DNA of 64,000 bases from contig JAWLHK010000001.1 of assembly GCA_041690355.1 (NCBI GenBank), forward strand, positions 124,001 through 188,000. Direction: 5' to 3'. The notes beneath the pieces are model-generated. The model did no database searches. It was not told where the DNA came from and saw only the letters and a list, made by a program, of their open reading frames with translations. A program made the translations under genes and the position numbers. Source of the DNA: a bacterium (GTDB taxonomy: Bacteria; J088; JAWLBW01). Shown piece by piece: positions 1-64,000 of this stretch; position 1 is the stretch's first letter, and each line of letters begins with the position of its first letter.

Positions 1-173
1 AGATTGGGGATCAGATCCAGACGGCGTTGATACACGGTCTGCACCTGCCCCCACTGTCCCTCGACCGTTTCGTCGAGACGCACCAGATCGTTGCGGGTGC
101 CCACATACCATCCGCCGGCGACAACGGCGAGCAGAACGAGAACGGCAAGAATGATGAGCGCGGCCTTTTTCAT
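1..173 (-). CDS. lemA: LemA family membrane protein (5' part, truncated by window edge; not in ORF track)
   Basis: Manual translation from ATG at 173: MKKAALIILAVLVLLAVVAGGWYVGTRNDLVRLDETVEGQWGQVQTVYQRRLDLIPN. It has an N-terminal TM helix and the LemA motif W..V...YQRR.DLIPN. Confidence 0.9.
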   Translation of the reverse strand, partial: MKKAALIILAVLVLLAVVAGGWYVGTRNDLVRLDETVEGQWGQVQTVYQRRLDLIPN

Positions 174-179
174 GGAGCC

Positions 180-1880
180 TCAGAGCGGGAGTTGAGCGAC
201 GATGGTCACGATGAGCGCATTCAGGGCGCGGCGGTCGGGAGACACCAGCGCGGTCCCGGGGATCGGATTCTCGCCCGCCGGGACCTGCAGATCGGCGCGC
301 ACTTCGAGAAGGCCGCCGAACGACGGGTCCGCAAAGGCAATGTAGGGGAGACCCGACGCGACGCCGTCGGCCGCGATCGCGTCGACCTGGAGCGCCGCAT
401 AGGCCGGGGCGGCCTCGGCGGTGGCAGCTGCGGGAAAATGGGCCTGGTCGACGATCGGCAGGTCACCGCAGGTCAGGTGCGGCTGGGGCGACGATTCTCC
501 CGCGTCCTGGTAACGGGGAAATCCGTCGACGCTTCCCACGGCCCCGCCCACCGCGCACTCCCACTCGAGCAGAAAGCTGTTCTGCCGCACGTCGAGGTCT
601 GTACGGTAATAGGGGAGAAAGTCGCGCAGGCCGCGGGGGTGCGTAAACCAGGCCGCCGGATGCAGCGCAAACCAGTCGGGGACGAAGTCCCTGACCAGCC
701 CCTCGACCGCGGCGGGCGAGGAGATCAGGCCGAGGGCCGACTTGATCGCTTCGCTCAGATCCAGGTCGAGCTGGCGCACGATACCGACGGCCGATACGGC
801 CACCGAAGCGAGAATCGGAACCAGATGCGCGTGCCACTCCACGCGGGGGGCGGCCCCGGGCACGGCCGCGGCCAGGTTCTCGGCCAGCGTCAGAAAACCC
901 GTCTCGAAGCCCTCGGTAACCGGCAGGCTGAGCGGCCCGTATTTCGCCGCGCCCGATGCCGTCGTGCCGACCCGCAGGGCGTCGACGGTGAGTACGGCAA
1001 TCGTCGTTCCGCTCCCTCCCTCGAACTGCAGCCAGCCGGGATTGCCCTCGACCGCCTCGCGCAGGGTCGCAAGGGCCTCGGCCATCACGCGCAGGTGCTC
1101 GCGGGCGCGCGCGGGGAGTTCGTCGCCGTCGATCGTGCCGTTGCCGTCGGCGTCGCGCGCGAGCAGCGCAAGAAACTCCGGATTGTCTTCGAGCACGTAG
1201 ACGAGCACGTTGGCCAGCTTCGGCCCTGAAATCGTGAAGCTCGAAAAGCTGCCCGTATAGGACGTGAAGTAGTCGAGCGTCTCGAAGAGATCGATGGTCA
1301 GCTCGTGCGCGAACACGAGGTCGAGCAGGCCGGCGCCGCCGTGGCAGAGCGCAGACAGAAACTGCGCATCGGCGGGGCGCCAGGTGCCGCCCAGATTGAG
1401 AATCTCGTCGGCGCTCCACTTGACGGGAACCGTCGTGACCGCGAACGCGAAATTTCCCGCACGGGCGCTGTCGAACGACTGTGCGGCCGTCGCCAGCTGG
1501 TCGCGCAGCGGCAGAAGCACGTCGAGGATGATCTGATTGTAGACGCGGGCTTCGTCGGTCTCGCCGTCGCCCGGCCGATCGCCCACGGCCGTCTTGGGAA
1601 CGAGATCGCCGAAGCCGGCGGCGCGCACGACGACGCTGACCTGTTCGTAGGTGGTCAGCAGCTCACTGAGGCCGAAGCCGAAATGGGCTTCGCGATTGTC
1701 GGGATCCTGTGCAAGGGCGTCGCGGAAAAATCCGCCGGCGGCCTGGAACTGGCTTAGCTCGAGCCGGTGCTTTCCTTCGGCCACGAGGCGCCGGGCCTCT
1801 TCCCGGCGCGCGTCGGTCTTCTCGGCGCAGGCACTCAGAAGCAGGAGACCGAGAAGTCCGAATCGCAGAAAAAAGTGCAT
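180..1880 (-). CDS. Lipoprotein of unknown function with a TPR-like N-terminus and an EF-hand-like loop
   Basis: 566 aa ORF; lipobox LLSAC; TPR-like segment ALAQDPDNREAHFG; loop DADGNGTIDGDE. Confidence 0.75.
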   Translation of the reverse strand: MHFFLRFGLLGLLLLSACAEKTDARREEARRLVAEGKHRLELSQFQAAGGFFRDALAQDPDNREAHFGFGLSELLTTYEQVSVVVRAAGFGDLVPKTAVGDRPGDGETDEARVYNQIILDVLLPLRDQLATAAQSFDSARAGNFAFAVTTVPVKWSADEILNLGGTWRPADAQFLSALCHGGAGLLDLVFAHELTIDLFETLDYFTSYTGSFSSFTISGPKLANVLVYVLEDNPEFLALLARDADGNGTIDGDELPARAREHLRVMAEALATLREAVEGNPGWLQFEGGSGTTIAVLTVDALRVGTTASGAAKYGPLSLPVTEGFETGFLTLAENLAAAVPGAAPRVEWHAHLVPILASVAVSAVGIVRQLDLDLSEAIKSALGLISSPAAVEGLVRDFVPDWFALHPAAWFTHPRGLRDFLPYYRTDLDVRQNSFLLEWECAVGGAVGSVDGFPRYQDAGESSPQPHLTCGDLPIVDQAHFPAAATAEAAPAYAALQVDAIAADGVASGLPYIAFADPSFGGLLEVRADLQVPAGENPIPGTALVSPDRRALNALIVTIVAQLPL

Positions 1881-2007
1881 GCTGGCTCCGGGCCCGCCGA
1901 AAATACCGCCGGAAAGGCTGACGGGTCTAGGATCAGATCTTAGTGGAAGGAACCGGGGGGATCAAGCGTGCGGGCGCCTTACCGCACGGCGAGAGAGCGA
2001 ACTGCGC

Positions 2008-2214
2008 TCAGAGCGGCGTCGCGCGCGCGGTGCGGCTGACGGTGTGGATGGTGACGGGCGAGCGCTGCCCGCGGGTGTCGGCGCGATAGACCAGTTCGAG
2101 CTGCACGTCGCCGAGGTGAACGACCAGCGATGCCGGCGTGGCCGGGTCTTCATCGACGTAGCGCATGAAAGCGCGCGCGATCTCCTGCAGGATCTTGTCG
2201 GTCTCGGGGTTCAT
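2008..2214 (-). CDS. Small hypothetical protein
   Basis: 68 aa ORF with protein-like composition and GC3-rich codons; fills the gap between genes. Confidence 0.55.
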   Translation of the reverse strand: MNPETDKILQEIARAFMRYVDEDPATPASLVVHLGDVQLELVYRADTRGQRSPVTIHTVSRTARATPL

Positions 2215-2373
2215 CGCGTTCGTGCCGGGGGCGCAACTGCCCGTGCGCTCGCCGGGAAGGAGAGCGCAGGCGAATCATATCGCCGTGGGCAAGCCCTTGT
2301 CAAGCGAGAAAGAGTAATGCGATTGTTGTTTTTTTGTTGACCTTTTCAGGGCATTCGTTGTATTTCGGGGAGC

Positions 2374-3855
2374 ATGCTCTCCACACGCCTGGCTTTCCTC
2401 GTCCTGCTTACAGCCGCCGGCACCGCGCGGGCCGACTGGCGGCCGGTGCCGATCACGCTGGCGCCGGAGCCCGCGCGCAAGCTCGAGCTCGCCGGTCCGC
2501 TCATTCTCGCGCTGCAAACCCGGCACGTCACCGTCTACGATCCGGGGACGAATCAGGCGCGACGCGCCTTCACCCTGCGGGGGCAGGAAGACGGCCTCGT
2601 CGACCTCGTCGCCACGGCACAGGGCTGGTGGCTCGCGAGCCGCCGCGAACTCTGGCGCTCAGACGACCGCGGATTCACCTGGCGCAGCCTGCACGTGCGT
2701 AAGCCGAGCGATCCGGCCGTCTGGCTCGCCCTGTTTCCCACCGCCGAGGGGCTGGTTGGCGCGGCGAGCGACGGACTCTTCCGCATTGAGCCCGGCCGGA
2801 TTTTCCCGTGGGGAACCGGAGGGCGAACCCCCGTGCGCGGCGCCGCGGCGAGCCGCGAAGCCCTGGTCGTGGAGAGCACGCGCGGCTTTGTCCGCTTCTC
2901 GTCCGACGGGTTGCGAGCACCCCTCGATCTGCGCGCGGGCCCCCTGCATGGCGCTGTCGACGACGCCGGGGCGCTGGTGCTCGCCGCCGACGACGAGGTG
3001 CTGCGCTGTGCGGAGCGCTGCGCCGTGCGGGGCCGGCTGCCCGGACTACGCTACGCGGCGGTGCACGACGGCAGCTACTGGGCGGCCACAACCGACTCCG
3101 TCTGGCGCGAAGACGCTGCGGGCGGCTGGCGCGAGTCCGGGGCCGGCCTGGGTGCCCTGCGCCCCGTGGCGCTGGCGTCTTCGGGAACCGCTCTGTGGGT
3201 CCTCGGCGACCAGGGGCTCGCACGCTGGGTCCCACGGGACGCCGATGCCGCCACGGTATCCACGGCCGAAGGCGTTCCGGCAGATCCGCCCATCGGCGCC
3301 GTGCGCCAGTGGGCCCTCGCGCGCATCCCCGTCGGGGGCACCACGGTGGACTCCTGGCGGCGGCGGGTGCGCTGGCAGGCAGCCGCGCCGCGCGTGGGGG
3401 TCACCGTCAGCCGCGACATCGACGACCGCTACTCCGAAACGTTCGGCAACACGATCGGCATCAGCACGACGCAGGATCGCATCCTGATCGGCCCGGACTT
3501 CAATTCCATCAGCCGGGCCGAGAGCGACGGCTACCGGTACGGACTGGCGCTGACGTGGAATCTGGAGGAGCTCGTCTTCAACCCGCGGGAGCTGAACGTG
3601 AGCAACGAGATCGAAGACATCTATCGCTTCCGCGAGTCGGTGGCGCTGGACGTCACGCGCATCTACTACGACCGGGCGCGAACGCGCCTGGACCTTGCCC
3701 GCGCGCTCGACGACCACGAACGGGCTTTGCTGGCGGTGCGACTGGACGAACTCACGGCGGCGCTCGACTATTACACCGGCGGCCGCTTCAGCGCGGCGCT
3801 CGCCACCGTGCGGCCCGATGCGCCGGACAGCGGGGCGGCCAGGAGGATGCCATGA
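2374..3855 (+). CDS. Secreted protein with a beta-propeller-like N-region and a helical/beta C-terminal domain
   Basis: Signal peptide (TARA-D); BNR/Asp-box-like SDDRGFTW; GGAG SD; stop overlaps the next start (ATGA). Confidence 0.75.
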   Translation: MLSTRLAFLVLLTAAGTARADWRPVPITLAPEPARKLELAGPLILALQTRHVTVYDPGTNQARRAFTLRGQEDGLVDLVATAQGWWLASRRELWRSDDRGFTWRSLHVRKPSDPAVWLALFPTAEGLVGAASDGLFRIEPGRIFPWGTGGRTPVRGAAASREALVVESTRGFVRFSSDGLRAPLDLRAGPLHGAVDDAGALVLAADDEVLRCAERCAVRGRLPGLRYAAVHDGSYWAATTDSVWREDAAGGWRESGAGLGALRPVALASSGTALWVLGDQGLARWVPRDADAATVSTAEGVPADPPIGAVRQWALARIPVGGTTVDSWRRRVRWQAAAPRVGVTVSRDIDDRYSETFGNTIGISTTQDRILIGPDFNSISRAESDGYRYGLALTWNLEELVFNPRELNVSNEIEDIYRFRESVALDVTRIYYDRARTRLDLARALDDHERALLAVRLDELTAALDYYTGGRFSAALATVRPDAPDSGAARRMP

Positions 3856-5114
3856 AGCGGTTCGGGCTGATCGCTCTGCTCCTGACCGCCTGCGCCGCGG
3901 ATCCCCAGCCGGCGGTGTTCGCGCCGGATCTCCTGCGCTATCTCGGTCCCACCGTGGTCACCTCCGATCCGCTCGTTGGCAGCCAGGGGGTGCCCGTGGA
4001 TTACCCGGTGCGCATCACCATCAGCAGCGATCTCGCGCCCGAGACGGTGACCGGCGCGGTAGCGGTGCGCGGAACCCGCAGCGACTTTCCCGCCCGCGTC
4101 GGCATCGAGGGGCCGCGCACCATCCGCATCGATGCCGCCTGGCCCGCGCGTGAACGGATCCGTATCCGCATCGGCTCGGAACTGCTCGACGCGCAGGGAC
4201 GCTCTCTGCGCGACCAGAACACGGCCGACAGCCGGGGAGGCACGCCGTTCGCGCTGCACTTCACGACGGGAACCGACGCGCTGGGCGCTCGGCCGCGCGT
4301 CCTCGAGGTCACCCCGGCGCCCGGCGCCGACCGAATCTCGCCGCTCGTCGAGCCGCTGCTCATCTTTTCCAAACGCATGCGGTTTGACCCCGCCCCTGTA
4401 CTCCGCCTGTCCGACGGCGCGGGGGAGGCCGTCGTCTCCGGTCGGTGGGAAGCCGACCGGACGCAGCTGCGGGTCTCCCTGGCGACACCGCTGCGCTACG
4501 ACACCGCCTATGAAATCGAGGTGCGCGAGGCCGTCGACGCCTGGGGCCTCGCAGCAGAACCCGGGGTGCTCACCTGGTTCCGCACGCAGGCGGCCGAAGG
4601 GCACGTCGTCCTCAACGAAGTGGTCACCAGCCCCCGCACCGACTGGAACGATACGGCCGGGGGAAACGGCGTCGCCTTTGACGGCGAGCCGGGAACCGGT
4701 TCGATCACGACGAGCGATGAATTCATCGAGCTGTACAACGGATCATCACGCGCGGCGGATCTGCGCGGCTGGACCCTCGAGCAGCTGGACGGCAGCGACG
4801 CCGTGCACGCGTTCGGGGCGGGGTCGTCGGTCACGGAACGCTTTGTTCCCGAGAGTTCGACGGTCGATCATTTCGAACCCGGGGCCTATCTGGTGCTCGG
4901 CAACCCGGTGGGCGACAACGGCGACCGCACGACCTTCATCCTGCGCGACGATGCGGGATGGGAGCGGGACCGCGTCACACTGGGAACCGACGCGCCCGAG
5001 GGGAGCTCGACGAACGCAGACGACGAGAGCGTCGCGCGCATTCCCGACGGCACCGACACCGACGGCGCGAGCGACTGGCGCAAGGCCAGGGCGACCCCGG
5101 GGGCGCCCAACTGA
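3852..5114 (+). CDS. Lipoprotein with Ig-like (Big_5-type) domains and a C-terminal lamin-tail domain
   Basis: Start reassigned to ATG 3852 (AGGAGG SD; MKRFGLIALLLTAC lipobox); lamin-tail motifs VVLNEV, DEFIELYN, DLRGWTL. Confidence 0.8.
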   Translation: MKRFGLIALLLTACAADPQPAVFAPDLLRYLGPTVVTSDPLVGSQGVPVDYPVRITISSDLAPETVTGAVAVRGTRSDFPARVGIEGPRTIRIDAAWPARERIRIRIGSELLDAQGRSLRDQNTADSRGGTPFALHFTTGTDALGARPRVLEVTPAPGADRISPLVEPLLIFSKRMRFDPAPVLRLSDGAGEAVVSGRWEADRTQLRVSLATPLRYDTAYEIEVREAVDAWGLAAEPGVLTWFRTQAAEGHVVLNEVVTSPRTDWNDTAGGNGVAFDGEPGTGSITTSDEFIELYNGSSRAADLRGWTLEQLDGSDAVHAFGAGSSVTERFVPESSTVDHFEPGAYLVLGNPVGDNGDRTTFILRDDAGWERDRVTLGTDAPEGSSTNADDESVARIPDGTDTDGASDWRKARATPGAPN

Positions 5115-5123
5115 GGGGTACCA

Positions 5124-5264
5124 ATTCCTGATTCCTGATTCTTAATTCCTAATCAAAGGAACCAACGAAGGACTGAAGAAGCCCGGGAGCCGTGGATGCG
5201 GGTGCGGAATGACCTTGGGCACAGGCCCGCGCTACTCAGGAATCAAGAATCCGGAATCAGGAAT
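5124..5264. repeat. Two inverted ATTCCTG-family heptamer arrays (5124-5154 on +, 5237-5264 on -) between convergent genes
   Basis: attcctg attcctg attctta attccta ... caggaat caagaat ccggaat caggaat. Confidence 0.9.
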
Positions 5265-5278
5265 GCGCGCTCTGCGCG

Positions 5279-6403
5279 CTAGGCGCTCTTGCGCAGCCGC
5301 TTCTGCTCTTCGCGGTGCAGCTCGGCCATCATGCGGTTGAGCGTCGCCTGCGAACGGCCCGGATCGACCTTGATCATGACGCTCTTCGATTCCTGATCGA
5401 TGCGCACGAGCTCGGTGCACAGGCGGCGAAGCTCGTCGACCAGGCGGGCGTGCTTGAGGTGCTGGGCCTGAAGCCGCAGGGCACGCGCTGACTTCTGCAG
5501 AATGGCCTCCATGCCCTCGTGCGGTTTGAGAATGCAGTCGCGCGCCCCGTTTTCCATGGCCATGAGCGCAACGTCGACGGCATTGGCCGGGCTGACGACC
5601 AGAAATTCCATGTCCGGCTGCAGGCGCGCAATCTCGCGATAGGCATCGAAAGCCGTCCCGTCACCCACCTGCGCCTCGGCGAGCAGCAGACGAGGCTCCA
5701 TCTTTTCGGCCGCCGCCACGGCTTCTTTCACGCCCGCCACCATGGTCACGCGGTACCCCTCGGATTCGAGCACGGCGCGGGTACGCTCTCCGGTATAGGG
5801 GTTCGACACCAGATAGAGCACCTGTGCCGGCTCTTTCAGAGATCCCTTGTAGGTACGCAGCATGTCGGAGAAACGATCGACCGCCCCGCGGTGCTCCACC
5901 TCCTTGGGGCGGAAGAGATCTTTCGCAAAATCGCGGAACCGGCCGGTGACGTACTCATCGATGGCTCCCCGACGCCAGCGCTCGAAGGCCGACGCCACGC
6001 GTGAAACCACGAGATCGGTGCGTTCGAGCGGGAGGGGAATCAGATCCTGGGCCCCCAGTTCGAGACACTGCACGGCAAGCTGGCTGTCGGGGTTCAGGGC
6101 CAGGACGATTATTTCGGCCAGCGGGTCTTCCCTGCGCAGCCGCTCGAGAAACGGCAGGCCGCCGCCGGGAACATTAATGTCGACGATGAGCACGGCGACG
6201 CGCTCGAGACTCGCCCATTCTTCGAACAGGGGCGTGTTGACGAAGGGAAACAGCGAGAGGTTTCGCCGTTCGAGCGCAGCCTGCAGACGGCCGCTGACCG
6301 ACTCGTCGGCCGACAACAAGACGACCCGGCCCGACTCGCTCAGCTCGGTGCGATACTGCTCGAGGCCGCCTTCGAAGGAAGCGATGGACGACATCCCGCT
6401 CAT
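5279..6403 (-). CDS. Tandem receiver (REC-REC) protein with no DNA-binding output domain
   Basis: Two CheY-like segments (LIVDINVP..GLPFL; GARDCILKP) and a C-terminal coiled coil; start trimmed to ATG 6403, downstream of TATAAT. Confidence 0.75.
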   Translation of the reverse strand: MSGMSSIASFEGGLEQYRTELSESGRVVLLSADESVSGRLQAALERRNLSLFPFVNTPLFEEWASLERVAVLIVDINVPGGGLPFLERLRREDPLAEIIVLALNPDSQLAVQCLELGAQDLIPLPLERTDLVVSRVASAFERWRRGAIDEYVTGRFRDFAKDLFRPKEVEHRGAVDRFSDMLRTYKGSLKEPAQVLYLVSNPYTGERTRAVLESEGYRVTMVAGVKEAVAAAEKMEPRLLLAEAQVGDGTAFDAYREIARLQPDMEFLVVSPANAVDVALMAMENGARDCILKPHEGMEAILQKSARALRLQAQHLKHARLVDELRRLCTELVRIDQESKSVMIKVDPGRSQATLNRMMAELHREEQKRLRKSA

Positions 6404-6495
6404 GGGACCAACATTATATCGGATCGGCCCCGGGAAAGCAGACCGCGGGTACCTATAGGTCGCCGAGCACCCTCTGAGAGTTCCCGCGTTCCCCC

Positions 6496-6533
6496 AAAAA
6501 GAAAGGGCCTGCCGATGCGGCAGGCCCTTTCTC
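6496..6533 (-). terminator. Rho-independent terminator of the beta-barrel operon
   Basis: gaaagggcctgccg-atg-cggcaggccctttc hairpin followed by a T-run on the minus strand. Confidence 0.85.
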
Positions 6534-6549
6534 AAATGATCCTGACGGC

Positions 6550-8337
6550 TTAGAACAGAACCGTGAAGCGGCCCTGGACCAGCCAGGCGTCGCCTTCGGG
6601 GCTGATGAGGTCGCCCGAGATGATGTCCTGCCGATCGAAATATTCGCCCGGGGTGAACCAGCCGCCCTGCACGCCCAGCAGAAGGTCCTTGCGGAACTCG
6701 TAGCGCACGTCGAGGTCGACTTCATGCCCCATGCCGTCGAGACGGGTCTCGGTGCCCCCCTGCCGGATGATGCGCGACTGGTCGGCCTTCGCCCAAAGAT
6801 ATGCCAGGGTGGTCTGCAGCTTGCTGTCGAAGAACTTGAACTGCAGCTTGGGGTTCAGGTAAAAGGCGTTCGACACCGAGCCGTTCGTGATCGCAAGGCC
6901 CGAGATTTCACGCATGCGCGCGACCGTCTCTTCGGCGACGAGCCCCTGATCCTGCAGCCGCTCGAGCCCATCGAGCGTGCCGGCCGTGAGCTGGCGCGAC
7001 AGGCTGTCGGCCGCGTATTCGAACATGATCAGGCCGACGTTGTAATCGGGGCTGAACGAGAACGAGGTGAATTCTCCGTCGTCCACGCGGTTGCGGTCGC
7101 CGCTCGCGCGGCCCCACTCGAACTCGAACCCGTACGGCTCCATGGCCAGCCCGACACGGGCGGCATAGCCGCGGGCGCTCAGATCGGCCGTCTGGTAGTC
7201 GGGGGCGAGCTGCGCGCCGCGCTGCCGCAGGACGGGAACGCCGTTCGTGTGACCGTAGAGCCACAGCTGCTCGGTCTCGGCATAGAGCAGGCCGAGATCG
7301 ATTTTGAAGTGGAAGTCGGTGGCGTAGACGAGGGTGTCGACCTCGACGGGGCGGCCCTGGATGTCGACGCGTCCGCCCGAGCCCGGCGCCTGCTCGCCTT
7401 CCCAGCGCACGAGCTGGTAGACGCCGAGTTTCAGGGGATCGGTGTTGAAGGCGAGTACGCCCACGGCTTCATCGACGCTCACGGCGTTGGCCGGATCGAC
7501 GCCGCGCAGGCCGCCGACCCCCTGGCCGGGAATGGTCGAGGTCGGGGTCTGACCCACGATCGGCTCGTTGGCGACAATCTTGTCGTAGACGAGGGCGAGA
7601 ATCCAGTTCGAATCGGGGCCCAGCGGCTTCGTCGCGAAGAGGACGCGGTCGAGCGTGGTGCCGTTGTGCGCGTCACCAAATATGTTGCGGAATCCGTTGC
7701 CGTCGTTCGAGAGCAGCCCCATGCCCCAGTGCGAGGGCATGCGGCCCACGTCGAGGCGGCCGAAGGGGAGCGTCACCTCGGCCCACGCACGCTTCACGAT
7801 CAGGTTTGACGTGTCGTCGGCCGTCGACTGCGCGAGCACGTTACCCGGGTTCGAACCCCAGACCTGGTCGTCCAGGGCGTCGACCTGGGCCTTGAAGACA
7901 ACCTTGTCGTTCAGGTTGAAGCGCGGCTCGAAACGCAGACGGTGACGGAAGAAACGGTTGATGTCATCGGTTTCGGGAACGAAGACGCCCACGCCGTTCA
8001 GGTAGTTCGCGCGAACGCGGTAATACCCGTCGAGCTCGAACATCTGCCGTTCGTCCTGCAGCAGCGCCTGCAGGTCGAGGCGCTCGCTTTCGAGCTGCTC
8101 GGGCGTCACGACATACCGGTCGGCGGGCTCGGTCGCTTCGGCGGCCATCCCGGTCGGCGTTTCGGGCGCCTCGTCGGCGGCCTCGGCCTGCGGCGCGGGG
8201 GCCGGCTCGGTCGCGGCCTGCGGCGCCGGTTCCGTTGCGGGGGCGGGAGCGGTCTGCTCCTCGACCGGGGCCTCCTGCGCCAGGGCCGGAGTTCCGATCA
8301 GGAGAAACGAGGCGAGCGCAAAAATCGTCTTCTGCAT
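6550..8337 (-). CDS. Outer-membrane beta-barrel protein (alginate-export-like / myxobacterial porin-like), paralog 2
   Basis: Signal peptide, Pro/Ala/Glu linker, amphipathic beta-strands, terminal Phe; GGAG SD supports ATG 8337. Confidence 0.8.
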   Translation of the reverse strand: MQKTIFALASFLLIGTPALAQEAPVEEQTAPAPATEPAPQAATEPAPAPQAEAADEAPETPTGMAAEATEPADRYVVTPEQLESERLDLQALLQDERQMFELDGYYRVRANYLNGVGVFVPETDDINRFFRHRLRFEPRFNLNDKVVFKAQVDALDDQVWGSNPGNVLAQSTADDTSNLIVKRAWAEVTLPFGRLDVGRMPSHWGMGLLSNDGNGFRNIFGDAHNGTTLDRVLFATKPLGPDSNWILALVYDKIVANEPIVGQTPTSTIPGQGVGGLRGVDPANAVSVDEAVGVLAFNTDPLKLGVYQLVRWEGEQAPGSGGRVDIQGRPVEVDTLVYATDFHFKIDLGLLYAETEQLWLYGHTNGVPVLRQRGAQLAPDYQTADLSARGYAARVGLAMEPYGFEFEWGRASGDRNRVDDGEFTSFSFSPDYNVGLIMFEYAADSLSRQLTAGTLDGLERLQDQGLVAEETVARMREISGLAITNGSVSNAFYLNPKLQFKFFDSKLQTTLAYLWAKADQSRIIRQGGTETRLDGMGHEVDLDVRYEFRKDLLLGVQGGWFTPGEYFDRQDIISGDLISPEGDAWLVQGRFTVLF

Positions 8338-8355
8338 AAATACTCCCATGGCCTT

Positions 8356-9951
8356 TTAGAACGTAACCGTAAAGCGCGGCTGAACTTCGAACATGTTGGG
8401 GGCCGAGTCGCCGTTGGGCTGCCTGAAGATCTCGCCGGGCCTGAACCAGCCGGCCTGCAGACCGAGCATCAGGTTCTCGGTGTAGTTGTAATTGATCGCG
8501 TAGTCGACTTCGAATCCGTAGTCGGTCGACTCTTCGGGGTCGGCCGCGCCCGGGCGCGTGAAGCGGGTCGGCACCGGCTCGTTCGCTTTGGCCCAGAGAA
8601 AGCCGAGCACCATGCTCGTGGTCTCCCAGGGCTGGAAGCGGACCTTCGGGAAGGCGTAGATCGCGTTCTTCACCGAACCGTTGGTCGGCACGAAGGCGGC
8701 CGCGGTCGTGTTGAAGAAGTCGTCGATGGCTTCCTGGCGGGTGGCGAAGAAGGTGTTGTTGACGCAGCTGACCGCGCAGATGGAAGCCGGCGTGGCATCG
8801 ACTCCGGCGGCGGCCGGCTGGTTGAAGAACGTGTCGCGCGCTGCCAGCAGCGAATTGAGGGTGAAGAGGCGGTAGCCCTCTTCGAACATGAGCAGGCCCA
8901 CGTTGTAATCGGGATCGAAGCTGAAGGCGCTCAGCTCGCCGTCGTCAAAGGCGCCCGTGCCCCCCTTGTCGCCCGAGGCGTAGCCGGCCTCGACCGCCAC
9001 GTCCCACTGGTCGAAGCGGTAGCCGATCTCGGTCGCGCCACCGAGCATGCCGATGTCGACCCGCGGCTGCGTGAGCGTGAGCTGCGAGATGCGGCGGCCG
9101 TCCAGGACATCGCCCGGCGCGAGAAAGACCGTGACGCCGCGGCTTTCGCCGAAGATGCCGACCGCTTCGAGATCGGCATGAAAGCTGCCGTTGTCGTACT
9201 TGAGGTAGACGTCAGGAATCCAAGCCGTGGTGTCGGTCTTCGTCTGCGTCCGGTAAATGCCGTAGACGCCGGCCGTCAGCGATTCCTTCTGGTAGTGGAC
9301 GACGAGGCCGAACTCGTCGACGTCACCCTTCTGCAGGACGAGCGGATCGCCGATCTGGCGTTCGGAGATCGATTGAAAGATGTCGAGGTCGGTCTCGACA
9401 ATCTTGTCGTAGAGCAGCGCCGTCGTCAGCGGGCCGTCCTTGCCGAGCGGCTTCGTGGCGAAGAGGATGCGATCATACGTGTCTCCGAAATGGGCGTCGC
9501 CGAATTCGTTGCGGAACCCATCGCCGTCGTTCGAGAGCAGCCCCTTGCCCCAGTGCGAGCCCTGCCGGCCGACGCGGAAAAGACCGACCGGCGTGAGCAC
9601 CTCGCCGTAGGCGCGCTTCACGATGAAATTGGCCGTTTCGTCGGCGGTGCTCTGCGCGAGCACGTTGCCCGGATTCGCCCCCCAGACCTGATCGTCCATG
9701 GCGTCGGCCATGAGGTGAAACGAGAGCTTCTCGTTCACGAACAGGTGCGGCCACAGGCGCAGGCGGTGCTGAAAATATCGTTCGACCCCCTTGCCGGAAG
9801 CCTCGTTGAGATCGGGCTCGGTCAGATAGAATCCGCGCGCCCGGTAATAGCCGTCGACAGAGAAGGCGTTGGCGTCGTCCTGGGCAGCCGCGGGCGCAGC
9901 CGCAACGAGCGCAGCAAACACACCTGCAGCGGGCAACCATGTCCGATTCAT
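8356..9951 (-). CDS. Outer-membrane beta-barrel protein, paralog 1
   Basis: Signal peptide, terminal Phe; shares GLLSNDG.GFRN.FGDAH and FSF.PDYNVGL with the downstream gene. Confidence 0.8.
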   Translation of the reverse strand: MNRTWLPAAGVFAALVAAAPAAAQDDANAFSVDGYYRARGFYLTEPDLNEASGKGVERYFQHRLRLWPHLFVNEKLSFHLMADAMDDQVWGANPGNVLAQSTADETANFIVKRAYGEVLTPVGLFRVGRQGSHWGKGLLSNDGDGFRNEFGDAHFGDTYDRILFATKPLGKDGPLTTALLYDKIVETDLDIFQSISERQIGDPLVLQKGDVDEFGLVVHYQKESLTAGVYGIYRTQTKTDTTAWIPDVYLKYDNGSFHADLEAVGIFGESRGVTVFLAPGDVLDGRRISQLTLTQPRVDIGMLGGATEIGYRFDQWDVAVEAGYASGDKGGTGAFDDGELSAFSFDPDYNVGLLMFEEGYRLFTLNSLLAARDTFFNQPAAAGVDATPASICAVSCVNNTFFATRQEAIDDFFNTTAAAFVPTNGSVKNAIYAFPKVRFQPWETTSMVLGFLWAKANEPVPTRFTRPGAADPEESTDYGFEVDYAINYNYTENLMLGLQAGWFRPGEIFRQPNGDSAPNMFEVQPRFTVTF

Positions 9952-10020
9952 TCAGATCCTCGGGAATAGGCGATACGAAGGGAGAGCGCACCGTAGATAA
10001 GAGCGCTTTACTCCACGGTT

Positions 10021-10049
10021 TTTTTACCATGGGGAACGGGGGCTGTCAA
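10021..10049 (-). promoter_or_regulatory. Sigma70-type promoter for the beta-barrel operon
   Basis: Minus strand TTGACA-17 nt-TAAAAA with an extended TG. Confidence 0.55.
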
Positions 10050-10113
10050 AGCGTTCGACGCCGCGGCGCGTCATGCCCGCGGCGGCGGATATGGCACACT
10101 GGAGAGGTTTCTC

Positions 10114-11490
10114 ATGCTCAATCACGCCGAAATCGCCCTGCTCGTGGCCGAACTGCAGCCGTGGCTCGGGGCCGTCGTCCAGCGCGCCCAGCAGGGAGCT
10201 CCCGAAACGCTGACCCTGGCCTTGCGCCGGCCCGGCTCGACACGCCACCTGCATTTCGCGCTGGAGCGGGGCAACCCGCGCTTTCACTTCGTGGCCGGGC
10301 GGGCGCCTGCCCTGCCGCGGCCGCCGGCCTTCTCCATGGCCCTGCGCAAGCACCTGGGGGGCGCGCGCCTGGGCGCAGTTCGCCAACCGGATCGCGAACG
10401 CATCATCCACCTGGAGTTCGAGAAGGGGGGGCGCGGGATGACGCTTGTCGCCGAGTTGCTCCCCGCCGCCCCCAACCTGCTGCTCGTCGAGGACCTCGAC
10501 CAGTCCGGCGGCAGACTGCTGGCCCGAATGTTCCGCGACGATCGCAATGTCGGCGTGGGTCGACCCTACATCGCACCCGCCCCGCCGCCGCAGCGCGAAG
10601 ACGCCGAGCGCGTCGAGGCGCGGGTTCGGGAATGGACCGGCGCATCCTTCCACGATTATCTGGCGGAACTCTTTGCCGAGGCCCGCGCGGCCGACAGCGA
10701 CGAGGAGCGGCGTCGCGAGCGCGCGCGACGTGAGGCCAAGCGCGACCGGCTGCTCGCCCGCCTGCAGGCCGACTGGGAGCGCGCAGGCGATCCCGACCGG
10801 TGGCGGCGCTACGGCGATCTGCTGGCCGCGCGCCCCGCTCTCGAACCGCAGGGCAAGACCACGCTCGAGACGGCCGACGACGACGGACGCCCGGTCTCGA
10901 TTCCCGTGCTTCCCGAACTGACGCGCAACGAACAGATCGACTGGTTCTACCGGCGCGCCCGCAAGGCCGATTCGGCCCGCCGCCACATTGCAGAGCGGCG
11001 GCGGCTGGTCGAGACCGATGCGCTCGATGCTGCCCCCCGGAGCGGAACTCCGGAGGACGATGCGGCGAAGCGGCCGGAACCGATGCCGCTCCCCGCGAAC
11101 CTGCCCAAAGGGCACGCCTACCGCTTCGCGGGCGGGAGCCTGGTGATGGTGGGGCGCAGCGCGGCCGAAAATGATCGCATCACGTTCGGCTGGGCACGCC
11201 CCGACGACGTCTGGATGCACGCGCGCGACGTGACGGGCGCGCATGTGGTCGTCCGCCACTCCCCGGCCGACGAGCGGGAGGCGCTGCTCGACGATGCTGC
11301 GCGGCTCGCGCTCCACTATTCAAGCCGGCGCGGCGAAGCGGCCGGCGACGTGCACATGACGCAGCGCCGTTACCTCCAGAGCATGAAGGGAGCGCCCGGC
11401 AAGGTGCGCATCCTGCGCGAAGAGAACCGGCGGGTGGGCGTGAGCCGCGACGATCTGGAGCGGCTGGAGATATTGCGCCTGGTTCGCTGA
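10114..11490 (+). CDS. rqcH: NFACT family ribosome quality-control protein (RqcH/Rqc2/FbpA-like)
   Basis: NFACT-N motifs F.M.LRKHL.GA.L..V.Q...ERII.L.F and LVAEL; NFACT-R motifs VGRSA.END.IT and D.WMHAR...GAHVVV. Confidence 0.85.
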   Translation: MLNHAEIALLVAELQPWLGAVVQRAQQGAPETLTLALRRPGSTRHLHFALERGNPRFHFVAGRAPALPRPPAFSMALRKHLGGARLGAVRQPDRERIIHLEFEKGGRGMTLVAELLPAAPNLLLVEDLDQSGGRLLARMFRDDRNVGVGRPYIAPAPPPQREDAERVEARVREWTGASFHDYLAELFAEARAADSDEERRRERARREAKRDRLLARLQADWERAGDPDRWRRYGDLLAARPALEPQGKTTLETADDDGRPVSIPVLPELTRNEQIDWFYRRARKADSARRHIAERRRLVETDALDAAPRSGTPEDDAAKRPEPMPLPANLPKGHAYRFAGGSLVMVGRSAAENDRITFGWARPDDVWMHARDVTGAHVVVRHSPADEREALLDDAARLALHYSSRRGEAAGDVHMTQRRYLQSMKGAPGKVRILREENRRVGVSRDDLERLEILRLVR

Positions 11491-11497
11491 CCCCCGA

Positions 11498-11600
11498 ATT
11501 TACAATTTACGATTGACGATTGACGATTTTCCAGCAAGGGCCCAAGGTTTGACTGTCCTTTTTCTGCGCTTGGCGCTTGGCGCTTGACGTTTGACGCTTG
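11498..11600 (+). repeat. Composite heptamer element copy A: ATTGACG array, spacer, GCGCTTG array
   Basis: atttaca atttacg attgacg attgacg atttt ... gcgcttg x3 acgtttg acgcttg. Confidence 0.9.
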
Positions 11601-11641
11601 CCAGTGACGAGTGGACGGCGGTTGTGCAACAATGGGCGCGA

Positions 11642-12193
11642 ATGGATATGGAAGAACAGGATTCGCTGGCGCCGGGATTTCTGATCGCGGTTCCGCAGCT
11701 GAAAGACCCGCATTTCGACCACACCGTCACCCTGCTCGTCGAGGCGAGCCCTGAAGGCGCCTTCGGCCTCGTCGTCAACCGGATGTCGCCCATCAAGCTG
11801 GCCGACGTCTGCGCGCAGAACGACCTCTCCTGCACACGCGACGATTTCATTCACATCGGCGGCCCCGTCGATCAGGAGCGCGCCTGGGTGTTGCACGGCC
11901 CGGGGATCCGTTCTGCCGATTCCCTGGAGATCACCGACGGCATTCTGCTGACCGCGACGTGGGAGGTGCTCGGCGAGCTGGCACAGAGCCGCGAAGAAAT
12001 GCTGGTCTGCCTCGGCTACGCCGGGTGGGGTCCCGGCCAGCTGGAGCAGGAGCTGAGCGAGGGGGCATGGTTGGTCGCGCCGCTGGATCGTGACATCCTT
12101 TTTCGTACCGCCGGAAAGGACATGTGGCGCAAGGTCATCGAAAAGATGGGCCTGGATCCGGGACGCATCGGCACGGGGGGCGGCGTTCACTGA
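11642..12193 (+). CDS. yqgE: YqgE/AlgH family protein
   Basis: FLIAVPQLKDPHF, GAFGLVVN, GGPV and GYAGWGPGQLEQE motifs; start at ATG 11642 or 11648. Confidence 0.9.
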   Translation: MDMEEQDSLAPGFLIAVPQLKDPHFDHTVTLLVEASPEGAFGLVVNRMSPIKLADVCAQNDLSCTRDDFIHIGGPVDQERAWVLHGPGIRSADSLEITDGILLTATWEVLGELAQSREEMLVCLGYAGWGPGQLEQELSEGAWLVAPLDRDILFRTAGKDMWRKVIEKMGLDPGRIGTGGGVH

Positions 12194-12218
12194 ATTGACG
12201 ATTGACAATTGACGATTT
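12194..12218 (+). repeat. ATTGACG heptamer array directly after the stop codon
   Basis: attgacg attgaca attgacg attt. Confidence 0.85.
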
Positions 12219-12230
12219 CAGCAGGGAATC

Positions 12231-13211
12231 ATGAAGGAAGAGGGGGTACCCATGGCCCCGCCCGGTGCGGGGAGTGAAGACGGCGGCGCGACGCTCGGTC
12301 CCGCCCTCGGCCGCCTTCGCTCCCGATTCTACGGCGCCATCGTCAACGACCTCCTCCCGCACGTCGTCAACCTCGGCGACACCTCTGACCCCGCAGCCGC
12401 GGACCTGTTCTACCACGACATCCCTTATCACGATCATGAAGGCGTGAGCGTGCAGCTCGACGTGCACGCGCCGCCGTTTCCCGGCCCCCATCCCGTGCTC
12501 GTCGCCTTTCACGGCGGGGCCTGGATCTACGGCATGCGCGAAAATCTGCGCCGCGCGGCCCGTTACCTCGCGCGCCAGGGGTTCGTCGTTTTCAACTGCT
12601 CGTACCGTCTTGCCCGCGACCATCCGTTTCCCGCCGGGGTTCAGGACGCCGTCTGCGCGCTGCGGTGGGTTCACCGTCACGCGGCGGAATACGGCGGAGA
12701 TCCGGGGCGCATCGGCGTCTGGGGCGACTCTGCCGGCGGGCACCTTTCGGCCGTCATCGCGGCCGCGCGCCACGCTCCCGCCGTGCAGCCCGAATGCGCC
12801 TGCACGACCTGTGAAAGCGTTCCCGTCGAAGCCGCGGTTCACTTTTATGGCGTCTATGACTTCGAGCGCTTTGCACGCCTGCGGTTTCCTTTCGTGCGGG
12901 GGATCATGCGCACCGTGTTCGGCGAGCGTCACGCCGACCCGGCCGCGCTGCAGGAACTCTCACCGGTGACCTGGGCCGAGCGCGGAAAAGTTCCCCCGAC
13001 GCTTCTCCTCTGCGGAGCCTACGATCCCCTGCTCGGTGAGACGCAGCGCTATGCCCGGCGGCTGCGGGAGTTGGGGACCGACGTGGGCGTCCGCGTCTAT
13101 CCGCATGGGGTCCACGGATTCGTTTACCTGTGGTGGACCGGGGAGTACCGGCATTCGCTCGCGCTCGCCGCCGGCCACTTCCGCCGGCATCTGGGCGCAG
13201 GCGTGCATTGA
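12231..13211 (+). CDS. Alpha/beta hydrolase (HSL-type esterase/lipase)
   Basis: HGGAW, GDSAGG nucleophile elbow, DPL and HGF triad motifs. Confidence 0.9.
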   Translation: MKEEGVPMAPPGAGSEDGGATLGPALGRLRSRFYGAIVNDLLPHVVNLGDTSDPAAADLFYHDIPYHDHEGVSVQLDVHAPPFPGPHPVLVAFHGGAWIYGMRENLRRAARYLARQGFVVFNCSYRLARDHPFPAGVQDAVCALRWVHRHAAEYGGDPGRIGVWGDSAGGHLSAVIAAARHAPAVQPECACTTCESVPVEAAVHFYGVYDFERFARLRFPFVRGIMRTVFGERHADPAALQELSPVTWAERGKVPPTLLLCGAYDPLLGETQRYARRLRELGTDVGVRVYPHGVHGFVYLWWTGEYRHSLALAAGHFRRHLGAGVH

Positions 13212-13220
13212 GCCTTCGCA

Positions 13221-13328
13221 ATGCCCGATAACCAATGGCCGATGCCCGCCCAGAACCGGGAACAGGTACGCCGGTGGTTTTTCTGCCCCTGTGCTCGATT
13301 TGCCATCTGCAATCTGGCTTCTGCAATC
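13221..13328 (+). repeat. Two degenerate heptamer arrays (ATGCCCG-type 13221-13248; ATCTGCA-type 13298-13328)
   Basis: atgcccg ataacca atggccg atgcccg; atttgcc atctgca atctggc ttctgca atc. Confidence 0.7.
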
Positions 13329-13428
13329 CGGCGGCCGGTGGGCTGGAGGGCCCCGAAGGCCTGCGCGCGCGGCCCGCTTCATGCTATGCTGAACCTTTTA
13401 TTCCCCGATTCGGGCCGGCGATTTCCGC

Positions 13429-15015
13429 ATGAAGACCACGACCATTCTCGAAGAAGCCAAACGGCGGCGCACGTTCGCCATCATCTCGCATCCCGACGCC
13501 GGCAAGACGACGCTGACGGAGAAGATTCTGCTCTACAGCAGCGCCATCCATCTGGCCGGCGCCGTGAAGTCCAAGCGGGGCGGTAAGGCGGTCACGTCAG
13601 ACTTCGGCGCCATGGAGCGCGAGCGCGGCATCTCGATCAGCTCGTCGGTCATGCAGTTCGACGTCGGCGACCTGGTCTTCAACCTGGTCGACACGCCGGG
13701 CCACAAAGACTTCTCCGAAGACACCTACCGCGCGCTCATGGCCGTCGACTCGGTCATCATGATCATCAATCACGTGCGCGGCGTCGAGCGCCAGACCCGG
13801 CGTCTCTTCGACGCGTGCCAGAAGCGCGGCCTGCCCGTCTACACCTTCATCAACAAGCTCGATCAGGCCGGTAACGAGCCACTCTCGGTCATCGATAACA
13901 TTGAGAAAGAGCTGGGGATCATGACGTACCCGGTCACCTGGCCCATCGGCAGCGGCCAGGAGTTTCAGGGGGTCTACGATCGCCGCGACGGCAAGGTGCG
14001 CGTCTATCGCAACACCTCACACGGCACGCGCGAAGCCGACGTCGAAACCTACGATCTGCAGGACCCGGCCCTGCGCGGCCGCATCGGTGATCACGCCTAC
14101 GATACGCTGCTCGAAGAGGTAGAGCTCGTGAATACGGCCGGGCAGCAGTACGACGCCGACGCCATCGCCGGCGGACGCCTGACTCCGGTCTACTTCGGCA
14201 GCGCGCTCAGCAACTTCGGCCTCGATGTCTTCTGGGACGCCTTTCAGGAGGCCGCCCCGCCGCCGCGCGAGGCGACCACGGTCGACGGCCAGAAAGTTCC
14301 GCTCGACCACGCGTTCTCGGGATTCGTCTTCAAGGTGCAGTCGAACATGGATCCCAAGCACCGCGACCGCGTCGCTTTTCTGCGGATTTCGAGCGGCAGC
14401 TACCAGGTGGGCGCGACGGTGAACCATCCGCGACTCAAGAAGAGCATGCCCCTGCGCGAACCGCTCGGCTTTCTCGGCCAGGCGCGCGAGCACCTCGAGG
14501 CCGCCTTTCCGGGCGACATCGTCGGCATCCTCGACAAGGGGGTGCTCCAGGTCGGCGATACGCTGGCCGTCGACAATACGGTGCTGCCGGAACTCCCCCG
14601 CTTCCCCCCGGAATTCTTCGCCACGGTGCGCCCGGCCGATCCGACGCGGCGCAAGGCGTTCGTGGAGGGAATCGAGCAGCTCGGGCGCGAAGGGGTCATC
14701 CAGATCTTCCGCGACGCGCACGGTCTCACCTCGGTCGCCTACGTCGGCGTCGTCGGCCAGCTGCAGTTCGAAGTGCTGCAGAACCGCTTCGAGCACGAGT
14801 ACAAGGTGAAGGTCGCCCTGGATCCGCTGCCGCACGTGGCAGCCCACCGGGTGGTTGCGCCCGAAGAGAAGCTCGAGAAGATCGCCGGCCGCGAGAACAA
14901 GCACCTCAAGAACGCCTTCGACGAAGACATCGTGCTCTTCCGCTCGGCGTTCGAAGAGCGCTACGCGCTGAACGAGTATCCCGACGCGTTTCCCGATCGG
15001 AAACTCTACGCCTGA
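13429..15015 (+). CDS. prfC: Peptide chain release factor 3
   Basis: RRTFAIISHPDAGKTTLTEK, DTPGHKDFSEDTYR, NKLD, FKVQSNMDPKHRDR, VGQLQFEV. Confidence 0.95.
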   Translation: MKTTTILEEAKRRRTFAIISHPDAGKTTLTEKILLYSSAIHLAGAVKSKRGGKAVTSDFGAMERERGISISSSVMQFDVGDLVFNLVDTPGHKDFSEDTYRALMAVDSVIMIINHVRGVERQTRRLFDACQKRGLPVYTFINKLDQAGNEPLSVIDNIEKELGIMTYPVTWPIGSGQEFQGVYDRRDGKVRVYRNTSHGTREADVETYDLQDPALRGRIGDHAYDTLLEEVELVNTAGQQYDADAIAGGRLTPVYFGSALSNFGLDVFWDAFQEAAPPPREATTVDGQKVPLDHAFSGFVFKVQSNMDPKHRDRVAFLRISSGSYQVGATVNHPRLKKSMPLREPLGFLGQAREHLEAAFPGDIVGILDKGVLQVGDTLAVDNTVLPELPRFPPEFFATVRPADPTRRKAFVEGIEQLGREGVIQIFRDAHGLTSVAYVGVVGQLQFEVLQNRFEHEYKVKVALDPLPHVAAHRVVAPEEKLEKIAGRENKHLKNAFDEDIVLFRSAFEERYALNEYPDAFPDRKLYA

Positions 15016-15740
15016 TTCGCCGGGGATTTCCGCTTCGCGCGGAAGAGGATGAGGCTCCACCCGGCCAGGAAGACGAAGGCGAAGAAGAACCACTGTGCCG
15101 CGTAGCTCGCATGCGGCCCTTCATCCAGTTCGGGGAACCCTCGGGGGCGCGGGAGCCACTCCTGTGTTACCGGAGCGGTCATCATGAAACCGTACGGGAG
15201 AAATTCCGCGTTGCGGAAGGTCTCTTCCTGCCGGAGCTGCGCGGCCATGCGCGGCGCATCCAGAAAGATCCACTGGCGCGGCTGCAGCGCAGCAGGCTTG
15301 GCCTCTTCGGCTTCGTGGTTCCACACGTACAGGTAGCCGCGCAGGGTCACCGGCTGCGTCACCGGCGACGGCGGAGCATCGCGGAAGGCCTGCGGAATCC
15401 ATCCCCGGTTCACGAGCAGCCACGCTCCCGATTCCAGGCGGAACGGAGAGACCACTTCGACCCCGCCATCTCCCCGATAACTGCGGTTCAGCAGGATGAA
15501 GTCGTACCCGGCGGTAAACGTTCCGCGCACGGTTGCCCGCTGCTCGTGCCGGACGTTCTCGTCCGCGGGCGGAACCGTGACCGGCGGCGCCGCATGGATG
15601 GCGACACGCTGCACATTGGACGCCTGCTTTTCTTCGAGCCGCGAGAGCTGCCAGAAACCAAGGCGCACGCAGACGGCGACCGCGACAAGAACGAAGAGCG
15701 TGCCCGCAAGGTAGCGGGGCTGGCGCAAGAGCGAAAACAT
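15006..15740 (-). CDS. SURF1 family protein
   Basis: LGFWQL.R..EK, LLVNRGW, H.SYA.QWF; start trimmed to ATG 15740. Confidence 0.9.
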   Translation of the reverse strand: MFSLLRQPRYLAGTLFVLVAVAVCVRLGFWQLSRLEEKQASNVQRVAIHAAPPVTVPPADENVRHEQRATVRGTFTAGYDFILLNRSYRGDGGVEVVSPFRLESGAWLLVNRGWIPQAFRDAPPSPVTQPVTLRGYLYVWNHEAEEAKPAALQPRQWIFLDAPRMAAQLRQEETFRNAEFLPYGFMMTAPVTQEWLPRPRGFPELDEGPHASYAAQWFFFAFVFLAGWSLILFRAKRKSPANQA

Positions 15741-15777
15741 TCCCTCACATTGTGCCCGGTTGACCCATGCGGGATCG

Positions 15778-15830
15778 ATTCCTAATTCCTGATTCGTGAT
15801 TGATTCCAAATTCCTGATTCTTAATTCCTG
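15778..15830 (+). repeat. ATTCCTG heptamer array (about 7 units)
   Basis: attccta attcctg attcgtg attg attccaa attcctg attctta attcctg. Confidence 0.9.
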
Positions 15831-15859
15831 CGGAAGAACAGGCACTTGTGAATTCCCGC

Positions 15860-15907
15860 TTGACACGGACCCGGAAAGGCGTAAAGTGTGTAGTAATGCT
15901 ATACACT
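15860..15907 (+). promoter_or_regulatory. Promoter with overlapping operator palindrome for the reductase-MerR-diiron operon
   Basis: TTGACA-16 nt-TAAAGT; imperfect inverted repeat AGTGTGTAG-taatg-CTATACACT at 15885-15907. Confidence 0.55.
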
Positions 15908-15920
15908 CTGTATGCGTACC

Positions 15921-16019
15921 CCAGCGCCAAGCGCCAAGCACCAAGCACTAACGAAGCAAACACCTTCGTGAATTCGTACTCGCCGGCAAATCGTCAATCG
16001 TAAATTGTAGATCGTCAAT
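15921..16019 (-). repeat. Composite heptamer element copy B (minus strand)
   Basis: Minus strand: attgacg atctaca atttacg attgacg attt, 39 nt spacer, gtgcttg gtgcttg gcgcttg gcgctgg. Confidence 0.9.
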
Positions 16020-16023
16020 TCGC

Positions 16024-17136
16024 ATGATTCGCACTCTCTTCCGCCTCTTGAATCCCCGGCAGCCCCGCCGCCCGGTCTACACCGCATCGCCCACGGCATC
16101 GTCCCGCTACCAGAACAGCGCGCCCCCCGTGCAGATCCGCGACGTGCGTGTGGCCGAGGTCATCGACGAGACGCCCGACGCGAAGACCATCGTCCTCGAG
16201 TTCCCCAGCGGCGAACCGTTCCGCTACCAGGCCGGCCAGTTTCTGACCTTCCTTTTCACGATCAACGGCGAAGAGATCCGTCGCGCTTATTCGTTTTCCT
16301 CCTCTCCCCACGGTGATGCGAAGCGTGCTTCGGTCACGGTGAAGCGTATCGCCGACGGGGTCGGCTCGAATTTCATCCACACGAATGTAAAAGCGGGCGA
16401 TCTGCTGCGCATCATCGGCCCGAGCGGCGACTTCACGATCCCGATACGGCCGGGCGAAAAGCGCCGCTTGGTCTTCGTCGCGGGGGGATCGGGGATCACC
16501 CCCATCCGCAGCCTGACCGAGACGCTGCTCGCCACGGAACCCGAAGTCGAGATCGAGTTGATCTACGGCAACCGCGGCGAGACCGACATCATTTTCCGCA
16601 AGCGCCTCGATGAACTGGCGGCGCAGTACCCGAACCTCAAGCTGACGCACGTCCTGCAGGAGCCCCCCGACGGGTGGCCCGGCCCGGCCGGAATGGTCAC
16701 CGGACAGACCGTGCTCGACCTCGTCGCCGACCGCAAGGACAAGGCGTACTACCTGTGCGGACCCCAGGCGATGATGGACGGCATCACCCCCGCCCTGCGC
16801 GCCGCCGGAGTCGCCGAGCGCAACATTCACATCGAACGCTTCGTCACGCCGCACAAGGAAGAACGCCCCACGGCCCCCATGGCGGTGACCTTTCTGTCGA
16901 GCGGGCGCACGGTGACGCAACACCCGGGCGACACGATTCTCGAGACCGGCCTCGACAACGCCGTGCCCCTCGACTACAGCTGCACGATGGGGGGCTGCGG
17001 GGTGTGCCGCGTGAAGCTCGTATCCGGTACGGTCATCATGGACGAGCCCAACTGCCTGACCCCCGAAGAGCGCCGCGAAGGGTACATCCTCGCCTGCTGC
17101 TCGGCCGCCACCAGCCCCGTGGAGATTGAAGAATGA
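16024..17136 (+). CDS. Ferredoxin-NAD(P) reductase with C-terminal 2Fe-2S domain (PaaE/KshB-like oxygenase reductase)
   Basis: RAYSFSS, AGGSGITP, YLCGP, C-x4-C-x2-C (SCTMGGCGVC) and LACC. Confidence 0.92.
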   Translation: MIRTLFRLLNPRQPRRPVYTASPTASSRYQNSAPPVQIRDVRVAEVIDETPDAKTIVLEFPSGEPFRYQAGQFLTFLFTINGEEIRRAYSFSSSPHGDAKRASVTVKRIADGVGSNFIHTNVKAGDLLRIIGPSGDFTIPIRPGEKRRLVFVAGGSGITPIRSLTETLLATEPEVEIELIYGNRGETDIIFRKRLDELAAQYPNLKLTHVLQEPPDGWPGPAGMVTGQTVLDLVADRKDKAYYLCGPQAMMDGITPALRAAGVAERNIHIERFVTPHKEERPTAPMAVTFLSSGRTVTQHPGDTILETGLDNAVPLDYSCTMGGCGVCRVKLVSGTVIMDEPNCLTPEERREGYILACCSAATSPVEIEE

Positions 17137-17860
17137 GTACCGCCGTCGCCGAGCGCCGCTCGTTCCCCTACCGGATCAAGGATCTGGTCGCGAAGACCGG
17201 GCTGACCAAGGAGACGATTCACTACTACATCAGCGAGGGGCTTCTCCCCAAGGCGCGCAAGACCTCGAAGAACATGGCCTGGTACGGCGAAGAGCACATC
17301 GACCGCCTGCGGATGATCAAGGACCTTCAGGAGAAGCAGTTTCTGCCGCTCAAGGCCATCAAAGCCGTGCTCACGCAGGAGGGGGAATACGATTTCACCC
17401 CCGCGCAGCAGCGGATCATCGCCTCGATTCAGACGCGTCTTAGCGAGACGGCGGCCGCACGCGAGACGGTGCCCCTGCAGAATCTGCGCATGGATACTTC
17501 GCCAGAGGAAGTGCGTGAAATGGCCGATGCCGGCCTGATCGCCGTCGACGAGCAGGGGCGTGTCTCCGATCTCGACGCAGACATCCTGCGCGCCTGGGAC
17601 GCCGTGCGCAGGCTCGGCTTCACGCCGGAGCGCGGCTTCAGCCCCCGCGACCTCGAAGTATTCGCCGACGTCGTCGACGTCCTGTTCGATCAGGAAGTAA
17701 AACTGTTGCAGCCGCGCATCGTCGAACTCGAAGACGACGAGGCGGCGCGCATGATGGAGGGGGCCCTCCCCCGCATCAACGAACTCATCGGCCTTCTGCA
17801 CACGAAAAAAGTTCACCAGTTTCTGACCAACTTCCGCTCGGGAAGACAAGGAGAAGAGTA

Positions 17861-17861
<1 letters not shown>
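17133..17861 (+). CDS. MerR-family HTH transcriptional regulator
   Basis: YRIKDL...TG..KETIHYYISEGLLP...Y...H..RL..IK.LQ; ATGA and TAATG overlaps with its neighbours. Confidence 0.88.
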
Positions 17862-19057
<1,196 letters not shown>

Positions 19058-19080
19058 GCGGCCTGGCAGATTCCGCACAT

Positions 19081-19118
19081 GAAAAGACCCGCTCCGGATT
19101 TTCCGGGGCGGGTTTTTC
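19081..19118. terminator. Bidirectional terminator
   Basis: gaaaagacccgctccgga-ttt-tccggggcgggtttttc between convergent genes. Confidence 0.8.
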
Positions 19119-19135
19119 GCCATCCAGCAGCCCGC

Positions 19136-19393
19136 TTATCGGTAGGATTCGCGGCGATGCCCTACCCGAACGATGAGGATCAGCAACTGCCCTTCATCAG
19201 CGGCGTAGATGATGCGATACGCCCCGACTCGATATCGTCGAAGCCCCTGCCACTCTCCGGACAGCTGCACGCCGATGGATGGGTCGAGCGCCAGCTTCTC
19301 GACGGCCTCGAGCACCCGCCGGCGATGGACGGGAGCAAGCGCCTCGAGCTCCTTGACGGCTCGTCGCTCCCAGCTAATCGCCCAGGAGCTCAC
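19136..19393 (-). CDS. relE: RelE/ParE family toxin
   Basis: 85 aa; G..LSG...GLRRYRVGAYRIIY and VGHRRESYR. Confidence 0.92.
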   Translation of the reverse strand: MSSWAISWERRAVKELEALAPVHRRRVLEAVEKLALDPSIGVQLSGEWQGLRRYRVGAYRIIYAADEGQLLILIVRVGHRRESYR

Positions 19394-19595
19394 GTTTGAC
19401 TTGCTCGTGGGTCACCCACTCCGCGTTCGGATCGCGAAGGCGGCTCAAGGCGATCTCGAGATCCGCGCGTTCGGAACCGTAGAACGCCACGGCCTCCGCG
19501 ACGACGCGGCTGCGCGTCCAGCCGAGTTCTTCGGCGAGCGCGTCGATGCTCTCGGACGCCTCCTGGGTAAGGCGAAGCAGGTTCTGTTTTCGCAT
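19374..19595 (-). CDS. Cognate antitoxin (RHH/CopG-like)
   Basis: 73 aa, RHH-like N-terminus and C-terminal VTHEQVKRELL; overlaps the relE start. Confidence 0.85.
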   Translation of the reverse strand: MRKQNLLRLTQEASESIDALAEELGWTRSRVVAEAVAFYGSERADLEIALSRLRDPNAEWVTHEQVKRELLGD

Positions 19596-19673
19596 ACCCG
19601 CAGGATATCGCATGATATCCAATGTTACAAGGGGCTGGGCAGTTCGATCCTGGGCCTGGCTGCGGACCATAAT

Positions 19674-19757
19674 CCTTTTATGATAGATATATGGACCCAT
19701 CCGTCCGGAAATACCTTTTATGATAGATATATGGACCCATCCGTCCGGAAATACCTT
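19674..19757 (+). repeat. Exact 40-bp tandem duplication spanning a promoter and start codon
   Basis: ccttttatgatagatatatggacccatccgtccggaaata repeated twice. Confidence 0.95.
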
Positions 19758-20036
19758 GCCGAAATCGGAGCGCGCGGCGGTCGCGTCAGTCGGCGCGTAC
19801 TCTCGCCGGAAGAGGCCCAGCGCATGGTTCGCATCCGCGAAGCACGTCGCGCATTCCGCGAGTTCTACGCCCGGTGCTTCTGGTCATCGGCTCCGGATTA
19901 CCAGGTGGGCGCCGACGATCTCGGCTGGGTCGCCGAGCAACTACGCAGGCACGGCGGTCGGGACGCCTGGCGCGAGCCGCATATGCCCCTGACCCACACG
20001 GTTCAGGCCGCCCTCGCGCGAGCGCTTTCCGCATAA
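19731..20036 (+). CDS. Hypothetical protein, possibly a degraded antitoxin fused to a remnant of a downstream gene
   Basis: MDPSVRKYLAEIGARGG...CFWS...VAEQLRRHGG..AW; an ATGCCCCTGA junction lies near the 3' end. Confidence 0.55.
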   Translation: MDPSVRKYLAEIGARGGRVSRRVLSPEEAQRMVRIREARRAFREFYARCFWSSAPDYQVGADDLGWVAEQLRRHGGRDAWREPHMPLTHTVQAALARALSA

Positions 20037-20113
20037 TAGCCCGACACATCCTCTACCTACCTTCGGATGCGGCGGAACGCGCCCCCGCGTTTCCTGCTAC
20101 CCTGTATCCACGC

Positions 20114-21217
20114 ATGAGCACCGCCGCCGCCCCCCTTCTCCGCTTCAAGAACGCCACCGTCGACGAGATCGAGAGCGCCCTCGCGCCGCTGGGCGTGAAC
20201 GCGAAGATCGCCCGGCGCCTGCAGGCCGCCGTCTGCCGCAAGGGGCACGCCGAGATTCCCCTCGACATCCCCGAGGTGTCGCCCAAGCTGCTGCAGCGGG
20301 TGCGCGAGGTGACCGACGTGCCGCGCCTGACCTTGATCGACAAGGTCGTCTCGCCGACCGACGGGTTCGCGAAGTACCTCTTTCGCGGCGAGGGTGAGCA
20401 GCCGTTCGAGACGGTGCGCATTCCGCTGCTGCACCGGGAAGGGGACCAGAAGTACGTGCTCTGCGTGAGCTCGCAGGTCGGCTGCGCCATGGCCTGCGCC
20501 TTCTGCGCCACGGGCAAGCTGGGATTTCAGCGGAACCTGGCAACCTGGGAGATCATCGATCAGGTCCTCCAGGTGCAGGCGGATTCGGAACATCCCGTGC
20601 GCGGCATCGTCTTCATGGGCATGGGCGAACCGATGCTCAACTACGACCGCGTCATGCGCGCGGCCCGTATCCTCTCGGAACCGTCGGGGCTCGCCATCGA
20701 CGGCAAGGCGATCACGATCAGCACCGTCGGCATCGTCCCCATGATCCGCCGGTTCACGCGCGAGAAGCGGCCGTACAAGCTGGTCGTCTCGCTCACGAGC
20801 GCCGACCCGGAAACGCGCAAAACGCTGCTCCCCATCGAGAACAAGTACTCCACCGCGAACCTGCTGGATGCCGTCCGCGAGTACCATGCCGTGACCGGAA
20901 AGCGCGTGACATTTGCCTGGACGCTGATTTCCGGCGTGAACACCCGCGAAGAGGACGCGCGCCGGCTGGCGGAACTCACGCGCGACCTGCCGATCATTCT
21001 CGACATCATCGACGTGAACGATCCCACCGGGGAATTCCGCCGTCCCGACGAAGCGGAACTCAACCGCTTCCGCGATGCCCTCAACGAGCACCTCAAGCAA
21101 CCGGTCGTGCGGCGCTACAGCGGCGGGCAGGACATCGGCGGAGGCTGCGGCATGCTGGCGGGGCAACAGTCGGACGTCGGACGTCAGACGCCGGACGTCG
21201 GTGAAACAAGAGCGTGA
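20114..21217 (+). CDS. rlmN: RlmN/Cfr-class radical SAM RNA methyltransferase (divergent)
   Basis: CVSSQVGCAMACAFCATG, FMGMGEP, ISTVG and C-terminal GCG; start at ATG 20114. Confidence 0.8.
   Translation: MSTAAAPLLRFKNATVDEIESALAPLGVNAKIARRLQAAVCRKGHAEIPLDIPEVSPKLLQRVREVTDVPRLTLIDKVVSPTDGFAKYLFRGEGEQPFETVRIPLLHREGDQKYVLCVSSQVGCAMACAFCATGKLGFQRNLATWEIIDQVLQVQADSEHPVRGIVFMGMGEPMLNYDRVMRAARILSEPSGLAIDGKAITISTVGIVPMIRRFTREKRPYKLVVSLTSADPETRKTLLPIENKYSTANLLDAVREYHAVTGKRVTFAWTLISGVNTREEDARRLAELTRDLPIILDIIDVNDPTGEFRRPDEAELNRFRDALNEHLKQPVVRRYSGGQDIGGGCGMLAGQQSDVGRQTPDVGETRA
21171..21201 (+). repeat. CGGACGT heptamer array inside the 3' end of the rlmN-like ORF
   Basis: cggacgt cggacgt cagacgc cggacgt cgg. 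Confidence 0.85.
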
Positions 21218-21230
21218 GTGCCGTGGAGAA

Positions 21231-21326
21231 GCGCTGAGCGCCGAGCGCCAAGCGCAGACCCAGGCAGAAACTGAGTTCTCACGTCCTTGCCGGTAAATCG
21301 TCAATCGTAAATCGTCAATCGTCAAT
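21231..21326 (-). repeat. Composite heptamer element copy C (minus strand)
   Basis: Minus strand: attgacg attgacg atttacg attgacg attt, 39 nt spacer, gcgcttg gcgctcg gcgctca gcgc. Confidence 0.9.
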
Positions 21327-21351
21327 TTTCCCGGGTGCACTTCGTGCACAT

Positions 21352-21387
21352 AAAAAAACCCCGCCAACCTAGGATCGACGGGGTTTC
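21352..21387 (-). terminator. rnpB terminator
   Basis: Minus strand gaaaccccgtcga-tcctagg-ttggcggggttttttt. Confidence 0.8.
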
Positions 21388-21755
21388 GACTCGGCCTGTA
21401 AGCCGGATTCTGTATCCCCCCTTGCGAGGGGCGATGATCATTCCTCTAGGCCGACGATTGCTCGGCGGCTCCAGCAACCTACCCGGGAACTTCGGCCGGG
21501 CCGGCCTCAAACGTTCCCCTATTTGGTCTTGCTCCGGGTGGGGTTTACCTGCTCCGACGTGTCTCCACGCGGATTGTGAGCTCTTACCTCACTCTTTTCA
21601 CCCTTACCTCCCGCCGCGAACGGCCGAAGGCGGTATCGTCTCTGTGGCACTTTCCCTCGGGTCACCCCGGGTCGGCGTTAGCGACCACCCTGCCCTGCGG
21701 AGTCCGGACTTTCCTCTCCCCTCCTGACGGAAGGCAGCGATCACCCGGCCAAGTC
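21388..21755 (-). ncRNA. rnpB: RNase P RNA (type A)
   Basis: Minus strand GAGGAAAGTCCGGACTCC, GAAAGTGCCACAGA, GTAAACCCCACCCGGAGCAAG and ACAGAATCCGGCTTA; 5'/3' P1 pairing gacttggcc/ggccgagtc. Confidence 0.97.
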
Positions 21756-21825
21756 TGTTGATCATGGTAGCATGGCCGCCCCCGTGCCGCAGGGTTTGGG
21801 GGTCGGAACATGGGTCGTCGGGCAC

Positions 21826-21842
21826 CGGACGTCGGACGTCGG
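21826..21842 (+). repeat. Short CGGACGT heptamer array upstream of rnpB
   Basis: cggacgt cggacgt cgg. Confidence 0.6.
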
Positions 21843-21868
21843 TTCGAAAAGAACCCCGACACGACGGC

Positions 21869-21920
21869 TTGACGCCCGGTGCGGTTGCCTGTATTCTTTA
21901 TTTAACCAATATGTTTAATA
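21869..21920 (+). promoter_or_regulatory. Promoter and autoregulatory operator of the ArsR-SRPBCC operon
   Basis: TTGACG-17 nt-TATTCT; imperfect palindrome tatttaaccaatatgtttaata overlapping the ATG. Confidence 0.7.
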
Positions 21921-22261
21921 CGAACAGCCATAACGGTCCGGACCGATTGAGCCTGACGTTTTCGGCACTGGCCGATCCGACACGACGCGCCATCCTTGCG
22001 CGGTTGTCGCAAGGCGAGGCTTCGGTGACCGAGCTCGCCGAGCCGTTCGCGATGAGCCTCCCGGCCGTGTCGCGTCACCTCAAGGTGCTCGCCCGGGCCG
22101 GCCTGGTACACCAGGGGCGCGACGCGCAGTGGCGCCCCTGTAAGCTCGAGGCCGCGCCGCTCAAAGAAGCCAACGACTGGATTGAGCAGTACCGGCGGTT
22201 CTGGGAACAGAGCTTCGACCGCCTCGAGGCATACCTCACCGAGTTGCAGAACAAGGAGTAG
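21911..22261 (+). CDS. ArsR/SmtB family regulator
   Basis: FSALADPTRRAIL, ELAEPF.MSLPAVSRHLKVL..AGLV, AQWRPC. Confidence 0.92.
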   Translation: MFNTNSHNGPDRLSLTFSALADPTRRAILARLSQGEASVTELAEPFAMSLPAVSRHLKVLARAGLVHQGRDAQWRPCKLEAAPLKEANDWIEQYRRFWEQSFDRLEAYLTELQNKE

Positions 22262-22265
22262 AACC

Positions 22266-23204
22266 GTGGAAAACCCGAACTTCGAAACCATCGTACGGGG
22301 ACGCGAAATCCTGCAATCGCGCGTCTTCAATGCGCCCCGCGCCCTGGTCTGGAGGGCGTGGACCGAGCCCGATCATGTCGCGCGCTGGTGGGGCCCTGAC
22401 GGCTTCTCGACCACGAACCATGAAATGGACGTGCGACCGGGAGGCACGTGGCGTTTCATCATGCACGGCTGGGGCCGGGATTATCCCAATCGCATCGATT
22501 ACGACGAGGTCGTGCCGTTGGAGCGCCTCGCCTACCGTCACGGCGACGGTGAAACAGAGCACTTCAAGGTTACCGTGCTCTTCGAAGACCTCGACGGCGC
22601 GACCCGCGTGACCATGCGCTCGCTGTTCCCCACCGAAGAAGCCGTCGAGTACGTCGTGCGGAATCACAACGCGCTCGAAGGGGGACGCCAGACCCTCGCG
22701 CGGCTGGATGGCTACCTCGCGCAGATGCGCCCGCCCGCCGGACCCCAGGATTCAGACGAAGGCCGCGAACTCATCGTCACCCGCACCTTCAGCGCTCCGC
22801 GCGCGCTGGTCTTCGAAACGTGGGCGAAACCCGAACACATCGCGCGCTGGTTCGGCCCGCTCCCCTACTTCATCAAAGTTCTGGAGATGAATTTCCGGCC
22901 CGGCGGACGCTACCGGTTCATGATGTGCAATCCGGACGGAAGCGACCTGCACCCGTTCGGCGGCGAGTACCGGGAGATTGTCGAACCCGAACGCATTGTC
23001 ATGACCGACGCGTTCGAAAACCCCGGCTCGTCAGTGATGCTCTGGACGGTTACGTTCGCCGAGAGCGCCGGCCGGACGACGCTGACCGTCCACGTCCGGT
23101 TCGAGTCGGCCGCCGTGCGTGCCGAGTACATCAAGATGGGCATGCAGGAAGGGCTCACGCAGGCCATCGATCAGATCGACGCCGTCCTCACATCGCTCTC
23201 GTAG
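22266..23204 (+). CDS. Double SRPBCC/AHSA1-domain protein
   Basis: Two repeats of R.F.APRALV..W..P.H..RW.GP; GTG start with AAGGAG SD. Confidence 0.9.
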   Translation: MENPNFETIVRGREILQSRVFNAPRALVWRAWTEPDHVARWWGPDGFSTTNHEMDVRPGGTWRFIMHGWGRDYPNRIDYDEVVPLERLAYRHGDGETEHFKVTVLFEDLDGATRVTMRSLFPTEEAVEYVVRNHNALEGGRQTLARLDGYLAQMRPPAGPQDSDEGRELIVTRTFSAPRALVFETWAKPEHIARWFGPLPYFIKVLEMNFRPGGRYRFMMCNPDGSDLHPFGGEYREIVEPERIVMTDAFENPGSSVMLWTVTFAESAGRTTLTVHVRFESAAVRAEYIKMGMQEGLTQAIDQIDAVLTSLS

Positions 23205-23277
23205 CGCCAAGGCTTCGCGCGGACGTTCCCGGGTGGCCCGGCCGCGGCCGGGCCACCCGGGATTCCAGCGCGTACGT

Positions 23278-24975
23278 TCAGCGTCGGCTCAGCTCCCGAT
23301 CCATCGCCAGCGCCGCGTCTTCGGCGCGGTGCCCGTCATCGGCCGTCACGAGCGGCGCCAGGTCGCGGGCGCACCAGCGGCGCGCCACCGCCGCCGTGCG
23401 GCCGTCCTGCTCTTCGCGCAGGCTCCATTCCGCATGATCCAGCAGCTGGCTCGCCGCGTAGGTCCGGGCGAGGCTGAAGGCGAAGGCGCGCGCCCCCGCC
23501 TGCAGGGAGTCGAGACCGCCCGCCAGCGCCTGCGGAAGCCAGGCTTCGATGCGGTCGACCGCTTCGAGAACGCGCGCGGCGGAATCGCGCAGGTCGGGAT
23601 GCGAGATGGCCCGCAGCCGCTCGCGCATGTCCTTCACGAAGGGACCGAACGCGTTCTCCTTCTCGATGGCCCGCAGGGTATCGAGGGCGAGCACGTTGGT
23701 CGTCCCCTCCCAGATGGAGAGCACCTGGCTGTCACGCAGCAGGCGCGGGAGCCCCGTATCTTCCACGTAGCCGGCGCCGCCGAAGCACTCGAGTACTTCG
23801 CTCGCCGAAGCGCTTGCCTGCTTCCCCGTGTACAACTTTGCGATCGGCGTGAGCAGACGCAGGATGGCCGACTCGTCTTCGGTCGCCGTCCCCATCTCGT
23901 CCTTGCCGAGCAGCTCGATGAGGCGGAACGTGAGGTGGAAGGCGGCTTCGTATTCCACCTGAAGCTCGGCGAGCGTGGCCACATGGGCGGGCTGCTCCGA
24001 GAGCCGCTTGCCGAAGGCCACGCGCCGGCCGGCGTAATCGCGGGCGAGGGCCAGGCCGCGGCGCATGTAGCTGACCGCGCAGCAGGCGTTGTACATGCGG
24101 GTGATGTTGAAGAGCGAGGCGATCTTGCGCACGCCGTGCCCTTCGCCGCCGACGAGCACGGCGCGGGTGCCGTTCAGCGTCAGCTCCGCCGTCGGCAACG
24201 CCTTGGTGCCGAGCTTGTCCTTGAGCCGGTGCACCGTAATGTTGTCGAGGCGCCCCTGCTCGTCGCGCAGCTCCAGATAGAACAGGCTGAGCCCGCGGCT
24301 CCCCTCCGGCGCGCCTTCGATGCGCGCGAGCGTCATGGCCATCTGCGAGGTCGTGGCCGAGGTGAACCATTTGGTACCGTACAGGCGGTAACCGTCGCCG
24401 TCCTTCTTCGCGATCGTCGACGTGCCGCCGACATCCGAGCCGCCCGTGCGTTCAGTCATCCACTGGCCGCTGGTCCAGAATTCCTGTGGGTCGCGCGAAG
24501 TGAGATTCTTGTAGGCGCGCTGCTTCATGGCCTCGTCGCCGTAGAGCTCGATGGCGCGCGCGGCCCCGTCGGTCATGGCCAGCGGGCAGGTGTAGATGGC
24601 GGAAGGGGGATTGAAGAGATAGATCCGCGCGAACTGGTGAACGCGCGAAAGGTCCCCTTCCTTGCGCTCGTAGCCCGTCGCCACGATACCCTCCTCGGCG
24701 GCCACGCCGTCGAGCCGCTTCCAGGCGTCGGAGACCTCGATGTGATCGATGCGCCGCCCCCAGGGATCGTAGGGAACGTGCTTCGGCGGATTCGCCTCGG
24801 CGATGTCACCCATCTGCTGGATATCGGTCACGGCGCGCCCGCCGAGGTGGCGCAGGCCGGGTTCGATGGCGGCGAGCTTCTCCTTGCCGAAACGGCGCAG
24901 CAGGTACGACCGCAGCACGCGGTCTTCGTCATACTGGTTCCCCAGTCGGGGGGCGTCCTGAAAGAATTCGCTCAT
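23278..24975 (-). CDS. Acyl-CoA dehydrogenase (AidB/ACAD11-like subgroup)
   Basis: CPLAMTDG, WMTERTGGSDV, LKDKLGT, ECFGGAGY, IWEGT; start at ATG 24975. Confidence 0.92.
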   Translation of the reverse strand: MSEFFQDAPRLGNQYDEDRVLRSYLLRRFGKEKLAAIEPGLRHLGGRAVTDIQQMGDIAEANPPKHVPYDPWGRRIDHIEVSDAWKRLDGVAAEEGIVATGYERKEGDLSRVHQFARIYLFNPPSAIYTCPLAMTDGAARAIELYGDEAMKQRAYKNLTSRDPQEFWTSGQWMTERTGGSDVGGTSTIAKKDGDGYRLYGTKWFTSATTSQMAMTLARIEGAPEGSRGLSLFYLELRDEQGRLDNITVHRLKDKLGTKALPTAELTLNGTRAVLVGGEGHGVRKIASLFNITRMYNACCAVSYMRRGLALARDYAGRRVAFGKRLSEQPAHVATLAELQVEYEAAFHLTFRLIELLGKDEMGTATEDESAILRLLTPIAKLYTGKQASASASEVLECFGGAGYVEDTGLPRLLRDSQVLSIWEGTTNVLALDTLRAIEKENAFGPFVKDMRERLRAISHPDLRDSAARVLEAVDRIEAWLPQALAGGLDSLQAGARAFAFSLARTYAASQLLDHAEWSLREEQDGRTAAVARRWCARDLAPLVTADDGHRAEDAALAMDRELSRR

Positions 24976-24979
24976 GGGT

Positions 24980-25609
24980 TCACCTTGTGGCCAGGATGGA
25001 ATGGCCGCATGCGCCAAGCACGCGGCGAATGGTCTCGGTTTCAAGTCGGGAAGGAGGAAGTTCGGCGACAGCGTCTCCGCGGCGGGCGAAGGCGCGGATC
25101 ATGATTTCAATCAGCATGCCGAGAACGGCGGCGGCGGTCACCTCGGCGTTCTGGAGCGGAAAGAGGCCCTGCGCTTCGCCCCGGCGGATGGCGGCCGCCA
25201 GGTTGTCGCTGTGTTTCCGGTGATAAGCCAGCTTGGCCGCCTCGAGGCGCTCGTCGCGGTCCATGCGCTCGAGCAGAAGGAACAGCGTCATGCCGGGATT
25301 CCGCCGGGCGCGCTGGAGCGCCACGCGGATGGCGGCGGCGATGGCCTCGGCCGCATCCGCATGTTTCTCGAGCGCCTCCTGCAGCGCGTCGAGTTCGATC
25401 TGCGCGCGGACCTCAAACAGGGCGAGCACGAGATCGGCGCGGTTGCGGAAGTAGGTATACAGGCTGCCCACGGCGAGTCCCGCGCGCGCGGCCACGGCAT
25501 CCATCGACAACGGCGTCTCTTCCTTGACGAGGCGCGCGGCGGCGTCGAGGATCAAGGCGCGGGTGCGCTCTTTCTTCTCGAGGATGCGGGGGGTTTCGCG
25601 GTAGGCCAT
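24980..25609 (-). CDS. TetR family regulator
   Basis: N-terminal HTH SMDAVAARAGLAVGSLYTYF. Confidence 0.9.
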   Translation of the reverse strand: MAYRETPRILEKKERTRALILDAAARLVKEETPLSMDAVAARAGLAVGSLYTYFRNRADLVLALFEVRAQIELDALQEALEKHADAAEAIAAAIRVALQRARRNPGMTLFLLLERMDRDERLEAAKLAYHRKHSDNLAAAIRRGEAQGLFPLQNAEVTAAAVLGMLIEIMIRAFARRGDAVAELPPSRLETETIRRVLGACGHSILATR

Positions 25610-25611
25610 TG

Positions 25612-25645
25612 CAGTCTTCAGTCGTCAGTCTTCAAGTTGTCAGTC
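25612..25645 (+). repeat. CAGTCTT heptamer array abutting the TetR start
   Basis: cagtctt cagtcgt cagtctt caagttgt cagtc. Confidence 0.8.
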
Positions 25646-25660
25646 CCGGATCGGAAACAT

Positions 25661-25674
25661 TGAACCTTGGTTCA
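25661..25674. promoter_or_regulatory. Candidate TetR operator
   Basis: Inverted repeat TGAACC-tt-GGTTCA upstream of the tetR-ACAD operon. Confidence 0.65.
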
Positions 25675-25713
25675 GACCATTGTGCTACGGGAGCGCCCCG
25701 AAGTCAAACAGGT

Positions 25714-25770
25714 ATCTGCCATCGGCGAGCTGCCATCTGTCATTCCTGAAGCGATTTGCCATCTGCCATT
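25714..25770 (+). repeat. ATCTGCC heptamer array
   Basis: atctgcc atcggcg agctgcc atctgtc ... atttgcc atctgcc att. Confidence 0.75.
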
Positions 25771-25792
25771 CCCGCAGGGTTATGCTGTAGGG

Positions 25793-27169
25793 ATGCCCGA
25801 CGAGCGCAGAAAGGAGCGGCAGAGTCAGGATTATTACGCCCTGCTCGAGGTGCGCCCCGAGGCGTCGCCCCAGGAGATCCGCGCCGCCTTCCGGCGCCTG
25901 GCGCTCACCGTGCACCCCGATCACTCGCGCGAAGCCGACGCCGCAGAACGCTTCCGCGCCCTCAAGGAAGCCTACGAGGTTCTGCGCGTCCCCGAGCGCC
26001 GCCGCGCCTATGATGAAGTGCGCATGTTCCGCGGGCGGCCGCGAAGCCGGAAGCGGAAGATCGGACGCGAAGCCCTGAGCTGGGTCGAGAACTTCTTCAT
26101 CCAGGCGGGCGGCATCGAGGCCGAGGGCCCCGCCGTCGGATCGCTCCGCCGCTTCACCCCCGAAGACCTCGATGCCATCTGGCACACGATTGCAAGCCGC
26201 CTGCAGGAGCGCGGCAACATTCGCCAGACCATTCAGCAGTTCGACCTCCTTTTCCACTACATCGGGCGCCATGCCGAACTGTCGCTGCCCGAGGATGCGG
26301 CAGAGCGACTGCAGGAGAAACGCGAACGCCTCGAAGAGTTCGCACAGATTTGTCGCTCGGGGCGCTTCTCCTGGGACCGTTCGACGACGTCTCTCGAAGA
26401 CCTCATCCGGCGCCGGCGCTACGAAGACGCGCGGGGGCGCCTGCTCTGGCGCGCCGCCCATCGCCTGGCCGACCGGCTTACGACGACCGACCTCTTTCAA
26501 CCCGTTGCCGGAGACTGGGCGCCGCTGCAGGAGCTGTCGCTGGTCGACCGGCTCGAAGCCGTCGAAACGGGAATGGAATCCGCGGGCCGCTCGCTGGGCC
26601 ACGGCTACACGGCCTGCCGGCGCTGCAGCGGCTGGGCCATGGCCTGGGGCGTCGGCCTCCCCCGCTGCATCCGCTGCGGTTCCGTTCGTTTCGTTCTGCG
26701 TCCGCGCGACGAGCGCGACGACATTCTCGAACGTCTGCTCGGACGGCGCGTACACCGCTTTTCAGCCGGCGAGAACCGGCGGCGGCGTGCCGCGCAGCTC
26801 GGTCTCGAGCGCTGGATCTGGGCGCCGCTGTTTCTGACCCTCACCTTTCTCTTTCCCTTCGTCTTTCTGTTCGCGGGGAGCGGAGCACTGCCGATCTGGC
26901 TTCTCCTCGCCGGCTGGGGGGCGTGGTTCGACGCCGCGTGGACGCAGGGCGACCCGCGGATGCGCGACACCGACATCCTTTTTCCCGACGAGTGGGATAT
27001 CGCCCGGCGCGTCTTCACCTTCGCGGGAACGTTCGCGGGCATTCTGCTCGCCACGGCAGCCCTCGCGCTCGCCATGGCCGATTGGTGGGGCTCGGCCGTA
27101 CTCGGGGGTGTGCTCGCCGCCCTGGCTTTCGGCGCCCCTTCGATCCGGCGCTCCGCAGAACAACGGTAG
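25793..27169 (+). CDS. J-domain protein with Zn-ribbon and C-terminal TM helices
   Basis: DYYALLEV...HPD...F..LKEAYEVL; CRRC...CIRC; about four hydrophobic segments. Confidence 0.8.
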   Translation: MPDERRKERQSQDYYALLEVRPEASPQEIRAAFRRLALTVHPDHSREADAAERFRALKEAYEVLRVPERRRAYDEVRMFRGRPRSRKRKIGREALSWVENFFIQAGGIEAEGPAVGSLRRFTPEDLDAIWHTIASRLQERGNIRQTIQQFDLLFHYIGRHAELSLPEDAAERLQEKRERLEEFAQICRSGRFSWDRSTTSLEDLIRRRRYEDARGRLLWRAAHRLADRLTTTDLFQPVAGDWAPLQELSLVDRLEAVETGMESAGRSLGHGYTACRRCSGWAMAWGVGLPRCIRCGSVRFVLRPRDERDDILERLLGRRVHRFSAGENRRRRAAQLGLERWIWAPLFLTLTFLFPFVFLFAGSGALPIWLLLAGWGAWFDAAWTQGDPRMRDTDILFPDEWDIARRVFTFAGTFAGILLATAALALAMADWWGSAVLGGVLAALAFGAPSIRRSAEQR

Positions 27170-27252
27170 CCGGTGCCGCAAATTCGGGCGGACTGCGGAA
27201 AGCTGCAACGGCGCGCCCGACAATTGCGTTTGTCTCTCCGGGGCGCGCGCTC

Positions 27253-27268
27253 TGGCACCGATTTTGCA
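27253..27268 (+). promoter_or_regulatory. Sigma54 (-24/-12) promoter
   Basis: TGGCACCGATTTTGCA with canonical GG-N10-GC spacing, 13 nt before the ATG. Confidence 0.75.
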
Positions 27269-27281
27269 ACCCAGGGCGGGC

Positions 27282-27674
27282 ATGAAAAACATTCACCCCC
27301 TTTTCGAATCCTTTCTGACCGGCCTCTCGCAGCGGCTGGGCGTCGAGAGCTGCGCCATTTTCCGCTTCGATAGCGAGCGTAACGTGCTGCGGCTCGAAGC
27401 CGCCTGCGGGGCCGCCCCGGACACAGCTGCAGAACTTCCCGTCACGACGGGCCCGCTTGGCGCCGCCGTGCGCTCGGGGCGCATCGTCACGGTTCCGCCG
27501 CCGGCCGGGACGGCCGCCCACATACTGATTGCCATCCCACTTCTCGTCGGCGACTCGGTGGTCGGCGTGCTCGCCCTCGCCTGCCGGGCGACCGATCGCG
27601 CCTTCCGCCGCGTTGCGCGGCGCCTCGGCGGCAAACCGCCCCGGGCGCTGCAGGAGCTCCACTCGGCCGCATGA
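27282..27674 (+). CDS. Stand-alone GAF-like domain protein
   Basis: CAIF.FD.....L.L.AA.G, G..G.AVRSG, IAIPLL.G..VVGVL. Confidence 0.65.
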   Translation: MKNIHPLFESFLTGLSQRLGVESCAIFRFDSERNVLRLEAACGAAPDTAAELPVTTGPLGAAVRSGRIVTVPPPAGTAAHILIAIPLLVGDSVVGVLALACRATDRAFRRVARRLGGKPPRALQELHSAA

Positions 27675-27753
27675 CGCGGGCGCAACGCTTCCGGTAGAAT
27701 GTCTGTTTGCGCAGACGCAGGCTCAATGTCGGCGCCGACCCGAACAGGTATTC

Positions 27754-28551
27754 ATGACCGTCTCAACCCTTCCCCAAGTCCAGGTGCCGCCCGCCGCCAA
27801 GCCCGTGGCGTGGAAAACGGCCATCGTCGTGGGCGCATCTTCGGGCATCGGCGCCGCGCTCGTACGGCGCCTGGCCCGCGGCGGATGCCGGGTGGCCGCC
27901 GTGGCCCGCCGCGGAGACCTGCTGCAGACCCTCGCGGTCGAGCTCCGGGCCGAAACCGGCGAAGACCGCGTCCTTCCCATCGCGCATGACGTGCACGACG
28001 CCGAGTCCGTCGCAGCTCTCTTTCAGCGGGTCACCGCCGATCTCGGCGGCCTCGACGCGATCTTCTACGCGGCCGGCGTCATGCCGCGCATGGAAGAGAC
28101 CGACTACGACGTCGCCCGCGAGCGCGAGATGATGCTCGTGAACACGGTCGGCGCCATGGCCTGGCTGGGGCCCGCCGCCGAACGGTTCGGCCGGGCCGGC
28201 CGCGGCACGCTGGTGGCCGTCTCGAGCATCGCCGGTGAACGCGGGCGCCGCGCGAACCCGGCCTACTGTGCCAGCAAGGCCGCGCTGAATACCTATGTCG
28301 AGGGGCTGCGGAACCGTGTGGCGCGACTCGGCGTCAAGGTGGTCACCATCAAGCCCGGCTTCGTCGACACCGGCATGACGGCGGGCCTCGACGGCCTGCT
28401 CTGGCTCATCTCGGCCGACGAAGCCGCCGATCGCATCGTGCGCGCGGCCGAGAAGGGGCGTCTCGCCGCCTTCGTCCCCGGGCGCTGGGCGCTCGTGGCC
28501 CTGGTGATCCGCAACATTCCGTCGCGCATCTTCCGCTACATGAAAATCTGA
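27754..28551 (+). CDS. SDR oxidoreductase (DprE2-like)
   Basis: GASSGIG, SSIAGERGR, YCASKA, IKPGFVDT; start at ATG 27754. Confidence 0.85.
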   Translation: MTVSTLPQVQVPPAAKPVAWKTAIVVGASSGIGAALVRRLARGGCRVAAVARRGDLLQTLAVELRAETGEDRVLPIAHDVHDAESVAALFQRVTADLGGLDAIFYAAGVMPRMEETDYDVAREREMMLVNTVGAMAWLGPAAERFGRAGRGTLVAVSSIAGERGRRANPAYCASKAALNTYVEGLRNRVARLGVKVVTIKPGFVDTGMTAGLDGLLWLISADEAADRIVRAAEKGRLAAFVPGRWALVALVIRNIPSRIFRYMKI

Positions 28552-28567
28552 GGACGCGGGCATCGGC

Positions 28568-30001
28568 ATGGAGAAAACCATCGTCGCGACCCCGCTGCTC
28601 CCGACCGACCGCCTCGAGCCGATCGACGGCTGGGGCATGGCCGTGCAGAGCATGGGCTACGTGTACCGACCCTCGACAATCGACGGCATCCGCGAGGTGT
28701 TCCGCCTCGCGCAGAACCACCGCAGGCCGGTCGTACTCCGGGGGAGCGGGCGAAGCTACGGCGACGCGGCCCTGAAGGGCGAGGCCATCGTGCTCGACCT
28801 CACGCGCTTCTGCCGCATTCTCGCCTGGGATCCGCAGACGGGGATCGTCACGGCCGAAGCCGGCCTTACCCTCGGCGATCTCTGGCAGTATGTGGTCGGC
28901 GACGGCTGGTGGCCGCCGGTGGTTTCGGGAACGATGCACCCGACGCTCGGCGGCGCGGCCGGCGCGAACATCCACGGCAAGAACAACTACCGCATGGGCC
29001 CCATCGGCGAGCACATTCTCGCCTTCGATCTGCTCACGCCCGCCGGCGACATTCTGCGCTGCAGCCGCGACGAAAACGCCGACGTCTTTCACGCGGCCAT
29101 CGGCGGCTTCGGCATGCTGGGGTGCTTTCTGCACATCACGCTGCAGCTGAAGAAGGTCTATTCGGGCGATCTGGAAGTGCGCCCGATCTCCTGCGCGTCG
29201 CTGCGCGAGATAATGACCGTCATGGCCCGCCGCGCCCCCGAGACCGATTACATCGTCGGCTGGGTCGACTGTTTCGCGAAAGGCGAAGCGCTCGGACGCG
29301 GCATCATCCACGAGGCCGACTATCTGCACGAAGGTGACGACCCTGTGCCGGCGCAGACCCTGCGGCTCGAACACCAGAGCCTCCCCGACACCTTTCTCGG
29401 CTTCCTCCCGAAAAGCATGCTGTGGATGGGGCTCAAGGTCTGGCTGCACGATCTCGGCATGCGCTTCGTGAACTGGGCGAAGTACGTCGCCGGGCGGATC
29501 CAGACGAAGCCCTATCGTCAGTCGCACGCAGGATATCACTTTCTGCTCGACTACGTGCCCAACTGGAAGCGCGCCTATCTGCCGGGCGGACTGATCCAGT
29601 ACCAGAGCTTCGTCCCGAAGGAAAAGGCGCTCGAAGTCTTCACGTACCAGATCGAAACTGCGCGGCGGTGGAAACTTCCGGCGTACCTGGGGGTGCTCAA
29701 GCGGCACCGCCCCGATCCGTTCCTCCTGTCGCATGCGGTGGATGGATTCTCCTTCGCCCTCGACTTCCGCGTTACGCGGCGCAACCGGGAACGGCTGTGG
29801 CAGCTTGCCGCCGACCTGAACCGCGCCGTCGTGGCCGCGGGCGGGCGCTTCTATCTCGCCAAGGACGCGACGCTCGATGCGCAGAGTTTTCAGGCGTCCC
29901 TCTCCGCCGAAAGTTTCGAACGCTTCCGCGCTCTGAAGGATCGGCTCGATCCGGAAGGGATCCTGCAGAGCGCGGCCATGAAGCGCCTTGGGCTGATCTG
30001 A
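28568..30001 (+). CDS. FAD-dependent oxidoreductase (DprE1-like)
   Basis: RGSGRSYGDAA, TLGGA..ANIHGKN, QYQ.FVP, GGRFYLAKD. Confidence 0.88.
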   Translation: MEKTIVATPLLPTDRLEPIDGWGMAVQSMGYVYRPSTIDGIREVFRLAQNHRRPVVLRGSGRSYGDAALKGEAIVLDLTRFCRILAWDPQTGIVTAEAGLTLGDLWQYVVGDGWWPPVVSGTMHPTLGGAAGANIHGKNNYRMGPIGEHILAFDLLTPAGDILRCSRDENADVFHAAIGGFGMLGCFLHITLQLKKVYSGDLEVRPISCASLREIMTVMARRAPETDYIVGWVDCFAKGEALGRGIIHEADYLHEGDDPVPAQTLRLEHQSLPDTFLGFLPKSMLWMGLKVWLHDLGMRFVNWAKYVAGRIQTKPYRQSHAGYHFLLDYVPNWKRAYLPGGLIQYQSFVPKEKALEVFTYQIETARRWKLPAYLGVLKRHRPDPFLLSHAVDGFSFALDFRVTRRNRERLWQLAADLNRAVVAAGGRFYLAKDATLDAQSFQASLSAESFERFRALKDRLDPEGILQSAAMKRLGLI

Positions 30002-30004
30002 CCC

Positions 30005-31219
30005 GTGCTCCCTCCCATCGGCGACTATCCGGAATCCATGGAGGCCTGGTGGCTCGACCGCGCCCGCATGGCCCTGGGCTACGCAGAAGACGACGCCCTG
30101 CTGCGCGGACTCGAAAAGGATGCCGGCCGCCTGAGCGACCTCTTCACGACGGATCGCAAGGCCGACTTCGGCGGCTACGGCGAGAACGAGCGAATGCTGC
30201 TCGCCTACGGTCTCTTCTACTTTCCGCAGACCTTCCAGCGCATCCGGTATCCGCTGCGGGAGCTCCTTTTCCGCACCGGTTGGCAACCGGCGGGGGGAAC
30301 CATCCGCGGCCTGGAACTTGGCGCGGGGACCGGCGGCGCGCTGCTCGGCGCCGTCGATTATCTTGCCGCCGCGTTCCCCGAGGCGGCCATCGAAGCGCAA
30401 GCCGTCGATCGGTCGCGCGGCAGCCTGGCGCTTCTGTCCGACCTGACGCGCGAGCTGCGAGACCGGTGGCCGCGTGCAACGTTCCGCACATCGGTGGGAG
30501 ACATGCGCACCGAGCCGGCCTGGCCGCCGGAAGGCTTCGATTTCATCCTCGCGAGTTTCTCCCTGGGCGAAGCCTTCCTCGAAGATCAGCAGGATCGCGG
30601 ATTCCACCAGTGGATTACGGCGATCCGCTCGCGGCTGCGCCCGGGCGGATGGCTGCTGCTGGTCGAGCCCGCGCTGAAAGTGACCAGCGAACGCCTGGAG
30701 CGCCTTCGCGATCAGGTCGCGCAGGAAAACCACTGGCGCATCGTGGCCCCCTGCCTGCACCGGGAGTCCTGCCCGCTGCTCCCCTCGGGTGAGCACTGGT
30801 GTCATGAAGTGCGCAGCTGGGATCCGCCGCGCAGCGTCGTGCTGCTGAACCGCCACCTGGCCCGCTCCATCCAGACCCTGAAGTACAGCTTTCTCGCCCT
30901 CACGGCCGCCGCAGAGGTCCCCGCCGGTGAACCCGCGGAGGCAAATTCCGACCGCTTCCGCCTCATCTCGCCCGTCGCCGAAGTGAAGGGGCGCCTGATC
31001 GCCGCCGGTTGCGCCGCCGACGGCCGGCGGTACACGTACGAAATTCCCACGCGCCATCTCAGCCGGGAAGACAGGAAACGGCTGCTCGCGTGGGATCGGG
31101 GCGACATCGTCTCGGGTCCCTTCGTTCCCCTCGGCGACGGAACGGTCCGGAGGCTGAACGGAACACCGGAGGATCTGCGACACGAATCGGCGCAGCACAC
31201 CGGGAACCCGAGCGCTTGA
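30005..31219 (+). CDS. Rsm22/METTL17-like SAM methyltransferase
   Basis: ELGAGTG, LLLVEPA, APCLH...CP.....WCH, LKYSFL; GTG start. Confidence 0.8.
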   Translation: MLPPIGDYPESMEAWWLDRARMALGYAEDDALLRGLEKDAGRLSDLFTTDRKADFGGYGENERMLLAYGLFYFPQTFQRIRYPLRELLFRTGWQPAGGTIRGLELGAGTGGALLGAVDYLAAAFPEAAIEAQAVDRSRGSLALLSDLTRELRDRWPRATFRTSVGDMRTEPAWPPEGFDFILASFSLGEAFLEDQQDRGFHQWITAIRSRLRPGGWLLLVEPALKVTSERLERLRDQVAQENHWRIVAPCLHRESCPLLPSGEHWCHEVRSWDPPRSVVLLNRHLARSIQTLKYSFLALTAAAEVPAGEPAEANSDRFRLISPVAEVKGRLIAAGCAADGRRYTYEIPTRHLSREDRKRLLAWDRGDIVSGPFVPLGDGTVRRLNGTPEDLRHESAQHTGNPSA

Positions 31220-31305
31220 CTGCCCTGTAGCGCCGCGATACAGTAAGCGGCGATTCGTGACGCCTGAATTCCCAGGCCGCACCCTACCCCTGCTGAGCTA
31301 ATCCT

Positions 31306-32274
31306 ATGCGATCCTCCTCCCGTTTCGGCGTCGGCCTTGCGCTGACCGTCGTTCTCTCCGCTTGCTCGCCCAGCCTGCGCGCCGCGCCTGAAGTGAAGGC
31401 GCCGCAGACGGCCGAAGCCATCGAGCGCGGCCGCTATCTCGTCAACGCCGTGGCCGCCTGCGCGGGATGCCACAGCGAGCGCGACTTCTCGATTCCCGGC
31501 GGTCCCGCGAAAGCCGGTCAGGAACTCGCGGGCGGCGCCGTCTGGTCAGCCGAAACCATGCAGATGAACGGCGAAGGCTTCCCCGGCGTCGTGCATGCGG
31601 GCAACCTGACCCAGCACGAAGAAGGCCTGGCCGCGTGGACCGACGGCGAAATCCTGCGCGCCCTGCGCGAAGGGGTGAACAAGGACGGCGAGGCCATCGC
31701 GCCGCCGATGCCGTGGACGAATTACCGCATGATGTCGGACGAAGACGCGCTGGCGATCATCGCCTATCTGCGCACGGTGGAACCGAAGCAGGGCCCGGCC
31801 AAGATCAAGGCCGACCTGGACTTCCCGCTCAGCCTGTTTCTGAACTCGATGCCCGAACCGCTCGAAGCGAGCGTGCCCGCGCCCGCGACCGACCCGGTCT
31901 CGCAGGGACGCTATCTCGCCCATATCGGGTCCTGCGTCGACTGCCATTCGCCCATGGTTCGCGGCCAGTTCGTCGAGGGCGAGGAGTTCACCGGCGGCGT
32001 GATCATCAGCGAGCACGGCCTGACCTCGATCTCGGCGAACCTCACGCCCGACAAGGAAACCGGAATCGGCAACGTGACCGAGGCGCAGTGGATCCGGATG
32101 ATCCGCGAGGGCAAGACCTCGAAGGGGAGCGACATGAGCGCCATCATGCCGTGGGTGGAATACCGCCACATGAGCGACGCCGACCTGAAGGCGCTCTACG
32201 CGTTCTTCCAGTCCCTCGCGCCGGTCCAGAAGGACACAGGCGTTCTGCTGGCGGAATTCCAGGCGGACCGGTAA
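31306..32274 (+). CDS. Diheme c-type cytochrome (probable lipoprotein)
   Basis: CAGCH and CVDCH, each followed by NLT and MPW; lipobox LSAC. Confidence 0.9.
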   Translation: MRSSSRFGVGLALTVVLSACSPSLRAAPEVKAPQTAEAIERGRYLVNAVAACAGCHSERDFSIPGGPAKAGQELAGGAVWSAETMQMNGEGFPGVVHAGNLTQHEEGLAAWTDGEILRALREGVNKDGEAIAPPMPWTNYRMMSDEDALAIIAYLRTVEPKQGPAKIKADLDFPLSLFLNSMPEPLEASVPAPATDPVSQGRYLAHIGSCVDCHSPMVRGQFVEGEEFTGGVIISEHGLTSISANLTPDKETGIGNVTEAQWIRMIREGKTSKGSDMSAIMPWVEYRHMSDADLKALYAFFQSLAPVQKDTGVLLAEFQADR

Positions 32275-32297
32275 GGCCGGGCACGATTTCACATGCG

Positions 32298-32329
32298 AAG
32301 GGCCGCGTCGAAAGACGCGGCCTTTTTTC
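32298..32329. terminator. Terminator hairpin
   Basis: aagggccgcgtc-gaaa-gacgcggccttttttc. Confidence 0.85.
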
Positions 32330-33107
32330 ATTCCGTATGTGAGGGGGGCGTGAACCGCGCCACCGCGCAGGTAATTTCGCCATCCTGCTTCACGAGGCGC
32401 ACCGTGTGCGCGCCGTCGAGGGAATCCACGTACGACTCCATAGCCTCGCCCTGGAATCCGGGACGCTGATACCAGATTTCGATTTTCCCCAGCGGACCGA
32501 AGACCACCCCGGCATCCGCGAGCGCGTTCTCGGCGCGCGCCACCCAGGCCATGGAGTTGACGTGCTGGTTCAGGTCGGTTTCGCGCGGCGCCCAGCGAAA
32601 GCCGTTGATGCGCTCGCCGGCGCCGGCCGGAACGGCGGGGATGGCCGGAAACACCCGATCGACCGGCGCGGCTTCGGGGGGCGGCGTCGTGATGGTCGCC
32701 GGCTTCTTTCCCGGCGCCATGTTGAACCAGAGCCAGTTCGACTCCAGGCGCGCCGCGGTTTCTCCCGCTTCGTTCTCGATCGAGAGGCGATCGACGGCGC
32801 CGTACCGCGGTTCTCCACGGGGATGCGGATGCCGCCCAAGGATCCCCTCCGCGACCACCGTCACGGCGTCGCGCGGCATGAACCGTACCGGAAAGACCTC
32901 GATGGTCAGATACGTGACGACGGCGCCGAGGTGATACCGCTCGAAATAGGCGGAATGGCTCATCCCCAGCGCCTGCGTGAACCAGCGCTCGTACGACTCG
33001 TCGCCGAAGCGATAGATCTCGGGTCCCTTCAGAAAGCGCTCCTGATGCAGGGACTCGAACGGGACGCGCTGCGGGGTGCGGATGGCCTCGTCGGTATCGT
33101 AACGCAT
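32328..33107 (-). CDS. Acyl-ACP thioesterase-like double hot-dog protein
   Basis: ETDLNQHVNS..W and S.W.WFN motifs; start trimmed to ATG 33107. Confidence 0.75.
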   Translation of the reverse strand: MRYDTDEAIRTPQRVPFESLHQERFLKGPEIYRFGDESYERWFTQALGMSHSAYFERYHLGAVVTYLTIEVFPVRFMPRDAVTVVAEGILGRHPHPRGEPRYGAVDRLSIENEAGETAARLESNWLWFNMAPGKKPATITTPPPEAAPVDRVFPAIPAVPAGAGERINGFRWAPRETDLNQHVNSMAWVARAENALADAGVVFGPLGKIEIWYQRPGFQGEAMESYVDSLDGAHTVRLVKQDGEITCAVARFTPPSHTE

Positions 33108-33257
33108 CTGAGCACGATAGCAGACGGGCCGCAAGCGTTGCCAGCATGTGCCCCCACGGGGACAACCCTGGGGAAGGAGGGCTTTCCCAGCGGGTGCGGG
33201 CGCAGGGTCTGTTTCCCCACGGCCTGAGCATGATATCGGTGACAAGTCTCACCATGG

Positions 33258-33292
33258 TTGACAGGTAGAAAAATTTACACCATGATATAAGC
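33258..33292 (+). promoter_or_regulatory. vapBC promoter (probably leaderless) with a palindrome in the spacer
   Basis: TTGACA-17 nt-CATGAT-6 nt-ATG; imperfect palindrome gtagaaaaatttac. Confidence 0.65.
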
Positions 33293-33547
33293 ATGGCTTT
33301 GAACATCAAGAACCGCGAAGTCGAGTCCCTGGTTGACGAGGTGGCCCGTATGACGGGCGAATCGAAGACGACAGCGGTACTCGGCGCATTGCGCGAAAAA
33401 CGCGATCGCCTTGCGGCCCAACGGAGCAGACGTGCAGCTTTGGACGAGGTGCGGGCCTTCCTTGAAGAAGAGGTCTGGTCACTGCCGAACGTAGGAAACC
33501 TGCCCTCCGACGACGACGTGCTGGGTTTCGGACCCTCCGGCGCATGA
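33293..33547 (+). CDS. vapB: VapB-type antitoxin (Rv0623-like)
   Basis: MALNIKN.EV..L..E.A..TGESKT.AV..ALRE; ATGA overlap with vapC. Confidence 0.9.
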   Translation: MALNIKNREVESLVDEVARMTGESKTTAVLGALREKRDRLAAQRSRRAALDEVRAFLEEEVWSLPNVGNLPSDDDVLGFGPSGA

Positions 33548-33936
33548 TCATTGACACATCCGCGGTCGTCGCTGTGTTCCTAAAGGAGCCCGAAGCGGAG
33601 TGGTTTCTGGAACGGTTGTCTCAAACCGAATCTCTCAGCATCTCTACCGGCACGTTGCTTGAATGCGGCATTGTCCTTTCGCACCGTAAGCAGCGGAACA
33701 TGCAGCACGCGCTCCAGCATTACCTGCTGAACTTCGGCGTTGATGAAGTCCCCTTTTCGCCGGCGCACCGTCAGGAAGCCATGCGGGCGTGGTGGCGTTA
33801 CGGAAAAGGCCGGCATGTGGCGGCGCTGAACTTCGGCGACTGCATCGCCTACGCCACGGCCCGGTTCGCCGATCGGCCCCTCCTTTGCAAGGGGGACGAT
33901 TTCGCGAAGACCGATCTGGAAATCATCCGGCCATAG
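33544..33936 (+). CDS. vapC: VapC PIN-domain toxin
   Basis: MIIDTSA, YGKGRH.A.LNFGDC..YA.A, LL.KG.DF.KTD. Confidence 0.95.
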   Translation: MIIDTSAVVAVFLKEPEAEWFLERLSQTESLSISTGTLLECGIVLSHRKQRNMQHALQHYLLNFGVDEVPFSPAHRQEAMRAWWRYGKGRHVAALNFGDCIAYATARFADRPLLCKGDDFAKTDLEIIRP

Positions 33937-33949
33937 ATCAACGGTTCTA

Positions 33950-34651
33950 TCAGCCGCCGCCGGAGCGCACGGCGGGAACCAGATTGCCGCCGAAGCGGAT
34001 GCGGATCTCGCGGATGGCCGCCGAGGCCTCGGGGTGCGCCTGTTCGAGATAGCGGCGCACGAGGGTCTCGAGCTGGGCGCGGGCGTCCCGCTCGCCCAGC
34101 ACGCGATTGCTCACCCCGCGCCCCTTGGCCCGCAGGTCGTCCATGACCCGTTCGCGGAACCGGCGCTCCACATCCCGGCCGGAGTGACGCGCCGAGCGGG
34201 CCCAGCCGACTTCGACCTCCTTGACCAGCTTGCCCAGATCGGCTTCGACGCTCACGAGCATCAAGGGAGGAAATGCGACCTCGAGCACGCCCGCCTCGAC
34301 CTGCAGCGTGAAGTCGATGGGATGCTCGGCCGAAAGGTCAACGCCGTACAGGTAGCGCACGGGCACGGTGTACTGCAGCGAGGTCTCGCCGAGGTCGATC
34401 CCCATCCACTCCTTCTCGCTCGCGTAGGCGCCGGTCACCGTCATGTCGACCTGGGCGAGCACGAGCTCGGCCCGGCGGGCGATGCCGTTGACCTCGAGAA
34501 AGAGAGAAACCTCGTCCCGGTACTGCGCGCGCAGGCGGTCCATCAGCGAAGCCACGGCGCGTTGCGGGGCGTCGGCCGCCCACCGCCAACCCGCCACGCC
34601 GGCGACGACGAGCAGGGCGAGCAGAATCATGGCCGTCAGGAACTTGCGCAT
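33950..34651 (-). CDS. DUF4230-like membrane-anchored protein
   Basis: N-terminal TM helix; motifs YGVDLS and V.FPP; helical C-terminus. Confidence 0.6.
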   Translation of the reverse strand: MRKFLTAMILLALLVVAGVAGWRWAADAPQRAVASLMDRLRAQYRDEVSLFLEVNGIARRAELVLAQVDMTVTGAYASEKEWMGIDLGETSLQYTVPVRYLYGVDLSAEHPIDFTLQVEAGVLEVAFPPLMLVSVEADLGKLVKEVEVGWARSARHSGRDVERRFRERVMDDLRAKGRGVSNRVLGERDARAQLETLVRRYLEQAHPEASAAIREIRIRFGGNLVPAVRSGGG

Positions 34652-34735
34652 GCCGACAGCTTATCATCTGCGCACTCTGCCCGGCATCTCAAGGAATCGG
34701 AGACGAAGCCGGGCTGAGCCGAACCCGCATCAGGC

Positions 34736-35623
34736 CTACCGCTCGGCCAGCAGTTCGTCGACCAGCCGCTGCACTTCTTTCTGCACGTGGTCGCGCACTC
34801 GCTGGCGGTACTTCTCGCGGCGCTCCGGATCGGTGAGCACCTGCTGCGAAGGGCGCAACCGGATCGGCTTGCCGATGCGAAAACGGATGCGAGCCGGATA
34901 CGGAAGGTACGGCCAGTAGCCTACGGTCAGCCCCCACGGCAGCGTCAGCGCGACCGGAAAGGTCTTGAGGCCGACCCATTTGCGCAGCCGAAGCTTTTCA
35001 GCGATCCCTTTTCCAGGTCGCAGCACGATCTCGGTCTCATGCCCGCCCACCGAACCGATGGGAATGATGGGGGCGCCGGTTTCGAGGGCCATGTCGACGA
35101 AGCCCGCGTGGCCGAGAAAGTCTACGCGGTTACGGTCGATCCAGCGCTTCGACATCTCCTCTTCACCGGCCGGATAGACGACGAACGGCAGGCCCGCGCG
35201 CAGGATGCGCCGCGCCGTTTCGCGGTCGGCGTCGACGGCGCCGAACTTCGCCATCAGGCGGCCGATGGGGCCGAGAAAGAACGCGATCCGGTGCGCCATG
35301 ACGTAGAGCGGCGCGCGCACCTGGTTCCACTCATAGTAGGAAGCGAACAGAACGAGATTATCCGCGAGAACGGTCATCGGGCCCCCGCCATGGTTCCCCA
35401 CGAGCAGGCAGGGCCCGTCGGGCAGGCGTTCGAGGCCGTCGACCGTGCCGCGGTAGTAGCGGTCGCGAATCGTGCGGATGACCGGCAGCGCCAGGCGTAC
35501 GAAGTCGGCGTCCCAGTTGTCGAGCGCGCGCGGGTCGAACGATCCCTTGCCGAACCGTTCGAGAAGGCGCCACCAGCGCTCATGGAGCGTGGCGTCGGTT
35601 TTCGAGGATTCTGGAGTGCGCAT
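34736..35623 (-). CDS. Lysophospholipid/diacylglycerol acyltransferase family
   Basis: LLVGNH, VYPAG..E, GFV.MAL.TGAPIIP...VG..E. Confidence 0.88.
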   Translation of the reverse strand: MRTPESSKTDATLHERWWRLLERFGKGSFDPRALDNWDADFVRLALPVIRTIRDRYYRGTVDGLERLPDGPCLLVGNHGGGPMTVLADNLVLFASYYEWNQVRAPLYVMAHRIAFFLGPIGRLMAKFGAVDADRETARRILRAGLPFVVYPAGEEEMSKRWIDRNRVDFLGHAGFVDMALETGAPIIPIGSVGGHETEIVLRPGKGIAEKLRLRKWVGLKTFPVALTLPWGLTVGYWPYLPYPARIRFRIGKPIRLRPSQQVLTDPERREKYRQRVRDHVQKEVQRLVDELLAER

Positions 35624-35739
35624 GGATTCCGATATCGGGGGTTCCGCTCGGGAGGCCGGTGCGGCCGCCTCCCTGCATCACTGTACTCAGCCGGCGCCAT
35701 GCTTGCCACCGCTCCTGCCGCTGGCTAGAATGGGACCTT

Positions 35740-36450
35740 ATGCGCAAACTCAGCTTCGCCCCGATCTCCGCCGTTGTTTCCGTGCTCCTGCTCACAAGCG
35801 CCGCCGCCGCCGCGCGCCCGGCCCCGCAGCCGCAGACCTCGCTTGCCTCGCCGGTGACGGAGACCGCGACGAAGGATGGCAAAACCGAGGGGCAGCTCTA
35901 CCTCGATACCCTCAGCCCCGAATTGCGCAAGGAGCTCGAGAAAGAGGGTCAGGTCCTGCTCGGCGAACAGGCCGAGACCGAGGGTTCCTACGGCGGGCTC
36001 ATCAAGGCGGTCGCCATTTTCACGCTCCCCAAGAACAAGGTCTGGGAGCTCACGACGGATCCGAGCAAGCAGGTGCTTTTTCTCCCGCGCCTGACGGAGT
36101 CGAAGACCGTCGAACGGCCCGAGAACGGCGAGCTCACCAAGTTTCAGCTCAAGGTGATGTGGCAGAGAATCGACTTCCGCGTGCGCCACTGGTTCTACCC
36201 CGAGATCGCGCGCATCGAGTGGGAGCTCGACAAGGAGTACGACAACGACATCGCCGGCCAGATCGGCTTCTGGCAGTTCTACCAGCTCGATGAGAACACG
36301 ACCATCGGCGAATACGGCACGCGCGTCGACACGGGAATCTCCGTCCCCAAGTTCATTCAGGACTTCTTCGCCAAACAGGACATTCCCGACGCGATGACCC
36401 AGTTCCGCAAGTACGTCAACTCCAAGGGCACTTACCGGCGCGACGACTGA
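35740..36450 (+). CDS. Secreted START/SRPBCC (cyclase-like) lipid-binding protein
   Basis: Signal peptide; VW...TD......FLP.L..S, I.W.LD, G.W.F, VP.FI. Confidence 0.7.
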   Translation: MRKLSFAPISAVVSVLLLTSAAAAARPAPQPQTSLASPVTETATKDGKTEGQLYLDTLSPELRKELEKEGQVLLGEQAETEGSYGGLIKAVAIFTLPKNKVWELTTDPSKQVLFLPRLTESKTVERPENGELTKFQLKVMWQRIDFRVRHWFYPEIARIEWELDKEYDNDIAGQIGFWQFYQLDENTTIGEYGTRVDTGISVPKFIQDFFAKQDIPDAMTQFRKYVNSKGTYRRDD

Positions 36451-36454
36451 AGTC

Positions 36455-37426
36455 ATGATCGACCTCGAACGGCTGAACAAGATCCACCTGAAGCCGAAGC
36501 CCCGCTTCCAGCGCCTGATTGCGACGTTCGGCCTCCTGCCGAACTACAACTGGCCGGGGCGAAAGACGAGCATCATCTTCGAAGGCGAAGACAACGTCCC
36601 CCGCGCGGGCGGATGCATCTTCGTCATGAACCATACCGATCGCTACAACTACTGGCCGTTCCAGTACATGCTCTGGCGCAAGGGGCTCGGCTTCACGGCC
36701 GCCTGGGTCAAGGGGAAGTATTACGAGAACCCCATGATGGCCTGGTTCATGGACGCCGCGAACAATATTCCGCTGCCCTCCAAGGGGTATGTCCTGAGCA
36801 AGGACTTCCAGCTGGCCATGCAGCGCGATCCGGAGAAGACGGAATACGAGACGCTCAAGAGCTACACCGACGGAAAGATCGATGCCGATGAGGCGGCCCG
36901 GCAGGGGGGCGAAGGGCTCCGCGAGTTTCTCGCCCGCGACTGGCCGGCGGGCAATTATGCGGACGATCTCGAAAACCGCTTCCGGGCCATGATGCAGCGG
37001 GTGCTGCAGATTACGCGCGAGGGGTTGGCGAAGGGGCTCAGCCTGCTCGTTTTTCCCCAGGGAACCCGGTCCATCACGCTGACCCGCGGCCACACGGGCG
37101 TGGCCCAGGTCGTGCTCGACACGAATGCCCCGGTCGTGCCGGTCGGCTGCAACGGCTCAGACCACGCCTATCCGGGCAGCTCACCGTTCAGCGTGGGCGG
37201 AACGATCATTTATCGCATCGGCAAGCCGCTGACCGTCGAGGGCGACCTCAAACCGTTTCGCATCAACGAGCCGTTCGTGCCGTTCACGCAGAGCGCCGAG
37301 AAGCATCACCAAACCTTCCGCAAGCTGACGGACCTGATGATGGACCGTATCAACGAGCTGCTCGACCCGCGCTATCAGTACGCGACGGATGCGCACCTGG
37401 CCAAGGGTTCAGACCGGTTTCTCTGA
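36455..37426 (+). CDS. PlsC-type acyltransferase
   Basis: MNHTD, VFPQGTRS, VVPVG..G. Confidence 0.85.
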   Translation: MIDLERLNKIHLKPKPRFQRLIATFGLLPNYNWPGRKTSIIFEGEDNVPRAGGCIFVMNHTDRYNYWPFQYMLWRKGLGFTAAWVKGKYYENPMMAWFMDAANNIPLPSKGYVLSKDFQLAMQRDPEKTEYETLKSYTDGKIDADEAARQGGEGLREFLARDWPAGNYADDLENRFRAMMQRVLQITREGLAKGLSLLVFPQGTRSITLTRGHTGVAQVVLDTNAPVVPVGCNGSDHAYPGSSPFSVGGTIIYRIGKPLTVEGDLKPFRINEPFVPFTQSAEKHHQTFRKLTDLMMDRINELLDPRYQYATDAHLAKGSDRFL

Positions 37427-37505
37427 GTTTGCCAGTTTTCAGTTCTGAGTTCTGAGTTCTGGAAACTCATGACTCATAACTCGTCACTCGTAACTCGTAA
37501 CTCGT
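37426..37505. repeat. Two adjacent heptamer arrays between convergent genes (AGTTCTG on +; ACGAGTT on -)
   Basis: agttttc agttctg x3; aactcat gactcat aactcgt cactcgt aactcgt aactcgt. Confidence 0.9.
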
Positions 37506-37508
37506 TTT

Positions 37509-37868
37509 TCACTCCCGCCACAGGATGCTCCAGCCGCCGCCGTACCGGCCCGGATCGTAGCCGCCCGGCAGCGCAAGGAGCGTGATCGCGAGCGCCGTGA
37601 GAACGTGTCCGATGACGACCCCCTGCGGTCCGCCGAAAAGGGCTGCCGCCCCCAGAAGCCCGATGGCCAGGGGAATGCAGACCAGGCGCACCGGCCGCAG
37701 CACGCGCCAGAGCGACATGAAGGCAAAGCTCACGATCAGCGGCCCGGCAATCTGGTCGGCCGTGGCCAGCGGAAGTTCCGCATAGCCGAACCCGTGCGGA
37801 GCGGCCACGAGCGCAAGCCCGAGCAGGACGTTGACGCCCTGGGCGAAACGGGGGAGTCGATCAGTCAC
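37509..37868 (-). CDS. SPW-repeat-type membrane protein
   Basis: Four TM segments, D.IAGPL and C-terminal RYGGGW; GTG start overlaps the VKOR stop. Confidence 0.7.
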   Translation of the reverse strand: MTDRLPRFAQGVNVLLGLALVAAPHGFGYAELPLATADQIAGPLIVSFAFMSLWRVLRPVRLVCIPLAIGLLGAAALFGGPQGVVIGHVLTALAITLLALPGGYDPGRYGGGWSILWRE

Positions 37869-38403
37869 GGCTCCCCCGGAAGAGCGCGTCCCAGAAGCCA
37901 CGGCCGCCGCGTACCTCGCGCGCGACCCACTGGCATGCGGCCAACACCTCGTCCATGGCCGGACCGATCATGGCCAGCGAGATCGCGGCGGTGACCAGGC
38001 AAAGCGTGCAGAACGCGTCGAAGAGAACCGGCTGCAGGATGACCAGGCCGATGCTCACGGCCCCGAGCGGCCCGACCGCGAGGCCGAAGACGATGACGAT
38101 CCACGGCATGGTGCGCCAACGGGTGCGCCCCCCGATCACACCGGCCACGGCGTCGATCAGGTAGCCGAGCGCCCCCAGGGCCGCGTCGGGAATGGGGAGC
38201 ACGCGCGAGATGGATGAGTTGAGAATGATGCGGCTCCCGTCTCCGAAGAACGGTTCCCACACCGTGGGGAACACGCGCCACTGATAGAGCGCAAGGTATC
38301 CGGCGATGAGGAACCCCAGGACGGCGAGGCCGACGATGGGCAGGCGCTGCAACCAGGTCGCCGGGTTGCGCGACCATCCCTGGGGAATTTCCGAGGCGGC
38401 CAT
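37861..38403 (-). CDS. Vitamin K epoxide reductase family protein
   Basis: GWS.NP.TW.QR, EPFFG.GS..IL.S, PDA.LG, FCTLC. Confidence 0.85.
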   Translation of the reverse strand: MAASEIPQGWSRNPATWLQRLPIVGLAVLGFLIAGYLALYQWRVFPTVWEPFFGDGSRIILNSSISRVLPIPDAALGALGYLIDAVAGVIGGRTRWRTMPWIVIVFGLAVGPLGAVSIGLVILQPVLFDAFCTLCLVTAAISLAMIGPAMDEVLAACQWVAREVRGGRGFWDALFRGSRD

Positions 38404-38541
38404 CGCTCTCATTCTGGCGCCCCCGCCCCCGGGTGCACAGCCTGTCCGCCCGATCTGAAGCCGGGTGGCAGCCGTGCGCTCCGCTGGTAGAATGTTCGTT
38501 CTGCACTGCAGCGTTACCCTATCGAACGGAGTGTTCCCGCC

Positions 38542-38955
38542 ATGACGACCGAACTCTGGGCCCTGCTCGGCTTCGCCTTCTGGCCCGTCCTGCTCGTGAC
38601 CGCCATCGGCGGCTTTCGCGCCCTCGATGTCCTGACCGGCCGTAAGAAGGCCAACGAATTTCCCGCAGGCGTGCCGCACGGCGGCGACCTGTACTGGCGG
38701 CTCAACCGGGCGCACCTGAACAGCCTCGAAAACCTGCCCATCGTCGCCTCGGTCTTCATCATCGCTCACCTTGCCGGCGTGCACTCGGCGCTCACCGAGA
38801 CGCTCGCCCTCGTCATTCTCGGCGCGCGAATCGTGCAGTCGGTCATCCACATCAGCTCGGGCACGCCGATGGCCGTCAATCTGCGTTTCACCGCTTACGT
38901 GGTGCAGCTTCTCGCGCTGGCCGTCTTCGGCTTCCAGCTCCTGCAGCAGGCATAA
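38542..38955 (+). CDS. MAPEG family membrane protein
   Basis: RLNRAHLNSLENLP and ARI.QS..H. Confidence 0.88.
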   Translation: MTTELWALLGFAFWPVLLVTAIGGFRALDVLTGRKKANEFPAGVPHGGDLYWRLNRAHLNSLENLPIVASVFIIAHLAGVHSALTETLALVILGARIVQSVIHISSGTPMAVNLRFTAYVVQLLALAVFGFQLLQQA

Positions 38956-38958
38956 GCA

Positions 38959-39744
38959 ATGACGACCAGTAAGATCTCGTGGGAGAAGCGCGGCGATCAC
39001 GTCGTGCTCATCGGCATCAACCGGCCCGAGAAGCGCAATGCCTTCGACCTCGAAATGCTGCACGGCCTTTCCGAAGCCTACACGCGCTACGAAGAAGACG
39101 ACAGCCTGCGTTGCGCCGTCCTGCACGCGCACGGCGCCCACTTCACGGGAGGACTCGATCTGGCCGCCGTCTCCCCCTCGTTCCGCACGGGCGACTGGAA
39201 CCGGCCCGAAGGGGGGCTCGATCCGCTCGACCTCGGCGGCCGCCACCGCACCAAGCCGCTCGTCTGCGCCGTGCAGGGGTACTGCTTTACCATCGGCCTC
39301 GAGCTCATGCTCGCCTCCGACATCCGCGTGGCGGCGGCCGATACGCAGTTTGCCATGCTCGAGGTCCGGCGGGGAATCTATCCGGTCGGCGGCGCGACCC
39401 TGCGCTTTCCCCAGGAAGCCGGGTGGAGCAACGCCATGCGCTACCTGCTCACCGGCGACACCTTCGGGGCACAGGACGCGCTGCGCATGAACCTCGTGCA
39501 GGAAGTGGCAGAACCGGGCACCCAGCTCGAGCGCGCCGTCGCCCTGGCCGAAACAGTGGCCCGGCAGGCCCCGCTCGGCGTACGGGCCGTGCTCGCCTCG
39601 TCGCGCATGGCCATGGTCGACGGCGAAGCACAGGCCGCCGCACAGCTGCTGCCGCTACTGCAGCCGATACTCGACAGCGCAGACGCCCAGGAAGGAGTCC
39701 AGTCGTTTCTCGAACGGCGCGAGGCACGGTTTTCGGGGAAGTAG
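38959..39744 (+). CDS. Enoyl-CoA hydratase/crotonase
   Basis: NRPEKRNA, FTGGLDL, G.ELMLASDI, EV.RGI.P.GG. Confidence 0.93.
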   Translation: MTTSKISWEKRGDHVVLIGINRPEKRNAFDLEMLHGLSEAYTRYEEDDSLRCAVLHAHGAHFTGGLDLAAVSPSFRTGDWNRPEGGLDPLDLGGRHRTKPLVCAVQGYCFTIGLELMLASDIRVAAADTQFAMLEVRRGIYPVGGATLRFPQEAGWSNAMRYLLTGDTFGAQDALRMNLVQEVAEPGTQLERAVALAETVARQAPLGVRAVLASSRMAMVDGEAQAAAQLLPLLQPILDSADAQEGVQSFLERREARFSGK

Positions 39745-39818
39745 GTTCGAAAAAAAGGGGCGGGGCAAACGCCGTTTTGTGGTAAGATATACCCAAACCG
39801 GAAAGACCGGAGACACCC

Positions 39819-40205
39819 TTGCCGTCCACCTGTCGCGCCAGCCGTCCCATTCTCCTCGTCGATGACGACCGGGACATCCGCCAGGCTTTCGAGATGATAC
39901 TCGAGGCCGAAGGCTACTTTTCCGTTTCGGCGGCGAACGGTCGCGAAGCGCTGCAGATTCTGATCGAGAACCGGCTGACGCCCGCCGCCATCTTTCTCGA
40001 CCTCGACATGCCCGTCATGAACGGCCGCGAGTTCCTGCGCGCCAAGCTTGCCGGCAACTACGCCCCCGAAAGCCCCGTGGTCGTTTTTGCGGCGGCCTCC
40101 CAACGCGAGGTTTTGGAAGGAACGGTGGCCTGGCTGCAGAAGCCCGTCGATCTCAACGAACTCCTGGGGGTCGTCGAAAGCGTGTGCGGCCAACGCGGCA
40201 CCTGA
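39819..40205 (+). CDS. Single-domain response regulator
   Basis: ILLVDDD, FLDLDMPVMNG, LQKP; TTG start with GGAG SD. Confidence 0.85.
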   Translation: MPSTCRASRPILLVDDDRDIRQAFEMILEAEGYFSVSAANGREALQILIENRLTPAAIFLDLDMPVMNGREFLRAKLAGNYAPESPVVVFAAASQREVLEGTVAWLQKPVDLNELLGVVESVCGQRGT

Positions 40206-40246
40206 ACCGCCGTTTATGGAAGAGGAGCGGCGTCAGAGAACCCTTG

Positions 40247-40609
40247 TCAGGCGTTCTCACCGAGCAGACGTCGCACGTGGTCGAGAATGGCGCCCGCCGA
40301 CGCCGGCTTCTCCAGAAACGGCACCCCGAGGCCTCGCGCCCGGCCGGCCAGGGCAGAGTAGATGATCACAGGCACCTCGCGCCAACGCGGATGCGCGCGC
40401 ATCTTCCGAAGCAGCTGTTCGCCATCGACGCCGGGCATGTCGAGATCGGCGAGAAGCAACCCCGGCAGAGGGGGGAGATCGAGGGCGATCAGCGCCTCGG
40501 CCCCGTCCGACACGCCGACCGCCACGAACCCCGCGTCCCCGAGCAGGGCCACCAGCGCCTCGCGGATTGACCTATCGTCTTCGACCACTAGTACGTATTG
40601 CATGGGCAT
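40247..40609 (-). CDS. Single-domain response regulator
   Basis: VLVVEDD, LADLDMPGVDG, FLEKP; start at 40609 or 40603. Confidence 0.85.
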   Translation of the reverse strand: MPMQYVLVVEDDRSIREALVALLGDAGFVAVGVSDGAEALIALDLPPLPGLLLADLDMPGVDGEQLLRKMRAHPRWREVPVIIYSALAGRARGLGVPFLEKPASAGAILDHVRRLLGENA

Positions 40610-40668
40610 GAGAAGGGCCATCGTGCTCGAATCTTGCGAAAGGCACAAGAAGTCTCCCATTCAAAGAA

Positions 40669-40701
40669 TAGAAAAACTACACGAAATCAGGTAGTTTTCT
40701 A
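40669..40701. promoter_or_regulatory. AT-rich inverted repeat in a divergent promoter region
   Basis: tagaaaaactac-acgaaatcag-gtagttttcta. Confidence 0.45.
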
Positions 40702-40782
40702 CCTTTCTCTACCTCATGCATGAGATCGTATACGTCTATGCGTCAATCCAGAAGCGCAGATGGAATCGGGGTTCTGCCCACG

Positions 40783-41187
40783 ATGCGAATGCGGGAAGTC
40801 GCCGCCCTGAGCGGCCTTTCGGCGTCAACGCTGCGCAAATACGAAGCGCTCGGCCTCGTGCTCCCCTACAAGGAGAGCTCGGGACACCGCCTCTACTCCC
40901 AGCAGGATATCGCCTGGCTTCTTCTCCTGCGCACGTACTTCGAACGCACCGGCCGAACCCCCAGTTCGCTCGGCGACCTGCTGGCCATCGTACCCTTTCA
41001 GGACATCCGCCACGCAGTCCTCGGTGAGCCGTGCGCGGTCAGAAACACCGATTCGGTGTGCTGGCTCGTGCACGCCGACGATCCGGCCTGGCGGCGCAAG
41101 TGCCGCGACTGCCCCGGCTACCAGCAGAAGGACCGGTCTCTCGAGTTTCTGCGCCACTTCCGCGTGATTCCGCGCCTCAAAGGCTGA
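40783..41187 (+). CDS. MerR/HspR-like HTH regulator with Cys-rich C-terminus
   Basis: MREVA.LSG.S.STLR.YE..GL..P.....GHRLYS; C..CW...C..CP.Y; alternative start at 40720. Confidence 0.8.
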   Translation: MRMREVAALSGLSASTLRKYEALGLVLPYKESSGHRLYSQQDIAWLLLLRTYFERTGRTPSSLGDLLAIVPFQDIRHAVLGEPCAVRNTDSVCWLVHADDPAWRRKCRDCPGYQQKDRSLEFLRHFRVIPRLKG

Positions 41188-41304
41188 GCGACTCTTTTCC
41201 ACTACCGGCGCCGCCGCGCCCGTGCGTCAAGGGGAAGCTCTGCGGCGCCCCCCTCGGTGGCAGACATGCTTCCGCGTCCCCCTACAATGGGAATCAGGGG
41301 AAGC

Positions 41305-41910
41305 ATGAAAGATACCGTCGTTTCCAACCGTAACGAATCGGTGCGCATGTTCGAGAGCCGCTTTCTCGAGGCTTTCTCGCACGTGCACCCGATTACGCCG
41401 CTGGTCCTCTTCGTCCCGGTCGTGGCCTGGTTTCTCTACACGGCCTTCGCAAGCGTCGGGCTGCACGCCGGAGAGGTGCTGGCCGGATTTCTCGGCGGTC
41501 TCTTCGCGTGGACGCTGCTTGAGTACACGCTGCACCGTCACGTCTTTCACTTCGCCCCCGACACACGCTGGGGGCGGCGGCTGCATTTCATCATGCACGG
41601 CGTGCATCACGAGTATCCGAACGACAGCACGCGGCTCGTCATGCCGCCGGGCCTGAGCATCCCGCTCGCCTTCGTCGTCCACGCGGGGCTCGCGGCCGCC
41701 GCCGGGCGCTTCGCCGCTCCGATGTTTGCCGGCATCGTGACCGGCTATCTCGCCTACGACATGCTGCACTACGCCGTGCACCACTTGCGCGCGCGCAATC
41801 GGCTCTTTCTGGCCCTCAAGCGCAACCACATGCTGCACCACTACCGCGACGACGACAGCCGCTACGGGGTCAGCACCCCCCTCTGGGACTACGTCTTTCG
41901 CACCCGCTGA
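41305..41910 (+). CDS. Fatty acid hydroxylase / sterol desaturase family (FA2H-like)
   Basis: His boxes EY.LHR..FH, HG.HH, YD..HY..HH, H..HH; YGVSTPLWD. Confidence 0.92.
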   Translation: MKDTVVSNRNESVRMFESRFLEAFSHVHPITPLVLFVPVVAWFLYTAFASVGLHAGEVLAGFLGGLFAWTLLEYTLHRHVFHFAPDTRWGRRLHFIMHGVHHEYPNDSTRLVMPPGLSIPLAFVVHAGLAAAAGRFAAPMFAGIVTGYLAYDMLHYAVHHLRARNRLFLALKRNHMLHHYRDDDSRYGVSTPLWDYVFRTR

Positions 41911-41916
41911 CCGAGA

Positions 41917-42061
41917 ATTGACGAGTGACAATTTACAATTGACGATTTGCCGGAAACTGAGATACCGGCAGTCCAATACAGACATACGTCAGGCATGAGT
42001 CGTCGGGTCGGGGCAGAGTCTCGCCCGAGAAATCGTCAATCGTCATTCGTAAATTGTAAAT
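41917..42061. repeat. Two inverted ATTGACG arrays (41917-41948 on +, 42030-42061 on -) between convergent genes
   Basis: attgacg agtgaca atttaca attgacg attt ... aaat cgtcaat cgtcatt cgtaaat tgtaaat. Confidence 0.9.
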
Positions 42062-43446
42062 TAAAGGAGGGTGCCGGTCAGCAGGGCCGAGGCGACCGTG
42101 AAGTAGATGACGACGCCGGTGACATCGACCAGGGTCGCCACGAACGGGGTCGACGAGGTCGCCGGATCGGCCCCGAGCCGCTTCATGAGAAAAGGGAGCA
42201 TCGAGCCCGTCAGCGTGCCCCAGAGCACGACGCCGAGCAGTGAGATGCCGACGACGAGGGCCACCAGATACCAGTGTTCCCCGTAAACGTGAAAGACCTG
42301 CTCCCAGACGGCGACGCGCAGAAACCCGATGACGCCGAGCATCGAGCCCAGCGCCAGCCCCGAGAAGATCTCGCGGCGCATGACCTGCCACCAGTCGTGC
42401 AGGCGCAGTTCGCCAACGGCCAGCGCGCGAATGACGAGCGTGGCGGCCTGCGAGCCGCTGTTGCCCCCGCTCGAGATGATGAGCGGCACGAACAGGGCGA
42501 GAATGACGGCGCGTGCTATCTGGTCCTCGAAATAGGCCATGGCGCTTGCGGTCAGCATCTCGCCGATGAACAGGACGACGAGCCAGGGGGCGCGCTTGCC
42601 GAACAGTTCCCCGAACGAGGTGTTCAGATACGGCTCGTCGAGCGCCTCGGTGCCGCCGAGCTTCTGAATGTCTTCGGTGGCCTCGCGCTCGGCGACGTCG
42701 AGCACGTCGTCATGGGTCACGATGCCCACGAGCACGCCGCCGGCATCGGTCACCGGCAGGGCTACCCGCCCGTAGGCGCGAAAGGCCTCAATGGCCGATT
42801 CCTGATCTTCGGTGGCCCGCAGTGACACGAAGCGCTCGTCCATCAGATCGGCCAGCTTCGTTTCGGGATTGGCCAGCAGCAGTTCGCGGATGCGCAGATC
42901 GTCGATGAGGCGGCCGCCCTGATCGATCAGGTAGACCACGTTGAGCGTCTCGCTGTCCTTGCCGTGGCGGCGGATGTGCTCGAGCGCTTCCCTCACATTC
43001 CACTCGGGGCGCAGCGAGACGAATTCGGGGGTCATGAGGCGCCCGATGCTCCCCTCGGGGTAGCCGAGCAGCGTGAGCGTGACCTTGCGCTCTTCGGGCG
43101 AGAGCAGCACGATGAGCCGCTGCGCCACGGCGCCGGGCAGCTCCTCGAGAAAGGCCGTCCGGTCGTCGGGGCTCAGTTCGTTGAGCACGCCGGCGAGAAA
43201 GTCCTTCTCCTGCGCCAGCGCCTCGACCAGCGCCTGCTGCTTCTCGAAGGGCATGTACTCGAAGGCGTCGGCGGCCAGGCCGCGAGGGAGCAGGCGAAAG
43301 ACGATGACGTCTTCCTGGCGCGAAAGATCGGCGATGAGCGCGGCAATTTCCGGCGGGGTCCACTCGGCGAGCAGCCCGCTCAGGGCGCGGAAATCGCGGC
43401 GCTCAATCAGCTCTTCGATCTCGGGTTTGAACAGGTGCTCGAGCAT
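42061..43446 (-). CDS. mgtE: Magnesium transporter MgtE (copy 1)
   Basis: N domain, CBS pair, PLIISSGGNSGSQAAT, PFVATLVDVTG. Confidence 0.95.
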   Translation of the reverse strand: MLEHLFKPEIEELIERRDFRALSGLLAEWTPPEIAALIADLSRQEDVIVFRLLPRGLAADAFEYMPFEKQQALVEALAQEKDFLAGVLNELSPDDRTAFLEELPGAVAQRLIVLLSPEERKVTLTLLGYPEGSIGRLMTPEFVSLRPEWNVREALEHIRRHGKDSETLNVVYLIDQGGRLIDDLRIRELLLANPETKLADLMDERFVSLRATEDQESAIEAFRAYGRVALPVTDAGGVLVGIVTHDDVLDVAEREATEDIQKLGGTEALDEPYLNTSFGELFGKRAPWLVVLFIGEMLTASAMAYFEDQIARAVILALFVPLIISSGGNSGSQAATLVIRALAVGELRLHDWWQVMRREIFSGLALGSMLGVIGFLRVAVWEQVFHVYGEHWYLVALVVGISLLGVVLWGTLTGSMLPFLMKRLGADPATSSTPFVATLVDVTGVVIYFTVASALLTGTLL

Positions 43447-43556
43447 GGAATTCTACAGGGTAGCGCAAAGTCTTTTTCGCCGCCCGGGCAGAAAGAAAGC
43501 GGCCGCACGGGGGTCACCCTGCGGCCGCTGCGGAAAAGGAGGAAGAAGCGAGCCGG

Positions 43557-44519
43557 TCAGTTCACGTATTTGGCCGAAACGGCCTCGTCGGCCATCTGCT
43601 CCATGGTCATCGCCCGGACGCGCCTGGCTTCTTCGGCGTCGTAGAGGTCGACCATGTATTTTCCGGGGGCCCCTGCGACGCGCGAAATGAATTCGCCGAA
43701 GAGCGGGCCGAGGCGCGGATGATTGTAGGTCTGGCGCAGCTTGTAGAGGAACTGGGCGAAGGGGCGGTTGAGCAACTTGGGCTTCTCCGACAGCATCTGC
43801 ATGCGCTTGAACGCCTCGGTCATGCGCTTGCCCTGCGGGTCGAGAAGGTCCATCGGGTTGAGGAACACGGCGATCATGAAGGGCCGCGCGTAGTAGAGCA
43901 TGTTCATGAAGGCCCAGGCGGCCTTGGCCCATTCTTCGCGGGTCTTCTTCGTGCTCGGCAGCCGGCCCTGTTCAGCCAGATCGGCGTAGTACTCCATCAT
44001 GAAGTAATCCATGGCGATGTGCCGCGATTCGTCGCGGTTGATGAGATCCATGGCCTGGTTCGACATGTCGTCGTTCACATAGTCATTGAGCGACCGCAGC
44101 AGCGCAATGTCGAGCATGAGTTCGCCCGACGTGATGTAGACGTTGGCAATCTCGGGCGACACGTAGCGGATGGCATCCAGAAAATGCGGGCGAAAACGCA
44201 CCAGCTCGGGGCTCGTGCGGTAGATGCGGTAGTTGCTGACGTTGTAGAAATCGGCCAGCCGCTCGGCGACCTGGGCGTGGCGTTCTTCATCGGCCACGAA
44301 GGTCGCGAAAATCTTCTTGAGAATCGGGTCTTCGACCAGATCGCGCTGCACCGCGAACAGGGCGCCCGCCAGCCGCTCGATGGCCGCCATATCGGTAAAG
44401 TACTGCACGATCGTGGTTTCTTCATCGCGGCTCATCTGCCGCGGCTTGACCGTCCAGTCGAGCTGATCGATTTTCCACTGACCGGCCCGGCATTTTTCCA
44501 GCATGCGTTCGAGATCCAT
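43557..44519 (-). CDS. Ferritin-like di-iron protein
   Basis: IERLA, DEERH, GELMLD, DESRH; GAGGAGG SD before ATG 44519. Confidence 0.8.
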   Translation of the reverse strand: MDLERMLEKCRAGQWKIDQLDWTVKPRQMSRDEETTIVQYFTDMAAIERLAGALFAVQRDLVEDPILKKIFATFVADEERHAQVAERLADFYNVSNYRIYRTSPELVRFRPHFLDAIRYVSPEIANVYITSGELMLDIALLRSLNDYVNDDMSNQAMDLINRDESRHIAMDYFMMEYYADLAEQGRLPSTKKTREEWAKAAWAFMNMLYYARPFMIAVFLNPMDLLDPQGKRMTEAFKRMQMLSEKPKLLNRPFAQFLYKLRQTYNHPRLGPLFGEFISRVAGAPGKYMVDLYDAEEARRVRAMTMEQMADEAVSAKYVN

Positions 44520-44571
44520 GCGCGCCTCCTCGCTCCGTCGAGCGTTCGACAACCGCCTTCATGATACCATC

Positions 44572-44587
44572 TACCTATCGGTAGGTA
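44572..44587. promoter_or_regulatory. Operator-like palindrome between divergent genes
   Basis: TACCTA-tcgg-TAGGTA. Confidence 0.65.
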
Positions 44588-44640
44588 AAATATGATAGCA
44601 TGGATTGCACACCCACGGTATTCCCCCACGGAGCGTTTTC

Positions 44641-45585
44641 ATGGCGTTACCTGACAGGCTCCCTCCCGATCTGGAGGAGCTGGCGCGCGAAGTGCGCGAT
44701 CCGAAAGCCGGTTTTTTCGGTCCGGGCTCCTATCTCTGGCGGCTGCTCCGCGAAAACACGATCCAGCTCGCCGGCCCCTACGCCGCCCTGATGCAGGTCG
44801 CCCATCCCCATGTGGCCCAGGGGGTTGCCGAGCACAGCGCCTACGACACGGATCCGATCGGACGACTGCGGCGTACCTTCACGGCCGTGCATCGCATCGT
44901 TTTCGGCAGCCTGGACGCCGCCCTCGAAGCGGCCCTGCAGACGCGCAACATCCACAAACGGGTCCAGGGGACGCTCCCCACTCCCACGCAGGCCTTCGAA
45001 GAGGGTTCCCGCTATCACGCGAACCGCGCCGATCTGCTGCTCTGGGTCCAGGCCACCCTCATCGAGGGGGCGATGCTCGGGCATGAACGGTTCGTGCGCC
45101 CGCTTTCCCAAGACGAACGCGAAGGACTTTACCGCGAGCTCACGATCTGCGGGCGCCTGTTCGGCGTTCCCAAGAAATCCTTCCCGGCCGATTACGCCGC
45201 CTTCCGCATCTGGTACGAACGCCAGATCGAAGAGACCCTCGAGGTCACGCCCGCCGGCAAAGACATCGCCGACAACATCATCTGGAATGCGGGCTATTAC
45301 AAAGTGGCCGCGCCGCTGATCATCCTCTCGGCGTCCGGCATGCTCCCGCCCCGCATCCGCAGACAGTACGGACTGCCGTGGAACCGGCTGATGGAGGGGG
45401 CCTTCGAGGCGTTCAGCCTGGGGGTGCGCCAGGGGCGCATTGCCGTACCCCGCTTCGTGCTCTACCGCTCGGCCTACCTGAACGGGCTGCGGCGCATGCA
45501 CGAGCCCCTCCCCCCGCTGAGCGGGGTGGCCCCCATCCGCATGCCGCTCCCCGGCGAGCAGTACCTGCAGCGGCTGGTTCCCTGA
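44641..45585 (+). CDS. Oxygenase MpaB/DUF2236 family protein
   Basis: A.LMQ.AHP.VA.GV.EHS, P.GRL.RT, H..V.G, Y.A...DLLLWV.ATL. Confidence 0.88.
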   Translation: MALPDRLPPDLEELAREVRDPKAGFFGPGSYLWRLLRENTIQLAGPYAALMQVAHPHVAQGVAEHSAYDTDPIGRLRRTFTAVHRIVFGSLDAALEAALQTRNIHKRVQGTLPTPTQAFEEGSRYHANRADLLLWVQATLIEGAMLGHERFVRPLSQDEREGLYRELTICGRLFGVPKKSFPADYAAFRIWYERQIEETLEVTPAGKDIADNIIWNAGYYKVAAPLIILSASGMLPPRIRRQYGLPWNRLMEGAFEAFSLGVRQGRIAVPRFVLYRSAYLNGLRRMHEPLPPLSGVAPIRMPLPGEQYLQRLVP

Positions 45586-45607
45586 GGAGAAGGCCGCAGA
45601 AGGGCAT

Positions 45608-45638
45608 AAAAAAACCCGGACACGAGTCCGGGTTTTTT
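45608..45638. terminator. Bidirectional terminator
   Basis: aaaaaacccggac-acga-gtccgggtttttt. Confidence 0.9.
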
Positions 45639-45657
45639 CGTGGGCGTGCGGCGACCC

Positions 45658-45876
45658 TTACTTGCTTTCCATCACGGCGATGGAGAAGACGAAGGTCGTC
45701 CCGAAGGACGCCAGCGCGAAGGCGAACCAGAGGTAGTGGGTCACCAGGTTGGGCACTTCGAGCAGGCCCATGGCCGCGAAAACCACGGTAAGCAGGGCGC
45801 CGAGACCGGCCAGAATCTTGTAGCTCTGCGTTTCGTGCGCGGACGAAAAGTTCTCGGAAGCGGAATGATCACTCAT
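45658..45876 (-). CDS. Small two-TM membrane protein
   Basis: MSDHSASENF... with two hydrophobic helices; start at 45876 or 45882. Confidence 0.65.
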   Translation of the reverse strand: MSDHSASENFSSAHETQSYKILAGLGALLTVVFAAMGLLEVPNLVTHYLWFAFALASFGTTFVFSIAVMESK

Positions 45877-45988
45877 GGTCATCTCTCTGCGGAAAAGAGG
45901 GGAAACTAGCGCATAGTGTACCAGCCGGGCGGCGAAAATCCCATGCCCCACCTTGTCGGGGTGCCGGGGCGGTGCTAACCTGCTCCGC

Positions 45989-48931
45989 ATGCGCCGCACG
46001 TTGCCCGCAGGTCTGCTGCTCTGCCTGGTTCTGGCGCTGCCCCGACCGGCGGCCGCCGCAAGTCCCGGCCCTGCGGAACGGGAGCTCCGGCTCGAAACGA
46101 TCTTTCCCGCCATCGCAGGCAAGAACCGGGTGCGATGGTTTGATTTCGACTGGCAGTACCACGATTTTCAACCGGTGGCCGGGGGGGCCCCGGTGCGCCT
46201 CTATTTCTACGAGTCGGAGCGCAACGTGGCCAACATGGCCAAACCGATGATCGACGCGGCCTACACCGATCTGGCGCGCACCTTCGACTACGTGCCGCAG
46301 GTCGACATCCCCTTTCTGCTCTATAATTCGCACTTCGAGTTCGAGTCGACACAGGCCTTCTTCATCTCCGAGGGTGTCCTCGGCGTGACCAGCACCCAGG
46401 ATCTGACCATGGCGCTCCCCTACTGGGGCGAGCACTGGCGGTTCCGGCACGTCATGCGCCATGAGCTGGCCCACCAGTTCACCATTCAGAAAGTGCTCTC
46501 CGTGAGCGCCGACGCCCCCTGCAATCCACTGCAGTACATGCCGCTCTGGTTCATCGAGGGTCTGGCCGAGCACGTCTCGCTCGGCCATCTGACGTCCGAC
46601 GTGCACGCCGTTCTCGCCGACCGGGCCATCCGCCGGGGGGATGACGATGATGAAGAGATCCCGGCCTTCTTCGACATGATGCCGATGACCTTCGAGCGCG
46701 TCTATCTCATCGGCCATGCGCAAGTGCGGTTTCTGAACGAGACCTTCGGCGAAGACACCGCCGTGCGCCTGCTGCAGGAGTCGCCGAGCCTGTGCACCTC
46801 ATTCTCTTTCTTTTCGGCCTCGTCAGCCGCCGTCGACTTTGCCGGACTCATCGCCAGGGTTACGGGGTGGACCCCCGACATGATCGAAACGCAGTGGCGC
46901 GCCTGGGTCGAGAACCTCGTCGCGCCGGCCCGCGCCGCCCGCCACGCGCTCGAGACCCTCGAGATCGTCGACCACCTCGGCGCCGGCGAAATCGATTCCT
47001 TCTCGCTGAGCCCCGACGGAACGACCCTCTTCTACCGGACCCTCGACATGGACACCGGGGTGGCGCGCCTCTACCTCAAGGATCTGCGCGACCCCGACTC
47101 TCAGCACGAGGTCACCTCGGACCGGCGTATCGGCCTGACCTCGCTGCACCCGTTCGACCGGCGGGTGACGGCCATCGGCAGCGATCGCGTCGCCTACATC
47201 GGCCGCGACGGAGCGACCGACGTGCTCTTCGTGCGCACATGGCGGCGCGAAGAAGACGGCGGCAACGTCCGGTTCCGCCTCGGAAAAGAACGAAAACACA
47301 GGCTGAATCATTACGGGAACCTCATCGAGGGCGGCTACCCTGCGATTCACCCGCAGACCGGGTCGGTCTACCTCATCGGGCTCGACCGGCGCACGGGGCG
47401 CCTCGATGTCTTCGCCTTCCGCGATCCGCTCGCCGAAGAGCCGGGTCTGCTGCGCATCACCGACGACCTCTACGCCGAGACGGGCCTGACCATCGATCCC
47501 GACGGGACCGTTTTCGTGTCGACCGACGCAACCCTCGACGCCCGCTTCGAGATCGTCCGCATCGAGGCGGGGCGCAAGATTCCCCTCACCGACTTTCCGG
47601 GTAATGCCGAGGCCGTCGGGGCGGCGCCGGGGGGCGAACGCGGCTTCGTCTTTCAGGCCGACGCCACCGGCTTTCGCCAGGTCTACCGGTACGACGACGG
47701 GCGCGTGACCCGCGTCTCCGAGGTGCCCACCTCGCTCGGGAACCCGGCCGTCGACGCCGACGGACACCTCCTGGGCATCGCGCTCGTCGACGGCAAACGG
47801 CGCGTCGTGCGCATCCGCGAACCGGTGTCCGAGCCGGTCCCCTTCGCCCGCGAACCGGAGCTGGTCGCCTGGGAAATTCCCCGGGAAGAGATCGGCGACA
47901 CCCCCGACTACAACCCGTACCGGCCGGCGAACTACGACCTGATCGGCGCCCAGGCGGCCGCCGCGGGGGGGCCGTTCGCCTACGGCGATCTCGTCTTCGC
48001 CGATCTCTTCAAGAACCATATCGCCGGCCTCTCGGCCGTCTACAGCGGCGCGCTCGACATCGGCGAGTTCCGCCTCTTCTATCTGGATCGTACTTCGCGT
48101 CTGGCCAAGGGGGGATCGGCCTATCTCTACAATGGGCTGCAGCTCGAGCCCGGCTTCCAGAACGGCGGCGAAACGTTTCTGCTCCAGCGGGCGGGGGCCA
48201 GCTTCGACGTCGAGTATCCGTTCGGCACGTATACGCGCGTCTCGGCTTCGCTGGCGCCGCAGCGGCTGCGTGCCTACCGCTTCAGCAACCCCGGGAGCGA
48301 GTTCGCCGAATCACGGCGCCTCAGCGTCTTCGCTACCGAGCTGCGCCTGCAGTACGCCCTCGACACGCTGCGCATGTCGTTGTTCGGGCCGGTGCGCGGA
48401 TTCTCCTTCGTGGTCAACGGCAGCGGCACGCTGACCTTCGGCGGCCCGCGCCCCTTCTCGCGCGCCGAAACCGACATCCAGTACTACTATCCGTTCATTC
48501 ACGGCTACGAACGTTTCGTGGGCTCGCTGCGCGTCGCCGGGGGCACAAGCCTGGGGGGCGTCTTCCGCGAGCAGTACTACATCCCGGCGGCCTACAACCT
48601 GCGCGCGATCCCCGAGGCGAGCGACGATCTCTACGGCGAACACTACCTGCTGTCGCAGGCCGAAGTACAGTTCCCCCTCTCGCCGGTTCTGGGGGACTTT
48701 CTCTTCCTGCAGGGGGTGGTCGGCTTCGACGCGGGGGGCATTGCCTTCGCCATCGAGCGGGTTCTCGATGCCCGGGTCGCCGCGGGGGTCGTCGGCGCGA
48801 ACCTCGGCATCGGTCCGGTGGCGCTTCGTCTCCACTACGCCAAGCCGGTCGACATCGGCCGCGGCGTCACCGATACCGGCTGGATGAGCTACCTCTCGGT
48901 CCTGCTGTCACCGCTTCTGTTCGCGCAGTAG
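45989..48931 (+). CDS. Outer-membrane protein: HExxH peptidase-like domain, TolB-like propeller and Omp85-like barrel
   Basis: Signal peptide; HELAHQF...WFIEGLAE; SLSPDG PD40-like repeat; C-terminal barrel with LRA..., E.QFP and LRLHYA. Confidence 0.75.
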   Translation: MRRTLPAGLLLCLVLALPRPAAAASPGPAERELRLETIFPAIAGKNRVRWFDFDWQYHDFQPVAGGAPVRLYFYESERNVANMAKPMIDAAYTDLARTFDYVPQVDIPFLLYNSHFEFESTQAFFISEGVLGVTSTQDLTMALPYWGEHWRFRHVMRHELAHQFTIQKVLSVSADAPCNPLQYMPLWFIEGLAEHVSLGHLTSDVHAVLADRAIRRGDDDDEEIPAFFDMMPMTFERVYLIGHAQVRFLNETFGEDTAVRLLQESPSLCTSFSFFSASSAAVDFAGLIARVTGWTPDMIETQWRAWVENLVAPARAARHALETLEIVDHLGAGEIDSFSLSPDGTTLFYRTLDMDTGVARLYLKDLRDPDSQHEVTSDRRIGLTSLHPFDRRVTAIGSDRVAYIGRDGATDVLFVRTWRREEDGGNVRFRLGKERKHRLNHYGNLIEGGYPAIHPQTGSVYLIGLDRRTGRLDVFAFRDPLAEEPGLLRITDDLYAETGLTIDPDGTVFVSTDATLDARFEIVRIEAGRKIPLTDFPGNAEAVGAAPGGERGFVFQADATGFRQVYRYDDGRVTRVSEVPTSLGNPAVDADGHLLGIALVDGKRRVVRIREPVSEPVPFAREPELVAWEIPREEIGDTPDYNPYRPANYDLIGAQAAAAGGPFAYGDLVFADLFKNHIAGLSAVYSGALDIGEFRLFYLDRTSRLAKGGSAYLYNGLQLEPGFQNGGETFLLQRAGASFDVEYPFGTYTRVSASLAPQRLRAYRFSNPGSEFAESRRLSVFATELRLQYALDTLRMSLFGPVRGFSFVVNGSGTLTFGGPRPFSRAETDIQYYYPFIHGYERFVGSLRVAGGTSLGGVFREQYYIPAAYNLRAIPEASDDLYGEHYLLSQAEVQFPLSPVLGDFLFLQGVVGFDAGGIAFAIERVLDARVAAGVVGANLGIGPVALRLHYAKPVDIGRGVTDTGWMSYLSVLLSPLLFAQ

Positions 48932-49007
48932 CCGGCCTTCCGGTTTCCCGCGCAAGTAGACACGCGCGGCGGGGTCCGAGGCGCCGCCGGAACGGATCCT
49001 GCCGGGC

Positions 49008-49412
49008 TCAGCGGTACGCCTTCAGTTCGCGGTTGGCCGCCTCGGCACGTTTGGCCAGCGTGCGGCGCAGGAACTGGCTGACCTCGATCAGGTCTTCGAG
49101 GCCGAGGCTGCCGATGGCATTCTTGGCGGCCATGACCGTGCCCGGCTGGCGGGGAATTCCGCTGCGCACACGGCGCCCGGCGGATGCACGGCCGCCGCGC
49201 GCGCGCGGGGCCGCCTCGGGGAGACCGAAGGCCCTGCGCACATCGGGCTGCGTGCTTGCCGCCACGCCCACCGAACCGGGGGTCATGCCCGAGGCCTTGG
49301 CCGCCTGGGCGACTTTGTCTTTGCGGCTCATCGACTCCCAGCCCTTGGGCGGACGCTTGAGAAACGTGCGCAGCTTTTCGATCTTGGTAGTTCCGTTCGC
49401 TCGCTTGGCCAT
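49008..49412 (-). CDS. Small basic hypothetical protein
   Basis: 134 aa, Lys/Arg-rich; GAGGA SD. Confidence 0.65.
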   Translation of the reverse strand: MAKRANGTTKIEKLRTFLKRPPKGWESMSRKDKVAQAAKASGMTPGSVGVAASTQPDVRRAFGLPEAAPRARGGRASAGRRVRSGIPRQPGTVMAAKNAIGSLGLEDLIEVSQFLRRTLAKRAEAANRELKAYR

Positions 49413-49538
49413 AAAGCGGTCATCCTCGCATCGGTGAAGTAATCGTCTTCGCGTCTTTGCACGCGCGGCGCGACCCGCAGAACGCGGGTTGTCGCGATTA
49501 TTCTAGCGCTTCGCCCAGCGGGACACACGCCGAAAACG

Positions 49539-49931
49539 CTACTTCTTCTCGAAATCGAGCGAGAGCGAATTCACGCAATAGCGCAGGCCCGTCGGTCGGG
49601 GCCCGTCGCGGAACACGTGCCCGAGATGCGCTCCGCAGCGTGCACAGTGAATCTCGGTGCGCACCATGCCATAGGCGCGATCCTCTTCGGTCTCGACGCG
49701 ATCGTCGGCCAGCGGCGCGAAGAAGCTCGGCCAGCCCGACCCCGATTCGAACTTCGTGTCGGAGCTGAACAGCTCGAGGCCGCAGGCGACGCAGTGGTAG
49801 ACGCCGCTATCCTGCAGATGATAGTACTTGCCCGTGAACGCGCGCTCGGTTCCCTTGTGGCGAACGATTTCGAACTGTTCGGGCGTCAGTTTCTTCTGCA
49901 GCTCTTCATCCGAGAGTTTAATCTTGTCCAT
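49539..49931 (-). CDS. msrB: Peptide methionine-R-sulfoxide reductase
   Basis: GTERAF, CxxC twice, [23 protein letters not shown]. Confidence 0.96.
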
Positions 49932-50062
49932 GTCTGGATCGTACCCGATTCCCGGGCGCGGCGGAACGTTCGGGCCTGCAGGGCGAAGCGGCAAGGGGTA
50001 CAATGCCCGGTGCCCGCACCCGTTACGTTTCACCTGCCCCGCTTCAGTTCGAGGAGAGTTCC

Positions 50063-52273
50063 ATGCCGGCGTTGAGTATTATCCTGGCCGCGATCGCCGC
50101 CGTCGCCCCCGTCACCGCAGAGACGCATGCCGCTCCCATTACCCATGCCACGGCCCCTGCGGATGCCGCCGCACCCCAAAGCATGCCTGCCGATGCCCCC
50201 CTGCCGGCGGCGACGCCCGTGAGTTCGCCGACGCCCGCGATGCCGGAGTCCCGCGCCGATGCAGCCTGGCCCGGATCGACCACGATGAGCGCCGCCGCCC
50301 TTGCCGGAAGCGCCCTCGAGCTGACGGTGACGGCCACCCGGCTGGAACAGGACGTATTTACCCTGCCGCCCATGACGTCGGTCATCGAGGCGCGTCTCGG
50401 TCAGGTGCCGATGGATCAGACCCCCGATCTGCTGCGCACGACCCCGGGGGTACTCATCCAGAAGAGCAATCACGGCGGCGGCTCTCCGTTTCTGCACGGT
50501 CTCACCGGCAAACAGGTACTTTTGCTGGTCGACGGCGTGCGCATGAACAATTCCATCTACCGCTACGGTCCCCACCAGTACCTCAACACGGTAGATCCGT
50601 ATCAGATCCGGCGCATCGAAATCGTCGGGGGTCCCGGCTCGGTGCTCTACGGATCCGACGCCCTCGGCGGGGTCGTCAACATCCTCACTGACGAGCCGTC
50701 GGGACGCGCCGGGGCAGGCTTCGCGCTCGGCGGCGAGACGGCCGATGCTTCGCTGCGCGGCCGCTTCGAGTTTCAGGGATCCGCAGAGGAAACCGGGTGG
50801 CTGCTCGGCGCCAGCGCGCATCGCTTCGGCAACCTGCGCGCGGGGGGCGACGTCGGGGTCCAGCCGCATACGGCCTACGAGGCGCTGGCGGCCGACGCCA
50901 AGGTGCGCCACCGCCTGTCTGCCCGGTTCACGCTTACCGGCGCGGCCCAGTATGTGCGCCAGTTCGACGTGCCCAAGAGCAACGAGATGCTGCTCGGCGG
51001 CAAGACGGCCTATTTCTACGAGCCGCAGGTGCGCCTGTTGACCTATGCCCAGGCCGACGGGCGCGATCTCGGCGCCGTTCTGTTCGACGCCGTGCGCCTG
51101 AACGTCAATTTTCAGCTGCACGAAGAGGGCGAGGTCATCCGCGACACGCCGACCGCTCCCGAGATCCGTGAGCGCACGGCGGTGCGCACGCCGGGCGCGT
51201 TCGTCCACTTCACGCGGACCCTCGGTGAGCGCAATACCCTCGGTTACGGCGGCGAACTGTATGCCGATCGAATCGCGAGTGAAGCCGAAGAGCGTTCAGG
51301 CACCGGCGTGGTGCCGCGGCGGCCCACCTTTCCCGACGATGCGCGCTACACATCGTGGGGAGCCTATCTCCAGGATGCGTGGCGTCCCCTCGATTCGCTG
51401 CACCTTCTCGCCGGCGGCCGCTACTCGCGTTTCCGCGCCGACGGTTCGCTCCCCTCTTCGCTCAGCGGACGACCGGTCGCCCTCGCGCTCGACGCCGACG
51501 ACTGGACCGGCAGCGCCGGCGCCGTCTGGGAATTTCTCTCCGGCCTCGCCGTCGCCGGCCAGGTCGCCCAAGGGTTCCGCGCGCCGAACATGGAAGACTT
51601 CTTCGGCAAGGTCGACTTCGCGCGCGAGATCCCGAACCCGCAGCTGCGTCCCGAGAAGTCACTCGACTGGGAGGGGGGGCTGCGGCTGCGCCGCGCCGGC
51701 GTGCGCGCCGAGGCATTCTACTTCGACAGCCGCTACCGGGATCTGATCGATCGCGCAGACGTGCGTCTCGACATCGACGGCGACGGCACGCTCGACACGG
51801 TGGCCCAGCGCCGGAACATCGGCCGCGCGCGCATCCGGGGTGTGGCGGGAGGGCTCACGTGGAACCCCGATCCGCTGGAGCTGTTCGCGACCTACAGCTG
51901 GACGAAGGGAGACACGCTGGAGCACGTCGGCGGCGAGTGGACGCCGACGGAGCCGCTGCGGCGCATCCCGCCGCAACTCGGCGCGGGCGGAATCCGCTGG
52001 TTGTGGGCGACGCAAAGTTTCGCCGGCGCCGAGGTGGAGTGGGCCGACCGGCAGGATCGGCTCGCACCGGGCGACATCAGCGACCCCCGCATCGGTCCGG
52101 GGGGAACACCGGGGTATGCCGTGCTGCACCTGCGCGGCGGCATCGATTTCGGGGAGGACGGCCGCCTGCTGCTCGGCCTCGAGAACGTGTTCGACCGCCA
52201 GTACAAGGATCACGGTTCGGGCATCTGGTACGCCGGCCGCAACGCCTACGTGGAATACCGCATCGGGCTCTAG
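50063..52273 (+). CDS. TonB-dependent receptor
   Basis: VTATR TonB box, [25 protein letters not shown] plug, FRAPN, ENVFD..Y; GAGGAG SD. Confidence 0.93.
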
Positions 52274-52370
52274 CAGGGGGAAGTATTCCGGCGCGGAAGA
52301 ACGCGCCCCGAACAAATAACGGCCGGCCGCACCCGCCCGGGCGGCCGGCCGTCTGCTTACGGGAGAGAGC

Positions 52371-53750
52371 CTAAAATGCTCCTCGTCCCCAACACCAGAG
52401 CTCGCCGCCCAGGCGCATGGCGCAGGTCTGATCGCCCCCGGCCTGTACGGCCGACCAGTCGTACCGATCGCTGACCTGCACCGGGGCCGCGACCGATCCC
52501 GGCAGGCCCGAACCGAGCTGGCCCGCGCCGTTACTGCCCCAGCACCAGAGCGTACGATTGTACTTGAGGCCGCAGGAGTGCGCGCCGCCGGCGCTCACCC
52601 GGCTCCAGTCGACCGCGGCACCGACACGTACCGGAACCGTATGCGTCCCCTCGACGCCGAGCTGGCGCGCATCGTTGGCCCCCCAGCACCACAGCTCGCC
52701 CCCCACCGTCGTGGCGCACGTGTGCCGTTTACCCGCCGCGACAGAGATCCAGCGCTTGTCGGCGCCGATGAGGCGGGGGTAGGACGTATCCTCGTCGGCA
52801 GTGCCGATCTGCCCGTCGGCGTCGTCACCCCAGCACCATAGCGAATTGTCGCTGCGGATGCCGCAGGTGTGGAAATCCCCCGCCGTCAGATCGATCCAGT
52901 TGGTACCAATCCCGACGCGAATGGGCTTGCGCGATTCGATGACATGATTTTCGCCCAGCTGGCCCGAGACGTTGTCGCCCCAGCACCACAGGGTGCGGTC
53001 GGTCTTGATGCCGCAGCTGTGATCGCGGCCGGCGACGACGAAGCGCCACCCGGGCGCATCCCCTTCGGGCGCATCGACGGCGAACGGCACAGGTTGCGGG
53101 TTCGCCGCCACGGAGGTCAACTGGTCCTGGCCGTTTGCCCCCCAGCAGTACAGCGCCCCGTCGTCGCGGACCGCGCACGTGTGCGCCGCGCCCGCACCGA
53201 CGGAGACCCAGGCATCGCTTTCGTCGATCGCCGCCGGCTCAGAACCGGATCCGGCGTGCCCGAGCTGCCCCTGCGCATTGGCCCCCCAGCAGAGCAGACG
53301 GCCGTCGCTGCGCACCCGGCACCCATGGTTCTCCCCGAGCGAGATCGTGCGCGCCGCCAGCTGCAGCCAGCGCTCGGCCGAAGCCGCCGGACCCGTTACC
53401 GTGCCGTCGAACGCATGAACCTCGACACGCCAGACGTCGCCGTATCCCGTGCGGTCCGTGGCGATCGCGGTGGCATCATCGGCAAATCCCTGCGGCTCGC
53501 CGTCGCGGAACCAGCGGTAGCGATACGTCAGCGTATCGCCGTCGAGATCCTCGGCGGGCCGTTCGAGCTCGACCCAGATCGGTCCGTCGCTGACGGCCAT
53601 GCGCGGCTCGATGCGCACCCGCGGCGCGGTCGGCGCCGTATTGGCCAGCGGCATCAGGCCGTCGCCCGAACCCGTGCCCGTCGTCGTCTTCTTGTCTCCG
53701 CAGGCCGCCAGCACCGGCAGCAGCAACAGCGCCGCAATCCACATGCGCAT
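52371..53750 (-). CDS. RCC1/BLIP-II repeat lipoprotein
   Basis: Lipobox LAAC; repeated AG..HTC.....G.LWCWG.N..GQLG. Confidence 0.9.
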   Translation of the reverse strand: MRMWIAALLLLPVLAACGDKKTTTGTGSGDGLMPLANTAPTAPRVRIEPRMAVSDGPIWVELERPAEDLDGDTLTYRYRWFRDGEPQGFADDATAIATDRTGYGDVWRVEVHAFDGTVTGPAASAERWLQLAARTISLGENHGCRVRSDGRLLCWGANAQGQLGHAGSGSEPAAIDESDAWVSVGAGAAHTCAVRDDGALYCWGANGQDQLTSVAANPQPVPFAVDAPEGDAPGWRFVVAGRDHSCGIKTDRTLWCWGDNVSGQLGENHVIESRKPIRVGIGTNWIDLTAGDFHTCGIRSDNSLWCWGDDADGQIGTADEDTSYPRLIGADKRWISVAAGKRHTCATTVGGELWCWGANDARQLGVEGTHTVPVRVGAAVDWSRVSAGGAHSCGLKYNRTLWCWGSNGAGQLGSGLPGSVAAPVQVSDRYDWSAVQAGGDQTCAMRLGGELWCWGRGAF

Positions 53751-53890
53751 CTTCGATTCCCCCCTTCGCGGTTACGCGAACAACCCACTCTCCTTTCAGT
53801 CTAGGGGTGGGCGGTCGGGAGTTCGAGCGTTCACGAAGGGGAAAAATACACGCGGCCTGCGAGGGCTTGACAGCAGGCTGCGCGAGGCGG

Positions 53891-54109
53891 TCAGGATGCG
53901 GCGCCGCGGCGCACGAGACGCAGCGCAGAGGCGATCCCCTTATAGAGGCCGCCGCAGAAGACAATCCAGAAGACGATCGATTCGCCGGCGGGGCTGCCCG
54001 CCGCCGTCAGGCGGTATACCCAGGAAGCAACGATCGCGCCTGCCCAGCCGCCGAGGGCGCCCGTGACCAGAAGCAGGGCCGCCCAGGCATTGCGGCGCCC
54101 GCGGGTCAT
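53891..54109 (-). CDS. Small membrane protein
   Basis: 72 aa with two hydrophobic segments; ATGA overlap with the mscS-family stop. Confidence 0.5.
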   Translation of the reverse strand: MTRGRRNAWAALLLVTGALGGWAGAIVASWVYRLTAAGSPAGESIVFWIVFCGGLYKGIASALRLVRRGAAS

Positions 54110-55344
54110 GCGCGTTCGAACCCGGCCGCCAGCCGGCGGGCACCTTCAACCACGTCGGCCCCCGACGGCTGCTGGTAGACACGCAGGCCGAATTCCGGCG
54201 CAATAGCGAAGAGGTGGTCGAAGATATCGGACTGGACGGCCTCATAGGCCACCCAGTCGGTGCGGTTCGCGAAGCAGTACACCTCGAGCGGGAGCCCCTG
54301 CGGCGTCGGCTGCAGCTGACGGCACATCAGCGTCATGCCCGTATGAATGCCCGGGTGTTGACGGAGATAGTTTTCGACGTAGACGCGAAAGGTGCCCACG
54401 TTCGTCAGCCGGCGCGCGTTGGCGATCATGCCCGGCTCGGGCGCGTGAAGGGCGTTGTGCCGGCGCAGGTCTTCGCGCTTGGCATCCACGTAATCGGTGA
54501 GCAGCACGAAGGTGCGCAGACGTTCCATCTCGGCATCCTCGAGATGCCTGACCGATCCGGCGTCCACGAAGATCGACCGTTTGATGCGCCGCCCGCCGCT
54601 CAGCGGCATGGTACGCCAGTTCTTGAAGCCCTGGCTGATGAGCGTGTAGGTGGGGATTGTCGTGACGGTCTTGTCCCAGTTTTCGACCTTCACGCTGTGC
54701 AGCGCGATGTCGATGACGACACCGTCGGCGTTCTGGCCGGGCATCTCGATCCAGTCGTCGACCCGCAGCATGTCGTTGCCCGCGAGCTGCACGCTGGCGA
54801 CGAAGCTGAGCAGCGTATCCTTGAAGACGAGCATGAGCACCGCGGTCATGGCGCCGATGCCGCTCAGGAAGAACCACGGAGACTTGTCGAGCAGCGTGGC
54901 CACGGCCACGATCGCGGCGACGATGAACAGCAGCAGCTGCGCGATCTGCACGTAGCCTTTGATGGGGCGCACGCGGCTCTGCGGTTTTGACGCATAGTAG
55001 ACGTTCAAGGCGCTCAGCAATCCGTTGACCGCGAGGGCGACCAGGATGACGACGGCGGTCCCCGACAGCCGGCTGAGCGCATGTGCGATCCGCTCGTGCA
55101 GCGGAAGGACGGCGGCACCGAAGTAGACGACGAGCGCCGGCGCCAGATCGGCGATGCGCCGGAAAACGCCGTGGCTTTCCAGATAATCGTCCCACCGGAA
55201 CTGAGTTTCCCGGGCGATGCGCCCGAGCACGTGACGCGAAAGGTACCGCGCGACGAGATGCGTCACGAGGGCGGCCGCGGCCAGCCCCCCGAGATAGGCC
55301 GCGTATTCTGCGAGGGGATACTTGTCGAACCAGTCAGCCAGCAT
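54106..55344 (-). CDS. ybdG: MscS-family mechanosensitive channel (YbdG-like)
   Basis: GA..AVL.LVFKDT, DWIEMP...ADG.V.DI, VKV.NWDKT, F.NWR.M..SGGRRIKR. Confidence 0.92.
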   Translation of the reverse strand: MLADWFDKYPLAEYAAYLGGLAAAALVTHLVARYLSRHVLGRIARETQFRWDDYLESHGVFRRIADLAPALVVYFGAAVLPLHERIAHALSRLSGTAVVILVALAVNGLLSALNVYYASKPQSRVRPIKGYVQIAQLLLFIVAAIVAVATLLDKSPWFFLSGIGAMTAVLMLVFKDTLLSFVASVQLAGNDMLRVDDWIEMPGQNADGVVIDIALHSVKVENWDKTVTTIPTYTLISQGFKNWRTMPLSGGRRIKRSIFVDAGSVRHLEDAEMERLRTFVLLTDYVDAKREDLRRHNALHAPEPGMIANARRLTNVGTFRVYVENYLRQHPGIHTGMTLMCRQLQPTPQGLPLEVYCFANRTDWVAYEAVQSDIFDHLFAIAPEFGLRVYQQPSGADVVEGARRLAAGFERA

Positions 55345-55381
55345 TTCGACAGTCGTCTCCTTTCGTCGTTATACTGAATCG

Positions 55382-55810
55382 ATGGACGAGAGCCTTCTTT
55401 ACATCAATGCAACGCTCTCCATCCCCCTGCGCGAGCTGCGCTTCGCGTTCAGCCGCGCGGGCGGCGCGGGCGGGCAGAACGTGAACAAGGTCAACACGCG
55501 CGTGGAGCTGCGCTTCGACATCGCGGGCTCGCCTTCGCTCGACGAGCGTCAGCGCGCGGTGCTCTGCCGGCGCCTTGCCAACCGAATCGACGGCGAGGGC
55601 GTCCTGCACCTGGTCGCGGCCACGGCCCGCACGCAGCTGGCCAACCGCGAGGCGGCCGTCGAGCGCTTGCGCGAGCTGCTGCGCGCGGCCCTGGTGCCGC
55701 CCCGCCCGCGCAAGGCGACCCGCCCGACCCGGGCGTCGAAAGAACGCCGCGTCAACGAAAAAAAGACGCACGGCGCCAAAAAGTCTTCGCGCCGGTGGCG
55801 GCCCGAATAA
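55382..55810 (+). CDS. arfB: Alternative ribosome rescue peptidyl-tRNA hydrolase
   Basis: SRAGGAGGQNVNKV, RTQ..NR, basic tail R..T.PT.AS..RR...K. Confidence 0.95.
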   Translation: MDESLLYINATLSIPLRELRFAFSRAGGAGGQNVNKVNTRVELRFDIAGSPSLDERQRAVLCRRLANRIDGEGVLHLVAATARTQLANREAAVERLRELLRAALVPPRPRKATRPTRASKERRVNEKKTHGAKKSSRRWRPE

Positions 55811-55825
55811 GCGGACCAGAAAAAC

Positions 55826-56191
55826 TCAGAACGGCTTCACGCCGCCGAGCCAGGCAGCCGCGATGGCCAAGGCGAGCACCACGAACCACATGGCGCGGGC
55901 GGCGCCGGGCATCCGGCCGACGACCGCGACGAGGGCGCCCAGAGCCACCCAGATCACGACCTTGACGGTCACCCACGCCGGCCACTCCTTTACGATGCCC
56001 ATGCGCGCGAGCAGCCCGAAGCCGCCGACCAAGGCCAGCAGAAGACCGACCCCGTGGCTGATGATCGAAGCCTTGCGCCAGGGGGCCTGTTTTCCTCCGC
56101 CGGCGACGGCGTTCAGGATCAGGGCGCCGAATCCCATCAGGACGAGAAAGACGCCGGCGAGGTGAAGAACCTTATAGAATTCGAAAGACAT
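55826..56191 (-). CDS. Four-TM membrane protein (SirB2-like)
   Basis: YKVLH, HG.GL...LVGGFG, W...K...W, terminal KPF. Confidence 0.75.
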   Translation of the reverse strand: MSFEFYKVLHLAGVFLVLMGFGALILNAVAGGGKQAPWRKASIISHGVGLLLALVGGFGLLARMGIVKEWPAWVTVKVVIWVALGALVAVVGRMPGAARAMWFVVLALAIAAAWLGGVKPF

Positions 56192-56229
56192 GCGAGACGT
56201 TCCCTTGAAAGGGATCATCGTACTCGCGT

Positions 56230-58074
56230 TCAGCCGCCGGTTCCACCCGAAGAGACCGTTTCCTTCGGTAAATCGGCCTCGTTTCCGGCTGCCGGCTCGG
56301 GCGCCGGTCGCGTGCCGCGGCACTCGGGGTATCGCGTGCAGCCGTAGAAGGAACCGAATTTCCCCTCGCGCAGGCGCATGAGCGCGTGGCAGCGGGGGCA
56401 GCGCATCTCGCCGGCGGGCGCCGACTCGGCCCACCGCTTGCGCGCCGCGGCGAGCTGGCCCGTGAAATCGGCATACCACTCGCGCAGATAGGCGATGCGC
56501 TCCAGTTTATGCTCTGCGATCCGGTCCAGCGAAGCCTCCATGGCCGCCGTGTACGTGGGCTCGAGCAGGTCGGGAACGCCGCCGGCCAGAAAGGCATCGA
56601 CCTGCAGGCCGAGTTCGGTGGGATAAAGGGCAGGCGACTTCTTCTTCTCTTCCTGCGCGACGTAGCCGCGCTTGCGCAGCACGTCGAGGGTGCTGCTGTA
56701 GGTCGAAGGGCGACCGATGCCGAGGCGCTTCATCGTTTCGATGAGGGTCGCCTCCTTGTAGCGCGGCGGGGGCGAAGTCTTCTTCGTTTCGCTGTCGACC
56801 GTCTTCACGTCGAGCCGATCGCCCGCCGTGAGCGACGGCACGGCGTCTTCGTCGCCGTCTTCCTCATCGTCGGCGACATCGCCGATGGCGAGAAACCCCG
56901 GTTCGACGAGCCGCATGCCCACCGCGCGCAACGTGAGGTCCTCGGCGGCGACGGTGACCGTCGTGCGGTCGAAGCGCGCCGGCCGCGCCTGACTGGCCAC
57001 GAAGCGTTTCCAGATCAGGGCGTAGAGGGCCGCCTCTTCTTTCGTCAAGTCGGGAATCCGCCCGCGTTCGGGCTCGGTCGGGCGGATACACTCGTGCGCT
57101 TCCTGGCTGTCGGCCTTGTTCCGGTAGACCGGCGGCTTTTCGGGGAGCGCATCGGGAAAGTGTTTTTCGAGGATGCGCCGGGCCGCCTCCTGCGCCTCGG
57201 GGGCCACCGTGACCGAATCGGTGCGGATGTAGGTTATGAAGCCCCCCTCGAACAGCTTCTGCGCCACCCGGCTCGTCAGATCCGTCTTCCACCCGAGGCG
57301 CGTACCCGCCGCCTTGAGCAGTGAGCTGGTCTCGAACGGCGGCTTCGGTTTGCGATCGACCGGACTCGTGTCGACCGACTGCACGCGGTGCTCGGCCCGC
57401 TCGAGCACGGCGACGACGTCTTTCGGCTCTGCCTCGAACTGGGTCAGCCGCAGCTTGCCGTTGTCGTCGATGTCGGCCAGGCCGGCCACGAGACCGTTGG
57501 CATAGGTGACCCGCACGGTCCAGTAGCGGCGATCCTGAAAGGCCAGGCGCTCGCGTTCGCGGCTGCAGATCAGGTGCAGTACGCAGCTCTGCACGCGCCC
57601 CGCCGAGAGCCGGTCGCCCAGCGGCTTGAGCTCGGGCGAAAGCGTATAGCCGACCAGGCGATCGAGAATACGCCGCGCCTGCTGCGCCTCGACGAGCGCG
57701 ACGTCGAGGGTGCGCGGCTTCGCGAGCGCCTTCGTGACGGCCCCCTTGGTGATCTCGTGGAATTCGGCGCGGACCGGATCGGTCAGATCGAGCACCTGGG
57801 CCACGTGCCAGGCAATGGCTTCGCCCTCCCGATCGGGGTCGGTCGCCAGAATGATTCGTTCGGCCCGGGCGGCCGCGCGCCGGAGCGACTCGACCATGTC
57901 GCGCTTCTTCTCGTCGACCTCGTAGGCGGCCTCGAACGAACGGGTGTCGACGCCGAGCGTGCGGGCGGGCAGATCGCGGAAGTGGCCGACGGTCGACTGG
58001 ATCTGGTAGCCGTCGCCCAGAATCTGGCGGAGCTTCTTGATCTTGTTCGGCGATTCGATGATCAGCAGGTCCAT
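56230..58074 (-). CDS. topA: Type IA DNA topoisomerase
   Basis: IIESP.K, ATDPDREGEAI, SAGRVQS, ITYIRTD, QEAHE.IRP, GIGRPSTY; one C4 zinc ribbon. Confidence 0.95.
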   Translation of the reverse strand: MDLLIIESPNKIKKLRQILGDGYQIQSTVGHFRDLPARTLGVDTRSFEAAYEVDEKKRDMVESLRRAAARAERIILATDPDREGEAIAWHVAQVLDLTDPVRAEFHEITKGAVTKALAKPRTLDVALVEAQQARRILDRLVGYTLSPELKPLGDRLSAGRVQSCVLHLICSRERERLAFQDRRYWTVRVTYANGLVAGLADIDDNGKLRLTQFEAEPKDVVAVLERAEHRVQSVDTSPVDRKPKPPFETSSLLKAAGTRLGWKTDLTSRVAQKLFEGGFITYIRTDSVTVAPEAQEAARRILEKHFPDALPEKPPVYRNKADSQEAHECIRPTEPERGRIPDLTKEEAALYALIWKRFVASQARPARFDRTTVTVAAEDLTLRAVGMRLVEPGFLAIGDVADDEEDGDEDAVPSLTAGDRLDVKTVDSETKKTSPPPRYKEATLIETMKRLGIGRPSTYSSTLDVLRKRGYVAQEEKKKSPALYPTELGLQVDAFLAGGVPDLLEPTYTAAMEASLDRIAEHKLERIAYLREWYADFTGQLAAARKRWAESAPAGEMRCPRCHALMRLREGKFGSFYGCTRYPECRGTRPAPEPAAGNEADLPKETVSSGGTGG

Positions 58075-58135
58075 GGGGGCCTACAGTGTAGCAGACGCCC
58101 GGGCGAGCTGACGTGTGCCCGGCGCTTCGCCGATT

Positions 58136-59443
58136 CTATACGAAGATGGCGGTCAGCACCAGCCCCGCGACCGTAAAGTAGAGGATGATGCCGGTGACGT
58201 CGATGATCGTCGTCACCAGCGGCGCCGAGCTGCTGGCGGGGTCGAAGCCGGCGCGGCGCAGCATGAAGGGGAGCGTGGATCCGATGAACGTCCCCCAGAG
58301 CACGATACCGAGGATGCTCAGGGAGACCGTGAAGGCAACCCCCAGGTAGTTCGGGCCGTATTCGCCGAAGAGCCACTCCCAGAGCACGACGCGCAGGAGG
58401 CCGAGCGCGGCGAGAATGCCGCCCAGGATGGCGCCGGTGATGAACTCCCGTCGCACCACCCGCCACCAGTCGCTGAGGCGCACTTCGGAGAGGGCCATGG
58501 CGCGCACGACCAGCGTGGCCGCCTGCGAACCCGAATTTCCCCCGCTGCTGATGATGAGCGGCAGAAACAGGGCGAGCACCACGGCGCGCGCGATATCGTC
58601 GGCGAAATAGCTCATGGCGGTCGCCGTGAGCAGCCCGCCGAAAAACAGGGCCGCCAGCCAGCCGCCGCGCTTGCGCACCATGTCGGCAATCGAGGTTTCG
58701 AGATAGGGCGCCTCGAGCGACTCGGTGCCGCCGAGTTTGTGGATGTCTTCGGTAGCTTCTTCGTTCACGACGTCGACGATGTCGTCGACGGTGATGACGC
58801 CGACCATGCGCCCCGCATCGTCGACGACCGGAACGACGATGAACCCGTATTCGCGGAAAATGCGGCTGACGCGCTCCTGATCGTCGTCTTCGCGCACACT
58901 CACGACCTCGGGCTCCATGATGTTGGCCACGAGCTCGCTGCGCGGCGCCATCATGAGCTGACGCAGGGTAACCACGCCGACCAGTCGCCCCTGTGCGTCG
59001 ATGACGTACTGGTAGTAAATCGTTTCAGCCTGCCCGTGCGCCTGGATGCGGACGTAGCGGATGGCCTCGTCGGCGTTCATCTCGGGCCGCAGGATGATGA
59101 AGCGGGGATTCATGATCCCGCCGGCTTCATCCTCGGCGTACGAGAGCAGCGCGGTCACTTCATGGCGCGTGTTCGTATCGAGGGCCGCGAGCAGCGGCGA
59201 ACGCTCGTCGGGTTCCATCTCCTGCAGCAGGTCGGCCAGATCGTCGGGGGGGAGCAGGCGAATCCAGTGGCGCCGCAGCTCTTCGGGAAAGACGCGGAAC
59301 AGTTCTGCCTGGTCGCGCGCCGACAGTGTCTGCAGCAGATCGTCGGCCTCGGTGGCCGGCAGCGCGCGAAACGCCTCGACCCGCTCAGGGCCCGAGAGCG
59401 CCGACCATGCATCCAGCAGTTCCGCAGCGGTAACGCGATCCAT
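58136..59443 (-). CDS. mgtE: Magnesium transporter MgtE (copy 2)
   Basis: CBS pair, PLIISSGGNSGSQAAT, PLVTTIIDVTG. Confidence 0.95.
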   Translation of the reverse strand: MDRVTAAELLDAWSALSGPERVEAFRALPATEADDLLQTLSARDQAELFRVFPEELRRHWIRLLPPDDLADLLQEMEPDERSPLLAALDTNTRHEVTALLSYAEDEAGGIMNPRFIILRPEMNADEAIRYVRIQAHGQAETIYYQYVIDAQGRLVGVVTLRQLMMAPRSELVANIMEPEVVSVREDDDQERVSRIFREYGFIVVPVVDDAGRMVGVITVDDIVDVVNEEATEDIHKLGGTESLEAPYLETSIADMVRKRGGWLAALFFGGLLTATAMSYFADDIARAVVLALFLPLIISSGGNSGSQAATLVVRAMALSEVRLSDWWRVVRREFITGAILGGILAALGLLRVVLWEWLFGEYGPNYLGVAFTVSLSILGIVLWGTFIGSTLPFMLRRAGFDPASSSAPLVTTIIDVTGIILYFTVAGLVLTAIFV

Positions 59444-59488
59444 TCGACTTACGACTTACGAGTGACGAGTGACGAGTGACGAGTGACG
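59444..59488 (+). repeat. ACGAGTG heptamer array abutting the mgtE start codon
   Basis: tcgactt acgactt acgagtg x4 acg. Confidence 0.92.
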
Positions 59489-59640
59489 AAGAAGCGGCAC
59501 GGTAGCGAAATACGCATCCACATGACACGCGGTCTGGAGCGAAAAGCGAGGAACGAAAAATCGTTGCTCAGGGTATCCCGTCAGAATACCACGGAACCGC
59601 TGCGCTTGCGGAAGCGGTTCCCCACATGGGGGCCGGTAGA

Positions 59641-60297
59641 TCAGTCGAGGGTGAGTTCGGCCAGGAGGGCCGCGGTCGCGGGGGCCGCCGCAGGGTCAGC
59701 CTGCAGCCGGCCGGCCAGGGCTCGCAGGTCCTCGGGGCGATCGACGTCGGCCCAGCGCGGCCCGACGGCCACGTCGAGTCCGCAGGAAACAAGGCGTGCC
59801 CGCGTGCGCGCGAAGGTGTCGGCCGCGCTCCAGGGGAGCCCGTGCAGCAGCCGGAGCGGGCAGCGCCGCAGACCGATGAAGTAGAAGCCGCCGTCCTCTG
59901 CGGGGCAGAGCACGGCATCATGGCCGCGCAGCAGGGCCACCGCTGCGGCGAGCGCGCCGGGGGGCAGATCGGGTACATCGGCGCCGAGACAGGCGGCGGC
60001 CGGGGCGAGCTGCAAACCCTTGCGCAGCATGCGCTCCATGCGTTCCCCCAGATCCCCTTCTCCCTGCAGCCACGGGGTTTCGCCGGCATACGGCGGCACC
60101 GGGGGGAGCGGCCCGGTCGTCGCGAGGATCGGCCAGACCGCCTCAAGGCCGCGCACCTTGGCCCAGGTGTCGACGAGAAACGTGTGCGCGAGGTGAGCGG
60201 CGGCCTCTTCTCCGACGAGCCCCGCCAGGCGGGTCTTCACCTGTCCGGGTACCGGCGCCTTTGCGAAAACGGTGAGCAGGATATCGAACGGCTGCAT
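59641..60297 (-). CDS. DUF2064/TIGR04282-type transferase (rSAM/arsenosugar-associated)
   Basis: FAKAP.PG.VKTRL, Q.EGDLG.RM, G.D.P, PAEDGG.Y.IG, DVD..EDL. Confidence 0.88.
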   Translation of the reverse strand: MQPFDILLTVFAKAPVPGQVKTRLAGLVGEEAAAHLAHTFLVDTWAKVRGLEAVWPILATTGPLPPVPPYAGETPWLQGEGDLGERMERMLRKGLQLAPAAACLGADVPDLPPGALAAAVALLRGHDAVLCPAEDGGFYFIGLRRCPLRLLHGLPWSAADTFARTRARLVSCGLDVAVGPRWADVDRPEDLRALAGRLQADPAAAPATAALLAELTLD

Positions 60298-60319
60298 GCG
60301 GAAACGGATGGCCGGGCGG

Positions 60320-61312
60320 TCAGCCGAGCGCGCCTCCGCAGCTCGAGCCGGCCCCGGCGGTGCAGCCGAAACAGTGTGCCCCGACGGCTACCGGCACGCT
60401 GGTCCAGTCGGCGAAGGAATCCACCGTGAAGACGGTCGGATTCGCGCCGGCTGCCGCAGGGGGAACCGGAAGATCGAGCATCTGATTGAAGTCGCAGTCG
60501 TAGAGGCGGCCGTCCCAGCCGACGCTCACGAGCGCGCGGCACATGAGGCCGGCGACGGTGGCCGGATTGAAGTGGTTGACCAGCAGCGCCATGTATTCGG
60601 CGTAGCGGCCGTCGCGCTCCAACGCGTGGGCAAACCGGCTGATCGGCATGTTCGTGATCGTAAAGAGCCGGTCGAAGACGATCCCGAAATGCTGGGCAAG
60701 TTCGGCCTTGTAACGGGCTTCGAGCGAGTCCTGCGCGGGGGGGAGCGCGGGTCCGCCCGGGTTGTAGACCAGGTCGAGTCGCAGGCCCGAACCGGGGTTC
60801 CCGTAGCCGAAACGATTCAACAGGCGCAGGGCCTCCATGCTTCTGTCGAACACCCCCTTGCCGCGCTGCCGGTCGACGTTGTCGGCCGTGTAGCAGGGGA
60901 GGCTCGCCACGATCTCGACCTCGTGATCGGCGAGAAACTGCGCCGTATCCTCCTGGCCGGGCTCGAAGAGAACCGTCAGGTTACAGCGGTCCATGACGTG
61001 CAGGCCGCGCCCCCGCGCCTCCCGGACGAGCCGCCGAAACTCGGGGTTCAATTCGGGCGCGCCCCCCGTGATGTCGACGGTGCGCACCGAGGGCGTGCGC
61101 TCGATCAGCGCGAAGATGCGGTCGACCGTCGCCGCCGTCATGACTTCGGTGCGCTTCGGGCCGGCGTCGACGTGGCAGTGATGGCAGGCCTGATTGCAGC
61201 GCTTGCCGACGTTGATCTGAACGGTCTCGAGCGCAATGCGCCGCAGCGGTGGGCATCCGTGATCCGCGAGCACGGCCTCGAAGGCGGGCACGGACGGGGG
61301 AGAGGCTTGCAT
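60320..61312 (-). CDS. arsS: Radical SAM protein, ArsS/TIGR04167 type
   Basis: QIN.GK.CNQAC.HCHVDAGP.R.E, DITGGAPE, YDCDFNQML, HC.GCTAGAGSSCGG. Confidence 0.9.
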   Translation of the reverse strand: MQASPPSVPAFEAVLADHGCPPLRRIALETVQINVGKRCNQACHHCHVDAGPKRTEVMTAATVDRIFALIERTPSVRTVDITGGAPELNPEFRRLVREARGRGLHVMDRCNLTVLFEPGQEDTAQFLADHEVEIVASLPCYTADNVDRQRGKGVFDRSMEALRLLNRFGYGNPGSGLRLDLVYNPGGPALPPAQDSLEARYKAELAQHFGIVFDRLFTITNMPISRFAHALERDGRYAEYMALLVNHFNPATVAGLMCRALVSVGWDGRLYDCDFNQMLDLPVPPAAAGANPTVFTVDSFADWTSVPVAVGAHCFGCTAGAGSSCGGALG

Positions 61313-61351
61313 GCCTACATTCTACCGGAGCCGCGCCCAGTGCGCCGCGCG

Positions 61352-63082
61352 TCAGGGCTCCCGATCGGTGTCGCGGTCGCGAACGTCGGGGGGCACGAAC
61401 ATGCGGTAGTTGCTGTCGCGCACTTCGCGCACGAAGGTGTCGATGATCGGCGCGGGAATCTCGTACACGTTCAGTACGCGGCTGAAGATGAGCACCGAGG
61501 TCTCGAACTCTTCGGGCACGACGACGCTGGCCCCCGCATCGTACAAGGGCTTCAACTCCTGCACGTAACGGGTGCGGATGAGCAGAAACGCCTGCGGATT
61601 CAGTCGACGCACGGTCGCCGCGATGCGCCGCGTGGCCACCGGATCGGATACGGCAACGACGACGACGCGCGCCTTGCGGATGCCGACGTGCTCGAGTACG
61701 GCCTCCTGCGAGGCATCGCCGTACCAGATGGGCGTTCCCTTGCGCCGTTCGGCCTGCACGACGTCGGGGTTCATCTCGATGATCTCGTAGGGGATGCAGC
61801 CGGTCTGGGCCGCCCAGGCCAGGTTCCGGCCGTTCACGCCATAGCCGATGATGACGAGATGCCCCTCGTGCTCATGCTTGCCGGTGGCCTCCTCACCTTT
61901 TCCCTCGACGAGGCGGGCGGGAAGCGGCAGCCGCCGCGCGCCACGGAGCACGGCCGGCGCCGCGCGGTACATCAAGGGGGTCAAGGCCATGGTGAGAATG
62001 GAAACGGCCAGAAAAAGCTGAAAGGAGTCTTCGTCCATGAGCCCGTTGGCCACCCCGACTTCGGCGAGGATGAAGGAAAATTCGCCCACCTGGCTCAACC
62101 CCAGCCCGACGAGCACCATCGTGCGCAGCGGAAACCCCAGCGCATACGTCGCGAGCGCCCCGATGCTCGCCTTCAGCGCGAGCACCCCGACGGTCAGCCC
62201 CGCAACCGTCCAGGGAAAGGCGAGAACGGTACGCACATCCAGGAGCATGCCGATGGAAATGAAGAAGAGGGTCGTAAAGATGTCCTTGAACGGCAGCACA
62301 TAGCCGAGCGCCTGGTGGCTGTACTCCGACTCCGAAATGATGATGCCCGCCAGAAAGGCCCCCAGCGCGAGCGACAGACCGGCCACGCTCGACGCCCAGG
62401 CGACGGCCAGGCAGATGAACACGACGCTGAGCAGAAAGAGCTCGCGGTCGCGCGTCCGGGCAATGAGATGGAGCACGCGGGGGACGCCGAAGCGCGCGGC
62501 AACGATGGTCGCTGTCAGGATGCCCACGCCCGTGGCCAGTTTTGAGAGCGACCCGCCACCCATCTCGGCCCCGGCCAGCACCGGAATGAGCAGCATCATC
62601 GGCACGACGGCGAGATCCTGGTAGATGAGGATGGCCAGCGAGGTGCGCCCGTGCGGCGAATCGACCTCGCCCCGGATCTGCAGCATCTTGATCGCAATGG
62701 CCGTCGAGCTCAGCGTGAACAGGAACGCGCTGAAGATGCCCTGCGAAAAACTCAGGCCCGCGGCCCAGGCGATGACCAGGGCGAGGAGCACGGTAAAGAG
62801 CAGCTGCAGCGAACCGCCCACGAACACCCGCCGGCGGATGAGATTGAGCTGCTCGAGCGAGAACTCGATGCCGAGCGTGAAGAGCAGCAGCACGACGCCG
62901 ACTTCGGCCATGACGTGCACTGCGTCGAGTTCCTGCACGAGGCGCAGGCCGTACGGACCGAGCAGCACGCCGGTCGCGAGAAAGCCGACGATGGTCGGGA
63001 TGCGCAGGCGGGTGCAGAGAAAGAGAACGACGACCGAGAGGCCGAAGATCTGGAGAATATCGGCCAGAATGGGGATTTCCAT
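61352..63082 (-). CDS. CPA2 cation:proton antiporter with TrkA-N domain (Kef-like)
   Basis: AEVGVVLLLF.LG.E, LSSTAI, QDL, LGAFLAG, LSQ.GEFSF, GYG..G. Confidence 0.92.
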   Translation of the reverse strand: MEIPILADILQIFGLSVVVLFLCTRLRIPTIVGFLATGVLLGPYGLRLVQELDAVHVMAEVGVVLLLFTLGIEFSLEQLNLIRRRVFVGGSLQLLFTVLLALVIAWAAGLSFSQGIFSAFLFTLSSTAIAIKMLQIRGEVDSPHGRTSLAILIYQDLAVVPMMLLIPVLAGAEMGGGSLSKLATGVGILTATIVAARFGVPRVLHLIARTRDRELFLLSVVFICLAVAWASSVAGLSLALGAFLAGIIISESEYSHQALGYVLPFKDIFTTLFFISIGMLLDVRTVLAFPWTVAGLTVGVLALKASIGALATYALGFPLRTMVLVGLGLSQVGEFSFILAEVGVANGLMDEDSFQLFLAVSILTMALTPLMYRAAPAVLRGARRLPLPARLVEGKGEEATGKHEHEGHLVIIGYGVNGRNLAWAAQTGCIPYEIIEMNPDVVQAERRKGTPIWYGDASQEAVLEHVGIRKARVVVVAVSDPVATRRIAATVRRLNPQAFLLIRTRYVQELKPLYDAGASVVVPEEFETSVLIFSRVLNVYEIPAPIIDTFVREVRDSNYRMFVPPDVRDRDTDREP

Positions 63083-63164
63083 GACGCTCCGGAACCAACA
63101 TTATAGTGGTTCGCGCCGCGTCGCAAAAGCGGTTTCGCCCCTCGGCCGCGTGTCTGCAGAGCGC

Positions 63165-64000
63165 TCAGTGGGCCGGAGCGCGGGCCCCGCCCACGTCGGC
63201 GGGCGGGCGGAAGTCGGGCTTGAGCCCCTGCAGCTCCTTCTTGACCGCCGTGGATACCATCCAGTTCCCCAGCACCGCCGTCGCATAGGTCAGACCCGGA
63301 ATGCGGGCCCGCAGGCCTTCGACCGGCCCGAGCGCGACCCGCGTGAGGGGAATGGCGTACTTCCACATCCGGTTCGGAATGCCGAGATCGTCGGCCACGT
63401 CGTCGCCGGCCGTATAACGGGTAAGACCGTCGTGATATCGAACGAGCCACGGGGTGACGATGCGCTCGATGGCGTTGGCGGGACGCTGGAAATTCACGTT
63501 GCGCAGCGCCTGCGCGAGAGCGATGGAGCCTTCGTCGGGGCCGGGCTGAAGCAGATCGATCAGCTCGGCCCAGCTCATGGCTTCGGTCTCGGAGTCAAAG
63601 AGCAGCCCCGGCTCGACGCCGCTCAGGTAGCCGTTGTACTTCCACAGGTGCATGAGCGCGTCGGCCTCTTCCTGCGCGAAGCGAAAACCCATGGCGCGCG
63701 TGCCGTAGAGCATGGCGACCGAGAAAGAGAGGGTCGTGGCCGCCATGTCGGCCTGGTTGATGGGCAGCCCCCATTCGGCCGTCTTCCACTCGGGCGAGCG
63801 CAGCAGAAAACGCCGCACGGTCGCATGCACGAGGCGCACCTTGACGGTGGTCTTGAAGCCGGCATTGAAGCGGCGCAGGCCGTTCACCTGGGTCGCGTCG
63901 ACGATGAACCCCCCCGTTTCGGCGAGGCGGCGCCGCGCCATGGCGTCGAGGCGGCCGGTGAACAGCAGCGGCTTGGTGGCCGCGGCCGAGTGATAGCCGT
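63165..64000 (-). CDS. MpaB/Lcp-like heme oxygenase family protein (5' end outside window)
   Basis: Frame is open to the window edge (GYHSAAATKPLLFTGRL); RRL.ET, VRL.HA.VR, WG.PINQ.DM. Confidence 0.85.
   Translation of the reverse strand, partial: GYHSAAATKPLLFTGRLDAMARRRLAETGGFIVDATQVNGLRRFNAGFKTTVKVRLVHATVRRFLLRSPEWKTAEWGLPINQADMAATTLSFSVAMLYGTRAMGFRFAQEEADALMHLWKYNGYLSGVEPGLLFDSETEAMSWAELIDLLQPGPDEGSIALAQALRNVNFQRPANAIERIVTPWLVRYHDGLTRYTAGDDVADDLGIPNRMWKYAIPLTRVALGPVEGLRARIPGLTYATAVLGNWMVSTAVKKELQGLKPDFRPPADVGGARAPAH

Follow-up and report, generated by a model that had tools for sequence, protein, structure and literature searches.

What places short tandem arrays of heptamers between bacterial genes, and what gives them a direction, is the question raised by a 64,000-nucleotide stretch of contig JAWLHK010000001.1 (the window, here always the whole stretch; contig C1). 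Heptamer arrays such as the short tandemly repeated repetitive (STRR) heptamers of heterocystous cyanobacteria, the Xanthomonas and Nostoc repeats and the TAACTGA repeats have been on record for decades, to our knowledge with neither source nor mechanism established; heptanucleotide long simple-sequence repeats are reportedly the subject of Mrazek (2007). Here we find that the arms of PF05635 gene cassettes and the orphan arrays of this genome have units and polarity in common, and that period-7 arms are linked to the PF05635 gene family across phyla. We propose, at a probability of about 0.55, that the arrays are terminal arms and internal modules of small palindromic elements, specific to this genome and resembling intervening sequences (IVS).

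Period-7 arrays are abundant and intergenic

About 21 period-7 arrays had been listed in the window by an earlier note on this DNA (Table 1). TRF, run at a score of at least 30, gave 51 rows, among them 19 of period 7 and 2 of period 14, and its rows coincide with 18 of the 21; the remaining three (13221, 25714 and 41917) are degenerate and are visible on reading the sequence. A stricter lag-7 detector recovers 11 of the 21. Genome-wide, a lag scan with one score threshold (10) for every period places period 7 far above its neighbours and nearly all of its arrays between genes, with 523 intergenic and 33 coding arrays, compared with 5 and 5 at period 5, 4 and 96 at period 6, 73 and 4 at period 8, 12 and 102 at period 9, 5 and 4 at period 10, and 11 and 6 at period 11. 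Genome-wide TRF rows number 992 for period 7, 334 for period 6 and 269 for period 8, and array density is 8.7 per 100 kb at threshold 12.

Reduced to rotation- and strand-canonical form, the 556 arrays comprise 66 units, the top 11 of which hold 425 arrays. Several units form short intergenic period-7 arrays, and several of the families distinguished in the earlier note are one-substitution neighbours: GACGATT (ATTGACG) and GACGAGT (ACGAGTG) differ at one position, as do GCGCTTG and GCGCTGG. ACGAGTG accounts for 86 arrays, or 97 with its ACGAGTT variant. Lengths drop abruptly, from 167 arrays with 4–5 units to 24 with 5–6. As with STRRs, several heptamer families occur as short tandem intergenic arrays; the host, by contrast, is an uncultured lineage of 65.6% GC.

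Table 1 Period-7 arrays of the window (positions of the whole stretch) and PF05635 cassettes elsewhere in the genome (contig:position)
Location	Strand	Feature	Context
5123..5153	+	ATTCCTG, ~4.4 units	9 bp past stop of gene 3852-5114; left arm of inverted pair
5236..5264	-	ATTCCTG, ~4.1 units (top CAGGAAT)	15 bp from stop of convergent gene 5279-6403; right arm
11497..11529	+	ATTTACG/ATTGACG, 4.6 units	7 bp after stop at 11490
11566..11600	+	GCGCTTG, 5 units	inner/right module of ATTGACG-hairpin-GCGCTTG composite; then one AGTGACGAGTG unit
12194..12217	+	ATTGACG, 3.4 units	begins on base after TGA stop 12191-12193
13221..13247	+	ATGCCCG/ATGGCCG, degenerate (weak)	after stop at 13211; no TRF row
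13298..13332	+	ATCTGCM, degenerate	TRF: period 14 at 13306-13332
15777..15830	+	ATTCCTG, ~8 degenerate units	TRF
15923..15948	-	GCGCTTG, 3.4 units (top CAAGCGC)	mirror copy of composite at 11497-11600
15988..16019	-	ATTGACG, 4.6 units (top CGTCAAT)	4 bp before start of gene 16024-17136; away from 5' edge
21169..21201	+	CGGACGT, 4.7 units	within 3' end of open frame 20114-21217; gene edge ambiguous
21230..21255	-	GCGCTNG, 3.7 units (top AGCGCCG)	TRF
21293..21326	-	ATTGACG, 4.4 units (top AATCGTC)	with 21230-21255, mirror copy of ATTGACG-hairpin-GCGCTTG composite
21826..21842	+	CGGACGT, 2.4 units	TRF; gene edge ambiguous
25612..25645	+	CAGTCTT/CAGTCGT, 4.7 units	3 bp from 5' edge of gene 24980-25609 (minus)
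25714..25775	+	ATCTGCC, degenerate (weak)	no TRF row
37426..37461	+	AGTTCTG, 3 perfect + degenerate units	immediately past stop of gene 36455-37426
37464..37505	-	ACGAGTK, 6 units (top AACTCGT)	4 bp from stop of gene 37509-37868 (minus)
41917..41947	+	ATTGACG, degenerate	7 bp past stop at 41910, then tttgccgg; left arm
42031..42060	-	ATTGACG (top AATCGTC)	adjoins stop of gene 42061-43446 (minus); right arm
59445..59489	+	ACGACTT x2.4, then ACGAGTG x4.6	2 bp from 5' edge of gene 58136-59443 (minus); reads away from, and antisense to, that gene
C5:69058		cassette, CGGACGT	inverted inward arms
C2:371993		cassette, CGGACGT	inverted inward arms
C5:79357		cassette, GCGCTGG	inverted inward arms
C7:58156		cassette, AGTCGTA	inverted inward arms
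C20:48752		cassette, ATTGACG	inverted inward arms
C26:16397		cassette, CAATGGT	inverted inward arms
C23		cassette, G-rich unit	inverted inward arms
C5:71706		cassette	3' arm only
C26:38021		cassette	one-sided array
C7:230799		cassette, ATTCCTG	upstream arm inward; downstream copy direct, not inverted

Polarity is set by the gene edge

Gene edges were taken from a home-made codon-usage gene caller (3,640 genes, 85% coverage) and not from curated annotation. Every copy of ATTGACG, ACGAGTK, ATTCCTG and CGGACGT had been said to read away from an adjacent gene edge. Genome-wide this is too strong, as 251 of 315 arrays of these families do so with respect to the nearest edge (100/128, 75/93, 54/69 and 22/25, respectively; binomial p between 1e-10 and 2e-4), yet the rule itself stands and is strongest close to edges: at 30 bp or less the fractions are 51/53, 34/36, 41/43 and 12/12. 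GCGCTGG arrays read away in 11 of 11 cases at this distance, giving 149 of 155 for the five inward-reading families together, and GCGCTTG has the opposite sign (13 of 38 overall, 0 of 9 within 30 bp). The rule is valid at 3′ and at 5′ edges, with 124 of the arrays within 30 bp lying at 3′ and 31 at 5′ edges. Because the stop-free units CGGACGT and GCGCTGG are equally polar, the bias does not come from stop codons within the units. Polarity is also independent of transcription, as had been claimed, with 150 arrays of the four families sense and 165 antisense to the nearest gene (ATTGACG 56/72, ACGAGTK 38/55, ATTCCTG 42/27, CGGACGT 14/11).

Edge polarity is nevertheless not the new clue for which it was taken, having been published for the Xanthomonas GGGAATC and Nostoc PCC 7120 GGGGA(C/T)T repeats. 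In Rehm et al. 2015 (PMC4692102), these are found near the ORF on their 5′ side whatever its orientation, lying on the coding strand after stops and on the non-coding strand before starts, with some overlapping the stop. They are likewise tandem 7-nt units, about 90% intergenic, with convergent plus/minus pairs and lengths that vary between relatives, and period-7 over-representation, intergenic placement and the edge rule are all found here. Where one unit is described there, however, this genome has 66 canonical units, arranged in a fixed order, and the main ones (ATTGACG, ACGAGTG, ATTCCTG, CGGACGT and GCGCTTG) lack G3 tracts, so that G-quadruplexes would not be expected. The text of PMC4692102 makes no link to S23p or PF05635 ('S23' occurs 0 times). 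The TAACTGA repeats of Beggiatoaceae, cyanobacteria and Bacteroidetes are described in PMC4679880 as intergenic, with 2–6 copies and indels in 7-nt steps, and as patchy across phyla, which suggests horizontal spread; they read mostly toward a downstream start codon, which ties their polarity to translation starts, whereas here the nearest edge, be it a 5′ or a 3′ end, sets the polarity.

PF05635 genes lie between inward-reading arms

A profile search of the genome found 10 PF05635 (TIGR02436) genes that pass the cut-off, none of them on the contig of the window, where there was no match at E ≤ 0.01, in keeping with the view that the window holds no four-helix-bundle gene. All five cassette proteins scanned are TIGR02436; a solved homologue is 2rld. 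We take this protein to be the 'S23p' intervening-sequence protein, distantly related to the diversity-generating retroelement (DGR) protein Avd; two of the five resemble Avd weakly, at a score under the cut-off (35.4 versus 80 bits). Membership in a DGR (Avd, reverse transcriptase (RT) and TR/VR) was rejected on that score and on the position of the only RT, which has no PF05635 gene near.

Heptamer arrays lie beside 8 of the 10 genes, with inverted, inward-reading arms in 7, and all examined cassettes sit between protein-coding ORFs. Four of these seven carry units that are also orphan in the window (ATTGACG, ATTCCTG, CGGACGT and GCGCTGG); no cassette with an ACGAGTG unit was found among the genome's PF05635 loci. 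Of the gene types proposed to be flanked by arrays, four-helix-bundle genes are, and the reverse transcriptase and, for the main families, the Y1 transposase are not. Three near-identical cassette copies have common flanking sequence beyond their arms and, from this, resemble products of segmental duplication in an Rhs region rather than of clean transposition.

The idea of scars left by a cassette inserting between genes is supported by the shared units and by the inward direction of the arms, which matches the polarity at gene edges. When the 10 cassettes were compared with the genome by BLAST, orphan loci were matched through the arrays alone, never through cassette-internal sequence, so that the descent of orphans from cassettes is something we infer.

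A close architectural parallel is the 23S rRNA IVS, inserted at helix 25 or 45. An ORF of the PF05635/TIGR02436 type within terminal inverted repeats is found in this genome, outside the window. The IVS of Coxiella, Leptospira and Brucella similarly have terminal inverted repeats on either side of a four-helix-bundle ORF of the PF05635 type, and that of Coxiella is described in PMC4990558 as carrying an S23p ORF, a terminal stem of 28 bp (about 4 heptamers) and a strain-variable number of tandem heptamers, RNase III cutting at the first repeat. The cassettes here differ in lying between protein-coding genes and not in rRNA helices, in having a promoter-like site inside the arms and in being accompanied by about 500 gene-less arrays.

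Gene-less elements have a composite architecture

Neighbouring arrays are arranged in a fixed manner: among 110 adjacent pairs (gap ≤ 90 bp), 72 are co-oriented, 36 convergent and 2 divergent. Ordered neighbours include ATTGACG>GCGCTTG> (16), ACGAGTK>GCGCTTG> (14), ATTGACG>ACGAGTK> (14) and ACGAGTK>ATTGACG> (11), and the order within elements is ACGAGTG> ATTGACG> hairpin GCGCTTG> <ATTCCTG, the hairpin being ccggcaaggacc...gcccttgcc. Sub-terminal motifs are conserved among elements; that following the array at 11497..11529, ttccagcaaggg, is a variant of ccggcaagg. Between ATTGACG arms lies a palindromic core of about 170 bp, present in about 70 copies, which folds at −133 kcal/mol. Copies of the same module, 90–95% identical, vary by 1–4 units. 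Whole arrays are present in some near-identical modules and absent from others.

Only 14 same-family inward pairs occur within 450 bp, heterologous arm pairs (A>..<T and T>..<C) are seen, and partner arms resemble each other no more than non-partner arms do (0.79 versus 0.82, p = 0.81). No target-site duplication was found at the junctions read, nor any insertion polymorphism, and no transposase is linked to the arrays. Set beside MITEs, the elements have arm units common to arrays and cassettes, the 14 same-family inverted pairs, and orphan loci devoid of cassette-internal sequence.

The units are lineage-specific and the arms follow the gene family

Searched as three copies with at most 2 mismatches, ATTGACG gives 277 matches here, 1 in a genome of the same family (G001) and 0 in 19 others; three copies of ACGAGTG give 203 here and 0 in the 20 other genomes, 4 of which belong to the host's phylum. 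Reversed-pattern controls gave 0 matches. The heptamer units are a lineage-specific burst, confined to this lineage. Comparison of orthologous spacers agrees: the stop codon at window position 12193 is followed by an array in this genome (G000) and by an empty spacer in G001.

The arms have a wider distribution. Homologues of the C20 cassette protein (47–57% identity; 80 loci, many phyla) have a period-7 array at 61 of 80 loci and an inverted upstream/downstream pair at 29, and within 400 bp of these loci lie 118 arrays of period 7, with 2 of period 6, 2 of period 8, 1 of period 9, 3 of period 11 and 6 of period 12. ATTGACG or ATTTACG units recur at five of the 80, and the more distant two of the proteins are, the more distant their units tend to be (Mantel Spearman r = 0.24 over 58 loci, reached in 0 of 2,000 permutations). 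Beyond this set, among 10 PF05635 loci from seven further genomes only 3 have a period-7 array within 450 bp, and G001 has 5 PF05635 genes and 0 arrays in a 100-kb sample. In a 16-genome sample, 8 period-7 arrays in 599 kb of PF05635-positive genomes compare with 2 in 822 kb of negative ones, a weak association (Spearman 0.51, p = 0.04) with tiny counts and kin that are not independent.

A proposed origin and its alternatives

We propose that the complete element would consist of two inverted arrays, of about four heptamer copies each, bracketing a promoter-like site and a PF05635/TIGR02436 gene, and that most copies would be gene-less, made up of an arm, then a short hairpin or the palindromic core, then a second arm that often belongs to a different unit family. 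The arms would read inward, and on 3′ sides the elements would take up the spacer as far as the stop codon; built in this way, an element has its outermost array reading away from the abutting gene edge, so that the edge and not transcription sets polarity. That cassettes gave rise to the orphans, which spread as hairpin-forming, non-autonomous modules through copy-and-paste, we rate at slightly under even odds; array length may then drift by slippage in 7-nt steps. By analogy with Coxiella, matched arms of about 28 nt might act as an RNase III-type stem, a possibility we would bet against, and most arrays have no matched stem partner, so the idea cannot apply to them.

The best-placed alternative, still improbable, is that the arrays are cis-acting host sequences under selection, retained because they serve the host and not because they spread as selfish DNA: 3′-end hairpins or insulators, RNase III sites, or tandem sites for a nucleoid or single-strand-binding protein. 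Their tight placement against stop codons (124 at 3′ and 31 at 5′ edges within 30 bp) and the very stable folding of some modules fit such a role, and two papers place Xanthomonas repeats at conserved genomic locations (PMC4692102) and describe CspB binding heptamer repeats with one protein per unit (PMC4679880). The absence of transcription bias (150 sense, 165 antisense), the absence of the units from 19 of the 20 related genomes searched (one occurrence in G001), the empty orthologous spacer there and the missing pairing partners of most arms argue against it. A cis-acting role is compatible with an origin from cassettes, as a secondary, co-opted one.

Less probable still are two processes that would make the arrays in place. 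A telomerase-like activity, for example an RT with an Avd-like PF05635 protein and an RNA template, could add heptamers 5′ to 3′ at each side of a break or hairpin between genes, leaving both flanks inward and possibly with different units. Inward polarity at both edges, heterologous arms, the near absence of divergent neighbours (2/110), a fixed period with variable units, and arrays present or absent as wholes between near-identical modules would follow, and PF05635 proteins are weakly similar to Avd, an RT partner. The dedicated writing or deposition mechanism put forward earlier nonetheless finds no support: the genome's one RT is an Abi-type gene in a defence context, its neighbours being Abi_C and PLD genes, and neither a PF05635 gene nor an array lies near it; no template RNA was found; and across phyla the arm units diverge along with the cassette protein, which inherited arms fit better than host-written ones. 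Ordinary long simple-sequence repeats arising through polymerase slippage without any element, a slippage/polymerase-footprint idea cited in PMC4692102, would account for copies of one module differing by whole 7-nt units, and slippage does still alter the arrays; as to origin and placement, the contention that they are not random slippage stands, since slippage leaves unexplained the recurrence of few units at hundreds of loci (425 of 556 arrays in 11 units), the fixed order of different units, the near-absolute polarity at edges, the same units flanking one gene family across phyla and the abrupt stop at 5 units.

Mobilization of REP-like sequences by the genome's single Y1 (HUH) transposase is the least credible reading, for although REPs are also short intergenic palindromic repeats in mosaics, with inverted pairs flanking their own putative autonomous RAYT gene, no main-family array lies within 2.5 kb of Y1_Tnp (only GATGGCC/GATGCCC-like motifs occur downstream), and the gene flanked here is a PF05635 four-helix bundle without known catalytic activity, its arms tandem heptamers and not a single palindrome.

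Returning to an origin from cassettes, no title or abstract among the openly accessible papers retrieved on PF05635 and 23S rRNA intervening sequences ties genome-wide intergenic heptamers to cassettes. A bolder and distinctly doubtful extension is that PF05635 cassettes are autonomous members of a pan-bacterial mobile family whose arms seed STRR-type arrays, the 7-nt period being the register in which the protein or a partner reads or templates single-stranded nucleic acid and new arms being added, inward-reading, at either flank of the insertion point. If true, this would explain the heterologous arm pairs, the cap at about 4–5 units and the gene-edge polarity here, in Xanthomonas and in Nostoc. 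A genome dense in arrays, in which units, polarity and order can be tied to PF05635 arms, offers a concrete, testable candidate origin for heptamer repeats.

Period-7 arrays across the genome

The earlier note had listed 21 period-7 arrays in the window and described them as oriented by gene edges, and this observation is confirmed overall: 18 of the 21 match a TRF row, period 7 is in excess and edge polarity is found genome-wide. The other three, at window positions 13221, 25714 and 41917, are degenerate and visible only in the raw sequence. TRF (score ≥ 30) returned 51 rows for the window (C1:124001-188000), 19 of period 7 and two of period 14, and for the whole genome (4.64 Mb, 42 contigs, 65.6% GC) 992 rows of period 7, 334 of period 6 and 269 of period 8. 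A genome-wide lag scan, with one score threshold applied to all periods, found 523 intergenic and 33 coding arrays of period 7, compared with intergenic/coding counts of 5/5, 4/96, 73/4, 12/102, 5/4 and 11/6 for periods 5, 6, 8, 9, 10 and 11, respectively, an intergenic range of 4–73.

The 556 period-7 arrays reduce to 66 units after canonicalization for rotation and strand, 11 of which hold 425 arrays. Most arrays (516 of 556) have 2–5 units, with a steep drop from 167 arrays of 4–5 units to 24 of 5–6 units. Some of the families that the note had kept apart differ by a single substitution (GACGATT/GACGAGT and GCGCTTG/GCGCTGG). Relaxing the family-aware scan to 12 of 14 matches gave excess false tokens for GC-rich and for near-palindromic units, and its output was used qualitatively only.

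Two repeats of other kinds were also noticed. A perfect 40-bp tandem repeat (window 19674-19757; 2.1 copies, 100% match) is AT-rich (CCTTTTATGATAGATATATGG...) amid 65% GC and is without relation to the heptamer arrays. A non-heptameric repeat of about 90 bp (ccccgtccttctccacccggcgcagcggcagcggagccgcggatggagaagg...) stands in tandem in two neighbouring spacers (C18:66008-66200 and C18:67082-67270), with 96% identity.

Arrays read away from gene edges

Gene edges come from calls that we made ourselves on codon usage (3,640 genes, 85% coverage), a caveat on all edge counts that follow. The claim that every copy reads away from an adjacent edge survives as a rule close to edges and has exceptions genome-wide: the arrays reading away from the nearest edge number 100 of 128 for ATTGACG, 75 of 93 for ACGAGTK, 54 of 69 for ATTCCTG, 22 of 25 for CGGACGT and 17 of 22 for GCGCTGG at all distances, and 51 of 53, 34 of 36, 41 of 43, 12 of 12 and 11 of 11, respectively, within 30 bp. 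Orientation relative to edges is thus non-random across the genome. Within 30 bp, the five families obey the rule at both 3′ edges (119/124) and 5′ edges (30/31). The direction in which the nearest gene is transcribed introduces no bias (sense/antisense: ATTGACG, 56/72; ACGAGTK, 38/55; ATTCCTG, 42/27; CGGACGT, 14/11). The reverse is seen for GCGCTTG and GCGCTCG, of which 0 of 9 and 0 of 4 arrays, respectively, read away within 30 bp.

Polarity arising from stop codons in inward-reading units is ruled out: CGGACGT and GCGCTGG are free of stop codons whichever way they are read and obey the rule without exception within 30 bp, so the edge rule is not a by-product of frame-closing stops. One CGGACGT array (window 21169-21201) lies within the 3′ end of the open frame 20114-21217 and, because its unit has no stop codon, leaves the frame open; the repeat may have added a tail to the product of this gene.

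Most PF05635 genes of the genome have heptamer arms

The note had mentioned four-helix-bundle genes flanked by 7-mer arrays and had seen no such gene here; consistent with this, PF05635 is absent from the window and from its contig. Elsewhere in the genome, ten PF05635 genes score above the Pfam cut-off and, of these, all with flanks inspected, seven carry inverted, inward-reading heptamer arrays on both sides (see table); a PF05635 gene with its flanks is called a cassette here. All five of the proteins scanned match TIGR02436 ('four helix bundle protein'), two of the five show weak similarity, under that model's cut-off, to the diversity-generating retroelement (DGR) protein Avd, and a solved homologue is 2rld.

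Arrays in the window and at PF05635 genes
Feature	Position	Arrangement	Remark
Composite	window 11497-11600	ATTGACG-hairpin-GCGCTTG	sequence read
Mirror copies of the 11497-11600 composite	window 15923-16019 and 21230-21326		sequence read
Same-family arm pairs	window 5123-5264 and 41917-42060		sequence read
PF05635 genes	C5:69058 and C2:371993	CGGACGT arms, inverted	flanks read
PF05635 gene	C5:79357	GCGCTGG arms, inverted	gene interrupted by TAA
PF05635 gene	C7:58156	AGTCGTA arms, inverted	flanks read
PF05635 gene	C20:48752	ATTGACG arms, inverted	flanks read
PF05635 gene	C26:16397	CAATGGT arms, inverted	flanks read
PF05635 gene	C23:56172	G-rich unit arms, inverted	flanks read
PF05635 gene	C5:71706	3′ arm only	flanks read
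PF05635 gene	C26:38021	array on single side	flanks read
PF05635 gene	C7:230799	upstream ATTCCTG inward, downstream copy direct	upstream region partly duplicated; flanks read

Of the unit families in the window, four (ATTGACG, ATTCCTG, CGGACGT and GCGCTGG) serve as cassette arms elsewhere, in the same inward sense as the orphan arrays, those without such a gene, have at gene edges, which supports that half of the note's interpretation in which arrays are scars of a cassette. When whole cassettes were compared with the genome by BLAST, orphan loci were matched solely via their arrays and not by cassette-internal sequence, so that descent of the orphan arrays from cassettes is an inference.

Three near-identical cassettes and one broken cassette (loci L001-L004) are found at C5:67.5-79.7 kb and C2:370.5-373.8 kb, downstream of a gene of 6.4 kb. 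Their neighbours are an HTH gene and small ORFs whose match to an RHS motif is weak and below cut-off, an arrangement similar to that of an Rhs locus and its orphan modules. The three share 99.5% and 94% identity and look like a segmental duplication; their homology continues past the arms into the Rhs-related flanks, leaving clean transposition ends indefinable. By eye, three cassettes have the same promoter-like motif between their arms (ctttttcGTTGACatttcc), and in one of them a TATAAG precedes the ATG by 7 nt. At C7:58100-58160 (L006), a promoter-like TTGACA-N18-TATAAG, also found by eye, stops 7 nt short of the cassette ATG, which suggests that the mRNA of this four-helix-bundle gene has a very short leader or none.

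Array order and pairing between arms

Orphan arrays tend to stand in groups and recur in the order ACGAGTG> ATTGACG> 'ttgccggcaaggacc'-variable loop-'gcccttgcc' GCGCTTG>, followed by <ATTCCTG or the next ACGAGTG (> and < mark reading direction). In a second module, ATTGACG arms enclose a palindromic core (ccgttcgtcccgagctgacgg...; about 170 bp), of which BLAST finds roughly 60–100 copies; at C5:21271-21560 the whole palindromic module is predicted to fold as a single long hairpin of −133 kcal/mol. Between module copies that are 90–95% identical, arrays differ by 1–4 units, and in one instance the difference is an entire array (about 27 nt). Neighbouring array pairs with gaps of at most 90 bp (n = 110) are co-oriented in 72 cases, convergent in 36 and divergent in 2.

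Such modules account for the edge rule: outer arms read inward and elements fill the spacer, lying tight against stops and at a greater distance from starts, so that the outermost array reads away from any edge that it meets. Edge polarity would thus be a geometric consequence of inward-reading arms. GCGCTTG, as an inner or right-hand module, points in the opposite direction.

Same-family pairs within 450 bp are inward in 14 cases, outward in none and direct in 18, and many spacers hold arms of different families (for example, ATTCCTG>..<ATTGACG and ATTCCTG>..<CGGACGT); with few same-family pairs and many heterologous arms, matched-stem formation cannot set the polarity of most sites. The variant units show no mirror symmetry, partner arms being no closer in sequence than non-partners, and so give no evidence that one arm is copied from the other or that exact pairing is selected for. 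A strand-specific RNA stem through G·U pairs (ACGAGTG with GCGCTTG) was also considered, and in five of seven composites the forward sequence gave the more stable fold. The idea was dropped, since 6 of 7 wobble pairing is frequent among these G/T-rich units (A>A>, G>G> and C>G>, where A is ATTGACG, G is GCGCTTG and C is CGGACGT; G>W> reaches 7 of 7).

Two other genes were considered as candidate machinery. The sole reverse transcriptase gene has no arrays nearby; it encodes 532 aa and is flanked by genes whose products carry an Abi_C domain on one side and a PLD-like nuclease domain on the other (C18:59929-63423, L021), probably as a defence-type system. The 2.5 kb around the sole Y1 transposase gene are free of main-family arrays. 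Downstream of it (C3:284300-284660, L020) are GATGGCC/GATGCCC/GATGGTC motifs, similar both to the weak units (ATGCCCG) at window 13221 and to the arms (CAATGGT) of the cassette at C26:16397.

Spread among relatives and homologues

Two of the main units are largely confined to this genome. Three consecutive ATTGACG units (≤ 2 mismatches) have 277 matches here, a single match in the one genome of the same family and none in 19 others; three ACGAGTG units give 203 matches here and none in 20 other genomes, and reversed-pattern controls for both gave 0 matches. Syntenic genes of the same-family genome are about 70–77% identical, and a 15.6-kb syntenic stretch there has five period-7 arrays, with other units and in other spacers. 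The TGA at window 12191-12193 aligns in both genomes; the next base begins the ATTGACG array here and unrelated sequence there. A metagenome search with the protein of window 11642-12190 returned only relatives of at most 44% identity, too distant for a comparison of filled with empty sites.

The association with PF05635 extends more widely. Homologues of the C20 cassette protein, the single survey query, occur at 47–57% identity in Nitrospinota, Chloroflexota, Bacteroidota, Acidobacteriota and Planctomycetota and further in Verrucomicrobiota, Cyanobacteria, Gemmatimonadota and other phyla. Within 400 bp of 80 homologue genes, there were 118 period-7 arrays against 14 for the remaining periods from 5 to 12 taken together; period-7 arrays occur at 61 of the 80 loci, 29 have an inverted upstream/downstream pair and five have ATTGACG or ATTTACG units. 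Arm-unit distance increases with protein distance (Spearman r = 0.24, reached by 0 of 2,000 permutations; 58 loci with a unit), to which common host ancestry may contribute. PF05635 loci from seven other genomes were less favourable, with a period-7 array within 450 bp in only 3 of 10. Samples of 25–100 kb from each of 16 genomes gave 8 arrays in 599 kb where PF05635 was present and 2 in 822 kb where it was absent, a weak result on tiny counts (Spearman 0.51, p = 0.04).

Discussion

The most likely account, to which we give a probability of about 55%, is a lineage-specific expansion of IVS-like (intervening sequence), PF05635-associated palindromic modules with heptamer arrays as arms. In the Coxiella IVS, the PF05635-type S23p ORF lies inside a 28-bp terminal stem, and tandem GACAGAT heptamers vary in number among strains, with RNase III cutting at the first repeat (PMC4990558). 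TAACTGA heptamer arrays are described as patchy across phyla, with 7-nt indels (PMC4679880). The edge rule is the same as that of the Xanthomonas (GGGAATC) and Nostoc (GGGGA(C/T)T) heptamers of Rehm et al. 2015, who place the nearer ORF 'almost exclusively' 5′ of the repeat, 'irrespective of the ORFs orientation', with the repeat on the coding strand downstream of an ORF and on the non-coding strand upstream, count 70–75 convergent pairs and make no mention of S23p (PMC4692102). The cassette link is likewise absent from the literature that we searched on cyanobacterial STRR/heptamers and S23/intervening sequences. This genome is an unusually dense, multi-family case of already known heptamer repeats.
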